64,000 nucleotides of DNA from Leucoraja ocellata (lineage: Eukaryota). Shown here piece after piece: positions 1-64,000 of this stretch (position 1 is the first letter of the stretch; each line of letters begins with the position of its first letter). The stretch lies in NCBI GenBank assembly GCA_036785375.1, contig JAWMAR010000070.1, positions 3,844,001 through 3,908,000 on the forward strand, written 5' to 3'. The translations under genes and the position numbers were made by a program. The notes beneath the pieces were generated by a model. The model did not search any database. It was not told the origin of the DNA and saw nothing but the letters and a program-made list of their open reading frames with translations.

Positions 1-640
1 GTCCAAATGTCTTAAATGTTGTTATTGTACATGCCTCAGCTAATTCCTCTGGCAGCTCGTTTTATAACCACCAACCTCAGTGAAAAAAATGACCCTCAGG
101 CTATTACAGCTTTTGCCCTCTCACCTTATACCCATGCCCTTCAGTTCTTGATTCCCCTACCCTGGGAAAAGGACTATGCATTGACACCATCTAATCCCGC
201 ATGATTATATATACACTTCTATAATATTACCCCACAGCCTCCTGCACTCCAAGAAATAAAGTCCTAGCCTGCCCAACCCTTGGATGTAGCTCGGGACCTA
301 GAGTCCTGGCAACATTTTCTGAAAGGTTTCTCTGCACACTTTCAAAGGTAATAGCATCCTTTATAAAGCAGGGTGCTAGTGCAACCTCACCAGCACCTTG
401 TACAGCTGTAATATAACGTTCCAACTTCTATACTCAATTCCTGGTCGGAGGCCAACATGCCAAAAAACCTCCTTTACCGCCCTCTCTAGTTACAATACCA
501 CTTTCAGTGAACCATGCACTTATACCACCCGCTGCTCTACAACACTTCCAAGGGCCCTGCCGCAGGTTCACTGTGAAGGCCCTGCCAAGTTTTGACTTCC
601 CAAAATGCAACACCACACACTTACCCGAATTAAACACCTA
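1..640 (-). mobile_element. CR1-clade LINE fragment
   Basis: Degenerate CR1 RT C-terminal peptides (FNSGKCVVLHFGKSK). Boundaries approximate. Confidence 0.65.
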
Positions 641-3600
641 CAATAATACATTACATGAAATTGCCAAATGGTGTGATGAAAGATGTTGCAAGCTATTGCA
701 CTTGAATAGGAGCTCTGAATGCTGTATCTTACATCCTTCAATATAGTTGTTTATCTCTTGGTCTTTCCCTCTTGTCACCCACCACCCACCCTTCTTTTTA
801 CAGGTGGTCAATCTAGCTTTCAGTTGCTTTGCAAACTACCTTTTCAACTGAAAACATTACATATTCTTCAACCCTTGTTGACTTAAGACAGAACACAAAC
901 CAACCACACAAGCTATTCTGCCTCTGATTTCTTGCGAGGCGTTTCTTTGAAAACAGCCATTTCTCCTTCAACAATACTAACAAAAGATCACAATATTGAT
1001 AATTTTATTCACAAATACCTTTTAAATTGTGCTAAATGTCCAAGAAAAGGTGCTTTGAAGGGAGAAAATATCTTGTTTATCAGGAGCTTCAAATGTTTTA
1101 AACAAGTTTCCAGAAAGATTCACATCTGCAAAGGCCCAGTGAGTGCATAGTTTGGCATGCTGATAGCATGTTATTGATGCAATTGTTTTTACTTTCACAT
1201 TACACAAATCCTAGAAGAATGGTTTGTTATTTAAGTAAATAAATATTTCAGGATTTCCTTTCCAGCTTGCACTCCATTTAAAACAAGTTCATTCCAACAC
1301 TGGAGCCCCATAACACCAATTGAATTTCAATCAATTCCAGTTCACCACTGGATAAGTATTCTTTCTATTCCATCTCACCACAGAATTCATTCAAAATGAA
1401 TGCAAACTTACCCAAGTACTAACTCTGCTCCTCTTTTCACTGATATCTCTGAAAAAAATTCCACCACCTGCAGCATTCGAATTAATGAAAGAAATGTTCT
1501 TTTTAAACATTTGACTGAATCGTTGTGCCAAAAAAACTGTAAAAACTTGGTGACTCCTATCTTAACGCAGAAGAACTAAGTAAAAAACATGTCTATCACA
1601 ATAACAAATACAAAACAAAAATGTGCCACACAGAGCACTCATTGAGGTTCAGCTAGTTAACCATCTGTTCCAGTTGAAGCAAATTTTAAAAATAATAAAA
1701 GATTTCAATGTTTTATCCGTGGTAGGACAGTGGTAATTATAACTAACATAAGCTGACACTTTGTTAGCATTATTTATTTTTGTAAGACGGCAGTTGCAGC
1801 TTTAAAGTCCTTTCTAAGCATGGCATCTGTACAGATGCAAATTTGAACAAAACTTGTTTAGAGGGAAAATATGGGCTTTTGCATTTGAAAGTGAGTTTTT
1901 GCAGAGACAGCCATGTTATTAAAACTTGTGCAGCAACCCAAATGAATTAATTATAGAACATGTCTAATTCCATACTGTAATTAACAAATCTAACTACATT
2001 TCCAGATTTGTGAATAAATAATGAGTCAATGCTCCTTAATGATGGGATACATGTTGTTAAGATACAAGCTCTAAGTATAGGGGATAGACTTGCATCAATG
2101 TTTGCACATGGCAATGTGATTAGTACTCTGACATGTTAAAGAGGCTGTGACATACATATTAGTGCTATATTATTTAGGCAGTTTGAAATTCAACTCTTTC
2201 AGCTTTAGAAAACATTTAAATTTGTAAACCTCAACATTCTTATCAGTGTAGGTATGATTGCATTATGTTTCTTTGAGCTTCCTATTGTACCACAATATTA
2301 TCTTTGTTGGAAATGTCATAAATCAATAACTAATTTCATAGGTTTCAAGACTCTTCTTTTATCAAATCCATTTCCATCTGGAAATATGGAGATATCACAA
2401 TATGCTCTCTCAGACACAGGAAACATTCACATGACACCATTGTAAACAAAAAAGGCAAGCTTAACAATCAGCTCCAGAACTCCAACGTAAGAGAAATTGT
2501 CCATTTCATCTCTGACTGTTATAAAATTCACAATGGCTGAACATTCTACCGAGTTATTGGACACTTACATTGTACCATCATATTATTTTGTACAATAGAA
2601 ACAGATACTTCAGGACAGACTGCATCCATACAAAGAACTGGTGTAGTTTAAATGTGAATGCCTAGCATTCAAATCTCCAAGCAGCAAGCAAAGTCAATAG
2701 CTATATATTGAAAAGCACAAAACTGAAACTACACATGCTGGAAAATTGGGGAGGGGGGGGGGGGGGGGGGACAGAATATGCTGGAAATACGCAGGTCAGA
2801 CAACACTCTACTAGAAAAAGAGTATATATTGCAAATCAATGCCTTTTCATTGGGCAATTCTGCTAGTCTCTCCACACTTGCTTCGAGACCTGCTGAATAT
2901 TGACAGCATTTTCTGTTTTTATTTCAATCAGATAGCCAGATAACGCAAGATGAGGGAAACTTGTTGCAAATAGTTTTATTTGCAAACTTACATATCCTTC
3001 GTCTAATAGAAATTACCTTCTGGAAAGAGTTTTCCCCCCTCAGGTTCATCCAAACTGAACTGTCTTGATGCTTTAAGTCCAAACCACAAAGAGATCAGCA
3101 GATTAGCCAGCCAGTATGGAAGAGGAAGAGTGCATACTGGTCTCAGTAGAGAGGAAGTGAACACCAAAGATGAGTCATATAATCGGGCAATCTTTACGTG
3201 AAAATTAGACGTGCAAAGTTTCAAAATAACTTTTACAATTCCCTTCCTCCTGTATCCCTCTCATGTGTGACTGATTAAATAGAAGACATTTATGGCCAAC
3301 GTCCCAGAAAGAGATCAGGGGGAGGTGAAGTGGTGGTGAGGAAAAAAAGTACAATTCCCATTTTGTAATACGCAGTTAGTTCATTTTCTTTCTTACAAAC
3401 TAGATCATGTGACCAATGGTCTCGTTACTGTTTACAAAAGGGAAGTAAGATCTCAAAATGACGCACAAAGTAAATGGAGCCACAAATGCAACCTAAAACA
3501 GCTACAAGCCCAAGACAGGAAACGTGTTGAAATTGTTATTTTACAAATAAACCATCTTTCTTCTTGAACATTTAATGTGGAATTACAGGTAAGCTATGTA

Positions 3601-4304
3601 TCGTTTGCAAACTATTTCATTGTAATGAAAGCAAATGATCAATACACTCATAACTTTTACAATACATTTATTTTCTCAGCACTAATGAGAATTCACTGAT
3701 TTGGCAAGGGTACTTCAATAGAAGTATCAGAATATGAATTTAGCACCTGAAATGTATTAGCCAGCAATTTTTTCAGAGCACGCATTGCTTTATATTTCGC
3801 ATTTCAATTTCTGAAGATAGCTTCGAGTAATTTTCTTGCAGAAAACACATCTCAGACAACTCAATCATTAATTTCCCACAGCCATTTCAAATATTGGGGC
3901 ATACAATCAGACCTGTATAATTCAATAAAATGCTCATACAATAAATTCAAAAAGCCCTATAATAGTCGGAGGTAATGGAGGTAATGTGGAACCTCCAGAT
4001 GGAAATTGATAAGCAATGGCCAACAGGAGCTTGAACTAACTCGACCACTGCAACATCATCATCATTACACACTGTTCCTTCCCCCCACTGCGTTTTGATA
4101 AATCTGACAAACAGGATGAGCTTCTACTCATTGCTTACAGCTGATGCTGACGTTGGTGTATCCGGTACAGAATGTCATAAGGAAACAGATAAGATACTTT
4201 GAGTCGGTGGACTGGTCCATATTCAAGGAGCCTGCAGCGAATCAAATGAGTATGCAAGTGACATCAGTCTTCATCAGTAAGTGCATAGAACTAAGTAAGC
4301 AAGC

Positions 4305-5165
4305 TATATAAATATTTATATAGCACGTTTTAAGTCAACTCGCATTGACACCAAAGTGCTCTACATAAAATAGATAATAAGTTTCCATACAAACCATAGA
4401 AAAAGGTTAAAAAAATAAAGAAAATGGACACAACACATTATAGAGTTCAACACAAACGTCCCCCCACAGCAGAATCAAAAATTTCTACTGTGGGGAAAGG
4501 CACCAGAAAGTTAAGTCCTCTTCCTCTGTGAAACACCCGAGGTCGGGGCCCATTTGTGGCCTTGCAGCCAGTCCGAAAATTTTCAGGGCCCTCTTGCTGT
4601 GAAGATGGAACTCCGGCGTCGGGTGAAACATTCCTCAGCGGCTTCGAAAGCCTGGAGCGGCTGCCTCCTCCCCAGAGACCGGGGCACTCGTAGTCCTCAG
4701 GCCGCGCCGGTTGGAGCTCCGACCTCGGCGAACTTGATCCCAGGCTCCGCGGCGCTCCAAATCCAGCGCCGCCCGCAGCCACAGCTCCGCGATGTTGGGA
4801 GTCTGCGGCCACAGTGCTCCAGAGCTTACCGTACGGCAACCCGGTAAGGCATCGCACGCTCCGTGTTGGTATCCCAGCGCTGCGCCACCGCCGCCAAAGC
4901 TGTAGTCCCGGCCGGTCCTGACAGAAAACGCCGCTCCATTCTCAGGCAGCATCTCGATGGTAGGCCGCGAGGACGGGGCGAAGAAGCAGCTCGGAGGGAT
5001 GCTGCCTCTCCGACCAGGTAGGGGGACTAAGAAATAAAGTTTCCCCCTTCCCCACCCCCACCCACCACATAAAAGACCTCCAACTAACATTTTGGACAGG
5101 ACTTACAATAAAAAATAAGGTGAAGAGACGGACTGCAGGCAGGCTGCCATACAGACGGCGCCCAC
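4305..5165 (-). mobile_element. Non-autonomous LINE-derived element with an L2-like 3' end and GC-rich body
   Basis: Minus-strand 3' end tgtagagcactttg...cgtgctatataaa resembles L2 tails. The GC-rich interior gives only spurious ORFs. Confidence 0.4.
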
Positions 5166-5359
5166 TCCTGCACATCCGCCATCTAGAAGACTGCATAAGA
5201 CGAGGATATGCATGTTCCCTAGTGGGAAAAGAAAATGATGAACCGCAAGGTGAAGTCCAAGTCAAGTTGAACACTTCTGACAAGGAATCCATGTATGATC
5301 TTTAAAAAAAAAAGCCATGAAGGACACCAAGAGAAAATTGAGACCACGTTAAAGAGTCC

Positions 5360-6175
5360 CAGGATAACCACATGGAGGCTGCATGCTATAATGAACAATA
5401 AAGTGAAGTCAGGTAGTATCGTTGGCAACAATTCATCCCTCAAGCGCCTCAACAATGGGTCCAGCTCCAACCACATTGAAACTACAGCCAAGGAGGCATA
5501 CCACTGCCTGTACTTACTCAGAAGATTAAGAGGAAAGGTCCAAACCCAAAATGTCACCAATCAAGATCTCCAGAAATGCTACTGCCTGACCCCAGTAGTT
5601 ATTCAAGCATTTTGCATTTATCTACGGAAGTTCAGCATGACTCCAATGACTCTTACAGTTGCACCAGAGAACGCATCCTATCAGGATGCATCACAACTTT
5701 ATTTGGAAACTTCTCAGACAAAGCCCACAGAAAATTGCAGAGTGATGTTTGCAGGCCAGTCCGCCACACAAATCAGCTTCCTCCCAATCAAGTCCATCTA
5801 TACCTTATGCTGCCCCAGGAATGCAGCCAACATAATCAAGGACTACAAACACCCAAGTCATTCCCTCTTCTCTCTTTCGTTGGGCTGAAGCTAAAATAAG
5901 CTTGAAAGCACATACCATCAGGCTCACAAGCAGCTTTCCCCTATCCCTACTGTTATTAAACTATTGAAGAAACCTCTCAGGTTGTAGTGCCAATCTCGCT
6001 CATTATGGAGCGATTTATTTTAATTCCTTTGTAGCTGTAACACTATATTTTGTATTCTGTCTATTTTCTCCTTGCACTACATGTTGTACTTTTGTATGAT
6101 TTGAATGTATGGTATGACTTACCCAGGGAGCATGTAAATTTCACAGCATCTCTGTACACATGACTATAATAAATC
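5360..6175 (+). mobile_element. Rex1/Babar-like LINE 3' fragment
   Basis: Peptides AKEAYHCLYLLRRLR and CTRERILSGCITTLFGN, typical of the Rex/Babar RT C-terminus; frameshifted. Confidence 0.6.
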
Positions 6176-6239
6176 GATAATGGTTGACGAATGTATACCT
6201 TTTCTGAGTACTACACCATACGATAATTTACATTAAAGC

Positions 6240-6552
6240 ACGTTGTGCTTCATTCTGCAACTGCAACAAAGCCTCTCAGTCAGGACAGAGGTACACAGGA
6301 TGAAATTTGCAGGACATGTACTCAGAATGTCACCAGAACGTGCACCTAAGATAGCAATGACATGGCAACCTGACGGAAGAAGGAAAAGAAGCCGACCAAA
6401 ACTCACATGGAGGCGAACATTCCAGAAAGATTTGGAAGCCCGGGGTGCAAGCCTATCGAGGGTGAAAGACGTTGCACATAACTGATCAGAAAGGCAAAAA
6501 TTTGCTGCCAAATGCACTCAGTATGGGAGGAACTAAGTTTAAGTAAGTAAGT
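6240..6552 (+). mobile_element. RTE-like LINE 3' fragment
   Basis: RMKFAGHVLRMSPERAPKIAMTWQPDGRRKRSRPKLTWRRT followed by a (TAAG)n tail. Confidence 0.65.
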
Positions 6553-7571
6553 ACTTCATTCATTTCATAATAAGCATTTATTCACAGAAATCCATTCACT
6601 TCTTTCCTGCTACGCTCACACACACATGCACGATCCACTTCATAAAACAAAATGTAAATGGTGGAAGAAATAAATGCTCAGCCGATTAATTAAAATATAC
6701 AATGACAAAATTCATAGCAACATATAATACCCAAGAGTATAGATAATTAATTGTTTGTTCAGGCAGAGCATTTAATCCCATTAAATGTTCTTACATATTA
6801 ACTACCAAATTGTCACAAATTAGGAAGACAAAACAATAATGCATGGCTATTTCAACATATTGTTCCCAAATACACTGTTTTACAAGAATAGAATTGCCAT
6901 AGTAGGGTCAATATTTACAGCCAACTTTCATAAGGTCATAAGGAATAAAAGTAGAATTAGGCCTTTTGGCCTAATGAATCATGGCTGATCCATCTCTCCC
7001 TCCTAACCCCATTCCTCTGCCTTCTCCCCACAACCTTTGACACCTGTACTAATCAAGAATCTATCTATCTCTGCCGTATAAAATATCCACTGACTTGGCC
7101 TCCACAGCCTTCTGTGGCAAAGAATTCCACAGATCCACCACTTTCATTGGCAAACCAATGTTAACCTATGCTCTAGTAAGATTAATTTGTGAACCGCTTC
7201 TGAACAGACATTCTCACACATATTTGGTCCGAATGCAATCAATCACCATAATCCAATTGCCATCGGAATCCAAATATATATTTTAGAGATGTTCATAAAT
7301 GGTCATAAATGTGCCTGAGTAAATGCACTTATTTTAATGTACCCGCTGCACTTTACAAAAATATTACAAATGGCTCAAATATGCAAGTGAAAAAATGGCA
7401 AGTTAGCAGTTTCGTGATTTTAATAGGTTTTTGCAATAAATTACAAACTTGCTATACTCGCAGGACTTCCACTTTAAATGCTCCAAGCTGTGCATTTCTA
7501 CACTGTGCAACCTGGTCTAGCTTAAAGATTTTATTCAGTTTTATCCCAGAATTACTAGCACTGACTTAATG

Positions 7572-9550
7572 CAGGGGTGGGGAACCTGTTCATGTTGGAA
7601 TGCCGCATTAAGTTAGCTGTAATTTAATGCTGCATCCAATAAACTTCAATTAGATATACTTCAAAATGTTCATTATTTAGTAAAAATCTAACTACTATGT
7701 ATTAACTTCAAGTAAATGAAAAAAAAAGTTATTCTAAAGGTAACAAACCTTTTAATTAATTTGGTGCAACTGCTTTTTGTGGGAAAGCATTTAAATATTT
7801 GGCTGCAAGATGGAGGTACGCAGTTTCAGCTGATCTTCTAGATGGGTATCTGTCATTTGTGATCTTCAGGGAGTCTTGATTTGGGTTAGGTAGGAGAATG
7901 TAGATTTGCAGCAATAAGTGGTTGAAAAGCAAGAAAGCATTTATCGTGCATGTTGCCGAAGACGTGGGTATTCTATTACATTTCTCCATATTTCAATCGG
8001 ATCTTTCTTAGCGTCAAATATGGACTTTAAAATTTCATCTTCTGAGCTCAATCAATTCCATCTGTAGCTCTTTGGGAGACATCAACTAGGTGAGGTTGAA
8101 ATGCTAATTTGAGTGTGATGTCATGATTCTAAAAGACAGTAAACCTTTCATTGTATTCTTTAATTAATAAGTCTATAACAGCTGCGTATTCTTCAAATGA
8201 TTCGCATGAATCCTCCTGCTCATCAATGACCTTCGCTAACTGGGAAAAATGTCCATCCAAAATTTCATTTTGAAGAAGAGTTTTGAAAAAAGATAGTTTT
8301 TTTTTAAATGCTTGGATTGTTTTGCCACATATCAAATATAGACTTAGCTTTACTTTGCAAAGAAACATTCAAGTCATTTTGCTTTGACATGATATCACAC
8401 AGAAATGCAGTATTTCTGTAGAAATCTTCTTTCAATAATTCGCATAGCTGATTCTGTTCTTCATGAAATTTAACTATCTGTTCTCGCAACGATAAATTTT
8501 TTGCTAACACCTGTCCCTGCGATAGCCAACGCACTTTACAATGATACAGCAAATCCACACTGAATCCCTCATCGTCCAACTTTAGCACATTACGAAATTG
8601 TCGTGCCGTGTTGCATTCGCACGAATATAGTTAACAATACTTATAACTTGTTGCAAAGTGTCATTTAAAATAGTAGATTTAGCACAGAGATTTTGCTGAT
8701 GTAAGATATAATTAAATGAAATGAGCATCTGGATCTGATAATACCTTTATCTGTGCAATAAACCCTTTTCCTATCATGGAAGGTGCACCGTCTGTACATC
8801 CACTCACTAAATTAACCATATCCAGTCCAACTGCACGACATTTATCTTGAAAGTCTATTCCTCGTGATCTACCCGTAAGACTGCCCAAAGCAAGTAACTT
8901 CATAGCAAAGAAAATCTTCTGTTATGGCCCGAATTAAGTATAAAACCTGCGCCGAGTCAGTAGTATCAGTTGATTCATCGAAAGCGATTGAATAATATAT
9001 TTTCCTTTAGGAAAAACGTTCTGTTACATTGAGGGCTAATTCATGCTGCCGATCAGTTATAGTTCTCCTTGAAAGAGGCAGTTGTTTGCACTTTAAAACC
9101 TTATGTCTAAGTCTAAGCCCTCCCTTCACCACCTCCATTCCATTTGGAATATTTTGGAGGATCAAAAAAGCCAAGAACCAAGAATCCTACAACTTCGACA
9201 ATGCATTCTTTTACGATTTCTATATCACTAAATGGCTTTACTCCCTCCCCCCCATCCCCAATCCATTTCTCCAGCGGACTCGCCCCGACATTTTCCCTCT
9301 CGTCAACCAGCTTCAGGCGGTGGTTGCGCCAGTCAGACAGGGAGGGAGGTTACGTACATTCTAGAGTCGCATTAGAACTAAATAATGAGCATAACACATG
9401 TTAAAATAGCCCTCACGACTTACTAACGTTTTAATTGTGGTCGTCAGTCGGGGAGGATTATTTTGTTGAATCTTCTTTTACACTTTGGTATTTTAAATAC
9501 GTTCAATTTAAGATGAAAATAGAAATAATAAAGGACAAACAAAAACATTA
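7572..9550 (-). mobile_element. Decayed hAT (Buster/SPIN/Charlie-type) DNA transposon
   Basis: Frameshifted transposase motifs FDESTD, CTDGAPSMIG and LLYHCKVRWLSQG; TIR CAGGGGTGGGGAACCT at 7572; second TIR not seen. Confidence 0.85.
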
Positions 9551-9559
9551 ATAAAAATA

Positions 9560-10510
9560 AAAGGTAGACAAAAATTCTGGAGAAACTCAGCGGATGAGGA
9601 GACCTGATGAAGGGTCTCAACCCGAAACGTGGTCCATTTCCTTCGCTCCATAGATGCTGCCTCGCCCGCTGAGTTTCTCCAGCATTTTTGTCTACCTTCG
9701 ATTTTCCAGCATCTGCAGTTCCTTCTTAAGCAGGAAATTCATGACTGGAGTCAGGACAGGCAGTATCTCTGGATAGAAGGAATGAGAGACGTTTCAGATT
9801 GAGATCCTTCAGTCAGGGGAGGGGGAGACAGGGAAAAGGCAGTGTAAGGTGCGTAAACGAGACATCAAAAGGGGATGAAAAATCAAGGAAAATGGAGAAT
9901 AGATCATGCTAGCAAGAATTAACACCGAAGCATGGAGCTAAAATTTAGTCGGGGGGGGGGGGGGGGGGGGGAGCGGCTATGATGGAGAGAGGAGAAGCGA
10001 TGGTTACTTGAAGTTAGATAAATCAATATTCATACCGCTGGGGTGTAAGCTGCCCAAGAGGTGCTGTTCCTCCAATTTGCGCTGGGCCTCACTCTGACAT
10101 AGGAGGAGGCCCAGGACAGAAAGGTCAGTGTGGGTTGACACAAAAAGCTGAAATAAAACTCAGCGGGTCAGGCAGCATCTGCGGAGAAAAGGAATAGGTG
10201 ACGTTTCGGGTCGAGAAGAACCGAAACGTCATCTAATCCTTTTCTCCAGAGATGCTGTCCGATCCGCTGAGTTACTCCAACTTTTCGCGTCGATCTTCAG
10301 TTTAAACCAGCATCTGCAGTAACTCCCTGCACACAAGACCAGTGTGGGAATGGGAGGGGAGAGTTAAAAGTGTTTCGCAACCAGCAGCCCGTGAAGGTTT
10401 GTTCAAGAAGGAACTGCAGATGCTGGAAAATCGAAGGTACACAAAAATGCTGGAGAAACTCAGCGGGTGCAGCAGCATCTATGGAGCGAAGGAAATGGGT
10501 AAGATCGTGA
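9560..10510. mobile_element. Penelope-derived terminal repeats and GIY-YIG fragment (GNAI intron 1)
   Basis: Repeated gaaggaactgcagatgctgg...ctcagcggg units, a CTGATGA...GAAACG core at 9604, and a GIY-YIG 3' remnant at about 10000-10135. Confidence 0.7.
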
Positions 10511-10519
10511 AGGTTTAGC

Positions 10520-11290
10520 CGGTCTAAGCGGAGTGTTGTTCACAACTTTGCGGAATTAAATGTTGCCACCGTTTCCGGGGAAGCGGACCTCCGGACACAG
10601 CGTCCCCTGGGGCACAGGCGGCGAAGGGGCAGGCGCGACCGCCAGTGCAGGTCTGTCCCACCCGCCGACTGGACGCCTCCCTCCCCCCTACCCGGCCGTT
10701 CGCCATAGTCTTTGTTTTTTCTTACCGAGCAGCAGCAGCTTGACTTCCCGCGACGACTTCTGGCCGTCTTCTCGCAGGTTGCGGTCGATCATCTTACTCC
10801 TGGCCATCGCCGCCTTGTCCTCGGCGCTCATGGTGCAGCCCATCGCGGCGACCGGGGAGGGAGTCACTCTCCTCCCGAGGGGAGTGAGTCGAGGCAACGG
10901 GAGTCTTTCCCCCCCGAGGGAAGGAAGAAAGGAAGGTACAGCGGCTACTGTTGCTTCCACCGGGCTCTTGGGGTCCTCCCCCCTGGCTCGGAGATCGAAA
11001 GGCAACACAAACACACAATTAAAAAGGCGAGTTTTTTTCCTCACGGAGTAAGTCCTGAGGGGAGCCGACCTGCCGAGGGCTCCCGCCGTCCAGCGGCTCA
11101 GCGGCCGCTCGAGCTCCCGGAGCGGACCGTTGGCGGTTTAAAAGCAAAGCGACCGCTCGCCACGAGCCCTGACAGTCAGCGTTTGAAAACGGAAACCCTG
11201 CCCTGCACTGACCTCACATCCGGCCCACACGGCGGAAGCCACGCGGGGCACCACGGGAGGTGTAGTCAACGCCGGTGCAATTCTGGCAAA
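10520..11290 (-). promoter_or_regulatory. CpG island / promoter and 5'UTR of the GNAI gene
   Basis: Strongly GC- and CpG-rich stretch spanning exon 1 in an otherwise AT-rich background. Confidence 0.75.
10726..10843 (-). CDS. GNAI3: G protein alpha-i subunit, coding exon 1 (rest of gene off-window to the left)
   Basis: 118-nt exon translating [40 protein letters not shown], followed by a GTAAG donor at 10725. This matches the length and phase of vertebrate GNAI exon 1 and has the MGC myristoylation/palmitoylation motif. The family is certain. The paralog choice (GNAI3 vs GNAI1/2) is an inference from synteny. Confidence 0.9.
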
Positions 11291-11720
11291 CAGGCAGCTG
11301 ATATTGTTTAAGAAGGAACTGCAGATGCTGGAGAATCGAAGGTTACACAAAAAAGCTGGAGAAACCCTGGCAAACAGGCAGCTGTCATTTGCAGGTACAC
11401 AAAAATGCTGGAGAAACTCAGCGGGTGCAGCAGCATCTATGGAGCGAAGGGTTCCGAATCGGGCCGAAACCCTTCTTCAGACTTCACCCACTGAGTTTCT
11501 CCAGCCTTTTTGTGTACCTTCGATTTTGCAGCATCTGCAGTTCCTTCTTAAACACTTCAAGTGTCAGCTGTGTTCAAGAAGGAACTGCAGATGCTGGAAA
11601 ATCGAAGGTACACAAAAATGCTGTAGAAACTCAGCGGGTGCAGCAGCATCTATGGAGCAAAGGAAATAGGTAACGTTTCGGGCCGAAACCCTTCTTCGGA
11701 GGGTTTGAAGAAGAATCAGT

Positions 11721-11748
11721 CTGAAGAAGGGTTTCGGCCCGAAACGTC
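11721..11748 (+). ncRNA. Minimal hammerhead ribozyme core (Penelope-type), representative copy
   Basis: CUGAAGA-(A)GGG uuucgg CCC-GAAA-CG-UC: conserved CUGANGA and GAAA boxes, helix II, palindromic ACGU in place of helix III, GUC cleavage triplet. Confidence 0.65.
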
Positions 11749-13578
11749 ACCTATTTCCTTCGCTCCATAGATGCTGCTGCACCCGCTGAGTTTCTCCAGC
11801 ATTTTTGTGTACCTTCGATTTTCCAGCATCTGCAGTTCCTTCTTGAACAGCTATCATTTGCCTATCAGTGTTTAAGAAGGCACTGCAGATGCTGGAAAAT
11901 CGAAGGTGCACAAAAAAGCTGGAGAAACTCAATGGGTGCAGTCTGAAGATGGGTTTCGGCCCGAAACGTTGCCTATTTCCTTCGCTCCATAGATGCTGCT
12001 GCACCCGCTGAGTTTCTCCAGCATTTTTGTGCACCAGCTATCATTTGAAGAATAATTATAATGATAATAATATATGTTATCGTCATATCACATAAGCGGA
12101 ACGAGATTTGGTATGCAACTTCCATCCGATGTCGTAACATAAATAACTAATACAATATAGATTTAGATACCCTGAGAACATGGATTGTAAAAAGAACAGT
12201 AAAATAGTCAAAACAAAACCCGCTGAGTTTCTCCAGCCTTTTTGTGTACCTAGTAAAATAGTCAAAACAGTTCAACAGACTAAAGTGCAAGTGCAGATGT
12301 GTCTGTGCGACGTGACCATCCGAGGGAGACAGTCCAGGGGGGATGGGGGGCACTCAGAAGGGTTTCGGCCCGAAACGTTGCCTATCTCCTTCGCTCCATA
12401 GATGCTGCAGCACCCAATGAGTTTCTCCAGCATTTTGGTGTACCTTCGATTTTTCAGCATCTGCAGTTCCTTCTTAAACAGCTATCATTTGAAGGTAGAC
12501 ATGAAAATGCTGGAGAAACTCAGCGGGTGCGGCTGCATCTGTGGAGAGAAAGAATTGGCGACGTTTCGGGTCGAGACCATTCTTCAGATCCGAAACCTTG
12601 CCAATTCCTTCTCTCCATAGATGCTGCCTCACCCGCTGAGTTTCTCCAGCATTTTGTGTTCACCTTCGATTTTACCAGCATCTGCAGTTCTTTCTTAAAC
12701 AGCTATAATTTGACCTGGTTCCTTGATCATCGTTACTTTTATTGCATATAATTCATTCAATTCCATATCTCACTATATCACAGTCTACATCTTTTGTTTC
12801 CCTTTCCCGAAGAAGGGTCTCAACCCAAAACGTCACCCATTCCTTCTCCCCAGAGATGCTACCTTTACAGAACTGCAGAACTGTGTCTATCTACCGAACT
12901 GCAGTGTAGGAAGAAACTACAGATGCTGGTTTAAACCAAAGATAGACACAAAATGCTGGAGTAACTCAGCGGGACGAGCAGCATCTCTGGAGAGAAGGAA
13001 TGGGTTATGTTTCGGGCAGAGACCCTGTTCCGCTGAGATATTCCAATTTTTTGTGTTCATCTTCAGTTGAAAAAGGGTCTCTACCTGAAACGTCACCTCC
13101 AGAGATACCGCCTGTACCGCTGAGTTAGTTCAGCTTTTTGTGTCTATCTGCGGGTTAAACCAGCATCTGCAGTTCCTCCCTCTACATTTCGTCTGCAGTT
13201 CTGTAAATCGTTTCCAGCTATCCCATAAACTGCAGATGCTGATTTACACTGAAGATGGACAAAAAATGTTGGAGTAACTCAGCGGGGACAGGCAGCATCT
13301 CTGGAGTGAAGGAATTGGTGACGTTTCGGGTCGAGACGCTTCTTCAGACTGAGAATTAAGGGAGAAATGGAAGGGTAAATTGTGAAAACAATACCTCAAA
13401 GGGAACGAGGCTCAAGGAAAATGTAGCATTGTTAGCCGGAGGAAGGTGCCAACGAAACACCCTGGTATGGCAATTCTATTCTTGTAAAACTGTATTTGGG
13501 TACATTATGTTAAAAAAATAGCCATTCCATCTATATCACCATCTGTATCTCTCATTTCCCTTTCCCCTGACTGAGAGT

Positions 13579-13606
13579 CTGAAGAAGGGTCTCCACCCGA
13601 AACGTC
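13579..13606 (+). ncRNA. Minimal hammerhead ribozyme core (Penelope-type)
   Basis: ctgaagaagggtctccacccgaaacgtc. Confidence 0.6.
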
Positions 13607-16039
13607 ACCTATTCCTTTTCTCCAGAGATGCTGCTTGTCCAGCTGTTAATCATTCTCTCCAGAGATGTTGCCTGTCCCGCTGAGTTACTCCAGCATTTTG
13701 TGTCTACCTTCGGTGTAAACCAGCATCTGGAGTCCCTTTCAACACATCTTCAGAGCCTACGGTATCTCCATGCTGTATTTCTAGACTAAACTAAACTAAA
13801 AGATTGGTAGAAATGAGCCTAAATCCTAACTACGGCCAACACCAATACATTTTTTTTGTAGAACCGGTGAGCGGACACAATATTGAACAGCATTTGTTGC
13901 TTTTCCTACTTCCCCTTTCCTAGATTCATTTTATTTCCCTGTCTGTCAGCTCGGATAAAATAAGTAACTGTAGCCTGAGCCAAGAACGGAACTTGCGTCC
14001 ACTCCCATCTGTATGACTCAGTGTCACTTGGGAACAAATTAAAACCATACTTTGTGCAAAAATTGGCTGTTTTTTTGGACATCGCTACCTTGCACTTGAT
14101 AACTCATCAGCATTTTTTAAGGAAGTTCAGAGAAATGGAACACATGAACAAAACCGGAATCCATTGCTGTTAATGCTTTACGTTGCTAATCTAAATGAAG
14201 GAAAGAATAAACTAGGAATGACCAACATTTTCACAGTGTTTCATTATCCCAGATCATCCTAAAGCTACCAGCTCATGAATAAACATTTGAATTATTGTCG
14301 TCGTCCTCCGCCCACCCACCCCCATCCCCACCCCCACCATCCCCACCCCCACCCCCACCACCACCACCACTGGCATGGAAAAAGCATGATAGCCTGTTTC
14401 TTTATGAAGGACACAAAGTGTTGGAGCAACTCAGCGAGTCACGCAGCATTTCTGGTGGACATGGGGTAGGTGGCGTTTCAGGGCGGGACTCTTCTTCAGA
14501 CTGAGGAAGGGTCCCGACAGAAAACGTCACCTATCCATGTTCTTCAAATATGTTGCCTGACCCGTTGAGTTACCCCAGCACTTAATGTCCTTTTGTGTAA
14601 ACCATCACCTGCAGTTCCTTGTTTCTAAGATTGCTGATTTGTATTGTCAAACTAAATGCAATGTTCATAGTTCCTTTCAGAGCGTGCGACATTCGGTTAT
14701 CTTATCTTGGTCACATGTTTTTTTTTAATCAACATTTTCCATTATTTACTTTCAGGCACGCATTTATTGCGGAAAACGCAAATGTAATCCTTTTAGGCTA
14801 ATCATGAAATCTGCCTGCTGCCTTCCAAGAATTCTTTCAGAAGACTTTCATAGTTTTCCAAATGTTCTAAATAAGGGTTTAACCTACTTTAAAATATGTG
14901 GTTTCACAATAGCGCAATTGAATGTAAGCTGTTAAATTATCCTTTATCCCTTGTAATTCTTTGGTAAGAAATTTCACTTGAGTGAAGGACATAATTCGTA
15001 GTTTATGTAAGAACACAATATCTTGGTCAGCTTATGCTTCCCAATTACACATGTGCACCTACAAGCCATTGGTAGCACATCTAGGACATAGGAATTTCTG
15101 CAGATACTCAAGTCAAGTCAAATCAAGTCAAGAGAGTTTATTGTCATGTGGCCCAGATAGGACAATGAAGATAGACGCAATGTGCTAGAGTAATAAGTGA
15201 CGTTACGGGTCGGAAACTTTCTTCAGACTCTTAATTTTGAAGACATTAACTTCAGAAGAGTTCTGACCCGAAACGTCACTCATCCTTTTTCTGACCCGCT
15301 GAGTTACTCCAGCACTTTGTGTCTATCTTCGGGACACACCAGCATCTGTACTTCCTTTCTACACATAGGAATCTCTGCACGCAGTTAATAAAGAATGATG
15401 GTTAGAGAAGGATATCCAGTGCACTGAGAAATAAGAGTTCGTTTTGAGAGGAAGGGAATTGAAAGAAAGAAGGCGATGCTAATTACAACCTGCTTGAGTT
15501 TGCATTTGGCATTTTAATTACACGTGCAGACATTGAATGTTTATAATAGAATTCTTGTAAATAAGTGAATTTTAAATTGTGGATTGAATTCTATCTGGAT
15601 TTCCTTTACTCTGAACTGGCATGCCTTGATTGCCAGTGTGTAATCAGAGATCAGCTGGCAAATACAAAAATTATATGTACAGTTGCGAGTATTGCATGAA
15701 TATAATGGTGCAATTTATTGCATTAAATCAAGCGTTGCCAGTGCAGCCGCCAGAGAATGCATTGATGCAGCAGATAAGTATTATTACACGTCTGGGAAAT
15801 GATATAAACAGAATCATATCTATCAATCTCTAGATGATTAGTGAGAGGGTCGTAATAATAAAATCATTCAATTATTATAGCACCGAAGGAGGCCACTTGA
15901 TTCTTCATCCATTCTCCATCTGTTGGAGCAATTCCATTAGTTCCATTTTCCCACAATTATTTAGAGATACAACATGGGAACAGGCCCTTCGGACCATAGT
16001 GTCTACGCTGATCGTCAATCATCTGTTCAATGAGGGCTG

Positions 16040-16430
16040 GTAAACAACATCATACTCCGCTGCATATTGATGGAGCTGCTGTGGAGAGGGTCAGCAGTGT
16101 GAAGTTCTTGGGACATTACCTGGCGGATGACCTGACCTCTACGACCAACACCACAGCAGTGATAAAAAGAGCTCAGCAGCGGCTCCACCCCCTCGGAGAC
16201 TAAGGAAAGCCGGTCTCCCTACTGTTCATCTAAGGACCTTCTACAGGGGCACCATTGAGAGTATATTGACCTACTGGTTTGGGAGCTGCAAGGCTTATGA
16301 GCAAAACCAACTCAGCAGGATCATTGGTGCCCCACTCATTTTCCTGTTGGAGATCTATAAGAAGCGGAGCATCAGCAGAGACATCTCCATTATCAAGGAC
16401 CCCCATCAGCCACCACACCACATCTCCATT
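16040..16430 (+). mobile_element. Rex1/Babar-like LINE fragment running into the gap
   Basis: KRAQQRLHPL.RLRKAGL...FYRGTIESILTYWFGSC. Confidence 0.7.
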
Positions 16431-16630
16431 NNNNNNNNNNNNNNNNNNNNNNNNNNNNNNNNNNNNNNNNNNNNNNNNNNNNNNNNNNNNNNNNNNNNNN
16501 NNNNNNNNNNNNNNNNNNNNNNNNNNNNNNNNNNNNNNNNNNNNNNNNNNNNNNNNNNNNNNNNNNNNNNNNNNNNNNNNNNNNNNNNNNNNNNNNNNNN
16601 NNNNNNNNNNNNNNNNNNNNNNNNNNNNNN
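16431..16630. other. Assembly gap (200 N)
   Basis: Run of N. Confidence 1.
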
Positions 16631-18784
16631 GGTTTCAGGTAGAGACTCTGCATCAGGTTAGGGATCAAGCTTTAGAAGTGTGAATGCAGATGAATAGAAT
16701 GCAGAGACAAAGCTTATTCTTGTGATTTAGGGAAAGTTTAGAAACTTTTTTGTGCTTTAGTGTCCAACAACTGATCATTCTGGTGCAAAGCGCAGAGGCT
16801 GATAACTAACCCAAATTCCAAAGCCCTTGTGTATAACTAAAGATCAACATTAAAAGTAACGCAGAATATTTTTTTCACAATTAAGCATACAATCTTGGTC
16901 AATGGAAGGACTGAATAATTAGCAAATGTTTGTACCTAAACTTCCAGAACACAATCAGAAGATCTCACTTCATTATTGATCTCCTTGACTACTTTCTGTA
17001 CATGGAATTACATTCATCGATCTGTATAAGGCACCTTTTGAAGATATTAATTGAAACTGTTGACTTGATTGTGTCGGTTGCTGTAAATTGAAGACCCAAT
17101 TTTAGCTTGAATAGTCCTTATTTTACCTTGTGTTACAAATTTGTTAAGAATTATAAATGGCATGAAAATTAAGGTTTCACTTGCTGGACTGTTAAAAGAC
17201 GATCAGTTTGTGTCTTTGTTAGTGATGCTTTTGGTGTGCTATTACAATGAGATAGCATGGGTACAATCTAAAATACATACTCCAACTAATTAAAGGTTAC
17301 CAACTCTCTTGTGAAATTATATATAACAATATTTGTGTACCCAAGTACTAAGAATTCGCACTTGTGGTGACAGTTAGCTCTGACTCACCATGTCAGAGTG
17401 GGCTTAGGTGCCCAGGAAATAGTCCTTCGTGATTTTGCATTAACTTCCATATATAACTTCCTACCTCATGTGGCATGCCATTTTCAGTATTTCCCACCAC
17501 CATTATTTATAACCACATATAATTTCATCAACCATCTGCTGGGATGAGTCAAAATTCTGCCCAGTTTTCAAAAGCAACAAATTTCAAAACATGGTCTGGA
17601 CTGGCTCTGCCGCACTGGTACACAACACTGTCTCAACATTGTTTTCCTCCAGTTTCAGCAAGAAACATTTATTTTTAGGTTAGTTATTAATTTTGCAATT
17701 GATTGATCTTTTTAATTGACGACTTGACTTTAATGGAACGGAAATGGGGTCAAAATCAACCATGACCTCAGTAAATGTGCGTACATCAATTCCTTACCCC
17801 TGTTCCTACATCTTCGAGTAAATCACTTTATTTAGCTTTAGCTAGGTCACAGACTGAGTAAGCAAACTTGCAGTTTAACTCTAAAAAGTGTTCAATTCAT
17901 GCCCTCCAAATGGATGGCACAGTGGCACAACTGGTAGACCTGCACCTCACAATGCCAGAGATCTTGACATCTGGTGATGTCTTTGTGGAGTTTGCACATT
18001 CTCCTTGTGACTGTGTAGGCTCTGGTTGATCCTGATCTCAGGTGCTGTCTGCATGGAGTTATGTGCTGTCTGTGTGGAGTTTGCTTGTTCTCCCTGTGAC
18101 TGCAGGTTTTCTCTGGCGGATCCTGATCTCAGGTGCTGTCTATGTGGTGACCATGTGGGTTTCCTCTGGCTGAATTCACATCATCTTTGCAAACTGGATG
18201 CAACAGTGATTCCCAACACAAGCTTGAATACTTCTCTCCTTCCTGAGAAAACAAAATAGCAAATAATTCTATGCTCAGCTTTAAATCAGTTCTGATCTAT
18301 TCCATGTAGCTTTTATTTTGACTGTCTTTCATCTGGCACTTTGCCAAATCTCCTTGGCATTCTCAGTATATAACAAACACATTACCATCTTGCACTCAAG
18401 CTAAAGTTTTCACACTGAAAAGCACAAAGCATATTCACTGTTTGTGTGAAAAACTATATCTAATTATCTGAGGGTTTTTTTTAACATTGTCGTCGTACTT
18501 CTTTTATTTGACTGGATGGAGATGTCTACTCTCGATCTCAATCATGGAGATGTAGATGTCAATGGCCAGGGGAGTATTCAATACTGTCAATAATTGCTCA
18601 TTAGAAATGGTGAGTCAACTGTAAGCGGTATTCTAAAAGGGATTTAGCAAAAGCACTTCAAAGACCAGTGCTGCAAGTACGATAGTCCTGGTGTTTCCAG
18701 GAATTTGCCCCATTGACAATGAAGGCAGTGACTTGAAAGGGAACATGGAGCTGATGCCTTAACCAGATGCCCGCTGCCCTTAAC

Positions 18785-19092
18785 TTTTAGTTCTCGTTTC
18801 AGTTTTAGAGATACAGTGCCCTTCGGCCCACCCAGTCTACACCGACCAGCGATTCCCGTACATTAACACTGTTCTACACACTCTAGGGTCAATTAATATT
18901 TTTACCAAGCCAATTAACCAACAAACCTGTGCGTCTTTTGAGTGTGGGAGGAAACCAAAGTTCTCGGAGAAAACCCACGCAATTCACTGGTAGAACGTAC
19001 AAACTCCGTACAGACCGCACCCGTAGTCAGGATCAAATCCGGGTCTCCAGCGCTCAGCGCTGTAAGGCAGCAGCTCTACCGCTGCGCCACCA
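18785..19092 (-). mobile_element. tRNA-derived SINE (HE1/V-SINE-like); further copies at about 33670-34000, 44340-44595, 52130-52450 and 54460-54720
   Basis: tRNA-like head ggtggcgcagcggtagag..., V-SINE-like core ggagtttgtacgttct..., (aaact)n-type tail in several copies. Confidence 0.7.
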
Positions 19093-20919
19093 TTGTCTTT
19101 GTCATCGGCACCTTGCCACCATTATCATTCTATAACCAGTAGAGGCAGCAGATTTAGAATCATAGTTACACAGCATGGAAACAAGACCTTCAACCCAACT
19201 GACCAAGATGTCTATCTCAGCTAGTCCCATTTACCTGCGTTTTGCCTTTAAATTTTATCTATTCATGTTCCTGTTCAAATGTCCTTAAACATTGCAATTG
19301 TAACAATCATTACAGCTTCCTCTGGCTGTTCATTAATGTATCCACCTTCCTCAGAGTGTAAAAGGTTGTCCCTCAGGTCCTTTCTAAATCTTTCCCCTCT
19401 CTATACTACAATCTCACAAAACAGTATGATAAAATCACTTTAACTCGGCCCTTCATGATTTAAAAGGAGGGGTTGCTAAATATATTTTATTGGTTTACTG
19501 CAACGCCTTTTGTAGATAATGTATTCTATAGCCTTAGAGTATTGGCAATGGGGCGAATGAATGTCGAAAATAATGTTTTCGCTTATTTTGAAGTGGGTTG
19601 TTTTATCCTCAAGACTACCTGAATAGCAGAGTCGTTTTGATACTTGCAATTCTATGAAATTGTGTAGGATAAATGGCATAGACAAGACTAGTAAGTCCAC
19701 CAGACCATGGCAGCGTAACACACTATATTAATGAACCTGGACATGGCAGGTGGTATACAGTGTGGAAAAATTTGACATTGGCAGGAAAAATATTTGCTTT
19801 TTGTTTTAATAGTGAGGGGGCAAAAAAGTGTTTATTTCTTCAGGACTCTGGGTGACCCTCTACACAAATCATACAATTAATGTGCAGGTATAGGGAGCAG
19901 GAAGAGAGGGGGGCGGAACAAAGCCTGACAGGTTGTAGGTGTAGCAGTGATGGTAGGTTCAGCAAGTGTAAGCGCTGTGCGAAAATTCACTCCTTCACTG
20001 TAAGTTCCGAGTGGTGGTTCATGTGGCTTGTAAAAATGCTGAGGCATTGTTAACAGTATCGTGGTGTACTTTACAGCCGGCAGTGGCATCTGCGGTCAGT
20101 GCATTTATATTTCCCTGGGTCTTGCAGCAATCAAAAAGTTCTTCTATGTGTACAGAAAGGCCGTTTTTGATCGGATTACATAGCTTGAAGAAATATTACA
20201 CCTTGTTGCTTATTAGTATAAATGGGATTTGTAATACAGATTATACAGACGTCTGTAATCTCCAAATACCTTCACTTTAGTGTCATGGTTACCTGGAAAA
20301 TATTACTAAAGCAACATTGGCTTCGGAATTTTTAATGTATATCACATTATTTTTACCTGCAATGTGTACGATGGAACTATTGTAAGGAGCTAGCTGATCG
20401 CCACATACTCATTGGGCTAAAGGGCCTGTTTCCAGACTGTATCTCTAAGGTCTAAAGTCTTGAGAAGATTCCTAGATCGGAGGATACAGTAATAAGCAAA
20501 GATTCAGCGAGGTTTCAACCATTTGTCTGAAAACAGCCGTGAATATTGTTTCTGATGGATTTGCTGCATAGACTGAGCAACTGGGTCATTTGGGCCATCC
20601 TTTTATTTTTATTGAAAAGAAGATAAAAATTAATGTGTAACCAAATTTGTTGCAAATATCGGTGATAATTGTTATTGTAATCAGGCTCAAGTGCATTAAA
20701 CCAACCTAACTGCAACATCATAATTTATTGGTTGATTAACTCCATCTATTGAATGTTGTGAGGATTACATTCAAATACATTTCAAACTCAATGATTCTTC
20801 ATCTTCCAGGTGCTTTTGAAAGATATTGAATATTTTTCTCTTTTCTTTAAATATTTGATTTAGATTAGATTCAGTGCAGGAGTAAAATATATCAGTGCGT
20901 GTCTGATTTTTCTCCATGG

Positions 20920-21070
20920 AACCTGTGTCTTTTCCAGTGTCTGGATTTCTGTCACCACCAACTCTCTCATCTTGGGGGTTCCATCATTGTCCTGTGAATC
21001 TATCCTCCCACTCTATATATATATATATGCCATGAAAACACTCTCTCTAATTCAGTCTAGATTGGATCTA
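20920..21070 (+). pseudogene. Decayed C2-type Ig exon of the receptor family, inverted (truncated copy 1)
   Basis: Reads EPVSFPVSGFLSP.../HLGGSII/SCES/ILPLY...HENT...RLDL across frameshifts, compared with intact EPVSVPVLGFLSPANVSCLGGSVTVSCES; acceptor AG lost; (TA)n inside. Confidence 0.65.
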
Positions 21071-21111
21071 GTGAATAAATAAGAGTTAATGTTTGATCCT
21101 TCTCTCTCGAA

Positions 21112-21392
21112 AACCTGTGTCCATCCCGGTGCCTGGATTTCTTTCATCACAGATCTCACTTATCTTCAATGTTCCATGACTCTTCTGGTGCTCTTGCCGT
21201 TCTATCTATCTATATATATATATATATATATATATGGCAATAATTTCTGACAATGAATTAACATCATCAGTCATTCAAGCAACATGGCAATCAGCCTCAA
21301 ATAAACTAGGACGTACATCAAATGAAGTATGGGTGTGTCAATCTTCAACAGAGCAAGGAACTGTGGTTCTCTGGTACAATTCATCGGCTTTG
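21112..21392 (+). pseudogene. Decayed C2-type Ig exon of the receptor family, inverted (copy 2)
   Basis: EPVSIPVPGFLSS...IISDNELT...ASNKLGRTSNEVWV...G|gtaagt parallels the intact C2 exons from start to donor; deletions, a (TA)n expansion and a lost acceptor. Confidence 0.7.
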
Positions 21393-21419
21393 GTAAGTTT
21401 TACTTCATAAGTTGATGAT

Positions 21420-22025
21420 CATAAGTTGTAGGAGCAGGTTAGGCCATTCGACCCATCAAGTCTACTCTGCCATTCAATCTTGGCTGATCTATCTTTCCCT
21501 CTCAACTCCATTCTCCTATGTTCTCCCCATAACCCCTGACACCCGTAGGCCCCTGTCCCACTTAGGAAACCTGAACGGAAACCTCTGGAGACTTTGCGCC
21601 CCACCCAAGGTTTCCGTGCGGTTCCCGGAGGTCGCAGGTGGTTGCCGGAGGTTGCAGGTAGTGGAAGCAGGTAGGGAGACAGATAAAAACCTCCGGGAAC
21701 TGCACGGAAACCTTGGGTGGGGCGCAAAGTCTCCAGAGGTTTCCGTTCAGGTTTCCTTAAAGTGGGACAGGGGCACTACTAATTAAGAACCTGTCAATCT
21801 ATGCCTTTAAAATATCAATTCACCTGGCCCCCACAACCATCTGTGGCAATTAATCCCACAACTACACCAACCTCTGACTAAAGAAATTCCTCTTCATATC
21901 CTTTCTAAAGGTACGTCCTTTTATTCTGAGGCTATGGCCTCTGGTCCGAGAATCTCCCACTAGTGGAAACATCCTCTCCATATTCACTTTATCCAGGCCT
22001 TTCAGTATTCGGTAAGTTTCATGGA
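21420..22025 (-). mobile_element. CR1 LINE 3' fragment interrupted by a MITE
   Basis: ETYRILKGLDKVNMERMFPLVGDSRTRGHSLRIKG. Confidence 0.75.
21548..21776. mobile_element. Palindromic MITE (Harbinger-like termini)
   Basis: Long near-perfect inverted arms starting GCCCCTGTCCCACT and ending AGTGGGACAGGGGC, inserted within the CR1 sequence acccgta|ctaat. Confidence 0.75.
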
Positions 22026-23569
22026 GGAAATTTGATAACAAATAATATGGTCCGTATATTTTCGACACCATTCATCTCTTTTTGTGAACCTGCCTGGGCT
22101 GTGCAATAACCACTCCCGACTCCTAGAAGGTGAGATGTAAAACTCATTTTAGGCTCACACAAAATGCTGGAGAAACTCAGCGGGTGAGACAGCAGCTATG
22201 GTTTAGTTTGTGGATGTTTAGTTTTAGGTTGTTAGTTCTGACGAACAAAATTTGAGCAATTGACCAATACTGAGCGGTTGACCTGGTCTCTGCTACGTAA
22301 ACAATATGGATTCGGTTGCTTCTCATTTGTGCCCTGCCCGGTGAGTGAAAGCCGGACCTAATCGTTCTGATAATCAGTTTGAGACTCGAATATTGTTTTC
22401 ACAGCAGAAATTGTTAGATATGTGTGGATGCAAGGAACGGCAGATGCAGGGGTTTCAAAAGAAAAACACAAAGTGCTGGAGTAACAAAAGAGGGTCAAGT
22501 AACATCTATGTACAATAGGGATATGTAACATTTTGGTTCGGGATGCTGCTACAATGCGTGGACGTGTAAAGGCAGAACATCAAACTCAGGTGCATTATGG
22601 CGTAGTCTTCTCATGTCTCTTTGATCTGCACCATTCTGCTAGATAAATAATCGCCAGCACGTCTGAGATTCCATCATAAATTATGGATATTTAAATAGGC
22701 TCCGAACTATACAGACTCGAGGGCGATATTTGTGACTTTGCAATATTATTGTTTGTTGATTTGTCTGTTTGTGTTTTTATAAATATACTGGACTTTTTGT
22801 TGTTGTTTATTATGCGTTTTACAGAACACTGTGTTTTACAGCGTACTGTAAAATATTAAGTAAGAATATAATTGTGAGGTTTCAAAACATATGACAATAA
22901 AATACTCTTGACTGTTGACTTGATTCATACGCCAGTGGCATACATCCAAGGCGAAAATTGTCTTCCTAAAAAGGAGTTTTTGCAATGTTCTCCAGATTTC
23001 ACTGAAGGCAGCGGTGGAACTAATCGCTCAAATATTTTTTTTCTCTAGTTCTTAATTGTTCTTAATTGTTATGTTCTTTAACATACAGTCGATGAAATGT
23101 TTTATGATCTTATTCCCTTCACCATCTTTGTCTCTAACTGTGAACTCTGGTCTAGGGTTCAAGTTCCTGTTCGGGCTTTCACTTTTACACAAGGCTTTGT
23201 TATAGACACGTTTTGAATAGGGATAGACCGCATGGTTTCCTACGTAGGATATCATGTCTGGAGTATCTCAGTGAGTCATGCAGCATCTCTGGAGGTCATG
23301 GACAGGCATTTTCCCGGCTGGGACCCTTCTTCAAACTGATGGTGAGTGGAAGGATGCTGGAAGAGAGGGGTGGCAAGACAAAGCCTGGCAAGTAGTAGGT
23401 GGATAGAGGTGAGGGGTGGGGGAAATGAATAAGGGGTATGAATTAGAGATTTGGACAGGTAGCCACCCAGCCACGGCCGCCGGTCAACAAATTGCCGTCT
23501 GGAATTTGTCCCTTATTTGGGAGTGAGAAAGGTGGCAACCCTAGTTGCGCCGAAATATCTTATTGCTAT

Positions 23570-24860
23570 AGGATCTTTGGTTGCGCCTCTGTGGCAGTGT
23601 TATGCATCACGAGGTATGGGTGTGGCACACCGATGTGTCTGCCACGGATGTAATCTGAGCGTTGGCGATTCTCGGTAAAGGATCTTTGCTGAGAAGCTAT
23701 TTCCTATTTACTTGCTCAGCGTTGCAGTGTGGAACCGATGGGCGCTACAAAACAACATATTTTCAGCATTTTGACCCATGATTTCGCGAAACACCATTCC
23801 AACGAACTGCTCACAGGATGCGGTCCAGAGATACGAATGTACACACCCTCGTTTCAACAGCTCGATCAAAGTGTCAGCACTGCAGAACTATTCAGTGTAA
23901 ATAAATAAATAACTGTTTGAACATATTAGATTAAAGTACATTCCAAGCCAGTACCCACCTCTAAAAACAACTTTGGTGTCTGAAGAATGGTCTCGACCCG
24001 AAACCTCGCCCATTATTTCTCTCCAGGGTTACTGCCCGGTCCGCCGAGTTTCTCCAGCGTTTTGTGTCTGTTTCTCTGTGGCATCTCAGACCGTTTATCT
24101 CTCACTATCTGTGAGGCACTGTGGGATGTCTTGCAGTGGGGAAAGGCTCTATTTCAAGATCATTCCTCCCATTAGACCATTAATAAGCTCGCGTTGAACA
24201 GGCCAGGCAGCATCAGTGTGACCACAGACTCTGCAAGTATCTCTGGCTATTCAGCACCCCTCGGATATCCCTGACCTGGGAGTTTGTAAGTTCAAAGCAA
24301 AGATTCTATAGCAAGCTGTGGACCCGATATATGATCTTTGGTTCAAAGCAGCCCCTGGTCTCATTTCCTCGTGTCCCCGTTTATTGTGTGAAGAACATTG
24401 GCCATTCTCTGTGAGGCTTTTACCCGAAACTTTATTTGACTCTTTCCTAACTTTATAGTCGTGACTCCGTTATTGCAGGTCACCATTTCCAAATGTTCAA
24501 ATAACATCCTTCACAGTTCTTCATTGGGCGGGGTTACAGTCACAAGTCAGACTGAGGAAAGCAACACAATGTATTTGCAGTTTCACACCCCGCGCTTTGC
24601 AAGCTGCAACTCAGCCATTTTGTTCTGCACAAGAAGACTTGCACTATTTATAGACCTTTGCACGGTGGACAAATTGAATTTGAGCTTGTTTCTGCATTAA
24701 AATGTTTTTCTATATTACTGAACTCAAAGGACGCGAACGTGGGCATATATACAACTAGTGTGAAAGAGTTGATTGCTGGTTGATGTGGACTCGTTGGGCC
24801 GAATGGTCTGTATCCATGCTGCATGTTTCAAGCACTCAATCAAAATAAAGTTATATTTCA
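23570..24860. repeat. Intergenic block of the segmental duplication, copy 1 (copies at about 32690-34210 and 40820-41700)
   Basis: Shared unique sequences, e.g. caaagtgtcagcactgcagaa, ggcatctcagaccgttta and tctctggctattcagcacccctcggatatccctgacctggg, in all three. Confidence 0.9.
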
Positions 24861-25130
24861 GGAAATGATATCTGCGGATGTTGGATGCGCTCAGCGTGTC
24901 AGGCAGTATCTGTGGATATTTAAATAACGCTAATATTCAGAAAAATGTTGTTGCCTCATTTTGTTCTCATGGGATAGCATGGTTTGAAATATTAATTGAT
25001 TGCCTTTCCTTAACGTCCCGAACCATTGGCTACAGGTGGAATATCAGCACTCTGAATGCAATCGGTTCCACATCACTAAAGTTTCAGTCAAAATAAAACA
25101 AATGAGACAAACTTTCATTGACAGCAACAG

Positions 25131-25136
25131 TTTATT
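25131..25136 (-). promoter_or_regulatory. Polyadenylation signal of receptor A (paralogous site 35229-35234 for B)
   Basis: AATAAA about 300 nt after the stop, conserved in both duplicated 3' ends. Confidence 0.55.
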
Positions 25137-25434
25137 ATGAAGCATTCATATCATCTGCATTATTATTCATTTAATTGAAAAAAAAAACTATTCCAGTAAA
25201 TTGAATGCACTGAACAGAGTTTAACAGGGTTAGTTAACTCGAGCAGTTGGAAACTATGCTACGGTTAGGTAATTGCACTAACTTGACGATAGAAACTTTG
25301 GGGGAGGTGAGGAAAAATAAGATCAGAGCGGGGACCGGGTTCTGGAAACAGACCTGGTCTTGACTTCTGGCAACCTTGCTTTGAAGTCACTTTCATGAAA
25401 TCAATGGTTTATTGACAAGAGACATATATTCTGA

Positions 25435-25569
25435 TCAATTGATACCAATTGACAAAGCTGGGTGATATATATTTGATTGCTGTGCAGAATTCCTTCGATG
25501 TTGGTGCAAGCTAGGAGTCTCCATTGTAATTGGTGGACCGTGTGTCGAGGTTCTGAATTCATCGCGTTT
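25435..25569 (-). CDS. Receptor A exon 6: cytoplasmic tail (no ITIM)
   Basis: Acceptor ctgatgacttcacattgtcttttgcag (conserved in copy B), phase 0 matching the TM donor; KRDEFRTSTHGPP...LSIGIN*. Confidence 0.6.
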   Translation of the reverse strand, partial: KRDEFRTSTHGPPITMETPSLHQHRRNSAQQSNIYHPALSIGIN

Positions 25570-26227
25570 CTGCAAAAGACAATGTGAAGTCATCAGACTA
25601 ATTGACGCTGGGAACCAAAGATCCACAGGGCCTTTGATGGGAGCCACGGTTTGTTTCACCTGACCGCTCGCAACACAATGCTGCCTGGAAGATCGATCCC
25701 AGACAACCCACCTCAAGCACAGAAATCCACCCTGAAGGCATACAACCTGACAAAACCGTGTGATATAATCTGTAGAGAGCTTTGGTTTGACTTCAGCATA
25801 TGAAAATGAGCACTGTTCTTGTTTGTGTCATTGGACAGGGTAATTGAAATCATCAATTAATTAAACCGTTTTCCGATACATTCGGCGGCGAGGAGCAATC
25901 TCTTTGGTCAGAGTGTGGCGATTCTGTGGAATTCATTGCCACAGAAGGCCGAGGAGGCCAAGTCAATTATCTCCAGAAATGCTGCTTGTCCCCCTGAGTC
26001 ACTCCAGCATTTTGTTTCTGTCCAAGTCAATGGATATTTTTAAGGCAGAGATTGAGATTCTTTTCATAAGTACGGGTGTCTGGGGTTATGAGGTAAGGGC
26101 AGGAGAACGGGATTGAGATGGAAAGGTAGATCAGCCGTGATTGAATGGCGCATTAGACTTGATGGGCTGAATGGCCTAATTCTGCTCTGATAATTTATGA
26201 ATCCGAATATCTGACAATAAAACCTAC

Positions 26228-26318
26228 CTCAGTGCCGCCTGTGAACAACGCGATTGAGATCCTCCAGATCACAAGCAGGAGAAAGAGCATCCAGCGCCCC
26301 ACTTTCCATGAGATGTAA
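26228..26318 (-). CDS. Receptor A exon 5: transmembrane segment with basic residues (activating type)
   Basis: cttgccctttgcccag|...GAG|gtaggt; YISWKVGRWMLFLLLVIWRISIALFTGGTE; phase 2 to 0. Confidence 0.8.
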
Positions 26319-26806
26319 CTGGGCAAAGGGCAAGAAAAACAGAATCACTGTGAGGAAACGAGACGGTTTATCTTTGAAACATTTACCTGCTATTTACGTC
26401 CTAACCTTAGTGGAGTGAAGCGGGGCGAAACAGCAGAGCCAATGGAGATCAGCTGTGAGTAAGAACTGAGTTGGACTGAGAGGGGGGGGGGGGGGGGGGG
26501 CGAAGACAATTTATGATCACCGATCTAATTACTGCGGGACTGGGAATGAAACACTACAGGGTTATATGGATTCAGAAAAACACAGAGAAACCATACATGA
26601 GGGCGTGGGCGTGAAACCAATGAATACAGTGTAATTCCTTGGGAGAAAGAAGGCGCAGCGGAAAGGAAGAGTATAATAAAATCCACATGGGTGGACATGA
26701 ACATTAACGATGACTAATGGTGGAGGGGAGGCAAGGCAGGAAATGCAAAGAGATCAGGCCAATTAATAAAATGATTTAAACATAATAACGCTTGATCTCA
26801 TATTAC

Positions 26807-26870
26807 TCGATATTACTTGGATTGACGCGGTAGATGTTTGGATGGGGGAATCGAGTTCGGGTTGATGATC
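26807..26870 (-). CDS. Receptor A exon 4: stalk (tentative; donor at 26816 or 26806)
   Basis: Homologous to 37438-37503. Only the distal GTAATA donor (64-nt exon) joins the phase-1 C2 exon to the phase-2 TM exon in frame. Confidence 0.4.
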
Positions 26871-26971
26871 CTATGGCGCCCACACACATGAGGGAACCTC
26901 CAGTAACAGAACTTCCAGCCGGTTGACCACCACAATGACCACCCTGAACTATCAAACCCTCCATCACTTAC

Positions 26972-27292
26972 CTTTGCCATTGACCTCAATGACCATGGTG
27001 CAGGTCCCGTCAGGGTTGGAGGTGACCACATTGACAACTTCACTCAATATATTTCCTTGTGTATTTGAGGCTGCGCAGTAATATTGATGTAGTTGCGGTT
27101 TCAAGGACAGGCAATGCAGATCCAATGTATTGGTATCTGACACCTTTGAATCCTCAGAAGAGGTCCTCTCAAACCATGTGTATACAATGGGAAGAGATCC
27201 TTCGTGGGACTCACAGGACACTGATGCTGAACCCGCAAAACAGGAGACGTTGCCCGATGACTGGAATCCAAGTACAGGAACAGACACGGGTT
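26972..27292 (-). CDS. Receptor A exon 3: C2/I-type Ig domain
   Basis: 321 nt, phase 1-1, AG/GTAAGT; EPVSVPVLGF...SCES..GSLPIVYTWF...YYCAASN. Confidence 0.88.
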
Positions 27293-29263
27293 CTGTTGGA
27301 AAGAATTACACATTGAGTAGACATCTGAAAAACAATCCTTCTCCAAATTTGAAAACTTCTATATCTCAACCTGGACCCACCAGACTGGAACCTTACCAGC
27401 TTATCGACTGAAGAAGGGTCTCGACCCGAAAGGCCACCTATTCCTTTTTCTCCAGAGATGGTGTCTACCCGCTGAGTCACTACAGTTTTTAGTATCTTTC
27501 ATCTTATCTACCTCCCCGTGTCTCAGTATTGCCAAGATGCCTGAATTGGGCATTAGATACCATGTTATGGGAGATGTTGTCAAGTGGGTGAGGAGGGTGC
27601 GGAGATGAGTTACGATGAGGTTGGCAGGACTCTAGGGTCTGAGCAATAGAGAGATTTTAAGGGGTAGGGGAAAAGATTAATCGGAATTTTTGTAACTGGT
27701 AACTCTTTCAGATAAAGGGCGGTGGGTGTATGGGACGAGCTGCCAGACGAGGTAGTCGAAGCAGGGACTATCGCAATGCTTAAGAAACAATTAGACAGGT
27801 ACGTGGGTAGCAACAAAATGCTGGATTAACTCAACGGGACAGGCAGCATCTCTGGATAGAAGTAACGGGTGACGTTCCGGGTCGTGGTCCTTCTTCAGAC
27901 TGTGTCAGGGGAGAGGGAGGCACAGAGATAAGGAAGAGGAATGTGTGAAAACGAGACATCAAAGCAGAAGGGCTCAAGGAAATTGTAGAATAGATTATTG
28001 TTAGTAAGGAGAAGGTGGTAAAGAAGTATGCAGAAAACATTTAATTGGGGACAGTCGGACTCTCGGAGATAGAGGGAGAGAGAGAGAGACCGCGGGTGGC
28101 GATGGGGTGACTGACCCGTGAAGTGGGGACGGAGAGATTTAATAAGTTCATAGTTTCAAGGTGCAGAATTAGGCCATTCAGCCCATCATGTCAACCCCGC
28201 CATTCACAGTCATGGCTGATCTATTGTTCCCTCTTAACCCCATTCTCCTGCCTTCTCCACATAACCGCGTACACACTGGCCTGTTAACCTCCACCTTATA
28301 ATATTAATTGGTTTGTGCTCCACAGCGGTCTGTGGGCAATGAATTCCTCAGATAGGTCACCTTCTGACTAAATAAATCCCTTCTGATCTTCTCTCTGAAG
28401 TACGTCCATTTATTCTCAGGCTATGGCCTCTGGCCCGAGTCTCTCGCACTAGTGGAAACATCATCTCCACGTCCACTCTATCCAGGCCTTTCACTATACG
28501 GTAAGTATCAACTCAAGCGAGTAACGGCCCAGCGCTGTCAAACGCTCATCATTTGTTAACCCAACTTATTCCTGGGATCATTCTTGTAAACCTCCTCTGG
28601 CCCCACTCCAGACCTAACACACCCTTCCTCAGATATGGTGCCTGGAACTGGTCATAACACTCCAAATAGAAACATAGAAAAATAGGCGCAGGAGTAGGCC
28701 ATTCGGCCCTTCAAGCCTGCACCGCCATTCAATATGGTCATGGCTGATCATCCAACTCAGTATCCCGTACCTGCCTTCTCTCCATACCCCCTGATCCCTT
28801 TAGCCACAAGGGCCACATCTAATCCCCTCTTAAATATAGCCAATGAACTGGACTCAACTACTTTCTGTGGCAGAGAGTTCCAGAGATTCACCACTCTCTG
28901 TGTGAAAATGTCGTCTGACCAGCGCCTTATAGAGCCTCAGCATTACATCCATGTTTTTACATTCTATAAATAAATGCTAGCATTGCATTCGCTTTCCTTA
29001 CTACCGATTGGACTTGCAAATTAACAGTTCAGACGCAGGGAAATGTGTTGAGCGGCCCACTTGAAGTGGGTGGCCGCTCAGTGGGACAGAGCACGCACTG
29101 GGTGAGAGCAACATGAGTGGGGTTTCCCGACCCCCGCCCGCTCCCCGCAGGTCTCTGCACTGCTGCGGAGCCTCGGGATATCGGTGCTGCCCTGACCTTT
29201 CCCGGAGAAAACATGGATCAGGCATTTCAGTGGAGACGTCAAATCAATCGCTGAGAAACGTAC

Positions 29264-29569
29264 CGTCAGATACTTTGAGATGTACGTGAAACATTGCAGT
29301 AATTCCACATCTGTACCGTCCTGTATCTCCAATCTGAAGATCCTCCACAGTCAAAGTAAATATTCCTCGTGCCGGTATATCTGTGATTGACATTCTTCCA
29401 CTCCGTCCGCGTTGCCCATTCGTTTCCACCACTTCTGCACATTGGCGACTCTGCACACGGCACCAGTATTTTGTGTGTGAGCGGTACTCTGGTGCATAGT
29501 GACAATCGATTGTGATCGCTCTTCCCACAACTCCTCTTACATACGCCTTTCCCCACACTGCAGCTGAAA
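29264..29569 (-). CDS. Receptor A exon 2: V-type Ig domain, CD300/pIgR/TREM-like
   Basis: 306 nt, phase 1-1; ITIDCHY...KYWCRVQSRQC...DTGRYRCG with the family-diagnostic extra C-C' disulfide pair. Confidence 0.92.
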
Positions 29570-30649
29570 CTGAAGGAGGGAACTTTCAGAACTGAGAGGA
29601 ACTGAACTGTTTCATGAAAGTTGATACATTTTGAAGATTACATGAAAGAAAACTTAAATGGTTCCATGATGTGTCATTTTGCTTCACGGCCAATGTCTCC
29701 GGCCTGAAGTGCAGGCAGTGCTGTTATTGTACCAGTTGTGTCAGTGTTCTGTCCCCGGTAGTGAGGGAGCGCGGCAGTGCGGTACTGAGGGAGCGCGGCA
29801 GTGTTGCAGGAGCTGCTTTTCAACAGCCCAAGCGGTGTCCGGCCTCTCATCCGACAGAAATACCCCACTTTGCTATATCATTGGCGGAGCCACCGGCTGC
29901 GCCGCCAACATTCATCTCTCAACCGACACTGGGCCGGACCCGTGTTTAGATATTCACCGCCGCCATTGCCTTCAGAACGGCGAAGAGGAAACACTTTTTC
30001 ACACAGAGAGTTGTGAATCTGTGGAATTATATGCCTCAGAAGGTAGTGGAAGCCAATTATTTTGATGCTTACAATGGAGAATTAGATAGAGATGTTAGAT
30101 TGCGGAGTCGGGGGATATGGGGAGGCAGGAACCGGTTACTGATTGTGGATGATCAGCCATGATCACAGTGATTGGCGGGGCTGGCTCGAAGTGCGGAATG
30201 GCCTACTCCTGCACCTATTGCCTATTGTCTGTTCCTGGTGATGTCTGAACCTCTGTCCTTTGGTACAATTGTCTTGGAGTATATGCTCCAAATTTAGTCG
30301 CTATGTTATGCATATAAAGAATTCTTAGGGTTCAATTTGGCAATGTTGCAACAGTGCTTAAATTACTAACTTGGAGTCTGGAAATTCAGATGCGATCTCA
30401 GTTCCTACCATGATACATAGCGAGTTCGGATCCATTGTATTAAATATTTCTAAGACTGGGAAACGTATAGCAGCAATGGTGACCATGAAGCCAGGAAATT
30501 ATCACCCAACTCCATCTACCATTCCTGTCCAGACTTGTTTACAAGCGACTGCAGACCCCCCCCCCCACAACGAGCTTGGCTCTGAAGCGTCTTTCTGCAA
30601 TGGCCCAGAAAGGAAAAAAAAAAGAGAGATCAGTACAATAAATACTGGC

Positions 30650-30840
30650 TGTTTAAGAAGGAACTGCAGATGCTGGAAAATCGAAGGTACACAAAAATGC
30701 TGGAGAAACTCAGCGGGTGCAGCAGCATCTATTTGAGCGATGGAAATAGGCAACGTTTCGGCCCGAAACGTTGCCTATTTCCTTCGCTCATAGATGCTGC
30801 TGCACCCGCTGAGTTTCTCCAGCATTTTTGTGTACCTTCG
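30650..30840. mobile_element. Palindromic Penelope-derived insertion with target-site duplication
   Basis: Near-perfect inverted repeat centred on ...tttcggcccgaaa...; 12-bp direct repeat ataaatactggc at 30638-30649 and 30841-30852. Confidence 0.85.
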
Positions 30841-31224
30841 ATAAATACTGGCCTTGTGAGCCACACGCGTCCGGTGAAAATCAGTAACAAAACAATTAAA
30901 TCTATTTGAATTCTAGAGCAGAATCGTTGATGTGCCATGTGGGTGAAGCGTACATCTCTATACGGTCAGAGGCAAAGGGCGTGTGGGAAGTGACTCTAAA
31001 TTTTAAGAGTAAAGGCAGTCACGCCAGTCAGCTGTCGAGCAGAACCGTGGCATGAACTGAGGATCACAACGTGTTTTCCGATTTTATAGAACTGAAGCCA
31101 AAATGAACTTGAGAGAAAATATATCAGGGGCATTAGTTCCACAGAAGCCAATGTGAGCGGGAGAAATTGTATCTGCGACATTAATTCCACAATTTCTGCC
31201 TTTCTGAAAATAAGGCTAGCAAAG

Positions 31225-31860
31225 AACATAGAAACGAAGAAACATAGAAAATGGGTGCAGGAGTAGGCCATTCGCTCCTTCGAGCCTGCACCGCCATTCA
31301 ATATGATCATGGCTGATCATCCAACTCAGTGTCCTGTTCCTGACGTCTCTCCATATACTTTAGCCGCAAGGGCCACATCTAACTCCTTCTTAAATATAGC
31401 CAATGAACTGGCCTCAACTACCCTCTGTGGCAGAGAGTTCCAGAGATTCACCACTCTCTGTGTGGAAAATGTGTTTCTCAACTCGGTCCTAAAGGATTTC
31501 CCCTTTATCCTTAAACGGTGACCCCCTTGTCCTGGACTTCCACAACATCGGGAACAATCTTCCTGCATCTAGCCTGTCCAACCGCTAAAGAATTTTGTAA
31601 GTTTCTATAAGATCCCCCCTCAATCTTCTAAATACTAGCGAGTACAAGCCGAGTCTATCCAGTCTTTCTTTATATGAAAGTCCTGACATCCCAGGAATCA
31701 GACTGGCGAACCTTCTCTGTACTCCCTCTACGCCAAGAATGTCTTTCCTCAGATTTGGAGACCAAAACTGTACGCAATACTCCAGGTGTGGTCTCACCAA
31801 GACCCTGTACAAGCGCAGTAGAACCTTCCTGCTCCTATACTCAAATCCTTTTGCCATGTT
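31225..31860 (-). mobile_element. CR1 (HER1-like) LINE 3' fragment
   Basis: LYRVLVRPHLEYCVQFWSP...LRGDLIETYKIL and a (gtttctat)n tail; same family at about 28670-28910, 40135-40376 and 42260-42620. Confidence 0.9.
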
Positions 31861-32158
31861 GCTCTTTCACGAAATAAACTGGTTTTCATTGCCCGGCCGT
31901 TGTATGCCAAACTTCCTTTATATTACCAATCCACTATGGCGTATGAAAGATATGAAACAACAATGTATTCTGATTCAAAGGCATATTGGATAACATAAAA
32001 TTTTGATCAAATAAATGACACGCCGACACCACAATGCACTGGGTTCCATTGCCCCCATTACTTGCCTACACGCACGTAACCATCTCTGCCGTGGAAAGAG
32101 TACACGGAACCCCAACTAACATTGATTATTGGGATATTGAATTCTGGCTATCACTCAC

Positions 32159-32195
32159 CCGGCAGCGAGGAGATGAGAAGAATGGGAATCCACAT
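32159..32195 (-). CDS. Receptor A exon 1: signal peptide
   Basis: MWIPILLISSLP-G|gtgagt, 37 nt, phase 1. It joins the V exon to give MWIPILLISSLPVSAAVWG. An in-frame ATG also lies at 32207. Confidence 0.85.
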
Positions 32196-32294
32196 TGTTT
32201 TATCCATAGTGACAAGACCAGCACTTGTCTGTCTGTCGCTCAGCTCTGAGCTCTCAGATACAACCGCATCTCTCTAATATCAACGAGGAAGATA

Positions 32295-32380
32295 GGATCA
32301 GGAAGTCTGATCGTGAACCACAGCGAGCCAGCAGCAGCGCGACACGTTACAGTGTGAAAGGCTCAGGGTTATATTTAACA
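32295..32380 (-). promoter_or_regulatory. Putative core promoter of receptor A (paralog about 39490-39575)
   Basis: TATA-like TTAAATATAA at 32369-32378, conserved in both copies; ETS-like CAGGAAGT near 32300 in copy A only. Confidence 0.35.
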
Positions 32381-34289
32381 AATGGTTGGGTCAGATTGTC
32401 ACAGAGACATATAGCTCGGAGACAGGCACTTCTCCCCAACGTGTTAGACCAAGATGCTTATCTAGGTTAGTCAAAATTGCCCACGTTTGACCCATATCTC
32501 CCCAAACCCTTTCTATCTATGGGCCTGCCCAATTGTAATTCAGAGCTAATAAATTAGCAGAGTTGTGTTCATGAAAATATTATTTGCTGACTTTGTACAT
32601 CTGTTTGTGATGATTAATTTAATTAATGTTTGCATGATAATATAACATGTCATCTGCTGTGGGCTACCGTTCTTGGTGTTTTACTTTCAGGGGAACGGTG
32701 CAGTTTATTCGGGTTGTGCACATCAGTGGCAATGTTGTGGTATCGGTGTAACACAATGATGTGTCCGCCACTGATGTTAGTTGAGCGTTGGCGACCCTCA
32801 GTAAAGGGTCTTTTGGTTCGGAGCTATTTCCCGTTTCCTCCCCCAAAACGCTGCAGACAGGAATCGACGATGCAGCAAAACAATTTATTTTAATCCTCGT
32901 CCTGCTTTGACCCAAGATTTCTGCAAAACACTGCTCAGCAAACATCGAGCTGCTCGCAAGACACGGTTCAGAGATACGAATCTACACACCCTTGTATCAG
33001 CAGCGCGAGCAAAGTGTCAGCACTGCAGAACCATTCAGTGTAAATGAACAAATTAGTGTTTGAACATTTGTAATTAAAGTACATTCCAAGCCTGAACTGT
33101 CCTCTAAAAACAACGGTGCCTGTCCCGCTGAGTTGCTCCAGTATTTTGTGTCTATCTGTGGCATCTCAGACCGTTTACCTCTCACTATCAGTGAGGCACT
33201 TTGGGATGTCCTGCAGTGGGGAAAGGCTGTAATTCAAGTTAATTTCTCCCATTAGACCATTAACAAGCTCAATTTGAACGGGCCAGGCAGCATCAGTGTG
33301 ACCACAGAATCTGCAAGTATCTCTGGCTATTCAGCACCCCTCGGATATCCCTGACCTGGGGGTTTGTGAGTTCAAAGCAGCCTCTGGTCTCATTTCCTCG
33401 TCTCCCCGCTTACTGTGTGGAGAATATTTATCTGTGTCAGTTGGACATTTTACCCAAAGCAATCCTTGAGTCTATCCTAACTTTATGGTGGTTACTCCGT
33501 TATTGCAGGTCACCATTTCTTATTTCCAAACAACATCCTTCACAGTTCTTTCATGGGCGGGGTTACAGTCACAAGTCAGACTGAGGAAAGCAACACAATG
33601 TATTTGCAGTTTCACACCCCGCCCTTTGCAAGCTGCAACTCAACCATTTTGTTCTGCACAAGAATAGACTTTCAACTAGATTAGTTTAGTTCAGTTCAGT
33701 TTGAAGATACAGCGAGGAAACAGGCCCTTCGGCCCATCGAGTCCACACTGACCAGCAACCCCCGCACATTAACACTACCCCACACACACTGGGGACAATT
33801 TACATTTATAACAAGCCAATTAACCTGCATACCTGTACGTCTATGGAGTGTGGGAGGAAACGGAAGATATCGAAGAAAAACCCACGCGGTCACGGTAGAA
33901 CGTACAAACTCCGTACAGACAGCACCCGTAGTCGGGATCGAACCCGGGTCTCCGGTCCTGTGAGCGCTGTAAGGCAGCAACTCTACCGTTGCGCCACCCT
34001 GGCCATTATTTATAGTCCTTTAACTCCTTTGTACGGTGGACAAACTGAATAACTCGTTGCAGCATGAAACTATTTATCAATCTTACTGTACCCCAAAGAC
34101 GCGAAAGTGGGGTGATATAGAACCAGTGTGAAAGGGTTGATTGCTGGTTGACGTGGACTCGGTGGGCCAAATGGTCTGTATCCATGCTGTATCTCTCAAT
34201 CACTTAATCAAAAAATCAAACATGCTGGATTATCTCAACGGGACAGGCAACATCAAAGATCTTAGAGCAGAGCTTTGGGCAGCATCACT

Positions 34290-34790
34290 GGATGAAAGGA
34301 ATGGGTGACGTTTCGGTTCGAGACCCTTCTTCAGACTGAAGTCAGGGGAGAGGGAGATACTTGGATAAGGAATTGTGAGGTGTGGAAATGGGGCTAAGGG
34401 TATGCAGATCAAAGGAAACTGTAGGATGGATCATTGTTAGCTGGGAGAAGGCAACAGCAAAGCGATTAGAGATAAAATGTTGTCGGAGACTGTCAGACCA
34501 TCGGAGCACTGGGAAGGAAGGAGGGGTGGATTGAGACGGAAGGCAAGGGTTAGTTGTTGAAGTCAATGTTCACACCGCTGGGGCGTAAGCTGCCCAAACG
34601 AAATAGGAGGTGCTGTTCCTCCAAGTTGCACTGGGACTCCCTCTGACAATGGAGGATGCCCAGGACAGAAATGTCAGTGTGGGAATGGGGGGGCGGGGGG
34701 GGGGGGGAGTTAAAGTGTTTAGCGACCGGGATATCAGGTTGGTTTAGACGGACTGAGCGGAGGTGTTGAGCGAAACGATCTCCGAGAGGC
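34290..34790 (-). mobile_element. Penelope-like element 3' fragment (GIY-YIG end plus hammerhead-bearing repeat)
   Basis: LGDRFAQHLRSVRLNQPDIPVAKHFNS...EEQHLLFRLGSLRPSGVNIDF, followed by ctgaagaagggtctcgaaccgaaacgtc. Confidence 0.8.
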
Positions 34791-35537
34791 GACGACAATC
34801 ACAGGCTCGACAATAGTTTCGCTGAACACTGCAGCTCAGTCCTCCTAAACCTACCCGATCTATCCACAGATGCCGCCTGTCCCACTGAGTTACCCCAGCA
34901 ATTTATGTCTAACTTCAGTTTAAACCAGCATCTGCAGTTCCTTCCTACCTAAAAATGTCTTGCATTTAGGAAATTAAATCTGCAGATGTTGGATTTGCTT
35001 AGCGCGTCAGTCAGCATCTGTGGAGAGAAACATAAGGCTAATCGTCAAAACAATGTCGTTGCATAATTTTGTTCAGATAGGATAGCTTGGTGTGAAAGAT
35101 TAATTGGCTGCTTCTCCTAAACGCCTTTAACGTTTGGCAACAGGAGGATTATCCAGCAATCTGTTCTTCATCACTAAAGTTCCAGTCTAAACAAAATAAA
35201 ATTAGACAAACCATTTATCGACGAACAATTTATTATGAAGCATTCTGATACATTATCATTCATTAATCAGTGAAAAACATTTTTTTCCATGAAGATGAAT
35301 GCATAAAATATTGTTTAACAGAGTATAAGATGCTGGAGCAACGGAAAGCATGCAAAGGTTAAAACAATAGTTCGAAGCTGACGAAAGAAACCTTGGAAAA
35401 GGTGGCAACAATTAAGATCATTGCGGGAAATGAGTTTTGGAAACAAATATGGTTTGGAAAGTTTGGAACATTGCTTTGAAGTCACTTTCATGAAATCATT
35501 AGCTGAATTGCAAGATACGTATATTCTATCCAATTGA

Positions 35538-35935
35538 AACCTCTTATAGAAACTTACAAAATTCTTAAGGGGTTGGACAGGCTAGATGCAGGAAGATTGC
35601 TCCCGATGTTGGGGAAGTCCAGGACAAGGGGCCACAGCTTAAGGATAAGGGGGAAATCCCTTAAAACCGAGATGAGAAGAACTTTTTTCACACAGAGAGT
35701 GGCGAATCTCTGGAACTCTCTGCCACAGAGGGTAGTCGAGGCCAGTTCATTGGCTATATTTAAGAGGGAGTTAGATGTGGCCCTTGTGGCTAAGGGGATC
35801 AGAGGGTATGGAGGGAAGGCAGGTACGGGATACTGAGTTGGATGATCAGCCATGATCATATTGAATGGCAGTGCAGGCTCGAAGGGCTGAATGGCATACT
35901 CCTGCGCCTAAATTCTATGTTTCTATGTTTCTATG
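35538..35935 (+). mobile_element. CR1 LINE 3' fragment in the 3'UTR of copy B
   Basis: IETYKILKGLDRLDAGRL...FFTQRVANLWNSLP and a (tctatgtt)n tail. Confidence 0.9.
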
Positions 35936-36018
35936 ATATCAGTTAACAAAGCAGGATGATGAATAAATATTTCATCGCGGTGCAGAATTCCCTCACTGTT
36001 GGTGCAAGCTAGGTGTCT

Positions 36019-39000
36019 TCATTCGTGGGTCGAGTGGCGAGGTTCAGACTCATCGCGTCTCTGCAAAAGACAATGTGAAGTCATCAGACTCATTGACAGT
36101 GGTAACAACGCTTTATTAACCCGACCACTCCCAACACATTGCTGTCCGGAAGATGGACTCTAAAGAACCCACACCGGGCACACAAATCCACCCTGCACAC
36201 GTACAACCTGACAAAACCTCGTGATATCATCCACATAGAGGTTTGGTTTAACTTCAGGATATGAAAACGCGCACGGTTTTTATTTCTATCAATGGACAGG
36301 ACATTTGAAAGCGTTAATGGAAACCGTTTGGAAACATTCGGTGAAGAGAAGTGATTGCTTTGGTCAGAGGGTAGCGAATCTATGGATGTCATTACCACAG
36401 GAGGCTGTGGAGGCCAAGCCAATTCACACCTGAGTTGATGCCTGTTCCGCTGAGCTACTTCGGCATTTTTGTATCTGTCTAAATCAATTGGTATTTTTAA
36501 GGCGGAGATTTTCATATTCTTGATAAATGAGGATGTCAAGAGTCATCGGGAGATGGCAGGAGAATGGGATCGAGTGGGAAGCCGTGATTGGGGGCCGATT
36601 AGATATGATGGGCTGAATGGCCTAATTCTGCTTCTATAATTCATGAGCACGATGACAATGACGCCTACCTTCGAGCCTCTAGTGAGCACCGCGGTTGAGA
36701 TACTCCAGATCACAAGCAGGAGAAAGACCATCCAGCGCCCCACTTTCCATGAGATGTAATTGGGCAAAGGGCAAGAGATACAGAATCACTGGGAGAAAAC
36801 GAGACGGTTTATCTTCGAAACATTTATCTGTTATTTGCTTCATAATCTTGGTGAAGTGGAGCGGGGCGAAGCAGCAGAGTCAATGGAGATCAGTTTGGAG
36901 AAAGAACGGGGTTTGGACTTGGGGGGGGGGGGTAGTTATGATCACCAATTACTGACGTCATTGCTGGAGCATGGCTACAAGGGAATGAGAGATTACGCGG
37001 TTAAATGGATTCGGAGAAGAGAGAGAAATAAGTTATGAGATGGAGCAGTGAATACAGTGAATACAGAGTAGATGCTGGTGAAACAGCGGGATAGGCAACA
37101 TTTCTGGAGGGAAGGAATGCGTGGTTTTCGGATACAGACCCTTCTTCAGACTGGGAGTCACGGGGGAGAGAAACTGGGGATGTGGAAAGAAACAAAGAAC
37201 AGTGTAATATCCTGGAAGAAAGAAATGCAGCCGCAAGGAAGATTATAATAAAACGCATATCAGAATCAGAATCATACTTTATTCGCCAAGTATGTTCTGC
37301 AACATACGATAGGAACAATAAACCAGATCAATTCTAATGGTGCAAGGGAGATGGGGCAACAAATATGGAAACAGATGAGGCCAATGAATAAAACAAATTA
37401 AAAATGATAATGCTTAATCTCACATCCTCGATATTACTTGGATTAACGCGGCAGGTCTGTGGATATAGGAATCGTGTTCGAAAATTCGGTGAAAGGTTCG
37501 CTCCTAACGGCGTGGCTTTAGTTAACGTTCTTATTATATCCTAAGCCCCTCTCCCACCCACCCGCTCTGCACAGATCCATTCGCTCTCCTGCACGCACGG
37601 GGCAATTTACAACTGGCACATCTATGGGAGCTGGGAGGAAACTGGAGCACTTATATGAAATCAACACGATTAAAGGCAAAACATGCAGACCACACACAGA
37701 CAGCACCTAATGGACCAGGGTCGTGGCGTTGTGAGGCTGTGATTCTTATCGGCTGTGCCACTGTGCATTCAGATCAATACTCTCACGGCATTCAATGCCA
37801 GTGAAAGGAAGGCACACGTTTCCCCCAATTAAAGAATTCCCAATCAAAACACCAGCAATTTGTTCATTGTAACTTTCATTGGAAACAGAGCGGTTTACCT
37901 TGCAGAGTAATTGGATGTTATCAAATTTTCACAAGAACATTCATGACCTGGTGGAACAAGGAAATAAAAGTCAGTTTCACTGCTTTTCACTCCTCCCTGT
38001 GAACGCGTGGGTTTTCTCCATTCTAAATTCCAGAGTATACAAGCGCAGCCGCTCCATTCAATCAACATATGACAGTCCCCCGCCTTCTCCGGAATTGTCC
38101 TTGTGAACCTACGCTGCACTCCCATCAATAGCAAGAAGGTCCTTCCTCAAATTTGGAGTTCAAAGCTGCACACAATAATCTAGGTGTGGTCTCACTAGTG
38201 CCATGTGCAACTTCAGAAGGACCTCTTTGCTCCTGTACTCAACTCCTCTTATTATTAAGGTCAACATGCCACTAGCTGTCTTCACTGCCTGCTGTACCTG
38301 CATGCTTACTTTCAGTGAGTGATGAACAAGGACACCCCAGATCTCTTTGTACTTCCCCTTTTCCCAACCTGACACCATTCAGATAATAATCTGCCTTCCT
38401 GCTTTTGCTACTAAAGTGGCCAACCTCACATTTATCCACATTAAACTTCATCCACCATGCATCTAGCCACTCACTCAACCAATCACCCACTCACCACTCG
38501 CTCACTCACCACCCACCTCCAGGTCCCTTACCGGAGAGCGTTACGAGCGTGAAAACGCACACCACCAGATCCGGGGACAATTTCTTCACAGCTGTTATCA
38601 GGCATCTGAATCATCCTACCACATCCAGAGATCTGTCCTGAACTCCCATCTACCACTTTGTTGACCTTCGGACTACCCTTGATCGGACTTTGCTGGCCTT
38701 ACCTTACACTAAACGCTATTTCCCATTAATGTACCTATGCACTGTAAGGGGATCGACTGTAATCATGTATCTGGCAGGTTAGCACGCAACAAAAAGCTTT
38801 TCTCTGTAACTCTGTACACGTGACAATAAACTGAATTTGAATTTCAGCACGATTGGGCCGCGGATCCGAGAGCGGATGGAGAGAGAGTTGGGAGTGGGTG
38901 GATAGAGCGAGGACAGTGGTTCAGTCTCAGACTCCGGGGAATTGTTGGGTTTACGACAGAGTTGAGTGGGACAAATGCAGGGAGTATTTGAACTGACACA

Positions 39001-39405
39001 ATGAGACCACAATCCTGACTTCCACCTCAGTTGTAAACACATGTTGTTAGCGTAGAGTTAACTTCCTGGTGATGTTAGAACCTCTGTTCTTCTGTCCAGG
39101 TGTCTTGGAGTATCTGCTCCAAATTAATTTGGTATGTTATGCCTATAAACCTCCATCATGATGCAATTAGACCAAGTGTTAACAGTGGTTAAACTCCGAA
39201 CATTGTCTAGATATTCAAATGTGATTTCAGATCCATCACCACAATGCACTGAGTTCCATCTCGCTCATTACATGTCTACACACACTTAACCATCTCTGCT
39301 GTAGAAAGGGTGCACGGGACCCCAACTAACATTGATCATTGGAATATCAGGATCTGGCTTTCACTCACCCGGCAGCGAGGCGATGAGAAGAATGGGAATC
39401 CACAT
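36019..39405 (-). pseudogene. Receptor B: pseudogenised activating-type paralog (leader 39369-39405, stalk-1 37899-37947, stalk-2 37438-37503, TM 36669-36759, tail 36019-36060)
   Basis: Leader MWIPILLIASLP, but no Ig exon before the stalk; TAA at 37443-37445 where A has CAA; TM acceptor is AA instead of AG; TM YISWKVGRWMVFLLLVIWSISTAVL; tail RRDESEPRHSTHE*. Confidence 0.75.
37990..38490 (-). mobile_element. CR1 LINE fragment lying where the Ig exons of copy B would be
   Basis: WWMKFNVDKCEV, LHMALVRPHLDYCVQL. Confidence 0.85.
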
Positions 39406-42400
39406 TGTTTTATCCACAGTGACAAAACCAGCAATTGTATGTATGTCGCTCAGCTCTGATACAATCTCAAATAGCAATTACAAGAAGGGAACAGGACGTC
39501 AGATCCTGAACCACAGCGAGCCAGCAGCAGCTCGACACTTTACAGTGTGAATGGCTCTGGGTTATATTTAACAAATGGTTAGGTCAGATGATCACGAAAA
39601 CAGGCCCTTCTCCCCAACGAGTGAGACCAATATGCTCATCTAAGTTAATCAAATTTGCCTACGCCCGGCCATATCTCCCCAAATCTTCCCTATCCATGGA
39701 CCTGTCCAAGTGCCCGTTACATGTAGTTATTGCATCTGCTTCAACCACTTCGTCAAGTGTGATTTATCCATAAAGATGGAGCGGCGGCCCTCTCTGTACT
39801 CGGAGTCTGTTAGCACTGAACAATGGGGGAAATAATGATAGACAAAAAATGCAGGGGCAACTCTGCGGGCCAGGCAGCACCCCTGGAGAAAGTGGATAGG
39901 TGACGTTTCGGGTCGGGACCTCTTGTGTAAACAATTAAACTATGGTTAAAGTATGACATTTAGAAGAGTAGAAACGTCTAAGATGTGTACACTTCCGGAT
40001 CATTCCCTCTTGATGATTCTTTAAGTGGACCGGCAGATCAAAAATATAATCATTGGAACTTTTTTTCGCATATTACTGTTGACAAGGGACAAAACAGGAA
40101 GCTGGCGTTAGAATGTAGGGGATTTTCGTCTGAAACATAGACACATAGAAATTAGATGCAGGAGTAGGCCATTCGGCCCTTCGAGCCTGCACCGCCATTC
40201 AATATGATCATGGCTGATCATCCAACTCAGTATCCCGTACCTGCCTTCTCTCCATACCCCCTGATCCCCTTAGCCACAAGGGCCACATCTAACTCCCTCT
40301 TAAATATAGCCAATGAACTGGCCTCAACTACCCTCTGTAGCAGAGAGTTCCAGAGATTCACCACTCTCTGTGTGAAGTCAGCTAAAGTTAATTGGAGTTT
40401 GACCCTCTTCTCATTGCTTCAACTATTCAATTCAAACTTTGAAACACTATTGTTATGATATTCATGTTTTGAAAAAGACAATTAATGGTGTAGTGGACTG
40501 TGAAGAAGTTTGTCTAGAATTACCACAGGATGGAGATCAGCTGGGAAAGCGGGATGTGGAATATAACTGACATGTGTAATGTAACTCAAACAAGGGCAAA
40601 GTGATACACTTAGTGAAGTTAAAGCAAGGATGAATATGCACGGTGAATAGAATTGGCAACTTGTGTACGTTGCCATTCAGAGCTACTAAATTATCAGAGT
40701 TGCGGTCATGTACATTCCATTGGCTGACTGTACATCTGCTTGCAACGATTTAATTCTGTAGGCAACTAGTTATTTTATAATATAACCTAATATCTGCTGC
40801 GGGCTATCGTTCTGGGTGTGTTACTTTCAGGGGAACAGTGCAGTTTATTCGGGTTGTGAACATCTGTGGCAATGTTGTGCATCACGTGGTATAGGTGTAA
40901 CACACTGATGTGTCCGCCACTGATGTTAGCTGAGCGTTGACGGCCCTTAGTAAAGGATTTTGTGTTCAGAGCTATTTCCTGTTTACTTGCCCAACTAAAA
41001 CACTGCAGAGAGGAACCGACGATGCAGCAAAACAATTTAATTCTGTCTTCATTCGCCATTGACCCATGACATCTGCAAACACTGCTCAGCAATCAGTGTT
41101 ACACCGAGCTGCTCGCAAGATGCGGTTCAGAGATACGAATCTACACGAATATTCGAACCTTGTTTCAGCAGCGCGAGCAAAGTGTCAGCACTGCAGAACA
41201 ATTCAGTGTAAAGAAAGAAATGACTGTTTGATCATATTAGATTAAATTACATTCCAAGTCAGCACCTGCCATTAAAAACAACAATGGCATCGAACCGAAA
41301 TGTCACCCATTCTTTCCTTCCAGTGATGCTGCCTATCCCGCTGAATTGCTCCAGTATTTTGTGTCTATGTGTGGCATCTCAGACCGTTTATCTCTCGCTA
41401 TCTTTTAGGCAAATTAGGATGTCATGTAGTGGGGAAACGCTGAACGAGCCAGGCAACAAATATCTCTGGCTATTCAGCACCCCTCGGATATCCCTGACCT
41501 GGGGGTTTCTGATTTCAAAGCAACCCCTGGTCTCATTTCCTCGTCTCCCCGCTTACTGCTCTTTCAAGCTGCAACTCAACCAGTTTGTTCTGCACAAGAA
41601 TGGACTTTCCACTAGTTTAGTTTAGGATATAGCGCGGAAACAGGCCCTTCGGCCCACCGAGTCCACATGATCCCGTTGCGCCACCGTGGCCATTGTGTAA
41701 ACTAGTTTAGTTTAGTTTAGTTTAGTGGGCCGAAGTGCCTATTTCCACGCTGCAGCCATAAACTAATCTGACGGGAGCAATATCACTTGAGAGGAGTATT
41801 GCTTGGGATGAAACGTTAGGTATGGGGAGGGGTTGAATAGGGATTTTATAAAATTCCATGCAGAACAAGTGAGGAACAGGGAACCCATTAAAGGTGTGCA
41901 AAACTTTGAGCAGCAAAGATAGGGTATTTTTGGAACGTTTTCCACGGCAGATGTGTGCAAAAGTGAAGAACATTTGGTTAAGTTAAGGAGCAGGATGTTT
42001 CAAGGGGAACAATAAATATGTTTAAACCTAGAAGATGGAGGTAACTGAATTGCTACAATGGACGAGGTGCTGGTAAATGAGATTAGTGTCGATGGTACTG
42101 AATGGTCAACATTAACACAGTGGAACAAATCTGATACCGGCGTCCAGGAGTTAACGATGACCACATTTACTGCTAATATTCATTCCCTTATCGTATCTGA
42201 GTGCGCATCCTGCGGAGATGATGGTGGGAAAGTAAAAGTGCTTGGACTGATAATACTGCAGGAGTAGGCCATTAGGCCCTTTGAGCCTGCACCGCCATTC
42301 AATATGATCATGGCTGATCATCTAACTCAGTATCCCGTAGCTGCCTTCTCTCCATACCCCCTGATCCCTTTAGCCACAAGGGCCACATTTAACTCCCTCT

Positions 42401-42947
42401 TAAATATAGCCAATGAACTGGCCTCAACTACCCTCCGTGGCAGAGAATTCCAGAGATTCACAACTCTCTGTTTGAAAAATATTTTTCTCATCTCGGTCCT
42501 AAAAGACTTTCCCCTTATCCTTAAACTGTGACTCCTTGTTCTGGACTTCCCCAAAATCGGGGACAATCTTCCTGCATCTAGCCTGTCCAACGCCTTAAGA
42601 AGGTTGTTAGTTTCTATAAGATACGGGTGGGTTTAAACTAAATCGCGTGCTTTCAAGAGAGAGTTAGATAGAACTCTTAAAGATAGCGGAGTCAGTGGAT
42701 ATGGGGAAAAGACAAGAACGGGGTACTGAATGTGAATGAGCAGCCATGATCACGGTGAATGGCGGTGCGGGCTCGAAGGGCCGAATGGCCTACTCCTGCC
42801 CTGTTGTCTATTGTCTGTTGTCTATTTTCTTCCACATCTTTTGTTTTATAAAGCTGCGACCAGAACTGTGCGCCAGACTCCCATATGTTACCTAACAAAT
42901 GTTTTGTGCGGGTGCCAAGATATCAAGTCACTGATTGAGAAACCTAC

Positions 42948-43265
42948 CTTCAGATACTTGGAGATGTTCTTGAAATGTTGGTTCGCCAGGTGTAGTAATT
43001 CCACATCTGTACCATCCTGTATCTCCAGAGTGAAGATCCTCCACAGTCACAGTAAATATTCCTCGTGCCGGGTTATCTGTGATTGACACTCTTCCGTTCT
43101 GTCCATCCTTCCCATTTGTTTCCACTACATGTGTACACTGGCGACTTGTCCCGTTGCACCAGTATTTTGTGTGTGAGCGGTACACTGCTGCATAGTGACA
43201 ATCGATTGTGATCGCTCTTCCCACAACCCCTCTTACATCGCTCTCAGCCCACAGTGCACCTGAAA
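42948..43265 (-). CDS. Orphan intact V-type Ig exon (CD300/pIgR-like), closest to the exon at 58267-58584
   Basis: 318 nt, phase 1-1, intact AG/GT; VSGALWAESDVRG...KYWCNGTSRQC...DTGWYRCG; no leader or C2 exon adjacent. Confidence 0.75.
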
Positions 43266-44719
43266 CTGAAGGAAACATATTTCATCAATTGAAGAGCAAA
43301 ATTAACCTTTCACAAACATATACATTATAGTATACATCAATGTGTACAGGGGAATCCGCCCAATCATTTTCGTAACGTGTTGAATTCCACCTAGATTGCG
43401 ATGAGAGACAGATACTGTACACCGTCCCTCACCATCTGCTTCCAAAGCGCTCCCCAGCCAATGTGGGTACGAATGGTGAAAAATTATGCATTGAAAATGG
43501 AGCCTGTTGCAATTGGACTGCGCTGTCTAGGGAGTCTTGGTGAGTTGCTGCAGTGCATCGTGCAGATGGTGCAAACTGCTGCTGCTCTGCATCAGCGGGG
43601 GAGGTTGACGACGGGGTGTCTACCAAGCGCGATTCTGGGTCATGACAGACGAGCACAAGTGTTCAGCGAAACTGTGGCCTAGGCTTTGCTTGGCCTCGCT
43701 GATGTAAACCATTCACACTCGCTTCTGGACTTCCCCTCTGAGCGTCTCCACACCTACTGGGAGCTACATTTCAAAACTCACTTTGACAAAAGTAACGGGT
43801 TTACTTTATGGAGTGACGGGGAGGAAGATTCACTTTAATTTTGAGAGATTATTGAGGTTCCTCCAGAGATTCACACAAATTAATACGTTTTTAATCCTGC
43901 CATGATCATGAAACCCATGCGTACACAAGCAGACCGTACAAACTCCATACAGACAGCACCCAAGGTCAGGATCGAACCCGGGATTCGGATGCTGTGAGGC
44001 AGCGGCTCTACCTGTTGTGCCAATGTGTGATTGTCTCAGATATCTTTCAACTTTCCTTGCAGGCAAGAACAAGGATTGAACCCTGGTTAGCAGCATGGGG
44101 GCTGCATGCTTGCAAACCGGCAAGCTAAGTGCAGAGTTAAGTCTATGGTACTTCCTCCCCGATGGTTTTGCAAGCAGACTGTGAACACCCTTCCTTGTGT
44201 GTTGGTGATAAGGGCTCCCCGGTCAGATACTTTTTGCGTTGCGTTTTGTTGCACAACCACAGAGCTCCACAAGGCAGCTGTGCTCTGGACAAAACTGTTA
44301 TCCATCTACTTCTGCAGTGTACAATTGGCAAAAAAACGTTATAGATACAACATGGAAACAGGCTCTTCGGCTCACCGGATCTGCGCCAACCAGTGTTCAC
44401 CCCGGATACAATTTACTGTGCAATTTAACCTATAAACCTGTCTGTCTTTGGTGTGTGGGAGGAAACCGGAACACCGCGAGAAAATCCATGCGGACACAAT
44501 GAGAACGTACAGACTCCATATAGACAGCAGCCGAGATCAGCATTGAACCTGGGTCTCAGGCGCTGTTAGACAGCAACACTACTGCTATACCACTTTGTTC
44601 AACCTACTGACTTGCCAGAACAATGTGTTCCCCCTGAGCTAACATTCTTATATCTTCGATTTTCCAGCACCTGCAGTTCCTTCTTAAACATTCTTATACC
44701 CTGCATGTTCTTGCTGAAT

Positions 44720-45850
44720 TCTTGAGAACCAGAGGACATAGTTTGAGAACCAGAGGCATAGGTTTAAGGTGAGGGGAAAAGATTTAATAGGAACCTGAGG
44801 GAAGCTGAACAGGATAGGTTTACAGAGATATGAGCCAAATGTCTTTAGTCAGAGGGTGGGGAGTTTGTGGAATTTATTTCAACAAGCAACTGTGGAAGCC
44901 TATTCGATGGATATTTTTTAGGCAGAGATTGACAGATTCCTGATTAGTGTGGGAGTCAGGGGTTATGGGGAGAAGGCAGGTGAATGGAGGTGAATGTAGA
45001 TCAGCCACGATTGAATGGCGGAGTAGAGTTGATGCGCCGAAAGGCCAAATTCTGCACTTAGAACTTATGAACCTATGAACATTGTGTTTAAGAAGGAACT
45101 GCAGATGCTGGGAAATCGGAGGTACTCAAAAATGCTGGAGAAACTCAACGGGTGCGGCAGCATCTATGGAGCGAAGGAAATAGGCAACGTTTCGGGCCTA
45201 ACCCCTTCTTCAGGAAGTACCATAGACGGGATTTTTTTGTGAGGTTATGAACATTGTTGGTTTGTGGGTTTCTGCTGCAGTCATATTCTGAGAAAAGTAA
45301 CACCAGCCCGAAGTAAGTTCCTGACCTGAAATGTCGCTTGCCCATCTCGTTTCAGAGATGATGTTTGACCCACTATGGTGGGGGTTTTTTTTGTTTTGCT
45401 CAACTGCTCATATTAACAGGAAGCACGTTGACCACAGCAAGATGCTGCTCATACATTTGACTCAGACCACAATATTTATTTCCATCACACGTTGGCCTTT
45501 GATGTGTTTGTACATTGACTGGAAATGTGTTCAAAACAAATAAATGTGTATTGTAGGGTGCACAAATTAATGTACAAATATGTCAGGCCCCATTCAGTCC
45601 TTCATAACTACACTATGCATTAAACTCATAGCTTATCCTTCATATCAATATCCAGTACTATTTATATTTCCATAAATCCCGTAATATCTAAGAAACAATT
45701 GTTCACAGGCTAGATTGCATTGGGGTCATACAATGTAGAAACAGGCCCTTCGGCCCTACTTAACCCTTCACACTGCGTTTGGACAATTGAGACAACGAAA
45801 ACCTCATTCCTTGAACTGCACTCTCCTGTTCAGTAAGAACTTTGCATATT
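44720..45850. repeat. Local duplication, copy 1 (copy 2 at about 47473-48370)
   Basis: Shared CR1 piece plus unique sequence (ctcaactgctcatatt, aatatctaagaaacaattgttc). Confidence 0.8.
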
Positions 45851-46859
45851 TTTAACCGCTATAGTTGAGTACCGCTATAGTTGAGAAGAGGTCCTGTAGC
45901 AATGCTGCTAAGACCAGAATTTCCAAATCGAACTTTCTTCTGCTACAGAAAATGTGATTTTTGGAAGTGTTTCTGTGGTCATGACAGTTGAATCTTCTTG
46001 GTTTAGGATCTCACCCAGAAATTTGCAGTTCAGGCAGTGATGTACTCTACCAGTTGGCACTGTGGTGCTCGTAGGTCATGTGCTCATTTACTGGGGAGGG
46101 ACGGTGTAGACGGGAAATTTTCACGTGGACTCCGGGCTTGTTTTCAGAAAAAAATGTTTTATTACGAATTGACCAACTTTGGTTACACATGTCCTGGGGC
46201 TGATGCCCTCAGATACAAGGCATTCAGTGCCTTTTACACAACCACATCTACATTACCTTCCTCTCCTAACTTTACCTTGCATTCTCAGTGAGTAGAAAAG
46301 ATAAAGGAATGCATGTATATTACTCTGTTGTACTGCTGCAAGTTGTATGACAATACTGCATGACAATAAAACACACTTGACTCACTTTTTGCCTTCTAAT
46401 ATGCTATAAAATCTGTGAATATTTCTGCAGTTCCACGCTACATTACTCCCCTCCATCTCCACTTGGCTGTGCAGTATCTAGGGATGGGCTCACTTAGGGT
46501 CATTTTATTTGCAACTGGTCACTGAGGCAGGTAAAATCCAGTCTAGGCCAATTTTCAGTGAGACCACCTTACCCAGGTTTGAGGATCATCTTACATCTTG
46601 GGCTTATCTGCCTTAGCCCATTATCCACTTGAACCCATGTTCTTGCTTGATCCATTGCCCCTTTACGGACTTGAACCCACAATATTTTGGCCCAGAGACA
46701 ATGGGGTGTGGTGTGCTTAGACAGCCACTTGCAATTGATTATAATGGGATTGTTTAATTATTATCTTAATTTACACAGACCCAACGCTTCTTCGTCTGAA
46801 TGTTCAATTAACCTATCCTTTGTCTATTATAACGATGTTTATGTTACTTTGTCTCTGAC

Positions 46860-47472
46860 TCTTGTGGATCTCGGCAGGGAACCAGATAATCCTCAGTCGA
46901 GGGACCGGGGTATCCTGTGAACTCGTTCGGGAGTTCAGACTTAATGGATCCGATAGTGCACTTTTCACTCCCCTCGAGGTACCGGTCAGACATCAGCCGC
47001 TTACTCAGTCGAAGGAGATGGTCCCAGTGAGATCCTGCCGACTACGGCAATGTTAAATTTATATCCGCGCTATCGAACAACAAACCCCATTGGTCACTTT
47101 AAGAATGTAACAAGTCCTCTTTATTACGCATGCGGGAGTGGGAGAGCGTCCACCAGTCTGGTTACACAATCGTTGCCCCTCGCGGTCCCACTCAATTATT
47201 CTTTGCACAGGCAGCATATTTATACATGAATAGTCACGGGTCTAGTTAATCACACAATCAGCACATTCGTGCACCGGTTCTGATTGTTTAGAACAAATGT
47301 GTTTTTCTCTGCAGCACAACTTGGTATCAGGACTGTTCCCTTTTTAGTCACAATACCTTTTGCAGTTCTGCAAAACCATTCATTAGTTAGCAATTCTAAC
47401 TAAGTAAAGCAGACTTGCCACGCGCAACAAGCAATCTGTATGTACACATGAACTCTTAACCCCCCAGCCACA
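46860..47472 (-). mobile_element. Truncated LTR retroelement: 5' LTR 47051-47472 plus tRNA-Ser primer-binding site 47032-47049 and leader
   Basis: TG...CA termini, TATAAA near 47220, AATAAA at 47120-47125. The PBS matches the tRNA-Ser 3' end ATCCTGCCGACTACGCCA at 17 of 18 nt, 1 nt from the LTR. Confidence 0.8.
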
Positions 47473-49045
47473 GTTTAAGAACCAGAGGACATAGGTTTAA
47501 GGTGAGGGGGGCAGATTTAATAGGAACCCGAGGGAACCTGGACAGGATAGGGTTCCTTCATCAGAGGGTGGTGAATCTGTGGAATTTATTTTAACAGACG
47601 GTTGTGGAAGCCAATCCAATGGATATATCTGAGACAGAGATTGACAATTCCTGATCAGTGTGGGTGTCAGGGGTTAGAAGGAGAAGGCAGGAGAATGGGG
47701 ATGGGAGGGAAAGACAGATCAGTCATGATTGAATCGTGGAGTAGACTTGAATGGCCGAAAGGTCTAATTCTGCACTAAAAACTTACTAACCTATGCACAT
47801 TGTATGTTTGTGGGTTTCTGCGGCAGTCATATTCGGAGAAAAGTAACACCAGTCTGAAGTAGGGTCCTGACCTGAAATGTCATCTGCCCATTTCCATTCA
47901 GAGATGCTGCTAGACCCACTGAAGTTTTTTTGTGTTTTGCTCAACTGCTCATATTGACAGGAAGCACGTTGACCACAGCAAGATGCAGCTCGCACATTTG
48001 ACTCAGAACACAATATTTATTTCCATCGCACGATGGCCTTTGATGTGTTTGTACTTTGACTGGAAATGTGTTAAAAAAATGTGTACTGTAGGGTGAACAA
48101 ATTTATGAACAGATATGTCAGGCCCCACTAGGTCCTTCATAACTATACTATGCATTAAAACCATACCTTATCCTTAATCATGTCAATATCCAGTACTAGT
48201 TCTATTTCCATGGATACTTTAATATCTAAGAAACAATTGTTCCCAGGCTAGGTTGTATTCGAGTCATAGATTCATACAACGAAGAAACAGGCCCTTCGGC
48301 CATACTTACCACTCCTCACTACGTGCCATGGAAAACCTAACCCCTTCACCTGCACTCTCCTGCTCTGTAAGAACTGTGTGATGTGTTTAGGCTGACCCTT
48401 GCAATGAATGATGATGGGAGGGTTGGGGAATTTGTGGGTGGAGGGAATGAGGGTGGGTATGACACGAATGGGAACCAATGCCATTTTATCATTTGTATGC
48501 ATGATCTAGGCTCATTCATTATACTGGCGGATGAAAGAGATCGTACAAGTGAGTGTAATTCATAAGGTCATTTGTGATAGGGGCAGACAATTTGACCCAT
48601 CAAGGCTACTCCACTATTGAATCGTCGCTGATTTACCTCTCCCTCCTAACACCACTCCCCTGCCTTCTCCCCATCACCCCTTACACCTGATGAATTGAAC
48701 GAAACCGCTCAGAAGGTGTTTGACAAAGTAAAGCTATAAAAAGATGCCGGTTTATCCAAAGACGTACCCAAAATGCTGGAGTAACTCAGATGGTCAAGAA
48801 ATATCTCTGGTGAAAATTGATGGGTAACATTTTGGGTCAGGACCTTTCTACAGACCATCTGAACATGGGTCCCAACTTCAAACATCACCTGTCTATTTTC
48901 TCCAGAGATGCTGCCTGACCTGTTGAGTTACTCCAGCATTTTGTGTTCATCTTTGAAAACGTATAGGACAGATTAAAGCAATGTAATCTGAACAGAGTGG
49001 TAAAGCAAGTGTTGCCAAAAACTCACACCGAATTAAAAATCTCTC

Positions 49046-49312
49046 CTAAGAAACGACAGAGGCATAGGTTGACTCAGTGTTCTCTGGAGTCATAGTAGAG
49101 TGGGGTTTCCGAATGCCCTTTGGGCAGTTGCGGTGAAAATTGACATCTGCGTAGACGACAGCGTGTTCAGCCGCATGCTGCCTTGATCTCAACTTCCTTT
49201 GACAATTCACCACTGCATACGCGATTCCACCTTCATTGTTATCCAAATGGTCACCTGCCCTGTTGTTTTCCAGATTTGAATCAACGTGGTTCCCTTCCAT
49301 CACTGCCATTTC
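49046..49312 (-). CDS. Receptor C last exon: cytoplasmic tail with three ITIMs
   Basis: Phase-0 acceptor tatttcag; IAYAVV, VVYADV and STYASV then TAG. Confidence 0.88.
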   Translation of the reverse strand, partial: EMAVMEGNHVDSNLENNRAGDHLDNNEGGIAYAVVNCQRKLRSRQHAAEHAVVYADVNFHRNCPKGIRKPHSTMTPENTESTYASVVS

Positions 49313-49679
49313 CTGAAATATAACAAAATCCCATTTTACAACCTAATAGATTTGAAAGGTCCTCAACAGAGGTCTATTACAAAGTAGGTCTCAAACTGTT
49401 CAGTGTACAGAACAAGCCATGGCTACTGTTTACAACACAAAGATAGTGCAGCACGGTGGAGCAGCGGTAGAGTTGCTGCCTGACAGCGCCTACAACAGGT
49501 TTGTATTTTAGGTTAATTGGTTTGGTTTAATTGCAAATTGCCCCTAGTGTGTGTAGGATAGTGTTCGTGTGCGAGGTCACCCGTCGGCGTGGGCTCGGTG
49601 GGCCAAATGGCGTGTTTCTGCGCTAGATCTCTCAACTGGAGTGGACTGGTGTTGCTAAATGTATATTTCACATTGTTAC

Positions 49680-49726
49680 CTGGGTTTCATCGTTGTCTTC
49701 ACCGTGTGATGTATTGTACTTGGATT
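49680..49726 (-). CDS. Receptor C cytoplasmic mini-exon
   Basis: 47 nt, phase 1 to 0, ttttccag/gtaaca; ESKYNTSHGEDNDETQ; bridges the TM and ITIM exons in frame. Confidence 0.75.
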
Positions 49727-50441
49727 CTGGAAAATATGTTGTCGATAGGGCCATATCAGGAACAGGTTTAAACATCATTCATTTATATATTTCATTCATG
49801 TGTTCCATGTACCTTCTATATCTCTCGTTTCCCTTTCCCCTGACTCTCAATCTGAAGAAGGGTCGCGACTCGAAACGTCACCTGTTCCTTTTCAAGAGTC
49901 AAGGGAGTTTTATTGTCATATGTCCCAGATAGAACAATGACAATCTTACTTGCTGCAGCACAATAGAATATGTAAACATAGTACATAACGGGAGAGAAAA
50001 AAAAGTTCAGTGTGTATATATACACATACATACATACTCAATCTGTTTATTTTATCCAGCTAAGCTGAGAACTACTATATTTGATGATTTTCTGTTGCGC
50101 TGCTGGCAAAATGTCGCTTCTGACCCGCTAATTGCTAGAGCATTTAATGTTTATCTTCAGTATTAGCCACCATGTGCAGTTCCTTCCAACACACAAACAT
50201 CTACATGTTTTGTGCAAGACTTTATATTTAGGAGAACCCCAAAAGTACTTCAGTATATTTGCACGTACAGAGTAAGTGTATGCCCTCTTGTTCTGGTTAC
50301 TCTACGTAATGTTCAGAATGGATCATATTCCCTGTGCTCTACCCATTCCACCCTAAAGCTACCTAAACCTACCTGGTCTACCTGTTGCTCAACACGTTAA
50401 CTCCACCTCCCATTCCCACACTAACTATTCTGTCCTGGGCC

Positions 50442-51085
50442 TCATCCGGATGTTAGACTAACTGGTCTGTAATTCCCCGTTTTCTCTCTCGCTCTCTTTT
50501 TAAAAAGTGGGGTTACATTAGCTACCCTCCAATCCTCAGTAACTACTCCAGAATCTAAAGAGTTTTGAAAAATTATCACTAATGCATCCACAATTTCTTG
50601 GGCTACTTCCTTAAGTACTCTGGGATGCAGCCTCCTATCTTGCCCAGGGAATTTATCGGCCTTTAATCCATTCAATTTACCAAACACCACTTCCCGGCTA
50701 ATCTGGATTTCACTCAGTTCCTCCATCTCATTTGACCCCTGGTCCCCTGCTATTTCCGGCAGATTATTTATGTCTTCCTTAGTGAAGACAGAACCAAAGT
50801 AGTTATTCAATTGGTCTGCCATGTCCTTGTCCCCCATGATCAATTCATCTGTTTCTGACTGCAAGGGACCTACATTTGTTTTAACTAATTTTTTTCTCTT
50901 CACATATCTATAAACACTTTTGCGGTCAGTTTTTATGTTCCCTGACAGTTTTCTTTCATAATCTATTTTCCCTTTCCTAATTAAGCCCTTTGTCCTCCTC
51001 TGTGGACTCTGAATTTCTCCCTCTCCTCATGTATGCTGCTTTTTCTGGCTAATTGGTATGCTTATTCTTTTGTTTTGATACTATC
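50442..51085 (-). mobile_element. CR1 LINE internal fragment
   Basis: LNNYFGSVFTKED...DWRVANVTPLFKK...NYRPVSLTS. Confidence 0.9.
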
Positions 51086-51701
51086 CCTGATTTCAGCTCT
51101 GTGAACCTTCAAGTTTTCATCGGCAGCGGAGATAGTTGGCAGCTTCAAGTTCATGGGCGTTCACATCTTGGATTACCTGCCCAGGCTAGACTTGCCCTGC
51201 CTCAACTACCTCCTCTGGCAGCTCCTGCCATATACCCACCGCCCTCTGTGTGATGCAGGTATGTCGTACGTTTTCTATGTCCCTGTGAGGCTGCAGGAGT
51301 AATCTTCATTGTAACTGTACTTCAACGTGCTTGTGCATTTGACAATAAACACGACTTAACCTGATTCGAAATACAATAGCAAAACACAAAAGCATATTCT
51401 AACAGCTGAGAGGATGATAGTATCTATGTAAATCTTACTTCTACCTAACCTCTTAGTTCTCATGCATCTCTGCTATTTCACACTCAGTTTCTGTACAATT
51501 ATGTTAAAATAACATTTTATGTCACCGAGTCACCATGATAGCATCAAACATGATAGCATTATTGATCATTCATGCTTCCTCCTACTCTTTATTACTTTAA
51601 TGCAGGGCATTTGTTGATTAGAACAGGATAAAATCTCTTGACATTCTGTAAGGAGCTGAGACATGTATTTTGAAATTATTTAAGATAAATCAGAAACTCA
51701 C

Positions 51702-51790
51702 CCTTGGTTTCACGCTTTCGGTACCAAAAGAAGGTAATGATGAGAATCAGGAGAAGCACAGTGACACCAGACCCAACTATGTAAATGATC
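51702..51790 (-). CDS. Receptor C transmembrane exon (uncharged)
   Basis: 89 nt, phase 2 to 1; IIYIVGSGVTVLLLILIITFFWYRKRETK; strong polypyrimidine acceptor and GTGAGT donor. Confidence 0.88.
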
Positions 51791-53394
51791 CTGTCAGACG
51801 GAGAAAAGGGAAGGGTGAGACATGGCTCATCATTGATTCTTGGACTTCAGTAAGGAGCAAAAGTCAAACATTTATATGGCACCTTTCATGATTTTTATGA
51901 AGTGTGCAGCAAAGAAATGAGGTGTAGAGTTTGTTTCGGTGGGTAATGCAGCAGTTAATCTGCTCACAGTAAGGTGACATTGACCAACGATCGTGAAACT
52001 GGTTGAAGAGCTATTGGGTCCAACCATTAAGGAACCCTCCCTTCTCCTTCACTAAAAATGCATGGGAAATGTTACACTTTTATAGCAATGATTAGTTGAG
52101 TTGAGTTCAGCTGAGTTTGGTTTAGTTTAGTTTAGTTTAAGTTAGTTTAATTTATTTTATTTTAGAGATACAACATGGAAACAGGACTTTCCGACCACCA
52201 AATCTGCGTCGACCAGCAATCACCATATATTATATCTACCCGAAACATTAGAGACAATTTACAGAAGCCAATTAACCTACAAACCTGCACGTCTTTGGAA
52301 TGCGGGAAAAAACGGGAACATTGGAGAACACCCACGTGGTCACTGAGAGAACGAACAAACAAACTCCGTACATACAGCAACTGTAGTCAGGATCGATCAC
52401 AATCTCTGGGGCAGTAAGGCAGCAACTACATCGCTGTCCCACCATGCCACAGTTATTGGAGTTTTCATATCTGACAGATAGCATGCTACCCTCCCTCAGT
52501 ACTGCAAAGGTGTGGTACCCGATTTACCCTAATATTTGCAGCTATCCTTGAAACCACCACTTTGTGAACACGGTTCTACAACCCTGTTCCAACCTCGGCG
52601 GACAGAACACTACGCCAAAGAGAAAACAATGCACTTCTTTCAACAAATCTCACCCCAATGCCATTTACATCTCCATCTCCACCAACATTGGTTTGGACAG
52701 TGACTGTTCGTTTAGGGTTGTCTGGAATATGGAATATCTACAACATATCCAGAAGGCGGCTCACCTTGACCATCTCAAGGTCAGCAGTGTGACCTAACGT
52801 GCCTACCACACAGGGTCACGTTCTAGGTGGAGACACTTCCTGCTGTTGGAGTGACTGACATTGAGACTTTGACAAACTCCGCAAGTTGGTGTTTTAGCCC
52901 ATAATTCACTATGCATTTTCCTATCAGTACCACACCAGAGCAGGTCACAGCAAGGCAACGCAGCAATAGTTGTGTTTGGCAACTATGCTCATCTCACACC
53001 ATGGGATGAGGTTAGTGGTGGAGAACTCATGGTGAAACCACAGAGAACGCCCTATAGAAACATGGAAACATGGAAAATATGTGCAGGAGGATGCCATTCG
53101 GCCCTTTGAGTCAGCTCCGCCATACATTGTGATAATGGCTGATCGTCCCCAATCAATAACCCCTGCCTGCCTTCTTCCCATATCCCTTGATTCCACCAGC
53201 CCCTAGAGCTCTATCTAACAAGAGAGGGTTAGATACTTGACGCCGTACGTCACGCGCGAACTGCCCGCGGACTTCGCTCGAACTTCACGTCACTCACTCG
53301 ACCTCCGCGCAGCCCCCGCGTCCAGTTTGGTCGCGCTTGCCGCATGTAGGTCGCATGCTGGTGGGACCGCCCCTCCACATCAGCAAGACAAAAT

Positions 53395-54000
53395 GGTGAC
53401 TGGACGATCGTTTCACTGAACACATACGCTCAGTCCGCCTGGGACTATATGATCTCCCAGTTGCTAAACTATTTAACCCCCCCCCCCCCCCCATTCCTAC
53501 ACTGACTGTTCTATTCTGGGCTTTCTCCATTGCCAGAATGAGGCCAAATGGAACTTGGAGGAACAGCACCACACATTTCGCTTGGGCATCTTACAGCCAA
53601 GCAGCATGAATATTGATTTCTATAACTTCAAATAACCCTTGCATCCCCTCTCTCTCCGTCCCTCCCCCACCCTAGTCATTGTACGAATTTCACTGTTGTC
53701 TTGTAGTGTTTCATTGTCTGTACAGCTCGTTTTCAGCTAGCCCACAGCTAACTATGGATCGTTTCATTCATCATCGTTACTTTTGTTGCATATCTTTCAT
53801 TCAATGTTTTATATCTTTCTATATCACCGTCGATATCGCTCTCGTTTCCCTTTCCCCTGACTCTCACTCTGAAGAGGGGTCTCAACCTAAAACGTCACGT
53901 ATGCCTTTTCTCCAGAGATGCTGTCTGACCCGACGAGTTACTCCAGTTGTTTGTATCTATATTCAGTTTAAACCAGCATCTGCAGTTCCTTCCAACACAA
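53395..54000 (+). mobile_element. Penelope-like 3' fragment
   Basis: GIY-YIG C-terminal remnant followed by a degenerate hammerhead-type repeat at about 53868. Confidence 0.7.
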
Positions 54001-54225
54001 TGAAAGGCGAAATTTGCAGAACGCACATAGACGGCACCTAAGTTCAGGGTCTTGGCATTGTGAGGCTGTGGTTCCACTGGCTGTGTCTGTGCATTCAGAT
54101 CAATAATCTCAAGGGCCTTTAATGTCAGTGAACGGAAGACACAACTTTCTCCCAATTGAAGTAATCCCAATCAAAACACCAGCAATTAATACATGGCACC
54201 TTTCATTGGAATCAGAGTAGTTTAC

Positions 54226-54274
54226 CTTGATGACGCATTGGATCCTTTCGAAGTTTCACAAGAATATTCAGGTC
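54226..54274 (-). CDS. Receptor C stalk exon
   Basis: 49 nt, phase 1 to 2; GPEYSCETSKGSNASSR; same size and phase as 37899-37947. Confidence 0.8.
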
Positions 54275-55638
54275 CTGTTAGAACAAGGAAATAAAAATCA
54301 GTTTCACTGATTTTCACTTGCAGTTGAACAAGAGAGCATGCTTGTCCGATGTAAGGCGTTTATAGATTTAATAGACAGGGCAATGTTTCGCCAGTGTAAT
54401 TTGCAGCAAATGGGAGATGCTTGCACAACTCAGGTACAACTCAGGTCGCCAACATTAGGGCGGCACAGCGGTAGAGTTGCTGCATTACAGCGCCACAGAC
54501 CCGGGTTCAATCCTGACTACGGGTACAATCTGCACTGACTTCGTATGTTCTCCCTGTGACCGCGTGGGTTTTATTCAAATGCTCCGGTTTTCTCCCACAT
54601 TCTAAAGTCGTGCAGGTTTTGAGGTTAACTGCCTTCTGTAAATTGTCCCTAGTGAGTGGGATAGAATTGGTGCACCTGTTAAAGGCAGTTGCTTCCACCT
54701 GGATTTCTAAACCAAACTAAAGGAGGTAATTTCATGCGAGGGATAGTGCCTGGATAGATGGGGATTTTACTCCATATAGGAAAAGAAGGGGGAACCTACT
54801 ACCGGTGTGTAAAGCTACGAGGAACATAGATAGGGTATTTTGTGGGAAATCAGCACAGCAGATGTACGAAGAAGTGAAGAACATAGGGTTGGGTTAAGGA
54901 GTAGAATATTTGGAGGGTATCTGAGCAAGAAGTATTTTTAAACTTAGATAGTGGAAGCACTTGGATTGTCAACTCTGAGAAGATTGTGGATGAGGGGCTG
55001 GTAAAATGGATTAGTATCGATGGTACTGAATGGTCAACATTAACACAGTGGACCAAAGCTGATAGGAGTTAATTCTATGGGGTAACTGCGGCCACATTTA
55101 CTGATAATTCCTGTTCCCTTCCCATATTTGAGTGTCGGTCATGTGGAGATGACGGAAAGTGAAAGTGCTTGGACTGATGTCACTACAAACCTAGTTTAAA
55201 GCTGTGTAAACATAAGAAGAAGTTCTAGCCCGGAAGCTGGCCTACACCAGCACTGGGGAATCTGTGGCTGGAGCCCAGCAACCAAGTATTGACAAATGGG
55301 CCATAATTCCATCATTTTAATCTTGATAACTTAATTAAATAATGTGCATGGATATCAGGGTGTCGGGGCTACGGGGAGAGGGCAGGAGAATGGGGTGAAG
55401 AGGGGAAGATACATCAGCCATGATTGAATGGTCTATTTCTGCTTCTATCACGTGATCCTATGAACCACCCCACCCCCACTTCCCCTTCTTCTCCCCATTC
55501 CCTTCACTACTTATAATTTGTTTGGTTGTTTTGTTGTTTGTCTTTTGCACAAAAGTCCGCGAGCATTGCCACTTTCATTTCACTGCACATCTCGTATGTG
55601 TATGTGACAAATAAACTTGACTTGACTTGACTACTTAC

Positions 55639-55959
55639 CAGTGCCGTTGATTTTCACCAGGAAACTGCAGGGCACGTCACTGCTGGAGATGGACACGTTG
55701 ACCATTTCACTGGATTTTGTTCCATTATTATTTGAGGTTGTGCAATAATATTGATGGTGTTGGTGTTTGAAGGATTGACAATGTAGATCCAGGGTATTGT
55801 TGTCTGAGATCTTTGAATCCCCAGATGGGGTATTTTCATACCAGCTGTAGTTAATGGGAAGGGATCCCCGGACCGACTCACAGGACACTGTCACTGAGCC
55901 CCCGAGACAGGAGACATTGGCTGGTGACAGAAACCCAAGCACAGGAACAGACACGGGTT
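55639..55959 (-). CDS. Receptor C membrane-proximal C2/I-type Ig exon
   Basis: 321 nt, phase 1-1; EPVSVPVLGFLSPANVSCLGG...SCES...YSWY...YYCTTSN. Confidence 0.9.
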
Positions 55960-56864
55960 CTGTGGGAAAGGAGCAAACAGTCAGACACTGAGTGAACATC
56001 TGAAAATCAAACACTCGCCAATATCCACCATCTCTGTATCTTAGCCAGAGCCGCCAGGTTGGAATCTAACGCATCCATCTACTTAGAGTCATAGAGGCAT
56101 ATAGTGTAGAAGCAGGCCAACATGTCCATCCACACTAGTTCCACCTGCCCTTGCTTAGCCCATAAGCTTCCAAACGCAAGAGACTGTGCATTTACTCGAT
56201 CTATTCGTCGCGTGATTTTGTAGCTGCCGTAAGATCATCCCTCATCCTCCTGCTCTCCCAGAAATTAAGTCCTAGTCCGCTCAATCCCTCCCTGGAGTTC
56301 AGGCACTCAAGTCATGGCAGCATCATTGTAAATCTTTTCTGCACCCAATCTTACTTGATAGCATCTTTCCTATAACATGGTGATGAATACTGACCACAGA
56401 GCGGACATATCATCAGACAATCTTCGATTCTCTTTTCCATTTCAGGAATTGCCAGCAGGAAAAAGGGAGCATTGTTTATTTAACTGTCGGACCCATCCCA
56501 TCTACATAGATTCGTAGAGTCATACAGTAGAAACAGGCCCTTCGGCCTAACTTGCCCGCGCTGACCAACACGCCCAATCTACACTAGTTTCACCTGTCCT
56601 TTCTTGGCCCTTAACCCTCTAAACATATCCTATTCATGTAACTGTCCAATATTTTCTGAAATGTTACGATAGTACCAGCCATAACTACTTCCGTCAGCAT
56701 TTCGTTTCATGGACCTACCAACCTTTGTGTAAACACGTTACTCGCCAGGTTCCTGTTAAATCATTCCCCCCTGATATCAAAACTATGTCCTGCGGTTCTC
56801 GATTCCCCTACTCTGGGCGAAAGACTGTGTATTTATTCGATCTATTCCTCGCGTGATTTTTGTG

Positions 56865-57575
56865 ATTTAAAAAAAAAATTAATAAATATTTTTATTAGAA
56901 TCAATGTACAGTAGTATAAACCGTGTTTTAATATTACATTTAGTGTAAAACTTCTTGTTTTAAATTTATTAATAGAAAAGTAACAGAAGCAAAAAAGAGA
57001 AGAGAGAAAGTTAAGTAAAGTAGTGATATTGATAGTTCGAGAAAGAATAGATAGAAAGAACCCGTAAAGATATAAAGCCGTAAAAAATCCGTGACCCCCC
57101 CCCCTCCCCCGAAAATTAAATACATAAATTAGTAAATAGAAATAAAAAATAGAAAATAAAATAAAATAATAAGAAAACAAAACAGAAAAAGAATAAAAGG
57201 GAGAAGGGATATACCTGCTTCATGTCTTTCCACACCCCTCACCCAGTTCTGAAACAGTTAATTTCCAGGGATATGTTGGACCATGTACTTGGAATGTCGA
57301 TAAAAGGAGACCAAATCTTTAGGAATTGGTCTGCTTTACATGCTAGGACGAATCTCCTATCTTCGAGGTGTAACATTTCAGACATGCTTGAAATCCACAT
57401 TTGGGTTCGTTGTTCAAGAATTTGAGTATACGTTTTTTTGCTGTTATCAAGCCATGGTTAAGGAGAGAATTTTGGAACGAAATCAGCTTAGAGCCGGCTT
57501 CCATTGTTCCAAAAATAATCAATTCAGTGTTGGGGTCCAATTCTATTTTAAACTCGCAGGATTTTTTTACCTGCA
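56865..57575 (-). mobile_element. L1/Tx1-like LINE 3' end
   Basis: ORF2 C-terminal-like ELIIFG...LLNHGLITAKKRILKF and a T-rich 3'UTR; interrupts a CR1 fragment. Confidence 0.6.
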
Positions 57576-58266
57576 ATAAAATCACCCCTCATCCTCCTGC
57601 GCTCCAAGGAATAAAGCCCTAATCTGCTCAACCTCTCCCTGTATACCAGGCCCTCAAGTCATCGCAACATCCTTGTAAATCATCTCTGCTCCTTCTCCTC
57701 ACAATCCATTTACCAGATTTAGACATCTCTTTGTCTCTCCATCCTCCCAGCCGCCAGAAGAACCATGTCTGCCACTGTACCAGTACACAGCAGCACCATC
57801 TCTCTTTGTTTTACAATTCCAGCATCTGCAGTTAATCTTCTTTTAATCTGAAACTCTGCTTTTAATCTGAACATTCAAACACTTCATTAGTGCAACAGTA
57901 TCAACAATTTTTTAATTTCCTTGCATAAAATTGTTGATGGTGATACTGTTGCACTAATGAGGTGTGTGAATGGCGGTATTGTAGAATAGTGTGTAGGGAG
58001 CGAATGGGGAAGTGGAATAATATAGAACTAGTGTGACCGGTGATCGCTAGTTGGCGAGGATTGGGTGGGCCGAAGGATCCGTTTCCATGTTACATTTGTA
58101 AACTATTACTAAATATCCCGGTGAACATTTTTCTGTAAACTCTACAAACCGTTCACATCTTTTGTTTTATAAAACGGCGACCAGAACTGTGCACCAGACT
58201 CTCACCTAACAAATGTTTTGCCCGTTGCCAAAGTGGAGACATCGAGTCAATCACTGAGAAACCTAC

Positions 58267-58584
58267 CTTCAGATACTTGGAGATGTACTTTAAATGTTAG
58301 TTCGCCAGGTGTAGTAATTCCACATCTGTACCATCCTGTATCTCCAGAGTGAAGATCCTCCACAGTCACAGTAAATATTCCTCGTGCCGGGTTAACTGTG
58401 ATTGACACTCTTCCGCTCTGTCCATGTTTCCCATTTGTTTCCACTACATGTGGACACTGGCGACTTGTCTCACGACACCAGTATTTTGTGAGTGAGCGGT
58501 ACACTGCTGCATAGTGACAATCGATTGAGATCGCTCTTCCCACAATCCCTCGAACTTCGCTCTCTGCCCACAGTGCACCTGCAA
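58267..58584 (-). CDS. Receptor C V-type Ig exon
   Basis: 318 nt, phase 1-1; SIDCHY...KYWCRETSRQC...DTGWYRCG. Confidence 0.9.
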
Positions 58585-59638
58585 CTGAAGGAAAAATATT
58601 TCATAAATTGAAGAGCAAAATTAGCCTTTCACAAACATATACATTAGAGTATAATGTACAGGGGAGTCCGCCCACTCAATTTCTTAACTTTGCTGAATTC
58701 CACCTAGATTGCGATGAGAGACAGATACTATACACCGTCCCTCACCACCTGCACAGGTCGTTCCAAAGCGCTTCCCAGCCAATGTGGGTGTGAATGGTGA
58801 AGAATGATGCATTGAACACGGAGCCTCTTGCAATTGGAAGGCGCTGTCTAGGGAGTCTTGGTCAGTTGCTGCAGTGCATCGTGCAGATGGTGCAAACTGC
58901 TGCCGCTCTGCATCAGCGGGCGAGGTTGAGGATGGGGTGCCTATCATGCGCGACTCTGGAACATGACAAACCAAGCACAAGTGTTGGGCGAAATTGTAGC
59001 CTAGGCCAGTGCTTCTTAAACTGATGAATGGTTCACCCAAGGGCGAATAAAATTATTTTGGGGTAAATTAGTTAATTTATGTTTTTTGCTCATGTGACAA
59101 AATCAATTATCTATAAAATTATGCACAAAGGAAAATGCGATGATAATAACCAAAAGAACATAAGAACATTTAGTGGAGGGTGAATTAAATCTTGTATAAA
59201 GACTCAAGGGTGAATGACACTGTAATACTTTAAGAAGAACTGGCCTTGTATAAAATTGGTCTCGCTGATGTAAACCATTCACACTCTCTTCTGGTCTTCC
59301 AACTGAGAGTCTCCACACCTACAGGGACGTTCTTTTCAAAATTATCTTTGACAAAAGTAAGGGTTATACTTGATGGAGTGATGGCCAAGTAGATTCCAAT
59401 TTAATTTTGTGAGATTACTGGAGTTTTACACAAATTAACAGAACATGATCATGAAATTGTACATCCTTGGTTATAACTGATGATGGATCCAAACAGAATG
59501 AATTTGGTTTCTTTCTCTGTCTCAAAGCGCGGCAGCCAGAAAATAATTTTGATGGAATGCACTGAACCCGCAGGTATTTCTCTCATTTGCTGAAGTTTCT
59601 CACCACCTCCCAGGTGAAAGCAACAGGCAATCATTTAC

Positions 59639-59701
59639 CAGTCCCCCAAACAAACTCTCGCATTTTACACCATGAGCTCCCGGTGGCTGCAATGATGCCG
59701 T
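59639..59701 (-). CDS. Receptor C putative inter-domain linker exon
   Basis: 63 nt, phase 1-1, ttatttgcag/gtaaat; DGIIAATGSSWCKMREFVWGT; carries a Cys like the stalk exon. Confidence 0.45.
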
Positions 59702-59779
59702 CTGCAAATAACAAGAAATCCATGAACATCACCTCAAAGCGAATAGCAGCAGGTTCAGGGACACGAGAAGAACACACAC

Positions 59780-60100
59780 CTGCATTGGTGATTTCTGTCA
59801 CATAACTGCACGTTCCTGCTCCTTTGAAGACTTTCACGTTGAGTATTTCACTGGATTTTGTCCCACGATTATTTGAGGCTGTGCAGTAATATTGACGGTG
59901 TTGACCTTCGAGGATTTCACAACTCAGATCCAGTTGATTGCCAGACACGGTAGTTGAAACCCAATGCTCGTTCTTTTCAAACCATGTGTAATGGATGGGA
60001 AGGGATCCACGGACAGACTCACACGACACTGACACTGAGCCTCCGAGATGTGAGGCATTTGCTGGTGACAGATATCTGAGCACTGGAGCAGACATGGGTT
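59780..60100 (-). CDS. Receptor C distal C2/I-type Ig exon
   Basis: 321 nt, phase 1-1; EPMSAPVLRYL...SCESVRGSLPIHYTWF...YYCTASN. Confidence 0.88.
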
Positions 60101-60529
60101 CTGTGGGAATGGAGCAAGCATTCAGTCACCTGTACGAACAGTTAAAAACCAAACACGTGCTAAATCTCAGCAGCCCTTTATCTCAGCCCGAACCGTCCGG
60201 TTGACATCTCACCGGCTCATCTACATCTCTGTGAGTGTGCGAAGCCCAGAAACTGAAGAAGGTTAGAGTTATAGAGAACCGAAAGATGCCCATCACAACA
60301 GCTCATTCATGCCGACCAACATGTCTTTCTGGACCATTTCCATATGTCCACGTTTCTCCCTTATCACTGGCAATGATCCCAATCTACGCAAATATCAAAA
60401 AAAATATTTTAAATGCTGCTATTCTAACGGCCTTAACACCTTCCCCTGGCAGCAGGTTCCATATAAATATCACCCAATGTGTGGAAAATGTTGTCCCTCA
60501 GAACATATGTTGGGATGTTACGTCCCTTT

Positions 60530-61300
60530 AAGATAGACACAAAATACAGGAGTAACTCGGCGGATTAGGCAGCATCTTTCGAGAGAAGGAATGGGTGACG
60601 TTTCGAATCGTGACACTTCTTCAGCCTGAGAATCATGAGAAAGGGAGACAGAAGAGAAATGGAAGGGTACGGTGTGAAAACAAGTGATCAAAGGTGAAAA
60701 TGTTTTTTAAAAATGTAGAATGGATCATTGTCAGCTGAAGGGAAGGCATAGAATCAGTAAAATATAATCTGGAGGGCAGTGAAAATAATTGGAGGCTTCG
60801 GATGGGGCGGGATGGAGACAGGAGTAAAGCAAGGGTTACTTGAAGTTAGAGAAGTCAATATTCAAACCGCTGGGTTGTAAGCTGCCCAAGCGAAATATGA
60901 GGCACTGTTCCTCCAATTTGCTTTTGGCCTCACTCTGCAGGGGAGGAGGTCCGGGACAGAAAGATCAGTTTGGGAATGGGAGGGGGAATAAAGGTGTTTT
61001 GCAATCGGGATGTAGCGTAGGCCGAGGAACACTGTGCGGAATTGTTCAGCGAAACGATCGCCGAGCCTGCGTTGGGTCTCCCATCTACTGTATCCGCTTG
61101 TTCACACCTGGAACAACGGATATAGTAGATGAGGTTAGAAGAGATGCAAGTGAACCTCTGACTCACCCGGAAATACTGTTGGAGCCTTGGACGGAGTAGA
61201 AGCGGGATATATAGGAACTGGTGTTGCATCTCCTGCAGTTGTAGGGGAAGGTATCTGGGGACGGGGTGGGAAAGGACGAGTTGACCAGGGAGTTGCGGAG
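60530..61300 (-). mobile_element. Penelope-like element fragment (GIY-YIG)
   Basis: FRVSQRFTCISSNLIYYIRCSRC and a terminal repeat. Confidence 0.8.
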
Positions 61301-61597
61301 TCTGTCGGGTTATTAGTTTGAGTCGGACTGCAAACCTCTGGCAGGGTGACATTTCATACAGTTCAGAGGCAGGGAAATGTGCTGAGCATCCCACTTGAAG
61401 TGGGTGGCCGCTCAGTGGAACAGAGCCCGCACTGGGTGAGAGCAACATGAGTGGGGTTTCCCGACCCCCGCCCGTTCCCCGCAGGTCTCTGCACTGCTGC
61501 GGAGCCTCGGGATATCGGTGCTGCCCTGACCCTTCCCGGAGAGAACATAGATAAGGCATTTCAGTGGAGACGTCAAGTCAATCGCTGCGAAACGTAC

Positions 61598-61918
61598 CGT
61601 CAGATACTTGGAGATGTACGTTAAATATTGGACGGTCGCCAGGTGTAGTAATTCCACAGCTGTACCATCCTGTATCTTCAGAGTGAAGATCCTCCACAGT
61701 CACAGCAAATATTCTTAGTGCGGGTATATCTGTGATTGACACTCTTCCACTCCGTCCGTTTTGCCCATTTGTTTCCACTGAAACTCTACATGGGCGATTC
61801 CTCCCACGGCACCAGTATTTTGTGCGTGAGCGGTACGCTGCTGCATAGTGACAATCGATTGTGATCGCTCTTCCCACAACCCCTCTTACATCCCTCTCTG
61901 CCCACACTGCATCTGAAA
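61598..61918 (-). CDS. Receptor C V-type Ig exon
   Basis: 321 nt, phase 1-1; KYWCRGRNRPC...DTGWYSCG. Confidence 0.9.
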
Positions 61919-61970
61919 CTGAGGGGAGAAACTTTCAGATCAACCACAGATCAAACAACACTTGTTCCTC

Positions 61971-62150
61971 TGTGGAGCGAAGGAAATAGGCAACGTTTCG
62001 GGCCGAAACCCTTCTTCAGTCTGAAGAAGGGTTTCGGCCCGAAACGTTGCCTATTTCCTTCGCTCCATAGATGCTGCTGCACCCGCTGAGTTTCTCCAGC
62101 TTTTCTGTGTAACCTTCGATTCTCCAGCATCTGCAGTTCCCTCTTAAACA
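61971..62150. mobile_element. Palindromic Penelope-derived insertion with hammerhead cores on both strands
   Basis: Inverted arms around cttcttcag-t-ctgaagaag; direct repeat cttgttcctc at 61961-61970 and 62151-62160. Confidence 0.85.
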
Positions 62151-62269
62151 CTTGTTCCTCACCGGGATTATTAGTTTTGAGTCTGAATGCAAATTTCTGA
62201 CGGGTGACATTTCATACAGTTCAGAGGAAGAGAAATGCGCTGAGTATTCCACTTGAAGTGAAAAGTGAA

Positions 62270-62685
62270 GTTAAATCCCACTTTTCAAGAAAGGAGCGAG
62301 AGAAAACGGGAAATTACAGAGCAGTTAGCCTGACTTCGGTGCGGGAAAGATGCCGGAGTCAATTATTAAAGAGGTAATAATGGGGCATTTGCATAGCAGT
62401 AAAATAATTAGTCCAAGTCAGCATGGATTTATGAAAGGAAAATCATGCCTGACTAATCTTCTGGAATTTTTTGAGGAGGTGGCAAGTAAAATGGAGGAAG
62501 GTGCGCCAGTGAATGTAGTGTATCTAGACTTCAAGAAATCCTTTGATAAGGTTCCGCACGGGAGACTGGTGACTAAATTGAGAGCGCATGGAAGGGTGTT
62601 GACGTGGATAGGAAATTGGTTGGCAGACAGGAAGCAAAGAGTAGGAGTGAACGGGTCCTTTTCAGAATGGCGGGAAGTGGCGAGT
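62270..62685 (+). mobile_element. CR1 LINE RT fragment
   Basis: SQHGFMKGKSCLTNLLEFFE...VYLDFKKSFDKVPHGRL. Confidence 0.9.
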
Positions 62686-62721
62686 CAGTGGAGACGACAA
62701 GTCAATCGCTGCGAAACGTAC

Positions 62722-63042
62722 CGTCAGATACAAGGAGTTCTACGGTAAACATTGGGAGGCCGTTAGATGTTGCAATTCCACATCTGTACCACCCTGTATC
62801 GCCAGAGAGAAGATCCTCCACAGTCACAGTAAATATTCCTCGTGCCCGGTTATCTGTGATTGACACTCTTCCACTCCTTCCGTGTTGCCCAATTGTTTCC
62901 ACCATATCTGTACATTGGCGATTCTGCACACGGCACCAGTATTTTGTGTGTGAGCGGTACTCTGCTGCATAGTGACAATCGATTGTAAACACACTTCCCA
63001 CAACTGCTCTTACATACGGCTCTCCCCACACTGCACCTGAAA
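62722..63042 (-). CDS. Receptor C V-type Ig exon
   Basis: 321 nt, phase 1-1; KYWCRVQNRQC...DTGWYRCG. Confidence 0.9.
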
Positions 63043-63645
63043 CTGAAGGGGAGAAACTTTCAGATGGAGAGCAAATGAACAGTTTAGTGGAAATAGATAC
63101 ATTTTCAAGATTCCATGAAAGAAAACTTAAATAGTTCCATGATGTGTCATATTGCTTCACGGCCAATGTCTCCGGTCTGAAGTGCAGACAGTGCTGTTAT
63201 TGTACCAGTTGTGTCAGTGTTCTATCCCCGCGTCAGTGCAATTAGGGTTCACTTCCCACTCCAGATCCCTGAGCAGAAACTGGGCTGGGATCGCAGTGCG
63301 GTACTGAGGGAGCGCGGCAGTTTTGCAGGAGCTGCCTTTCAACAATCCCAGGCGGTGCCCGGCCTCTCACCCCACGAAAGACCCTACTTTGCTATTTCAT
63401 TGGCGGTGACAATTTCTTCACAGCAGTTATCAGGCATCTGAATCATCCTACCACGCCCAGAGATCTGTCCTGAACTCCCATCTACCTCTTTGACGACCCT
63501 CGGACCACCCTTGATCGTACTTTGCTGCCTTTACCTTACACTAAACGTTATTTAATATTCATGTATCTATGCACTGTAGGAGAATCGATTGTAATCCTGT
63601 ATTGTCTTTCTGCTGGAGACGTCAATCAATCGCTGCGAAACGTAC

Positions 63646-63966
63646 CGTCAGATACTTCGAGATGAACGTTAAATATTGGATGGTCGGCAGATGTTGTAAT
63701 TCCACATCTGTACCATCCTGTATCTCCATCCTGAAGATCGTCCACAGTCACAGTAAATATTCCTCGTGCCGGGTTATCTGTGATTGACACTCTTCCATTC
63801 CGTCCGTGTTGCTCATTTGTTTCCACCAAAACTGTACATTGGAGACTCCTCCCACGGCACCAGTATTTTGTGTGTGAGCGGTACTCTGCTGCATAGTAAC
63901 AATCGATTGTGGTCGCTCTTCCCACAACTCCTCTTACATCCCACTTTGCCCACAGTGCACCTGAAA
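63646..63966 (-). CDS. Receptor C V-type Ig exon (most 5' in window)
   Basis: 321 nt, phase 1-1; KYWCRGRSLQC...DTGWYRCG. Confidence 0.9.
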
Positions 63967-64000
63967 CTGAGGGGAGAAACTTTCAGCTGGAGAGAAAATG

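What the first reader, a model, noticed from the sequence alone, without database searches (positions are those of the whole stretch)
25131..63966. Paired activating/inhibitory modular Ig-receptor cluster (CD300/pIgR-type V plus C2) in a cartilaginous fish
Seen: the same V and C2 ectodomain modules are wired to two opposite signalling ends. Gene A has a TM with Lys/Arg (WKVGRW) and no ITIM. Gene C has a neutral TM and three ITIMs (IAYAVV, VVYADV, STYASV). All splice phases close, giving A = 317 aa (using the tentative stalk donor) and about 812 in-window residues for C. Established: basic TM residues recruit ITAM adaptors (FcRgamma/DAP12) and ITIMs recruit SHP-1/2, as in the CD300, LILR and KIR paired receptors. 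Skate MDIRs are a known family with CD300/TREM/pIgR-like domains. Inference: this is a paired-receptor locus under birth-and-death evolution, and this particular architecture may be uncharacterised.
Basis: partly seen in the sequence, partly recalled or inferred. Interest (0 to 1): 0.85.

Follow-up and report, generated by a model that had tools for sequence, protein, structure and literature searches.

The report
Skate MDIR immune-receptor gene cluster
This stretch is part of the already described skate MDIR immune-receptor gene family: one intact inhibitory gene sits beside broken or converted copies of its activating-type partner, so it is ordinary apart from one copy that may now make a secreted protein.

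Summary
The exons are real. On the minus strand there are 6 pIgR/CD300-type V exons, 3 FCRL/CD22-type C2 exons, two Arg-bearing TM exons (WKVGRW) and one tail exon with three ITIMs.

The family is not new. The exons are 74-90% identical to the clearnose-skate cDNA proteins MDIR3 (V-V-C2-V-C2, neutral TM, same ITIM tail) and MDIR5 (V-C2-V-C2, same WKVGRW TM). They are up to 99% identical to RefSeq "pIgR-like" models of Leucoraja and Amblyraja.

- **Gene C** closes in phase over 10 AG/GT exons, giving 791 in-window residues. It is an MDIR3-type inhibitory gene.
- **Gene A** is not an intact activating gene. It lacks the 49-nt stalk exon that shifts the phase. Canonical splicing therefore reads the TM exon out of frame and stops after 16 residues, giving a 241-aa secreted V-C2 protein. 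Three RefSeq models in two other skates end the same way. Only a weak donor 4 nt downstream restores the TM frame.
- **A third unit** (leader-stalk-TM-tail) has no Ig exons and a TM acceptor mutated from AG to AA.
- **One V exon** is orphaned.

RNA reads gave only 1-3x stranded depth on gene A in one run, with no junctions.

Verdict: new members of a known kind, showing birth-and-death turnover. Interest is low.

The parts
63646..63966 (-). Gene C, V exon 6 (first Ig exon in the window; the leader exon lies beyond the window end)
   Evidence: V-set Pfam hit. AG/GT, phase 1-1, 321 nt. 88% identical to the first V of A. radiata P0009.
62722..63042 (-). Gene C, V exon 5
   Evidence: V-set. AG/GT, phase 1-1, 321 nt. 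Clade with winV1 and the P0009 and P0158 V domains, support 97/86.
61598..61918 (-). Gene C, V exon 4
   Evidence: V-set. AG/GT, phase 1-1, 321 nt.
59780..60100 (-). Gene C, C2 exon c
   Evidence: Ig_C17orf99, Ig_2 and Ig_3 hits. Best PDB match FCRL5, then CD22 d6-d7. 91% to A. radiata P0156, 80% to MDIR3, 81% to MDIR5.
58267..58584 (-). Gene C, V exon 3 (membrane-proximal V type)
   Evidence: V-set. 86% to MDIR3, 85% to MDIR5, 90% to P0156. Eight-row clade with MDIR3_V3 and MDIR5_V2, support 100/99.
55639..55959 (-). Gene C, C2 exon b
   Evidence: Ig-type Pfam hits below cut-off. 87% to MDIR3, 85% to MDIR5, 93% to P0156. AG/GT.
54226..54274 (-). Gene C, 49-nt Cys-containing stalk exon that converts phase 1 to phase 2
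   Evidence: tblastn with P0007 and P0027. Sequence. AG/GT and phases.
51702..51790 (-). Gene C, uncharged transmembrane exon followed by a basic stop-transfer stretch
   Evidence: Hydropathy scan. Sequence. 97% over 30 aa to P0156 and 79% over 33 aa to MDIR3.
49680..49726 (-). Gene C, first cytoplasmic exon
   Evidence: tblastn. AG/GT, phase 1 to 0.
49046..49312 (-). Gene C, last coding exon with three ITIM-like tyrosines and the stop codon
   Evidence: Motifs. 67 of 91 aligned columns identical to the MDIR3 C-terminus, E 9e-44. 92% to P0156.
42948..43265 (-). Orphan V exon (V2): intact ORF and splice sites, but no leader upstream and no C2 downstream
   Evidence: V-set E 5e-14. It and its flanks are an 88% duplicate of V3 with flanks. 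No leader-like exon between it and gene C's stop at my thresholds.
39369..39405 (-). Unit B', leader exon (copy of gene A's leader; the first of its two ATGs is lost)
   Evidence: Leader scan. Sequence. Duplicate of 32027-32535.
37899..37947 (-). Unit B', MDIR5-type stalk exon
   Evidence: tblastn. 81% DNA duplicate of gene C's stalk region. AG/GT.
36669..36759 (-). Unit B', WKVGRW TM exon with its acceptor mutated from AG to AA
   Evidence: 27 of 30 residues identical to the MDIR5 TM. Acceptor AA versus AG in gene A.
36019..36060 (-). Unit B', short MDIR5-type cytoplasmic tail exon with stop
   Evidence: Sequence. 79% over 14 aa to the MDIR5 tail.
32159..32207 (-). Gene A, leader exon
   Evidence: Leader scan. 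16 of 16 residues identical to the MDIR3 and L. erinacea P0167 leaders.
29264..29569 (-). Gene A, V exon 1
   Evidence: V-set. 98% over 99 columns to L. erinacea P0158 V1. Low stranded RNA depth in X10, X13 and X6.
26972..27292 (-). Gene A, C2 exon a. The strong donor follows 26972; a weak second donor follows 26968.
   Evidence: 105 of 106 residues identical to P0158. Donor list. RNA depth 0.8-1.75 in X10 only.
26228..26318 (-). Gene A, WKVGRW TM exon. It is entered in the wrong phase after canonical splicing, reads 16 residues and stops.
   Evidence: The alternative frame is 16 of 16 identical to the C-termini of P0009 and P0158. In the TM frame only 23 of 30 residues match MDIR5, with an extra Arg in the core.
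25435..25569 (-). Gene A, tail exon, frameshifted by a 1-nt indel relative to unit B' and MDIR5
   Evidence: Alignment A2. Sequence. Stranded depth 1.6-3.5 in X10 over 25131-25727.

Best explanation
The region is a piece of the skate MDIR (modular domain immune-type receptor) multigene cluster, transcribed on the minus strand. It comes from a skate very close to Leucoraja erinacea.

**Gene C** is an apparently intact MDIR3-type inhibitory receptor.
- It has six Ig domains (V-V-V-C2-V-C2), a short Cys-containing stalk, an uncharged transmembrane helix and a tail with three ITIM-like tyrosines.
- Inferred mechanism: ligand binding brings the tail near Src-family kinases, and the phosphorylated ITIMs recruit SHP-1/SHP-2-type phosphatases that damp activating signals.

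**Gene A** keeps a leader, one V and one C2 exon in front of an MDIR5-type Arg-bearing TM exon, but it has lost the 49-nt stalk exon that shifts the reading phase.
- With its strong splice sites it therefore encodes a 241-residue secreted V-C2 protein with a 16-residue out-of-frame end.
- Its TM and tail exons show decay in the old frame.

**Unit B'** is the gutted remnant of an MDIR5-type gene. It has a leader, stalk, TM and tail, but no Ig exons, and its TM acceptor is dead.

**V2** is an orphan V exon copied from gene C.

The window therefore shows birth-and-death turnover of a known paired family. It does not hold an intact activating/inhibitory pair.
For: **Family**
- Named MDIR3, MDIR5 and MDIR2 are among 119 hits (E<=1e-10, 3020 candidates) to the closest homologue of gene A.
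- Per-exon identities are 74-90% to MDIR3 and MDIR5, 88-97% to A. radiata P0156 and 99% to L. erinacea P0158.
- All 6 window V domains fall inside the skate MDIR clade.

**Domain types**
- V is closest to pIgR D1 and CD300 among solved structures, with 4 of 4 cysteines aligned.
- C2 is closest to FCRL5 and CD22 d6-d7.

**Gene C**
- 10 of 10 exons have AG/GT, the phases close, and no stop occurs before the tail's stop.
- The exon order matches MDIR3 and P0156 from the stalk onwards.

**Gene A**
- No stalk exon is present.
- The canonical product ends exactly like 3 of 246 stored proteins: P0009, P0158 and P0008.
- The stop lies 41 nt before the last junction. Under the usual 50-55-nt rule, which I recall, the mRNA should escape nonsense-mediated decay.
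- The tail carries a 1-nt indel and the TM core an S-to-R change.
- Stranded reads at 1-3.5x cover V1, C2a and the 3' end in X10.

**Unit B'**
- No V or C2 similarity lies between its leader and stalk.
- Its acceptor reads AA.

**Family-level pairing**
- 29 of 246 stored relatives carry W-x-VGRW plus a hydrophobic run, 5 carry the strict three-tyrosine pattern, and 0 carry both.
Against: - No junction-level RNA evidence exists for any gene here. The single read-laying run gave only 0-3.5x on gene A's exons. None of the 15 listed joints is a gene junction; 396 more were not shown.
- Gene C's leader exon is outside the window, so 'intact' is not shown at its 5' end. Whether all three N-terminal V exons are included together is unknown.
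- The secreted reading of gene A rests on splice-site strength and on automatic RefSeq models, whose RNA support I could not see.
- A weak +4 donor and 30 mechanical AG..GT segments in the intron could in principle restore a membrane form.
- The primary MDIR paper was not held, so what it says about architecture and signalling is recalled, not read.
- Whether the Arg sits inside the membrane and pairs with an adaptor is untested. One paper reports no FcR gamma chain in the shark genomes it screened (PMC4016189, passages).
Confidence: 0.8

Rival explanations
1. One reading: gene A is a working activating receptor. Its V-C2 ectodomain is joined in frame to the WKVGRW helix through a second donor or a small cryptic stalk exon, and it pairs with an ITAM adaptor opposite inhibitory gene C.
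For: - A GT 4 nt downstream of the strong donor gives phase 2 without passing a stop, and an open 301-aa frame through the TM and tail exons.
- 30 mechanical AG..GT segments in the intron also close the phase.
- The TM exon keeps the WKVGRW motif and an AG acceptor.
- RNA depth reaches the terminal exon.
Against: - The +4 donor matches the donor consensus poorly and sits beside a consensus GTAAGT donor.
- No cryptic segment resembles the family's stalk exon.
- Three RefSeq models in two other skates use the out-of-frame junction.
- In the TM frame the exon has an extra Arg in the hydrophobic core and has lost the basic anchor, with 23 of 30 residues matching MDIR5 against 27 of 30 for B'.
- The tail exon is frameshifted relative to MDIR5.
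Confidence: 0.12
2. Gene A is simply a dying pseudogene. Its transcript is noise and the 241-aa product has no function.
For: - The stalk exon is lost and the TM and tail exons are decaying.
- Expression is very low: at most 3.5x in 1 of 4 runs, traces in 2 and none in 1.
- A neighbouring copy is clearly dead.
Against: - The leader, V and C2 exons are open with intact AG/GT sites.
- They are 98-99% identical to an L. erinacea model and 80-93% to an A. radiata model that end the same way. The stalk-less form has therefore been kept in at least two genera.
- The stop lies 41 nt from the last junction, so decay of the mRNA is not expected.
- The tissues of the runs are unknown.
Confidence: 0.3
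3. These are true orthologues of the polymeric Ig receptor, as the RefSeq names of the relatives suggest. They would carry polymeric IgM across epithelia.
For: - The V exon's best solved-structure match is pIgR: whole-chain E 4e-48 over 5 stretches, best single domain 3.9e-12.
- Many relatives are named 'polymeric immunoglobulin receptor-like'.
Against: - C2 domains of FCRL/CD22 type are interleaved with the V domains.
- The tail carries ITIMs rather than a long sorting tail.
- The genes are many and turn over fast.
- CD300 chains score about as well per domain, 1e-18 for one domain.
- The RefSeq names are automatic.
Confidence: 0.03
4. The missing exons (the stalk in A, the Ig exons in B') are assembly errors, and both genes are intact activating receptors in the animal.
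For: Tandem near-identical units are hard to assemble, and the window holds many repeats.
Against: - The only N run is at 16431-16630, outside the cluster.
- The stalk-less junction is independently modelled in two other species.
- The point changes cannot come from collapse: AG to AA, the 1-nt indel and the S-to-R change.
Confidence: 0.05

Closest known systems
MDIR3 (modular domain immune-type receptor 3, clearnose skate Rostroraja/Raja eglanteria; P0157)
   Same: - Shares with gene C the leader type, pIgR/CD300-type V and FCRL-type C2 domains, a Cys stalk, a neutral TM and a two-exon tail with the same three tyrosine motifs.
- Per-exon identity is 74-87% from C2c to the tail.
   Different: - Gene C has three N-terminal V exons where MDIR3 has two. 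V6 and V5 resemble the V-V pair of another gene type, P0009.
- It comes from a different skate species.
MDIR5 (same species; P0168)
   Same: - Same stalk, WKVGRW TM and short acidic tail as unit B' (27 of 30 TM residues) and, more loosely, gene A (23 of 30).
- Shares its membrane-proximal V-C2 module with MDIR3 and gene C.
   Different: - MDIR5 is a complete V-C2-V-C2 receptor.
- In the window one copy lacks the stalk exon and the other lacks all Ig exons and its acceptor.
- I recall, without having read it here, that the original paper did not count MDIR5 as carrying a classical activating motif.
RefSeq models P0158 and P0008 (Leucoraja erinacea) and P0009 (Amblyraja radiata), named 'pIgR-like' or uncharacterised
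   Same: - They end in the same 16-residue out-of-frame reading of the TM exon directly after the C2 domain.
- C2a is 105 of 106 identical to P0158.
   Different: - They carry more Ig domains: V-C2-V-C2 or V-V-C2, against V-C2 in gene A.
- They are automatic predictions.
CD300/CMRF35 paired receptors of mammals
   Same: - V domain with two disulfides, E about 1e-18 to CD300 chains.
- Family logic of ITIM-tailed members and charged-TM members that use adaptors (established knowledge).
   Different: - CD300 proteins have a single V domain and a mucin-like stalk and no C2 domains.
- The charged residue and tails are unrelated in sequence.
Polymeric Ig receptor and FCRL5/CD22
   Same: The V exon's best solved match is pIgR D1. 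The C2 exon's best solved matches are FCRL5 and CD22 d6-d7.
   Different: pIgR has only V-type domains and a sorting tail. FCRLs have only C2-type domains. Here both types alternate in one chain.
Carp SITR (soluble immune-type receptor; PMC3031540, passages seen)
   Same: A secreted two-Ig-domain relative of CD300/MDIR-type V domains, without TM or signalling motifs, like gene A's canonical product.
   Different: - Different domain order and lineage.
- SITR genes encode soluble proteins outright. They do not become soluble through loss of a phase-shifting exon.

Membership tests
MDIR (skate modular domain immune-type receptors) | Ig ectodomains clearly homologous to the named MDIR cDNA proteins | tested here: met
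   - MDIR3, MDIR5 and MDIR2 are among the hits.
- 60-87% per-exon identity.
- 6 of 6 window V domains lie inside the skate MDIR clade, support 96/88.
MDIR (skate modular domain immune-type receptors) | Modular mixing of pIgR/CD300-like and FcR-like Ig domains in variable number (one to six; that number is recalled from the abstract, not read here) | tested here: met
   - V-V-V-C2-V-C2 in gene C and V-C2 in gene A.
- Domain types.
- MDIR3 and MDIR5 domain orders read from their sequences.
MDIR (skate modular domain immune-type receptors) | ITIM-bearing cytoplasmic tail of the MDIR3 type | tested here: met
   67 of 91 aligned columns identical to the MDIR3 C-terminus, with all three tyrosine motifs aligned.
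MDIR (skate modular domain immune-type receptors) | Members with a basic residue at or in the TM (MDIR5-type WKVGRW helix) joined in frame to Ig domains | tested here: not met
   - The exon type is present twice.
- Gene A enters it out of frame.
- Unit B' has no Ig exons and an AA acceptor.
- This feature fails for these two copies, not for the family.
CD300/CMRF35 | Single V-type Ig domain with two disulfides on a mucin-like stalk | tested here: not met
   The V type and 4 of 4 cysteines match. The proteins, however, have two to six Ig domains including C2.
Polymeric Ig receptor | Ectodomain made only of tandem pIgR-type V domains, with a long sorting tail and a single-copy gene | tested here: not met
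   - C2 domains are interleaved.
- The tail carries ITIMs.
- There are several tandem copies.
FCRL / classical FcR | Ectodomain made only of C2-type domains | tested here: not met
   The C2 exons match FCRL5 (E 5e-41 over 6 stretches) and FCRL4, but V domains are present in every unit.
Paired activating/inhibitory receptor system (functional class) | Activating member associates with an ITAM adaptor through the TM charge; inhibitory member recruits SHP-1/2 | not testable with these tools
   This needs co-immunoprecipitation and phosphatase recruitment assays. Only the motifs are shown.

The most novel reading that the evidence does not exclude
Loss of a single 49-nt phase-shifting stalk exon turned an Arg-TM (MDIR5-type) receptor into a secreted V-C2 decoy.
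- The decoy has been kept in at least two skate genera, Leucoraja and Amblyraja.
- Its stop codon sits 41 nt before the last exon junction, so the mRNA should escape nonsense-mediated decay.
- A tandem donor 4 nt downstream could still yield a small share of the membrane form.

One gene would then supply a soluble competitor, and perhaps a membrane receptor, for the ligand of its inhibitory neighbour.
Probability: 0.3. Interest if true: 0.4.

Novelty: new member of a known kind. Interest (0 to 1): 0.22.

Why it matters
There is little here to surprise a comparative immunologist. MDIRs were cloned from clearnose skate in 2006, and close relatives of these genes are already modelled in RefSeq as 'pIgR-like'.

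What the window adds is an exon-level genomic view of the family:
- A common exon plan: phase-1 Ig exons, a 49-nt stalk exon that shifts phase, and then one of two alternative TM/tail cassettes.
- Direct signs of birth-and-death turnover: an orphan exon, a gutted copy and a hybrid 5' end.
- A possible route from membrane receptor to soluble protein by loss of one small exon.

It also shows plainly that pIgR/CD300-type V domains and FCRL-type C2 domains coexist in a cartilaginous fish. This bears on a published statement that PIGR, FcRL and the FcR gamma chain were not found in the shark genomes screened (PMC4016189, passages).

Tried and rejected
**Ideas tested and dropped**
- A '+10' donor after gene A's C2 exon. 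The donors I find lie at +4 (phase 2, open) and +14 (phase 0, past an in-frame TGA). There is none at +10.
- Alternative acceptors upstream of gene A's TM exon. 7 of 7 run into a stop, and only 1 of the 7 even enters the TM frame.
- Cryptic stalk exons. 30 mechanical AG..GT segments close the phase, but none resembles the family's stalk.
- A leader exon for the orphan V2. None was found between 43266 and 49045 with an ATG, a phase-1 GT donor and 8-residue hydropathy of at least 2.4, nor with a leader regex. Weaker candidates were not examined.
- The MDIR5-type tail as an exonised copy of the repeat just after the TM exons. This rested on a peptide resemblance seen. There is no DNA similarity beyond 7-8-nt words, so I dropped it.
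- Rfam at gathering thresholds over the whole window: 0 matches.

**Evidence I could not get**
- RNA junctions. Read laying on 25131-31100 with X6, X9, X10 and X13 was dominated by repeats and gave no gene junction.
- The primary MDIR paper (Cannon et al. 2006) was not held under its PMC id or PubMed id, and a related review was not held either. The only held text mentioning MDIRs as immune receptors that my searches found was PMC3031540.
- A search for FcR gamma or DAP12 in cartilaginous fish gave nothing relevant: 7 papers listed, none on the subject.
- I asked for no supplementary files. Supplements of the MDIR paper or of skate genome papers may list these genes.

Full report
**What is there**

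All features lie on the minus strand. The only N run in the window is at 16431-16630, outside the region.

A tblastn of six window peptides against the window found six V exons, three C2 exons, two copies of the WKVGRW transmembrane exon and one copy of the tyrosine-rich tail exon.

Pfam V-set matched 6 of 6 V ORFs (E 3e-10 to 5e-14). Ig-type families matched 3 of 3 C2 ORFs. Ig_C17orf99 was just above its cut-off for two of them, and the third stayed below every cut-off.

Against solved structures the V exon is closest to the polymeric Ig receptor.
- The whole-chain E is 4e-48 over five stretches, and the best single domain gives 3.9e-12.
- All four cysteines align.
- CD300 chains come next at about 1e-18. 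NKp44, TREM2 and FCMR follow further down.

The C2 exon is closest to FCRL5 (5e-41 over six stretches), then CD22 d6-d7 and FCRL4.

**Gene models**

I read the splice sites from the sequence and checked them by script.

*Gene C* has ten in-window exons.

| Exon | Coordinates |
|---|---|
| V6 | 63966-63646 |
| V5 | 63042-62722 |
| V4 | 61918-61598 |
| C2c | 60100-59780 |
| V3 | 58584-58267 |
| C2b | 55959-55639 |
| Stalk (49 nt) | 54274-54226 |
| Neutral TM | 51790-51702 |
| Cytoplasmic exon | 49726-49680 |
| Tail | 49312-49046 |

- All ten exons have AG/GT.
- The phases run 1-1 through the Ig exons, 1 to 2 in the stalk, 2 to 1 in the TM, 1 to 0 in the cytoplasmic exon, then 0.
- The frame is open for 791 residues up to the tail's stop.
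- The tail holds IAYAVV, VVYADV and STYASV.
- The leader exon must lie beyond the window end.

*Gene A* has five exons: leader 32207-32159, V1 29569-29264, C2a 27292-26972, TM exon 26318-26228 and tail exon 25569-25435.
- C2a ends in phase 1 and the TM exon needs phase 2.
- The family's stalk exon was found by homology in gene C and in unit B' but not in gene A.
- With the consensus donor the TM exon is read out of frame and the protein stops after 16 more residues, at 241 aa.
- The stop lies 41 nt before the last junction.
- A weak GT 4 nt downstream gives the TM frame and 301 aa.
- No donor at +10 exists.
- 7 of 7 alternative acceptors hit a stop.
- 30 mechanical AG..GT segments could close the phase, giving 315-318 aa for the three I counted. 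None resembles the stalk exon.

*Unit B'* is a diverged duplicate of gene A's leader region and 3' half.
- Its parts are leader 39405-39369, stalk 37947-37899, TM exon 36759-36669 and tail from 36060.
- No V or C2 similarity lies between its leader and stalk.
- Its TM acceptor reads AA where gene A has AG.

*V2* (43265-42948) is an 88% copy of V3 with its flanks. I found no leader for it at my thresholds.

**What family it is**

I searched exon by exon and sent no joined model to any tool.
- One V ORF found 4 proteins among 10 candidates, all batoid 'CMRF35-like' models.
- A full HMMER scan with V2 found 2640 representatives at E<=0.001. The best were skate and ray multi-Ig models, named 'polymeric immunoglobulin receptor-like' or uncharacterised. 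Names were obtained for 10 of 10 looked up.
- I then used the closest homologue of gene A (P0009, Amblyraja radiata) as the query. This gave 119 proteins at E<=1e-10 among 3020 candidates. Among them were three that UniRef names Modular domain immune-type receptor 3, 5 and 2 of Rostroraja eglanteria, a rajid skate.

Their sequences show the following.
- MDIR3 is leader-V-V-C2-V-C2-stalk-neutral TM with the same tail as gene C. 67 of 91 aligned columns are identical, E 9e-44.
- MDIR5 is leader-V-C2-V-C2-stalk-WKVGRW TM with a short acidic tail. It matches unit B' in 27 of 30 TM residues and gene A in 23 of 30.

- Gene C from C2c to the tail is 88-97% identical to A. radiata P0156 and 67-87% to MDIR3.
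- C2a of gene A is 105 of 106 identical to L. erinacea P0158.

A maximum-likelihood tree had 41 V-domain rows: 6 from the window and 35 from 17 proteins. Domains matched over fewer than 70 profile positions were dropped before the tree, and I did not count how many.
- All six window V domains fall inside the skate MDIR clade (96/88).
- V2 and V3 fall in a 100/99 clade with MDIR3_V3 and MDIR5_V2.
- V1 sits next to L. erinacea at 98% identity.

The animal is therefore a skate very close to Leucoraja erinacea.

**Is gene A activating?**

Three stored proteins of 246 end directly after the C2 domain with the same out-of-frame reading of the TM exon: P0158 and P0008 of L. erinacea and P0009 of A. 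radiata. The window's alternative frame is 16 of 16 identical to two of them.

In the TM frame gene A's exon has gained an Arg in the hydrophobic core and lost the basic anchor after the helix. Its tail exon carries a 1-nt indel relative to unit B' and MDIR5.

This points to a gene whose TM and tail are no longer read in the old frame. The product is most likely a secreted V-C2 protein or, less likely, nothing useful.

The RNA test was weak.
- 4 of 4 runs were laid on 25131-31100, but repeats took nearly all reads.
- Only X10 covered V1 (3.3x), C2a (0.8-1.75x) and 25131-25926 (1.6-3.9x). Almost all of it was in one read direction, as expected for a stranded minus-strand transcript.
- X13 and X6 gave 1-1.7x on V1, and X9 gave about 0.1x in one bin that touches V1.
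- None of the 15 listed joints is a gene junction; 396 more were not shown.

**Pairing at family level**

Among the 246 stored relatives, a biased set of hits, 29 carry W-x-VGRW followed by a hydrophobic run.
- The x residue is Lys in 20, Thr in 4, Met in 2, and Glu, Asn and Ser in 1 each. Because the search pattern itself contained the Arg, these 29 hits cannot show that it is conserved; they do show that the Lys is not.
- 5 carry the strict three-tyrosine pattern, none carries both, and the short acidic tail recurs.
- A search with the MDIR5 C-terminal region found 4 proteins among 21 candidates: MDIR5 and three Rhinoraja longicauda models.

The membrane-proximal V-C2 module is shared by both types. 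The family does look like a paired system.

An Arg a few residues into the helix recalls FcR gamma-coupled receptors. That is my recollection, not a test made here.

One paper reports that no PIGR, FcRL or FcR gamma chain homologue was found in the shark genomes it screened (PMC4016189, passages). The domain matches here show that related Ig domains do exist in a skate. The adaptor remains open.

**What is known**

[quoted passage not shown] It cites Cannon et al. 2006.

That paper was not held. My memory of its abstract is recall only: one to six Ig domains, MDIR1 with a charged TM, MDIR2 and MDIR3 with ITIMs, and MDIR4 and MDIR5 without classical motifs.

My three searches for MDIR terms found no other held paper on these receptors.

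**Earlier scan notes**

These are unchecked notes. They mention the missing stalk exon of receptor A, tandem V exons, and further activating-type and inhibitory genes beyond the window end.
- I confirmed the missing stalk exon but not the +10 donor.
- The conserved start of each V exon is also found at internal domain junctions of the MDIR3 protein. Ordinary tandem inclusion explains it without combinatorial exon choice.

**Verdict**

The locus belongs to a known family with the known architectures. Inside this window only the inhibitory gene looks intact. I rate it a new member of a known kind, with low interest and a modest side-lead: conversion to a soluble form by loss of one exon.

Noticed in passing
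window 10688-11044 (-): An ORF whose end reads like the N-terminal exon of a G-protein alpha-i subunit (myristoylation start and P-loop lead-in). A GNAI-type gene therefore starts about 14 kb from gene A's 3' end.
   Followed up: no
window 28514-28911 and 30504-30901: Repeats with very high RNA depth in all four runs (up to about 3500x). They have many copies in the window and a near-perfect palindrome at 30680-30842. Rfam at gathering thresholds found no RNA family anywhere in the window.
   Followed up: partly
window 26027-26201 and 36484-36646: A short interspersed repeat sits directly after both WKVGRW TM exons, with further copies at 44904-45071, 21419-21547, 28163-28274 and 55358-55431. 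It confounds RNA depth over the TM exon. Its translation loosely resembles the MDIR5-type tail, but there is no DNA similarity.
   Followed up: yes
window 20913-21146 (+): Two weak plus-strand matches (E 0.08-1.7) to the first residues of the C2 exon. They may be decayed C2 relics or chance.
   Followed up: no
window 63966-62722 versus P0009: Gene C's first two V exons resemble the V-V pair of a different gene type: 88% and 76% to P0009, with tree support 93/87 and 97/86. The rest of gene C resembles P0156. This suggests a hybrid 5' end made by unequal recombination.
   Followed up: partly
stored proteins P0005 and P0027 (Rhinoraja longicauda RefSeq models): Two automatic models fuse neighbouring genes. 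One runs a complete receptor's TM exon into the next gene's V exon. The other fuses a TRIM69-like protein to an MDIR5-type receptor. Database names and lengths in this family are therefore unreliable.
   Followed up: no

What the first reader, a model, noticed from the sequence alone, without database searches (positions are those of the whole stretch)
58267..63966. Tandem V exons that each keep the signal-peptide end: possible combinatorial V-exon choice
Seen: four intact V exons lie upstream of one TM/ITIM end with no leader or TM exon between them. Each starts with the residues that complete the signal peptide in gene A (VSGALWA, VSGAVWG, VSDAVWA, VAGALWA). All are phase 1-1, so any subset can be spliced in frame after one leader. 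Inference: this is either one receptor with six or more Ig domains (a pIgR-like polydomain), or a cassette system that picks or skips V exons to diversify ligand binding without recombination. The array may continue beyond the window.
Basis: partly seen in the sequence, partly recalled or inferred. Interest (0 to 1): 0.8.

Follow-up and report, generated by a model that had tools for sequence, protein, structure and literature searches.

The report
Multi-domain skate immune receptor gene
The four V exons are most likely consecutive domain exons of one inhibitory immune receptor of the known skate MDIR family rather than a new diversification system, but which of them a given transcript keeps is still untested.

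Summary
On the minus strand lie four intact, phase 1-1 V exons: Va 63966-63646, Vb 63042-62722, Vc 61918-61598 and Vd 58584-58267. Two C2 exons are interleaved with them. A stalk exon, an uncharged transmembrane (TM) exon and a tail with three ITIM-like motifs follow. No leader or TM exon lies between the Ig exons.

The V exons are pIgR/CD300-type and the C2 exons FcRL5-type. Exon by exon, the gene is collinear with clearnose-skate Modular Domain Immune-type Receptor 3 (ABC86797.1) and with Amblyraja radiata 'pIgR-like' models. Those are leader-V-V-C2-V-C2-TM-ITIM; here Vc is one extra V.

The 'signal-peptide end' is not special: 123 of 145 internal V domains in relatives start the same way. 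So this is most likely one six-Ig MDIR-type inhibitory receptor made by exon duplication.

Cassette choice is neither shown nor excluded:
- RNA reads from four runs barely touched the exons, and no exon joint was listed.
- Exon lengths, intron lengths and splice sites give no means of enforcing a choice.
- RefSeq isoforms in related rays do skip Ig exons.
- None of the 222 fetched proteins in which the V/C2 profiles found a domain is V-V-V-C2-V-C2.

First-stage notes report the same V-V-V-C-V-C order elsewhere in this genome (s1-884808, s1-885042); I did not check them. Verdict: new member of a known kind.

The parts
63646..63966 (-). Va: first V exon seen (321 nt, phase 1-1), starts VSGALWA. 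Its leader must lie beyond the window end.
   Evidence: 84.5% to domain 1 of A. radiata P0164. 93% to domain 7 of L. erinacea P0152. Groups with that domain in the tree at 99/92.
62722..63042 (-). Vb: second V exon (321 nt, phase 1-1), starts VSGAVWG.
   Evidence: 83% to domain 2 of P0164. Its upstream flank is homologous to the leader-V intron of gene A, with no leader in it. Family profile score 171, within the range 157-205.
61598..61918 (-). Vc: third V exon (321 nt, phase 1-1), starts VSDAVWA. It is the extra exon relative to the MDIR3 and A. radiata architecture.
   Evidence: It has no counterpart in P0164. It sits on a lone unresolved branch of length 0.21. Family profile score 185. Its 20-nt flanks are identical to Va's while the exon is 88.8% identical.
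59780..60100 (-). C2-1: FcRL-type C2 Ig exon (321 nt, phase 1-1).
   Evidence: PDB FCRL5 9loc_A, E 2.1e-46. Pfam Ig_2, Ig_3 and Ig_C17orf99. 92% to P0164 and 99% to P0152. Bounds.
58267..58584 (-). Vd: fourth V exon (318 nt, phase 1-1), starts VAGALWA. It is of the type that follows a C2 domain in relatives.
   Evidence: 86% to MDIR3 domain 4 and 82% to P0164 domain 4. Lies in a clade of V domains that follow a C2 domain.
55639..55959 (-). C2-2: second C2 exon (321 nt, phase 1-1). Reading through its donor gives two codons and then a stop.
   Evidence: 92% to P0164 and 87% to MDIR3. P0152 ends at this read-through.
54226..54274 (-). Stalk exon (49 nt, phase 1 to phase 2), GPEYSCETSKGSNASS.
   Evidence: It matches the stalk of P0164 and MDIR3 as read.
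51702..51790 (-). Transmembrane exon with an uncharged helix followed by YRKRETK.
   Evidence: Hydropathy scan. 93% to P0164 residues 641-670. Bounds.
49680..49726 (-). Short cytoplasmic exon (ESKYNTSHGEDNDETQ).
49046..49312 (-). Last coding exon. It carries three ITIM-like motifs (IAYAVV, VVYADV, STYASV) and the stop codon at 49048-49046.
   Evidence: 89% to the tail of P0164 and 73% to the tail of MDIR3.

Best explanation
The region is the ectodomain part of one inhibitory receptor gene of the skate MDIR family, which RefSeq calls 'polymeric immunoglobulin receptor-like'.

The exon order is: leader (outside the window), Va, Vb, Vc, C2-1, Vd, C2-2, stalk, uncharged TM, and a tail with three ITIM-like motifs.

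The V exons arose by duplication of a whole V exon with part of its upstream intron but without the leader exon. Each copy therefore carries the exon's 5' end. In first position that end finishes the signal peptide. In an internal position it is simply the link into the next domain.

All Ig exons are phase 1-1 with equally good splice sites, so they should be spliced in series. That gives a six-Ig (V-V-V-C2-V-C2) type I membrane protein that signals through its ITIMs. The V domains diversify between paralogous exons and genes, not by choice within a transcript.

Shown: the exon anatomy, the family, the collinearity, and the absence of leader and TM exons inside the array. Inferred: serial inclusion of all three N-terminal V exons, and inhibitory signalling.
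For: - Family: V exons match pIgR and CD300 and Pfam V-set. C2 exons match FCRL5 and CD22.
- Named relatives: MDIR3 (P0166 = ABC86797.1) and MDIR5.
- The MDIR3 sequence reads leader-V-V-C2-V-C2-stalk-TM-ITIM, and its second V starts VSGAVWA directly after the first V.
- tblastn of A. radiata P0164 on the window places D1 on Va (84.5%), D2 on Vb (83%), C2 on C2-1 (92%), V on Vd (82%), C2 on C2-2 (92%), TM (93%) and tail (89%), all in the same order.
- 123 of 145 internal V domains of relatives start with a GALWA-like motif.
- 131 of 222 fetched proteins have adjacent V domains. One ray protein is V-V-V-C2.
- No leader or TM exon lies in the array.
- Vb's flank is homologous to a leader-V intron but holds no leader.
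- Splice signals are conserved: the 20-nt flanks of Va and Vc are 100% identical against 88.8% in the exon.
- All six V exons in the window score inside the family profile range.
- dN/dS is 1.3-2.4 among Va, Vb, Vc and V29. The Vc exon is more diverged from V29 than its intron is (86.6% against 95.5%, Fisher p 0.0008). This is what V domains in use under diversifying selection would show.
Against: - No transcript evidence from this locus. In four RNA runs the exons had depth of about 1 or less, Vb had 0, and no exon-exon joint was listed.
- 0 of 222 fetched proteins are V-V-V-C2-V-C2. The recurrent form is V-V-C2-V-C2 (6 of 222).
- The closest model, L. erinacea P0152, joins the Va-like domain directly to the C2-1-like domain.
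- Vc has no close counterpart in the relatives fetched.
- dN/dS near or above 1 also fits relaxed constraint.
- V43, a V exon for which I found no leader upstream or C2 exon downstream, is just as intact. Intactness alone therefore does not prove use.
- The leader was not seen, because it lies outside the window.
Confidence: 0.6

Rival explanations
1. Same single gene, but the N-terminal V exons are used alternatively. Transcripts would keep the family's usual five-domain form (V-V-C2-V-C2) with either Vb or Vc as second domain, or skip V exons in various combinations. One ITIM receptor gene would then give several binding ectodomains. The regulated, combinatorial version is the reader's cassette idea.
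For: - All exons are in phase, so any subset stays in frame.
- The usual form in relatives is V-V-C2-V-C2 and none is V-V-V-C2-V-C2.
- P0152 joins a Va-like domain to a C2-1-like domain.
- Predicted isoforms in relatives change Ig-exon content. In H. akajei, X5 uses another leader and V and skips two V exons of X1. In R. longicauda, X2 lacks a C2 exon of X1.
- In the reads, Vb had depth 0 and Vc at most 0.12, while C2-1 and Vd reached about 1. These are a handful of reads.
Against: - I found none of the three means that I know (from recall) to enforce a choice. The exons are multiples of 3 nt, so double inclusion does not break the frame. The introns of 603 and 803 nt are too long for crowding. 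All sites are GT-AG.
- The deposited MDIR3 sequence carries two adjacent V domains together.
- The isoforms cited are predictions whose evidence I could not see, and some models in this family look like run-ons across neighbouring genes (P0152, P0001).
- The read counts are far too small to compare exons.
Confidence: 0.2
2. One or two of the tandem V exons (Vb and/or Vc) are unused relics of exon duplication that have not yet decayed. The real product would be a four- or five-Ig receptor.
For: - V43, a V exon for which I found no leader upstream or C2 exon downstream, is fully intact and scores highest against the family profile. Intact but probably unused V exons therefore exist here.
- Vb departs at 4 columns that are at least 85% conserved.
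- dN/dS around 1.3-1.8 has bootstrap shares of 0.83-0.93 and is not clearly above 1.
- No ortholog of Vb or Vc appears in the L. erinacea models fetched.
Against: - Vb and Vc lineages are older than the split from A. radiata. Vb pairs with P0164 domain 2 and Vc branches deeper. Both still keep an open frame, all cysteines, the family score and perfect splice flanks.
- The Vc exon is more diverged than its flanking intron (p 0.0008). Neutral decay would not give that.
Confidence: 0.15
3. The V exons belong to separate small genes, each with its own unseen leader.
For: Single-V 'CMRF35-like' proteins exist in skates. Leader exons are short and easy to miss.
Against: - No leader-like sequence was found by three searches.
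- There is no TM or tail exon in the array.
- The gaps are only 603 and 803 nt and are filled by intron homology and repeats.
- The C2-1 to Vd join matches the C2-to-V joins of MDIR3 and P0164.
Confidence: 0.03

Closest known systems
Modular domain immune-type receptor 3 (MDIR3) of the clearnose skate, ABC86797.1 / UniProt A0S0E9 (P0166)
   Same: - The same two domain kinds: a pIgR/CD300-type V and an FcRL-type C2.
- The same order from the second V onward (V-C2-V-C2).
- The same stalk, uncharged TM and ITIM tail ending ...YASVVS.
- Internal V domains begin VSGA(L/V)WA.
- Exon-wise identity is 73-87%.
   Different: MDIR3 has two N-terminal V domains, while the window has three V exons (Vc is extra). 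The leader was not seen here. Expression of this locus is unproven.
Amblyraja radiata 'polymeric immunoglobulin receptor-like' models (P0164, P0165, P0167, P0170)
   Same: Collinear exon by exon with P0164 at 82-93%. All four are V-V-C2-V-C2-TM-ITIM.
   Different: They are predicted proteins with five Ig domains, and none has a Vc counterpart between the second V and the first C2.
Polymeric immunoglobulin receptor (pIgR)
   Same: It is the best solved-structure match of the V exons (7jg2_E, E 2.5e-51, four stretches). It also has serial V-type domains in one chain.
   Different: By recall, pIgR has V domains only (five in mammals, two in bony fish) and a transcytosis tail. Here C2 domains are interleaved and the tail carries ITIMs. 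From recall: some mammalian pIgR transcripts skip the exon for domains 2-3, a precedent for plain exon skipping.
CD300 / CMRF35-like molecules
   Same: The V-domain type matches (9z0m_A 1e-18, 2q87_A 2.6e-18). The genes also occur as paired activating and inhibitory forms in a cluster.
   Different: By recall, CD300 proteins have one V domain and no C2 domains.
Cassette-exon arrays with one exon chosen per transcript (Dscam-type; recalled)
   Same: Tandem, similar, in-frame exons that encode Ig domains.
   Different: No enforcing mechanism was found here, there are only three candidate exons, and there is no transcript evidence.

Membership tests
MDIR (modular domain immune-type receptors, skate) | Ectodomain built from CD300/pIgR/TREM-like Ig domains | tested here: met
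   PDB pIgR E 2.5e-51 and CD300-family E 1e-18. Pfam V-set on 5 of 5 V translations.
MDIR (modular domain immune-type receptors, skate) | Combined with FcR-homolog-like C2 domains in variable number and order | tested here: met
   C2-1 matches FCRL5, E 2.1e-46. The order here is V-V-V-C2-V-C2. Relatives show VCVC, VCVCVC and VVCVC.
MDIR (modular domain immune-type receptors, skate) | Direct sequence kinship with the named MDIR proteins | tested here: met
   MDIR3 (ABC86797.1) and MDIR5 (ABC86800.1) were found and named. tblastn of MDIR3 on the window's exons gave 71-87% on its best-matching Ig exons, 81% on the TM and 73% on the tail. Vd groups with MDIR3 domain 4 in the tree.
MDIR (modular domain immune-type receptors, skate) | Type I membrane protein with either ITIMs or a charged TM | tested here: met
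   Uncharged TM exon at 51790-51702 and three ITIM-like motifs in 49312-49046. The leader is outside the window and was not seen.
MDIR (modular domain immune-type receptors, skate) | Expressed as mRNA that carries the Ig exons in series | tested here: inconclusive
   Four RNA runs were laid. Exon depth was about 1 or less and no exon joint was listed.
pIgR proper | V-type domains only, with a transcytosis tail and no ITIM (recalled definition) | tested here: not met
   Two FcRL-type C2 exons are interleaved and the tail has ITIM-like motifs.
pIgR proper | Binds J-chain-containing polymeric Ig | not testable with these tools
   This needs a binding assay.
CD300 | Single V domain ectodomain (recalled definition) | tested here: not met
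   Six Ig exons lie before one TM exon.
Choice-type cassette exon array | A mechanism that stops two alternative exons being spliced together (frame shift with decay, a very short intron, incompatible splice-site types; recalled list) | tested here: not met
   Exons are 321 nt each, introns 603 and 803 nt, and all sites GT-AG with near-identical flanks. Competing RNA pairing with an upstream docking site could not be examined, because the upstream intron lies outside the window.
Choice-type cassette exon array | Transcripts that each carry one exon, or a varying subset, of the array | tested here: inconclusive
   Too few reads. Only predicted isoforms in other species are available.

The most novel reading that the evidence does not exclude
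Vb and Vc are alternative second domains of one ITIM receptor. Transcripts would keep the family's five-domain form but choose, by cell type or state, which V exon sits in position 2, or would drop V exons in regulated combinations. A single germline gene of a cartilaginous fish would then yield several binding specificities by splicing alone.
Probability: 0.08. Interest if true: 0.6.

Novelty: new member of a known kind. Interest (0 to 1): 0.27.

Why it matters
It places this locus in a receptor family that PMC3031540 cites to a 2006 paper on the clearnose skate. It also explains why each V exon looks as if it could follow a leader: that is inherited exon anatomy, not a splicing device.

The locus is a clean example of how these receptors gain domains, by duplicating a V exon with a piece of its intron. 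The V exons diverge faster than their introns, which points to selection on ligand binding.

If the three N-terminal V exons proved to be used alternatively, that would add splicing-based diversification to an innate receptor family of cartilaginous fish. Nothing here shows that yet.

Tried and rejected
1. RNA evidence.
- The look-up of sequencing runs listed no RNA holder, only raw-read RNA runs added by species label.
- Read laying on 58001-64000 with X6, X10, X13 and X9 put nearly all reads on repeats. Depth was 600-1300 at 62001-62200, and a short peak sat near 63597.
- Exon bins had depth 0 to about 1. The 15 joints shown (87 more not shown) were all inside the repeat.
- So there is no verdict on inclusion or skipping.

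The other DNA collections hold no vertebrate genomes.

3. Short transcript-derived protein fragments that might span joins: a search with the Vb exon alone gave 3 proteins among 16 candidates, all single-V RefSeq models.

4. A database protein with V-V-V-C2-V-C2: 0 of 222. A further search with P0164 added 2 new proteins, both too short. No row or 60 was marked as encoded by the window.

5. The primary MDIR paper (Cannon et al. 2006) and a 2010 review are not held. I saw only the reference entry and two descriptive passages in PMC3031540. Searches found no other held paper with the term MDIR. From those four searches alone, I found no paper in the held library on V-exon choice in this family. 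I asked for no supplements.

6. Rfam on 55000-64000 at gathering threshold gave 0 matches.

7. Separate genes with own leaders: rejected, see rivals.

8. Assembly artefact: rejected, because Va, Vb and Vc are only 84-89% identical to one another.

9. I searched and folded no joined spliced model.

Full report
WHAT IS THERE

The window is vertebrate DNA with interspersed repeats. Its protein relatives are all from skates, rays and sharks.

On the minus strand between 64.0 and 49.0 kb lie ten coding exons:

| Exon | Coordinates | Length / note |
|---|---|---|
| Va | 63966-63646 | 321 nt |
| Vb | 63042-62722 | 321 nt |
| Vc | 61918-61598 | 321 nt |
| C2-1 | 60100-59780 | 321 nt |
| Vd | 58584-58267 | 318 nt |
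| C2-2 | 55959-55639 | 321 nt |
| stalk | 54274-54226 | 49 nt |
| TM | 51790-51702 | uncharged helix |
| cyt1 | 49726-49680 | short cytoplasmic exon |
| last exon | 49312-49046 | three ITIM-like motifs and the stop |

- The ITIM-like motifs are IAYAVV, VVYADV and STYASV.
- Every Ig exon has a pyrimidine tract plus AG, a GT donor and phase 1-1.
- The introns between Ig exons are 603, 803, 1497, 1195 and 2307 nt.

NO LEADER OR TM INSIDE THE ARRAY

- A scan for ATG, a hydrophobic run and a phase-1 donor found nothing in the Va-Vb, Vb-Vc or Vc-C2-1 gaps. It found six strings in the C2-1-Vd gap, none of which reappeared in the leader searches. The same scan did find the good leader of the neighbouring gene A at 32207-32159.
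- blastn of that leader region found copies only at 39.2-39.7 kb and 22.3 kb.
- The first 30 residues of 13 family proteins matched, in their leader part, only at 39.4 and 32.2 kb. In the array only the part from VSGA... onward matched.
- Family TM exons matched only at 51.7, 36.7 and 26.3 kb.
- A hydropathy scan of 55.7-64 kb gave five segments. I judged none exon-like: several are broken by stops, one lies in a LINE-like stretch, and one search found no family-TM match in the array.

WHAT KIND OF EXONS

- The V exons are Pfam V-set. Their best solved relatives are pIgR (E 2.5e-51, four stretches) and then CD300/CMRF35 molecules.
- The C2 exons match FCRL5 (E 2.1e-46) and CD22.
- A full-library phmmer search with Va gave 2725 proteins at E<=1e-3. 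The top hits are elasmobranch RefSeq proteins with two to five such V domains, named 'polymeric immunoglobulin receptor-like'.

THE FAMILY

A search with one of these proteins listed two clearnose-skate proteins:
- Modular domain immune-type receptor 3 (P0166, ABC86797.1, 701 aa)
- Modular domain immune-type receptor 5 (P0186, ABC86800.1)

PMC3031540 gives the same accession for MDIR3. It describes MDIRs as multigene activating/inhibitory receptors similar to CD300, TREM, FCAR and pIgR. I saw passages only. The primary paper is not held. That it reports one to six Ig domains is my recollection only.

The MDIR3 sequence reads leader, V, V, C2, V, C2, stalk, uncharged TM, ITIM tail. Its second and third V domains start VSGAVWA and VSGALWA directly after the preceding domain. 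Four A. radiata models have the same build.

tblastn of A. radiata P0164 on the window gives a collinear map:

| P0164 part | Window exon | Identity |
|---|---|---|
| D1 | Va | 84.5% |
| D2 | Vb | 83% |
| C2 | C2-1 | 92% |
| V | Vd | 82% |
| C2 | C2-2 | 92% |
| TM | TM exon | 93% |
| tail | last exon | 89% |

Vc has no counterpart. The locus is thus an MDIR3-type gene with one extra V exon.

THE 'SIGNAL-PEPTIDE END'

I cut 213 V domains from the fetched relatives. Of these, 123 of 145 internal ones and 57 of 68 first ones carry a GALWA-like motif in their first 12 residues. The motif is part of the exon wherever it sits.

Each V exon also has two AGs 6 nt apart. Predicted isoforms in two rays differ by exactly the two residues VS at such a site. 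MDIR3 keeps the VS.

HOW THE ARRAY AROSE

- Vb's upstream flank is homologous to the leader-V intron of gene A (62685-63406 against 29227-29887, 81%).
- 63404-63602 matches the intron after a second leader copy (38572-38770, 88%).
- No leader sequence lies in between.

The unit that was copied is a V exon plus part of its intron.

In the tree:
- Va pairs with an L. erinacea domain (99/92).
- Vb pairs with A. radiata P0164 domain 2.
- Vd falls among V domains that follow a C2 domain.
- Vc is a lone, unresolved branch.

ARE THE EXONS IN USE?

In favour:
- All frames are open, the cysteines and framework are kept, and family profile scores are 171-189 against a family range of 157-205.
- The 20-nt flanks of Va and Vc are identical while the exons are 88.8% alike.
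- Vc and V29 are 86.6% alike in the exon but 95.5% in 200 nt of intron (Fisher p 0.0008).
- dN/dS is 1.3-2.4 among Va, Vb, Vc and V29, with bootstrap shares of dN>dS from 0.83 to 0.99.

Against:
- dN/dS near 1 also fits relaxed constraint.
- V43 (43265-42948) is a V exon for which I found no leader upstream or C2 exon downstream, yet it is the best-scoring V exon of all.

TRANSCRIPTS

No indexed run on record as RNA holds the stretch. I laid four raw-read RNA runs carrying the species label on 58001-64000.
- Depth on Vd was 0.2-1.1 and on C2-1 up to 1.2.
- In the bin that holds most of Va (63801-64000), depth was up to 0.5.
- In the one Vc bin free of the repeat, depth was at most 0.12.
- On Vb it was 0.
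- All 15 listed joints lay in the repeat at 61.98-62.12 kb (87 more were not shown).

This is too little to say anything about inclusion.

COMBINATORIAL CHOICE

Points that keep it open:
- 0 of 222 fetched proteins are V-V-V-C2-V-C2, while 6 are V-V-C2-V-C2 and one ray protein is V-V-V-C2.
- The nearest model, L. erinacea P0152, joins its Va-like domain (93%) straight to a C2-1-like domain (99%), followed by Vd-like and C2-2-like domains.
- H. akajei isoform X5 swaps the leader and first V and skips two V exons of X1.
- R. longicauda X2 lacks a C2 exon of X1.

Points against:
- These are predictions whose evidence I could not see.
- P0152 and P0001 look like run-ons across neighbouring genes.
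- Exon lengths divisible by 3, introns of 603 and 803 nt, and uniform GT-AG sites leave none of the enforcing means I know from recall.
- Plain exon skipping of in-phase Ig exons is ordinary in this superfamily (recalled).

EARLIER NOTES OF THE SCAN

These are unchecked leads:
- A six-Ig activating gene lies 6.3 kb beyond the window end (s1-885042).
- A tandem family with the very order V-V-V-C-V-C lies 72.6 kb beyond (s1-884808).

If true, the six-domain order is a repeated gene build in this genome, which favours serial inclusion.

VERDICT

This is one MDIR3-like inhibitory receptor gene whose tandem V exons are serial domain exons. It is a new member of a known family, with one extra V exon. 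Alternative use of Vb and Vc remains possible and is cheap to test.

I searched no joined spliced model. All searches were made exon by exon or with database proteins.

Noticed in passing
window 42948-43265 (-), with 46572-46655 (-) and 39370-39426 (-): V43 is an intact V exon, 93% identical to Vd, and about 420 nt of upstream intron were copied with it. It lies after the ITIM gene's last exon. It sits between an exon-like stretch that is 96% identical to the N-terminus of A. radiata P0005 and a second leader copy. I found no leader upstream of it and no C2 exon downstream.
   Followed up: partly
window 36022-39426 (-): A second leader copy (VDKTMWIPILLIASLP, its first ATG lost) is followed by a stalk-like piece at 37993-37901. 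Then come an activating-type TM exon (36761-36669, with K and R in the helix) and a short tail (36063-36022). There is no Ig exon between them, so this looks like a gene remnant or a donor of alternative ends.
   Followed up: no
window 61969-62150: A hairpin-forming repeat has many copies at 9.6-14.5 kb of the window. It drew 600-1300-fold RNA read depth in all four runs, with many back-joined and strand-switching reads. Rfam at gathering threshold found no family in 55-64 kb.
   Followed up: partly
window 62274-62700 and 50445-51026 (-): Reverse-transcriptase-like open stretches (LINE fragments) lie in the Vb-Vc intron and near the TM exon. RNA reads on 62.2-62.8 kb differ from the window at many places, so they come from other copies.
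   Followed up: no
window 55633-55641 (-): Reading through the C2-2 donor gives two codons and then a stop. The L. erinacea model P0152 ends in exactly this way, so a soluble form by intron retention is conceivable.
   Followed up: no
acceptors of all six V exons (for example window 63967-63975): Each V exon has two AGs 6 nt apart. Predicted isoforms in two rays differ by the two residues VS that lie between them.
   Followed up: partly
proteins P0153 / P0169 (L. erinacea isoforms X1 / X2): The two isoforms share the first 328 residues exactly. They then continue into different C2, TM and tail sequences (86% and 79% identity), as if one 5' part were spliced to two neighbouring 3' units.
   Followed up: partly
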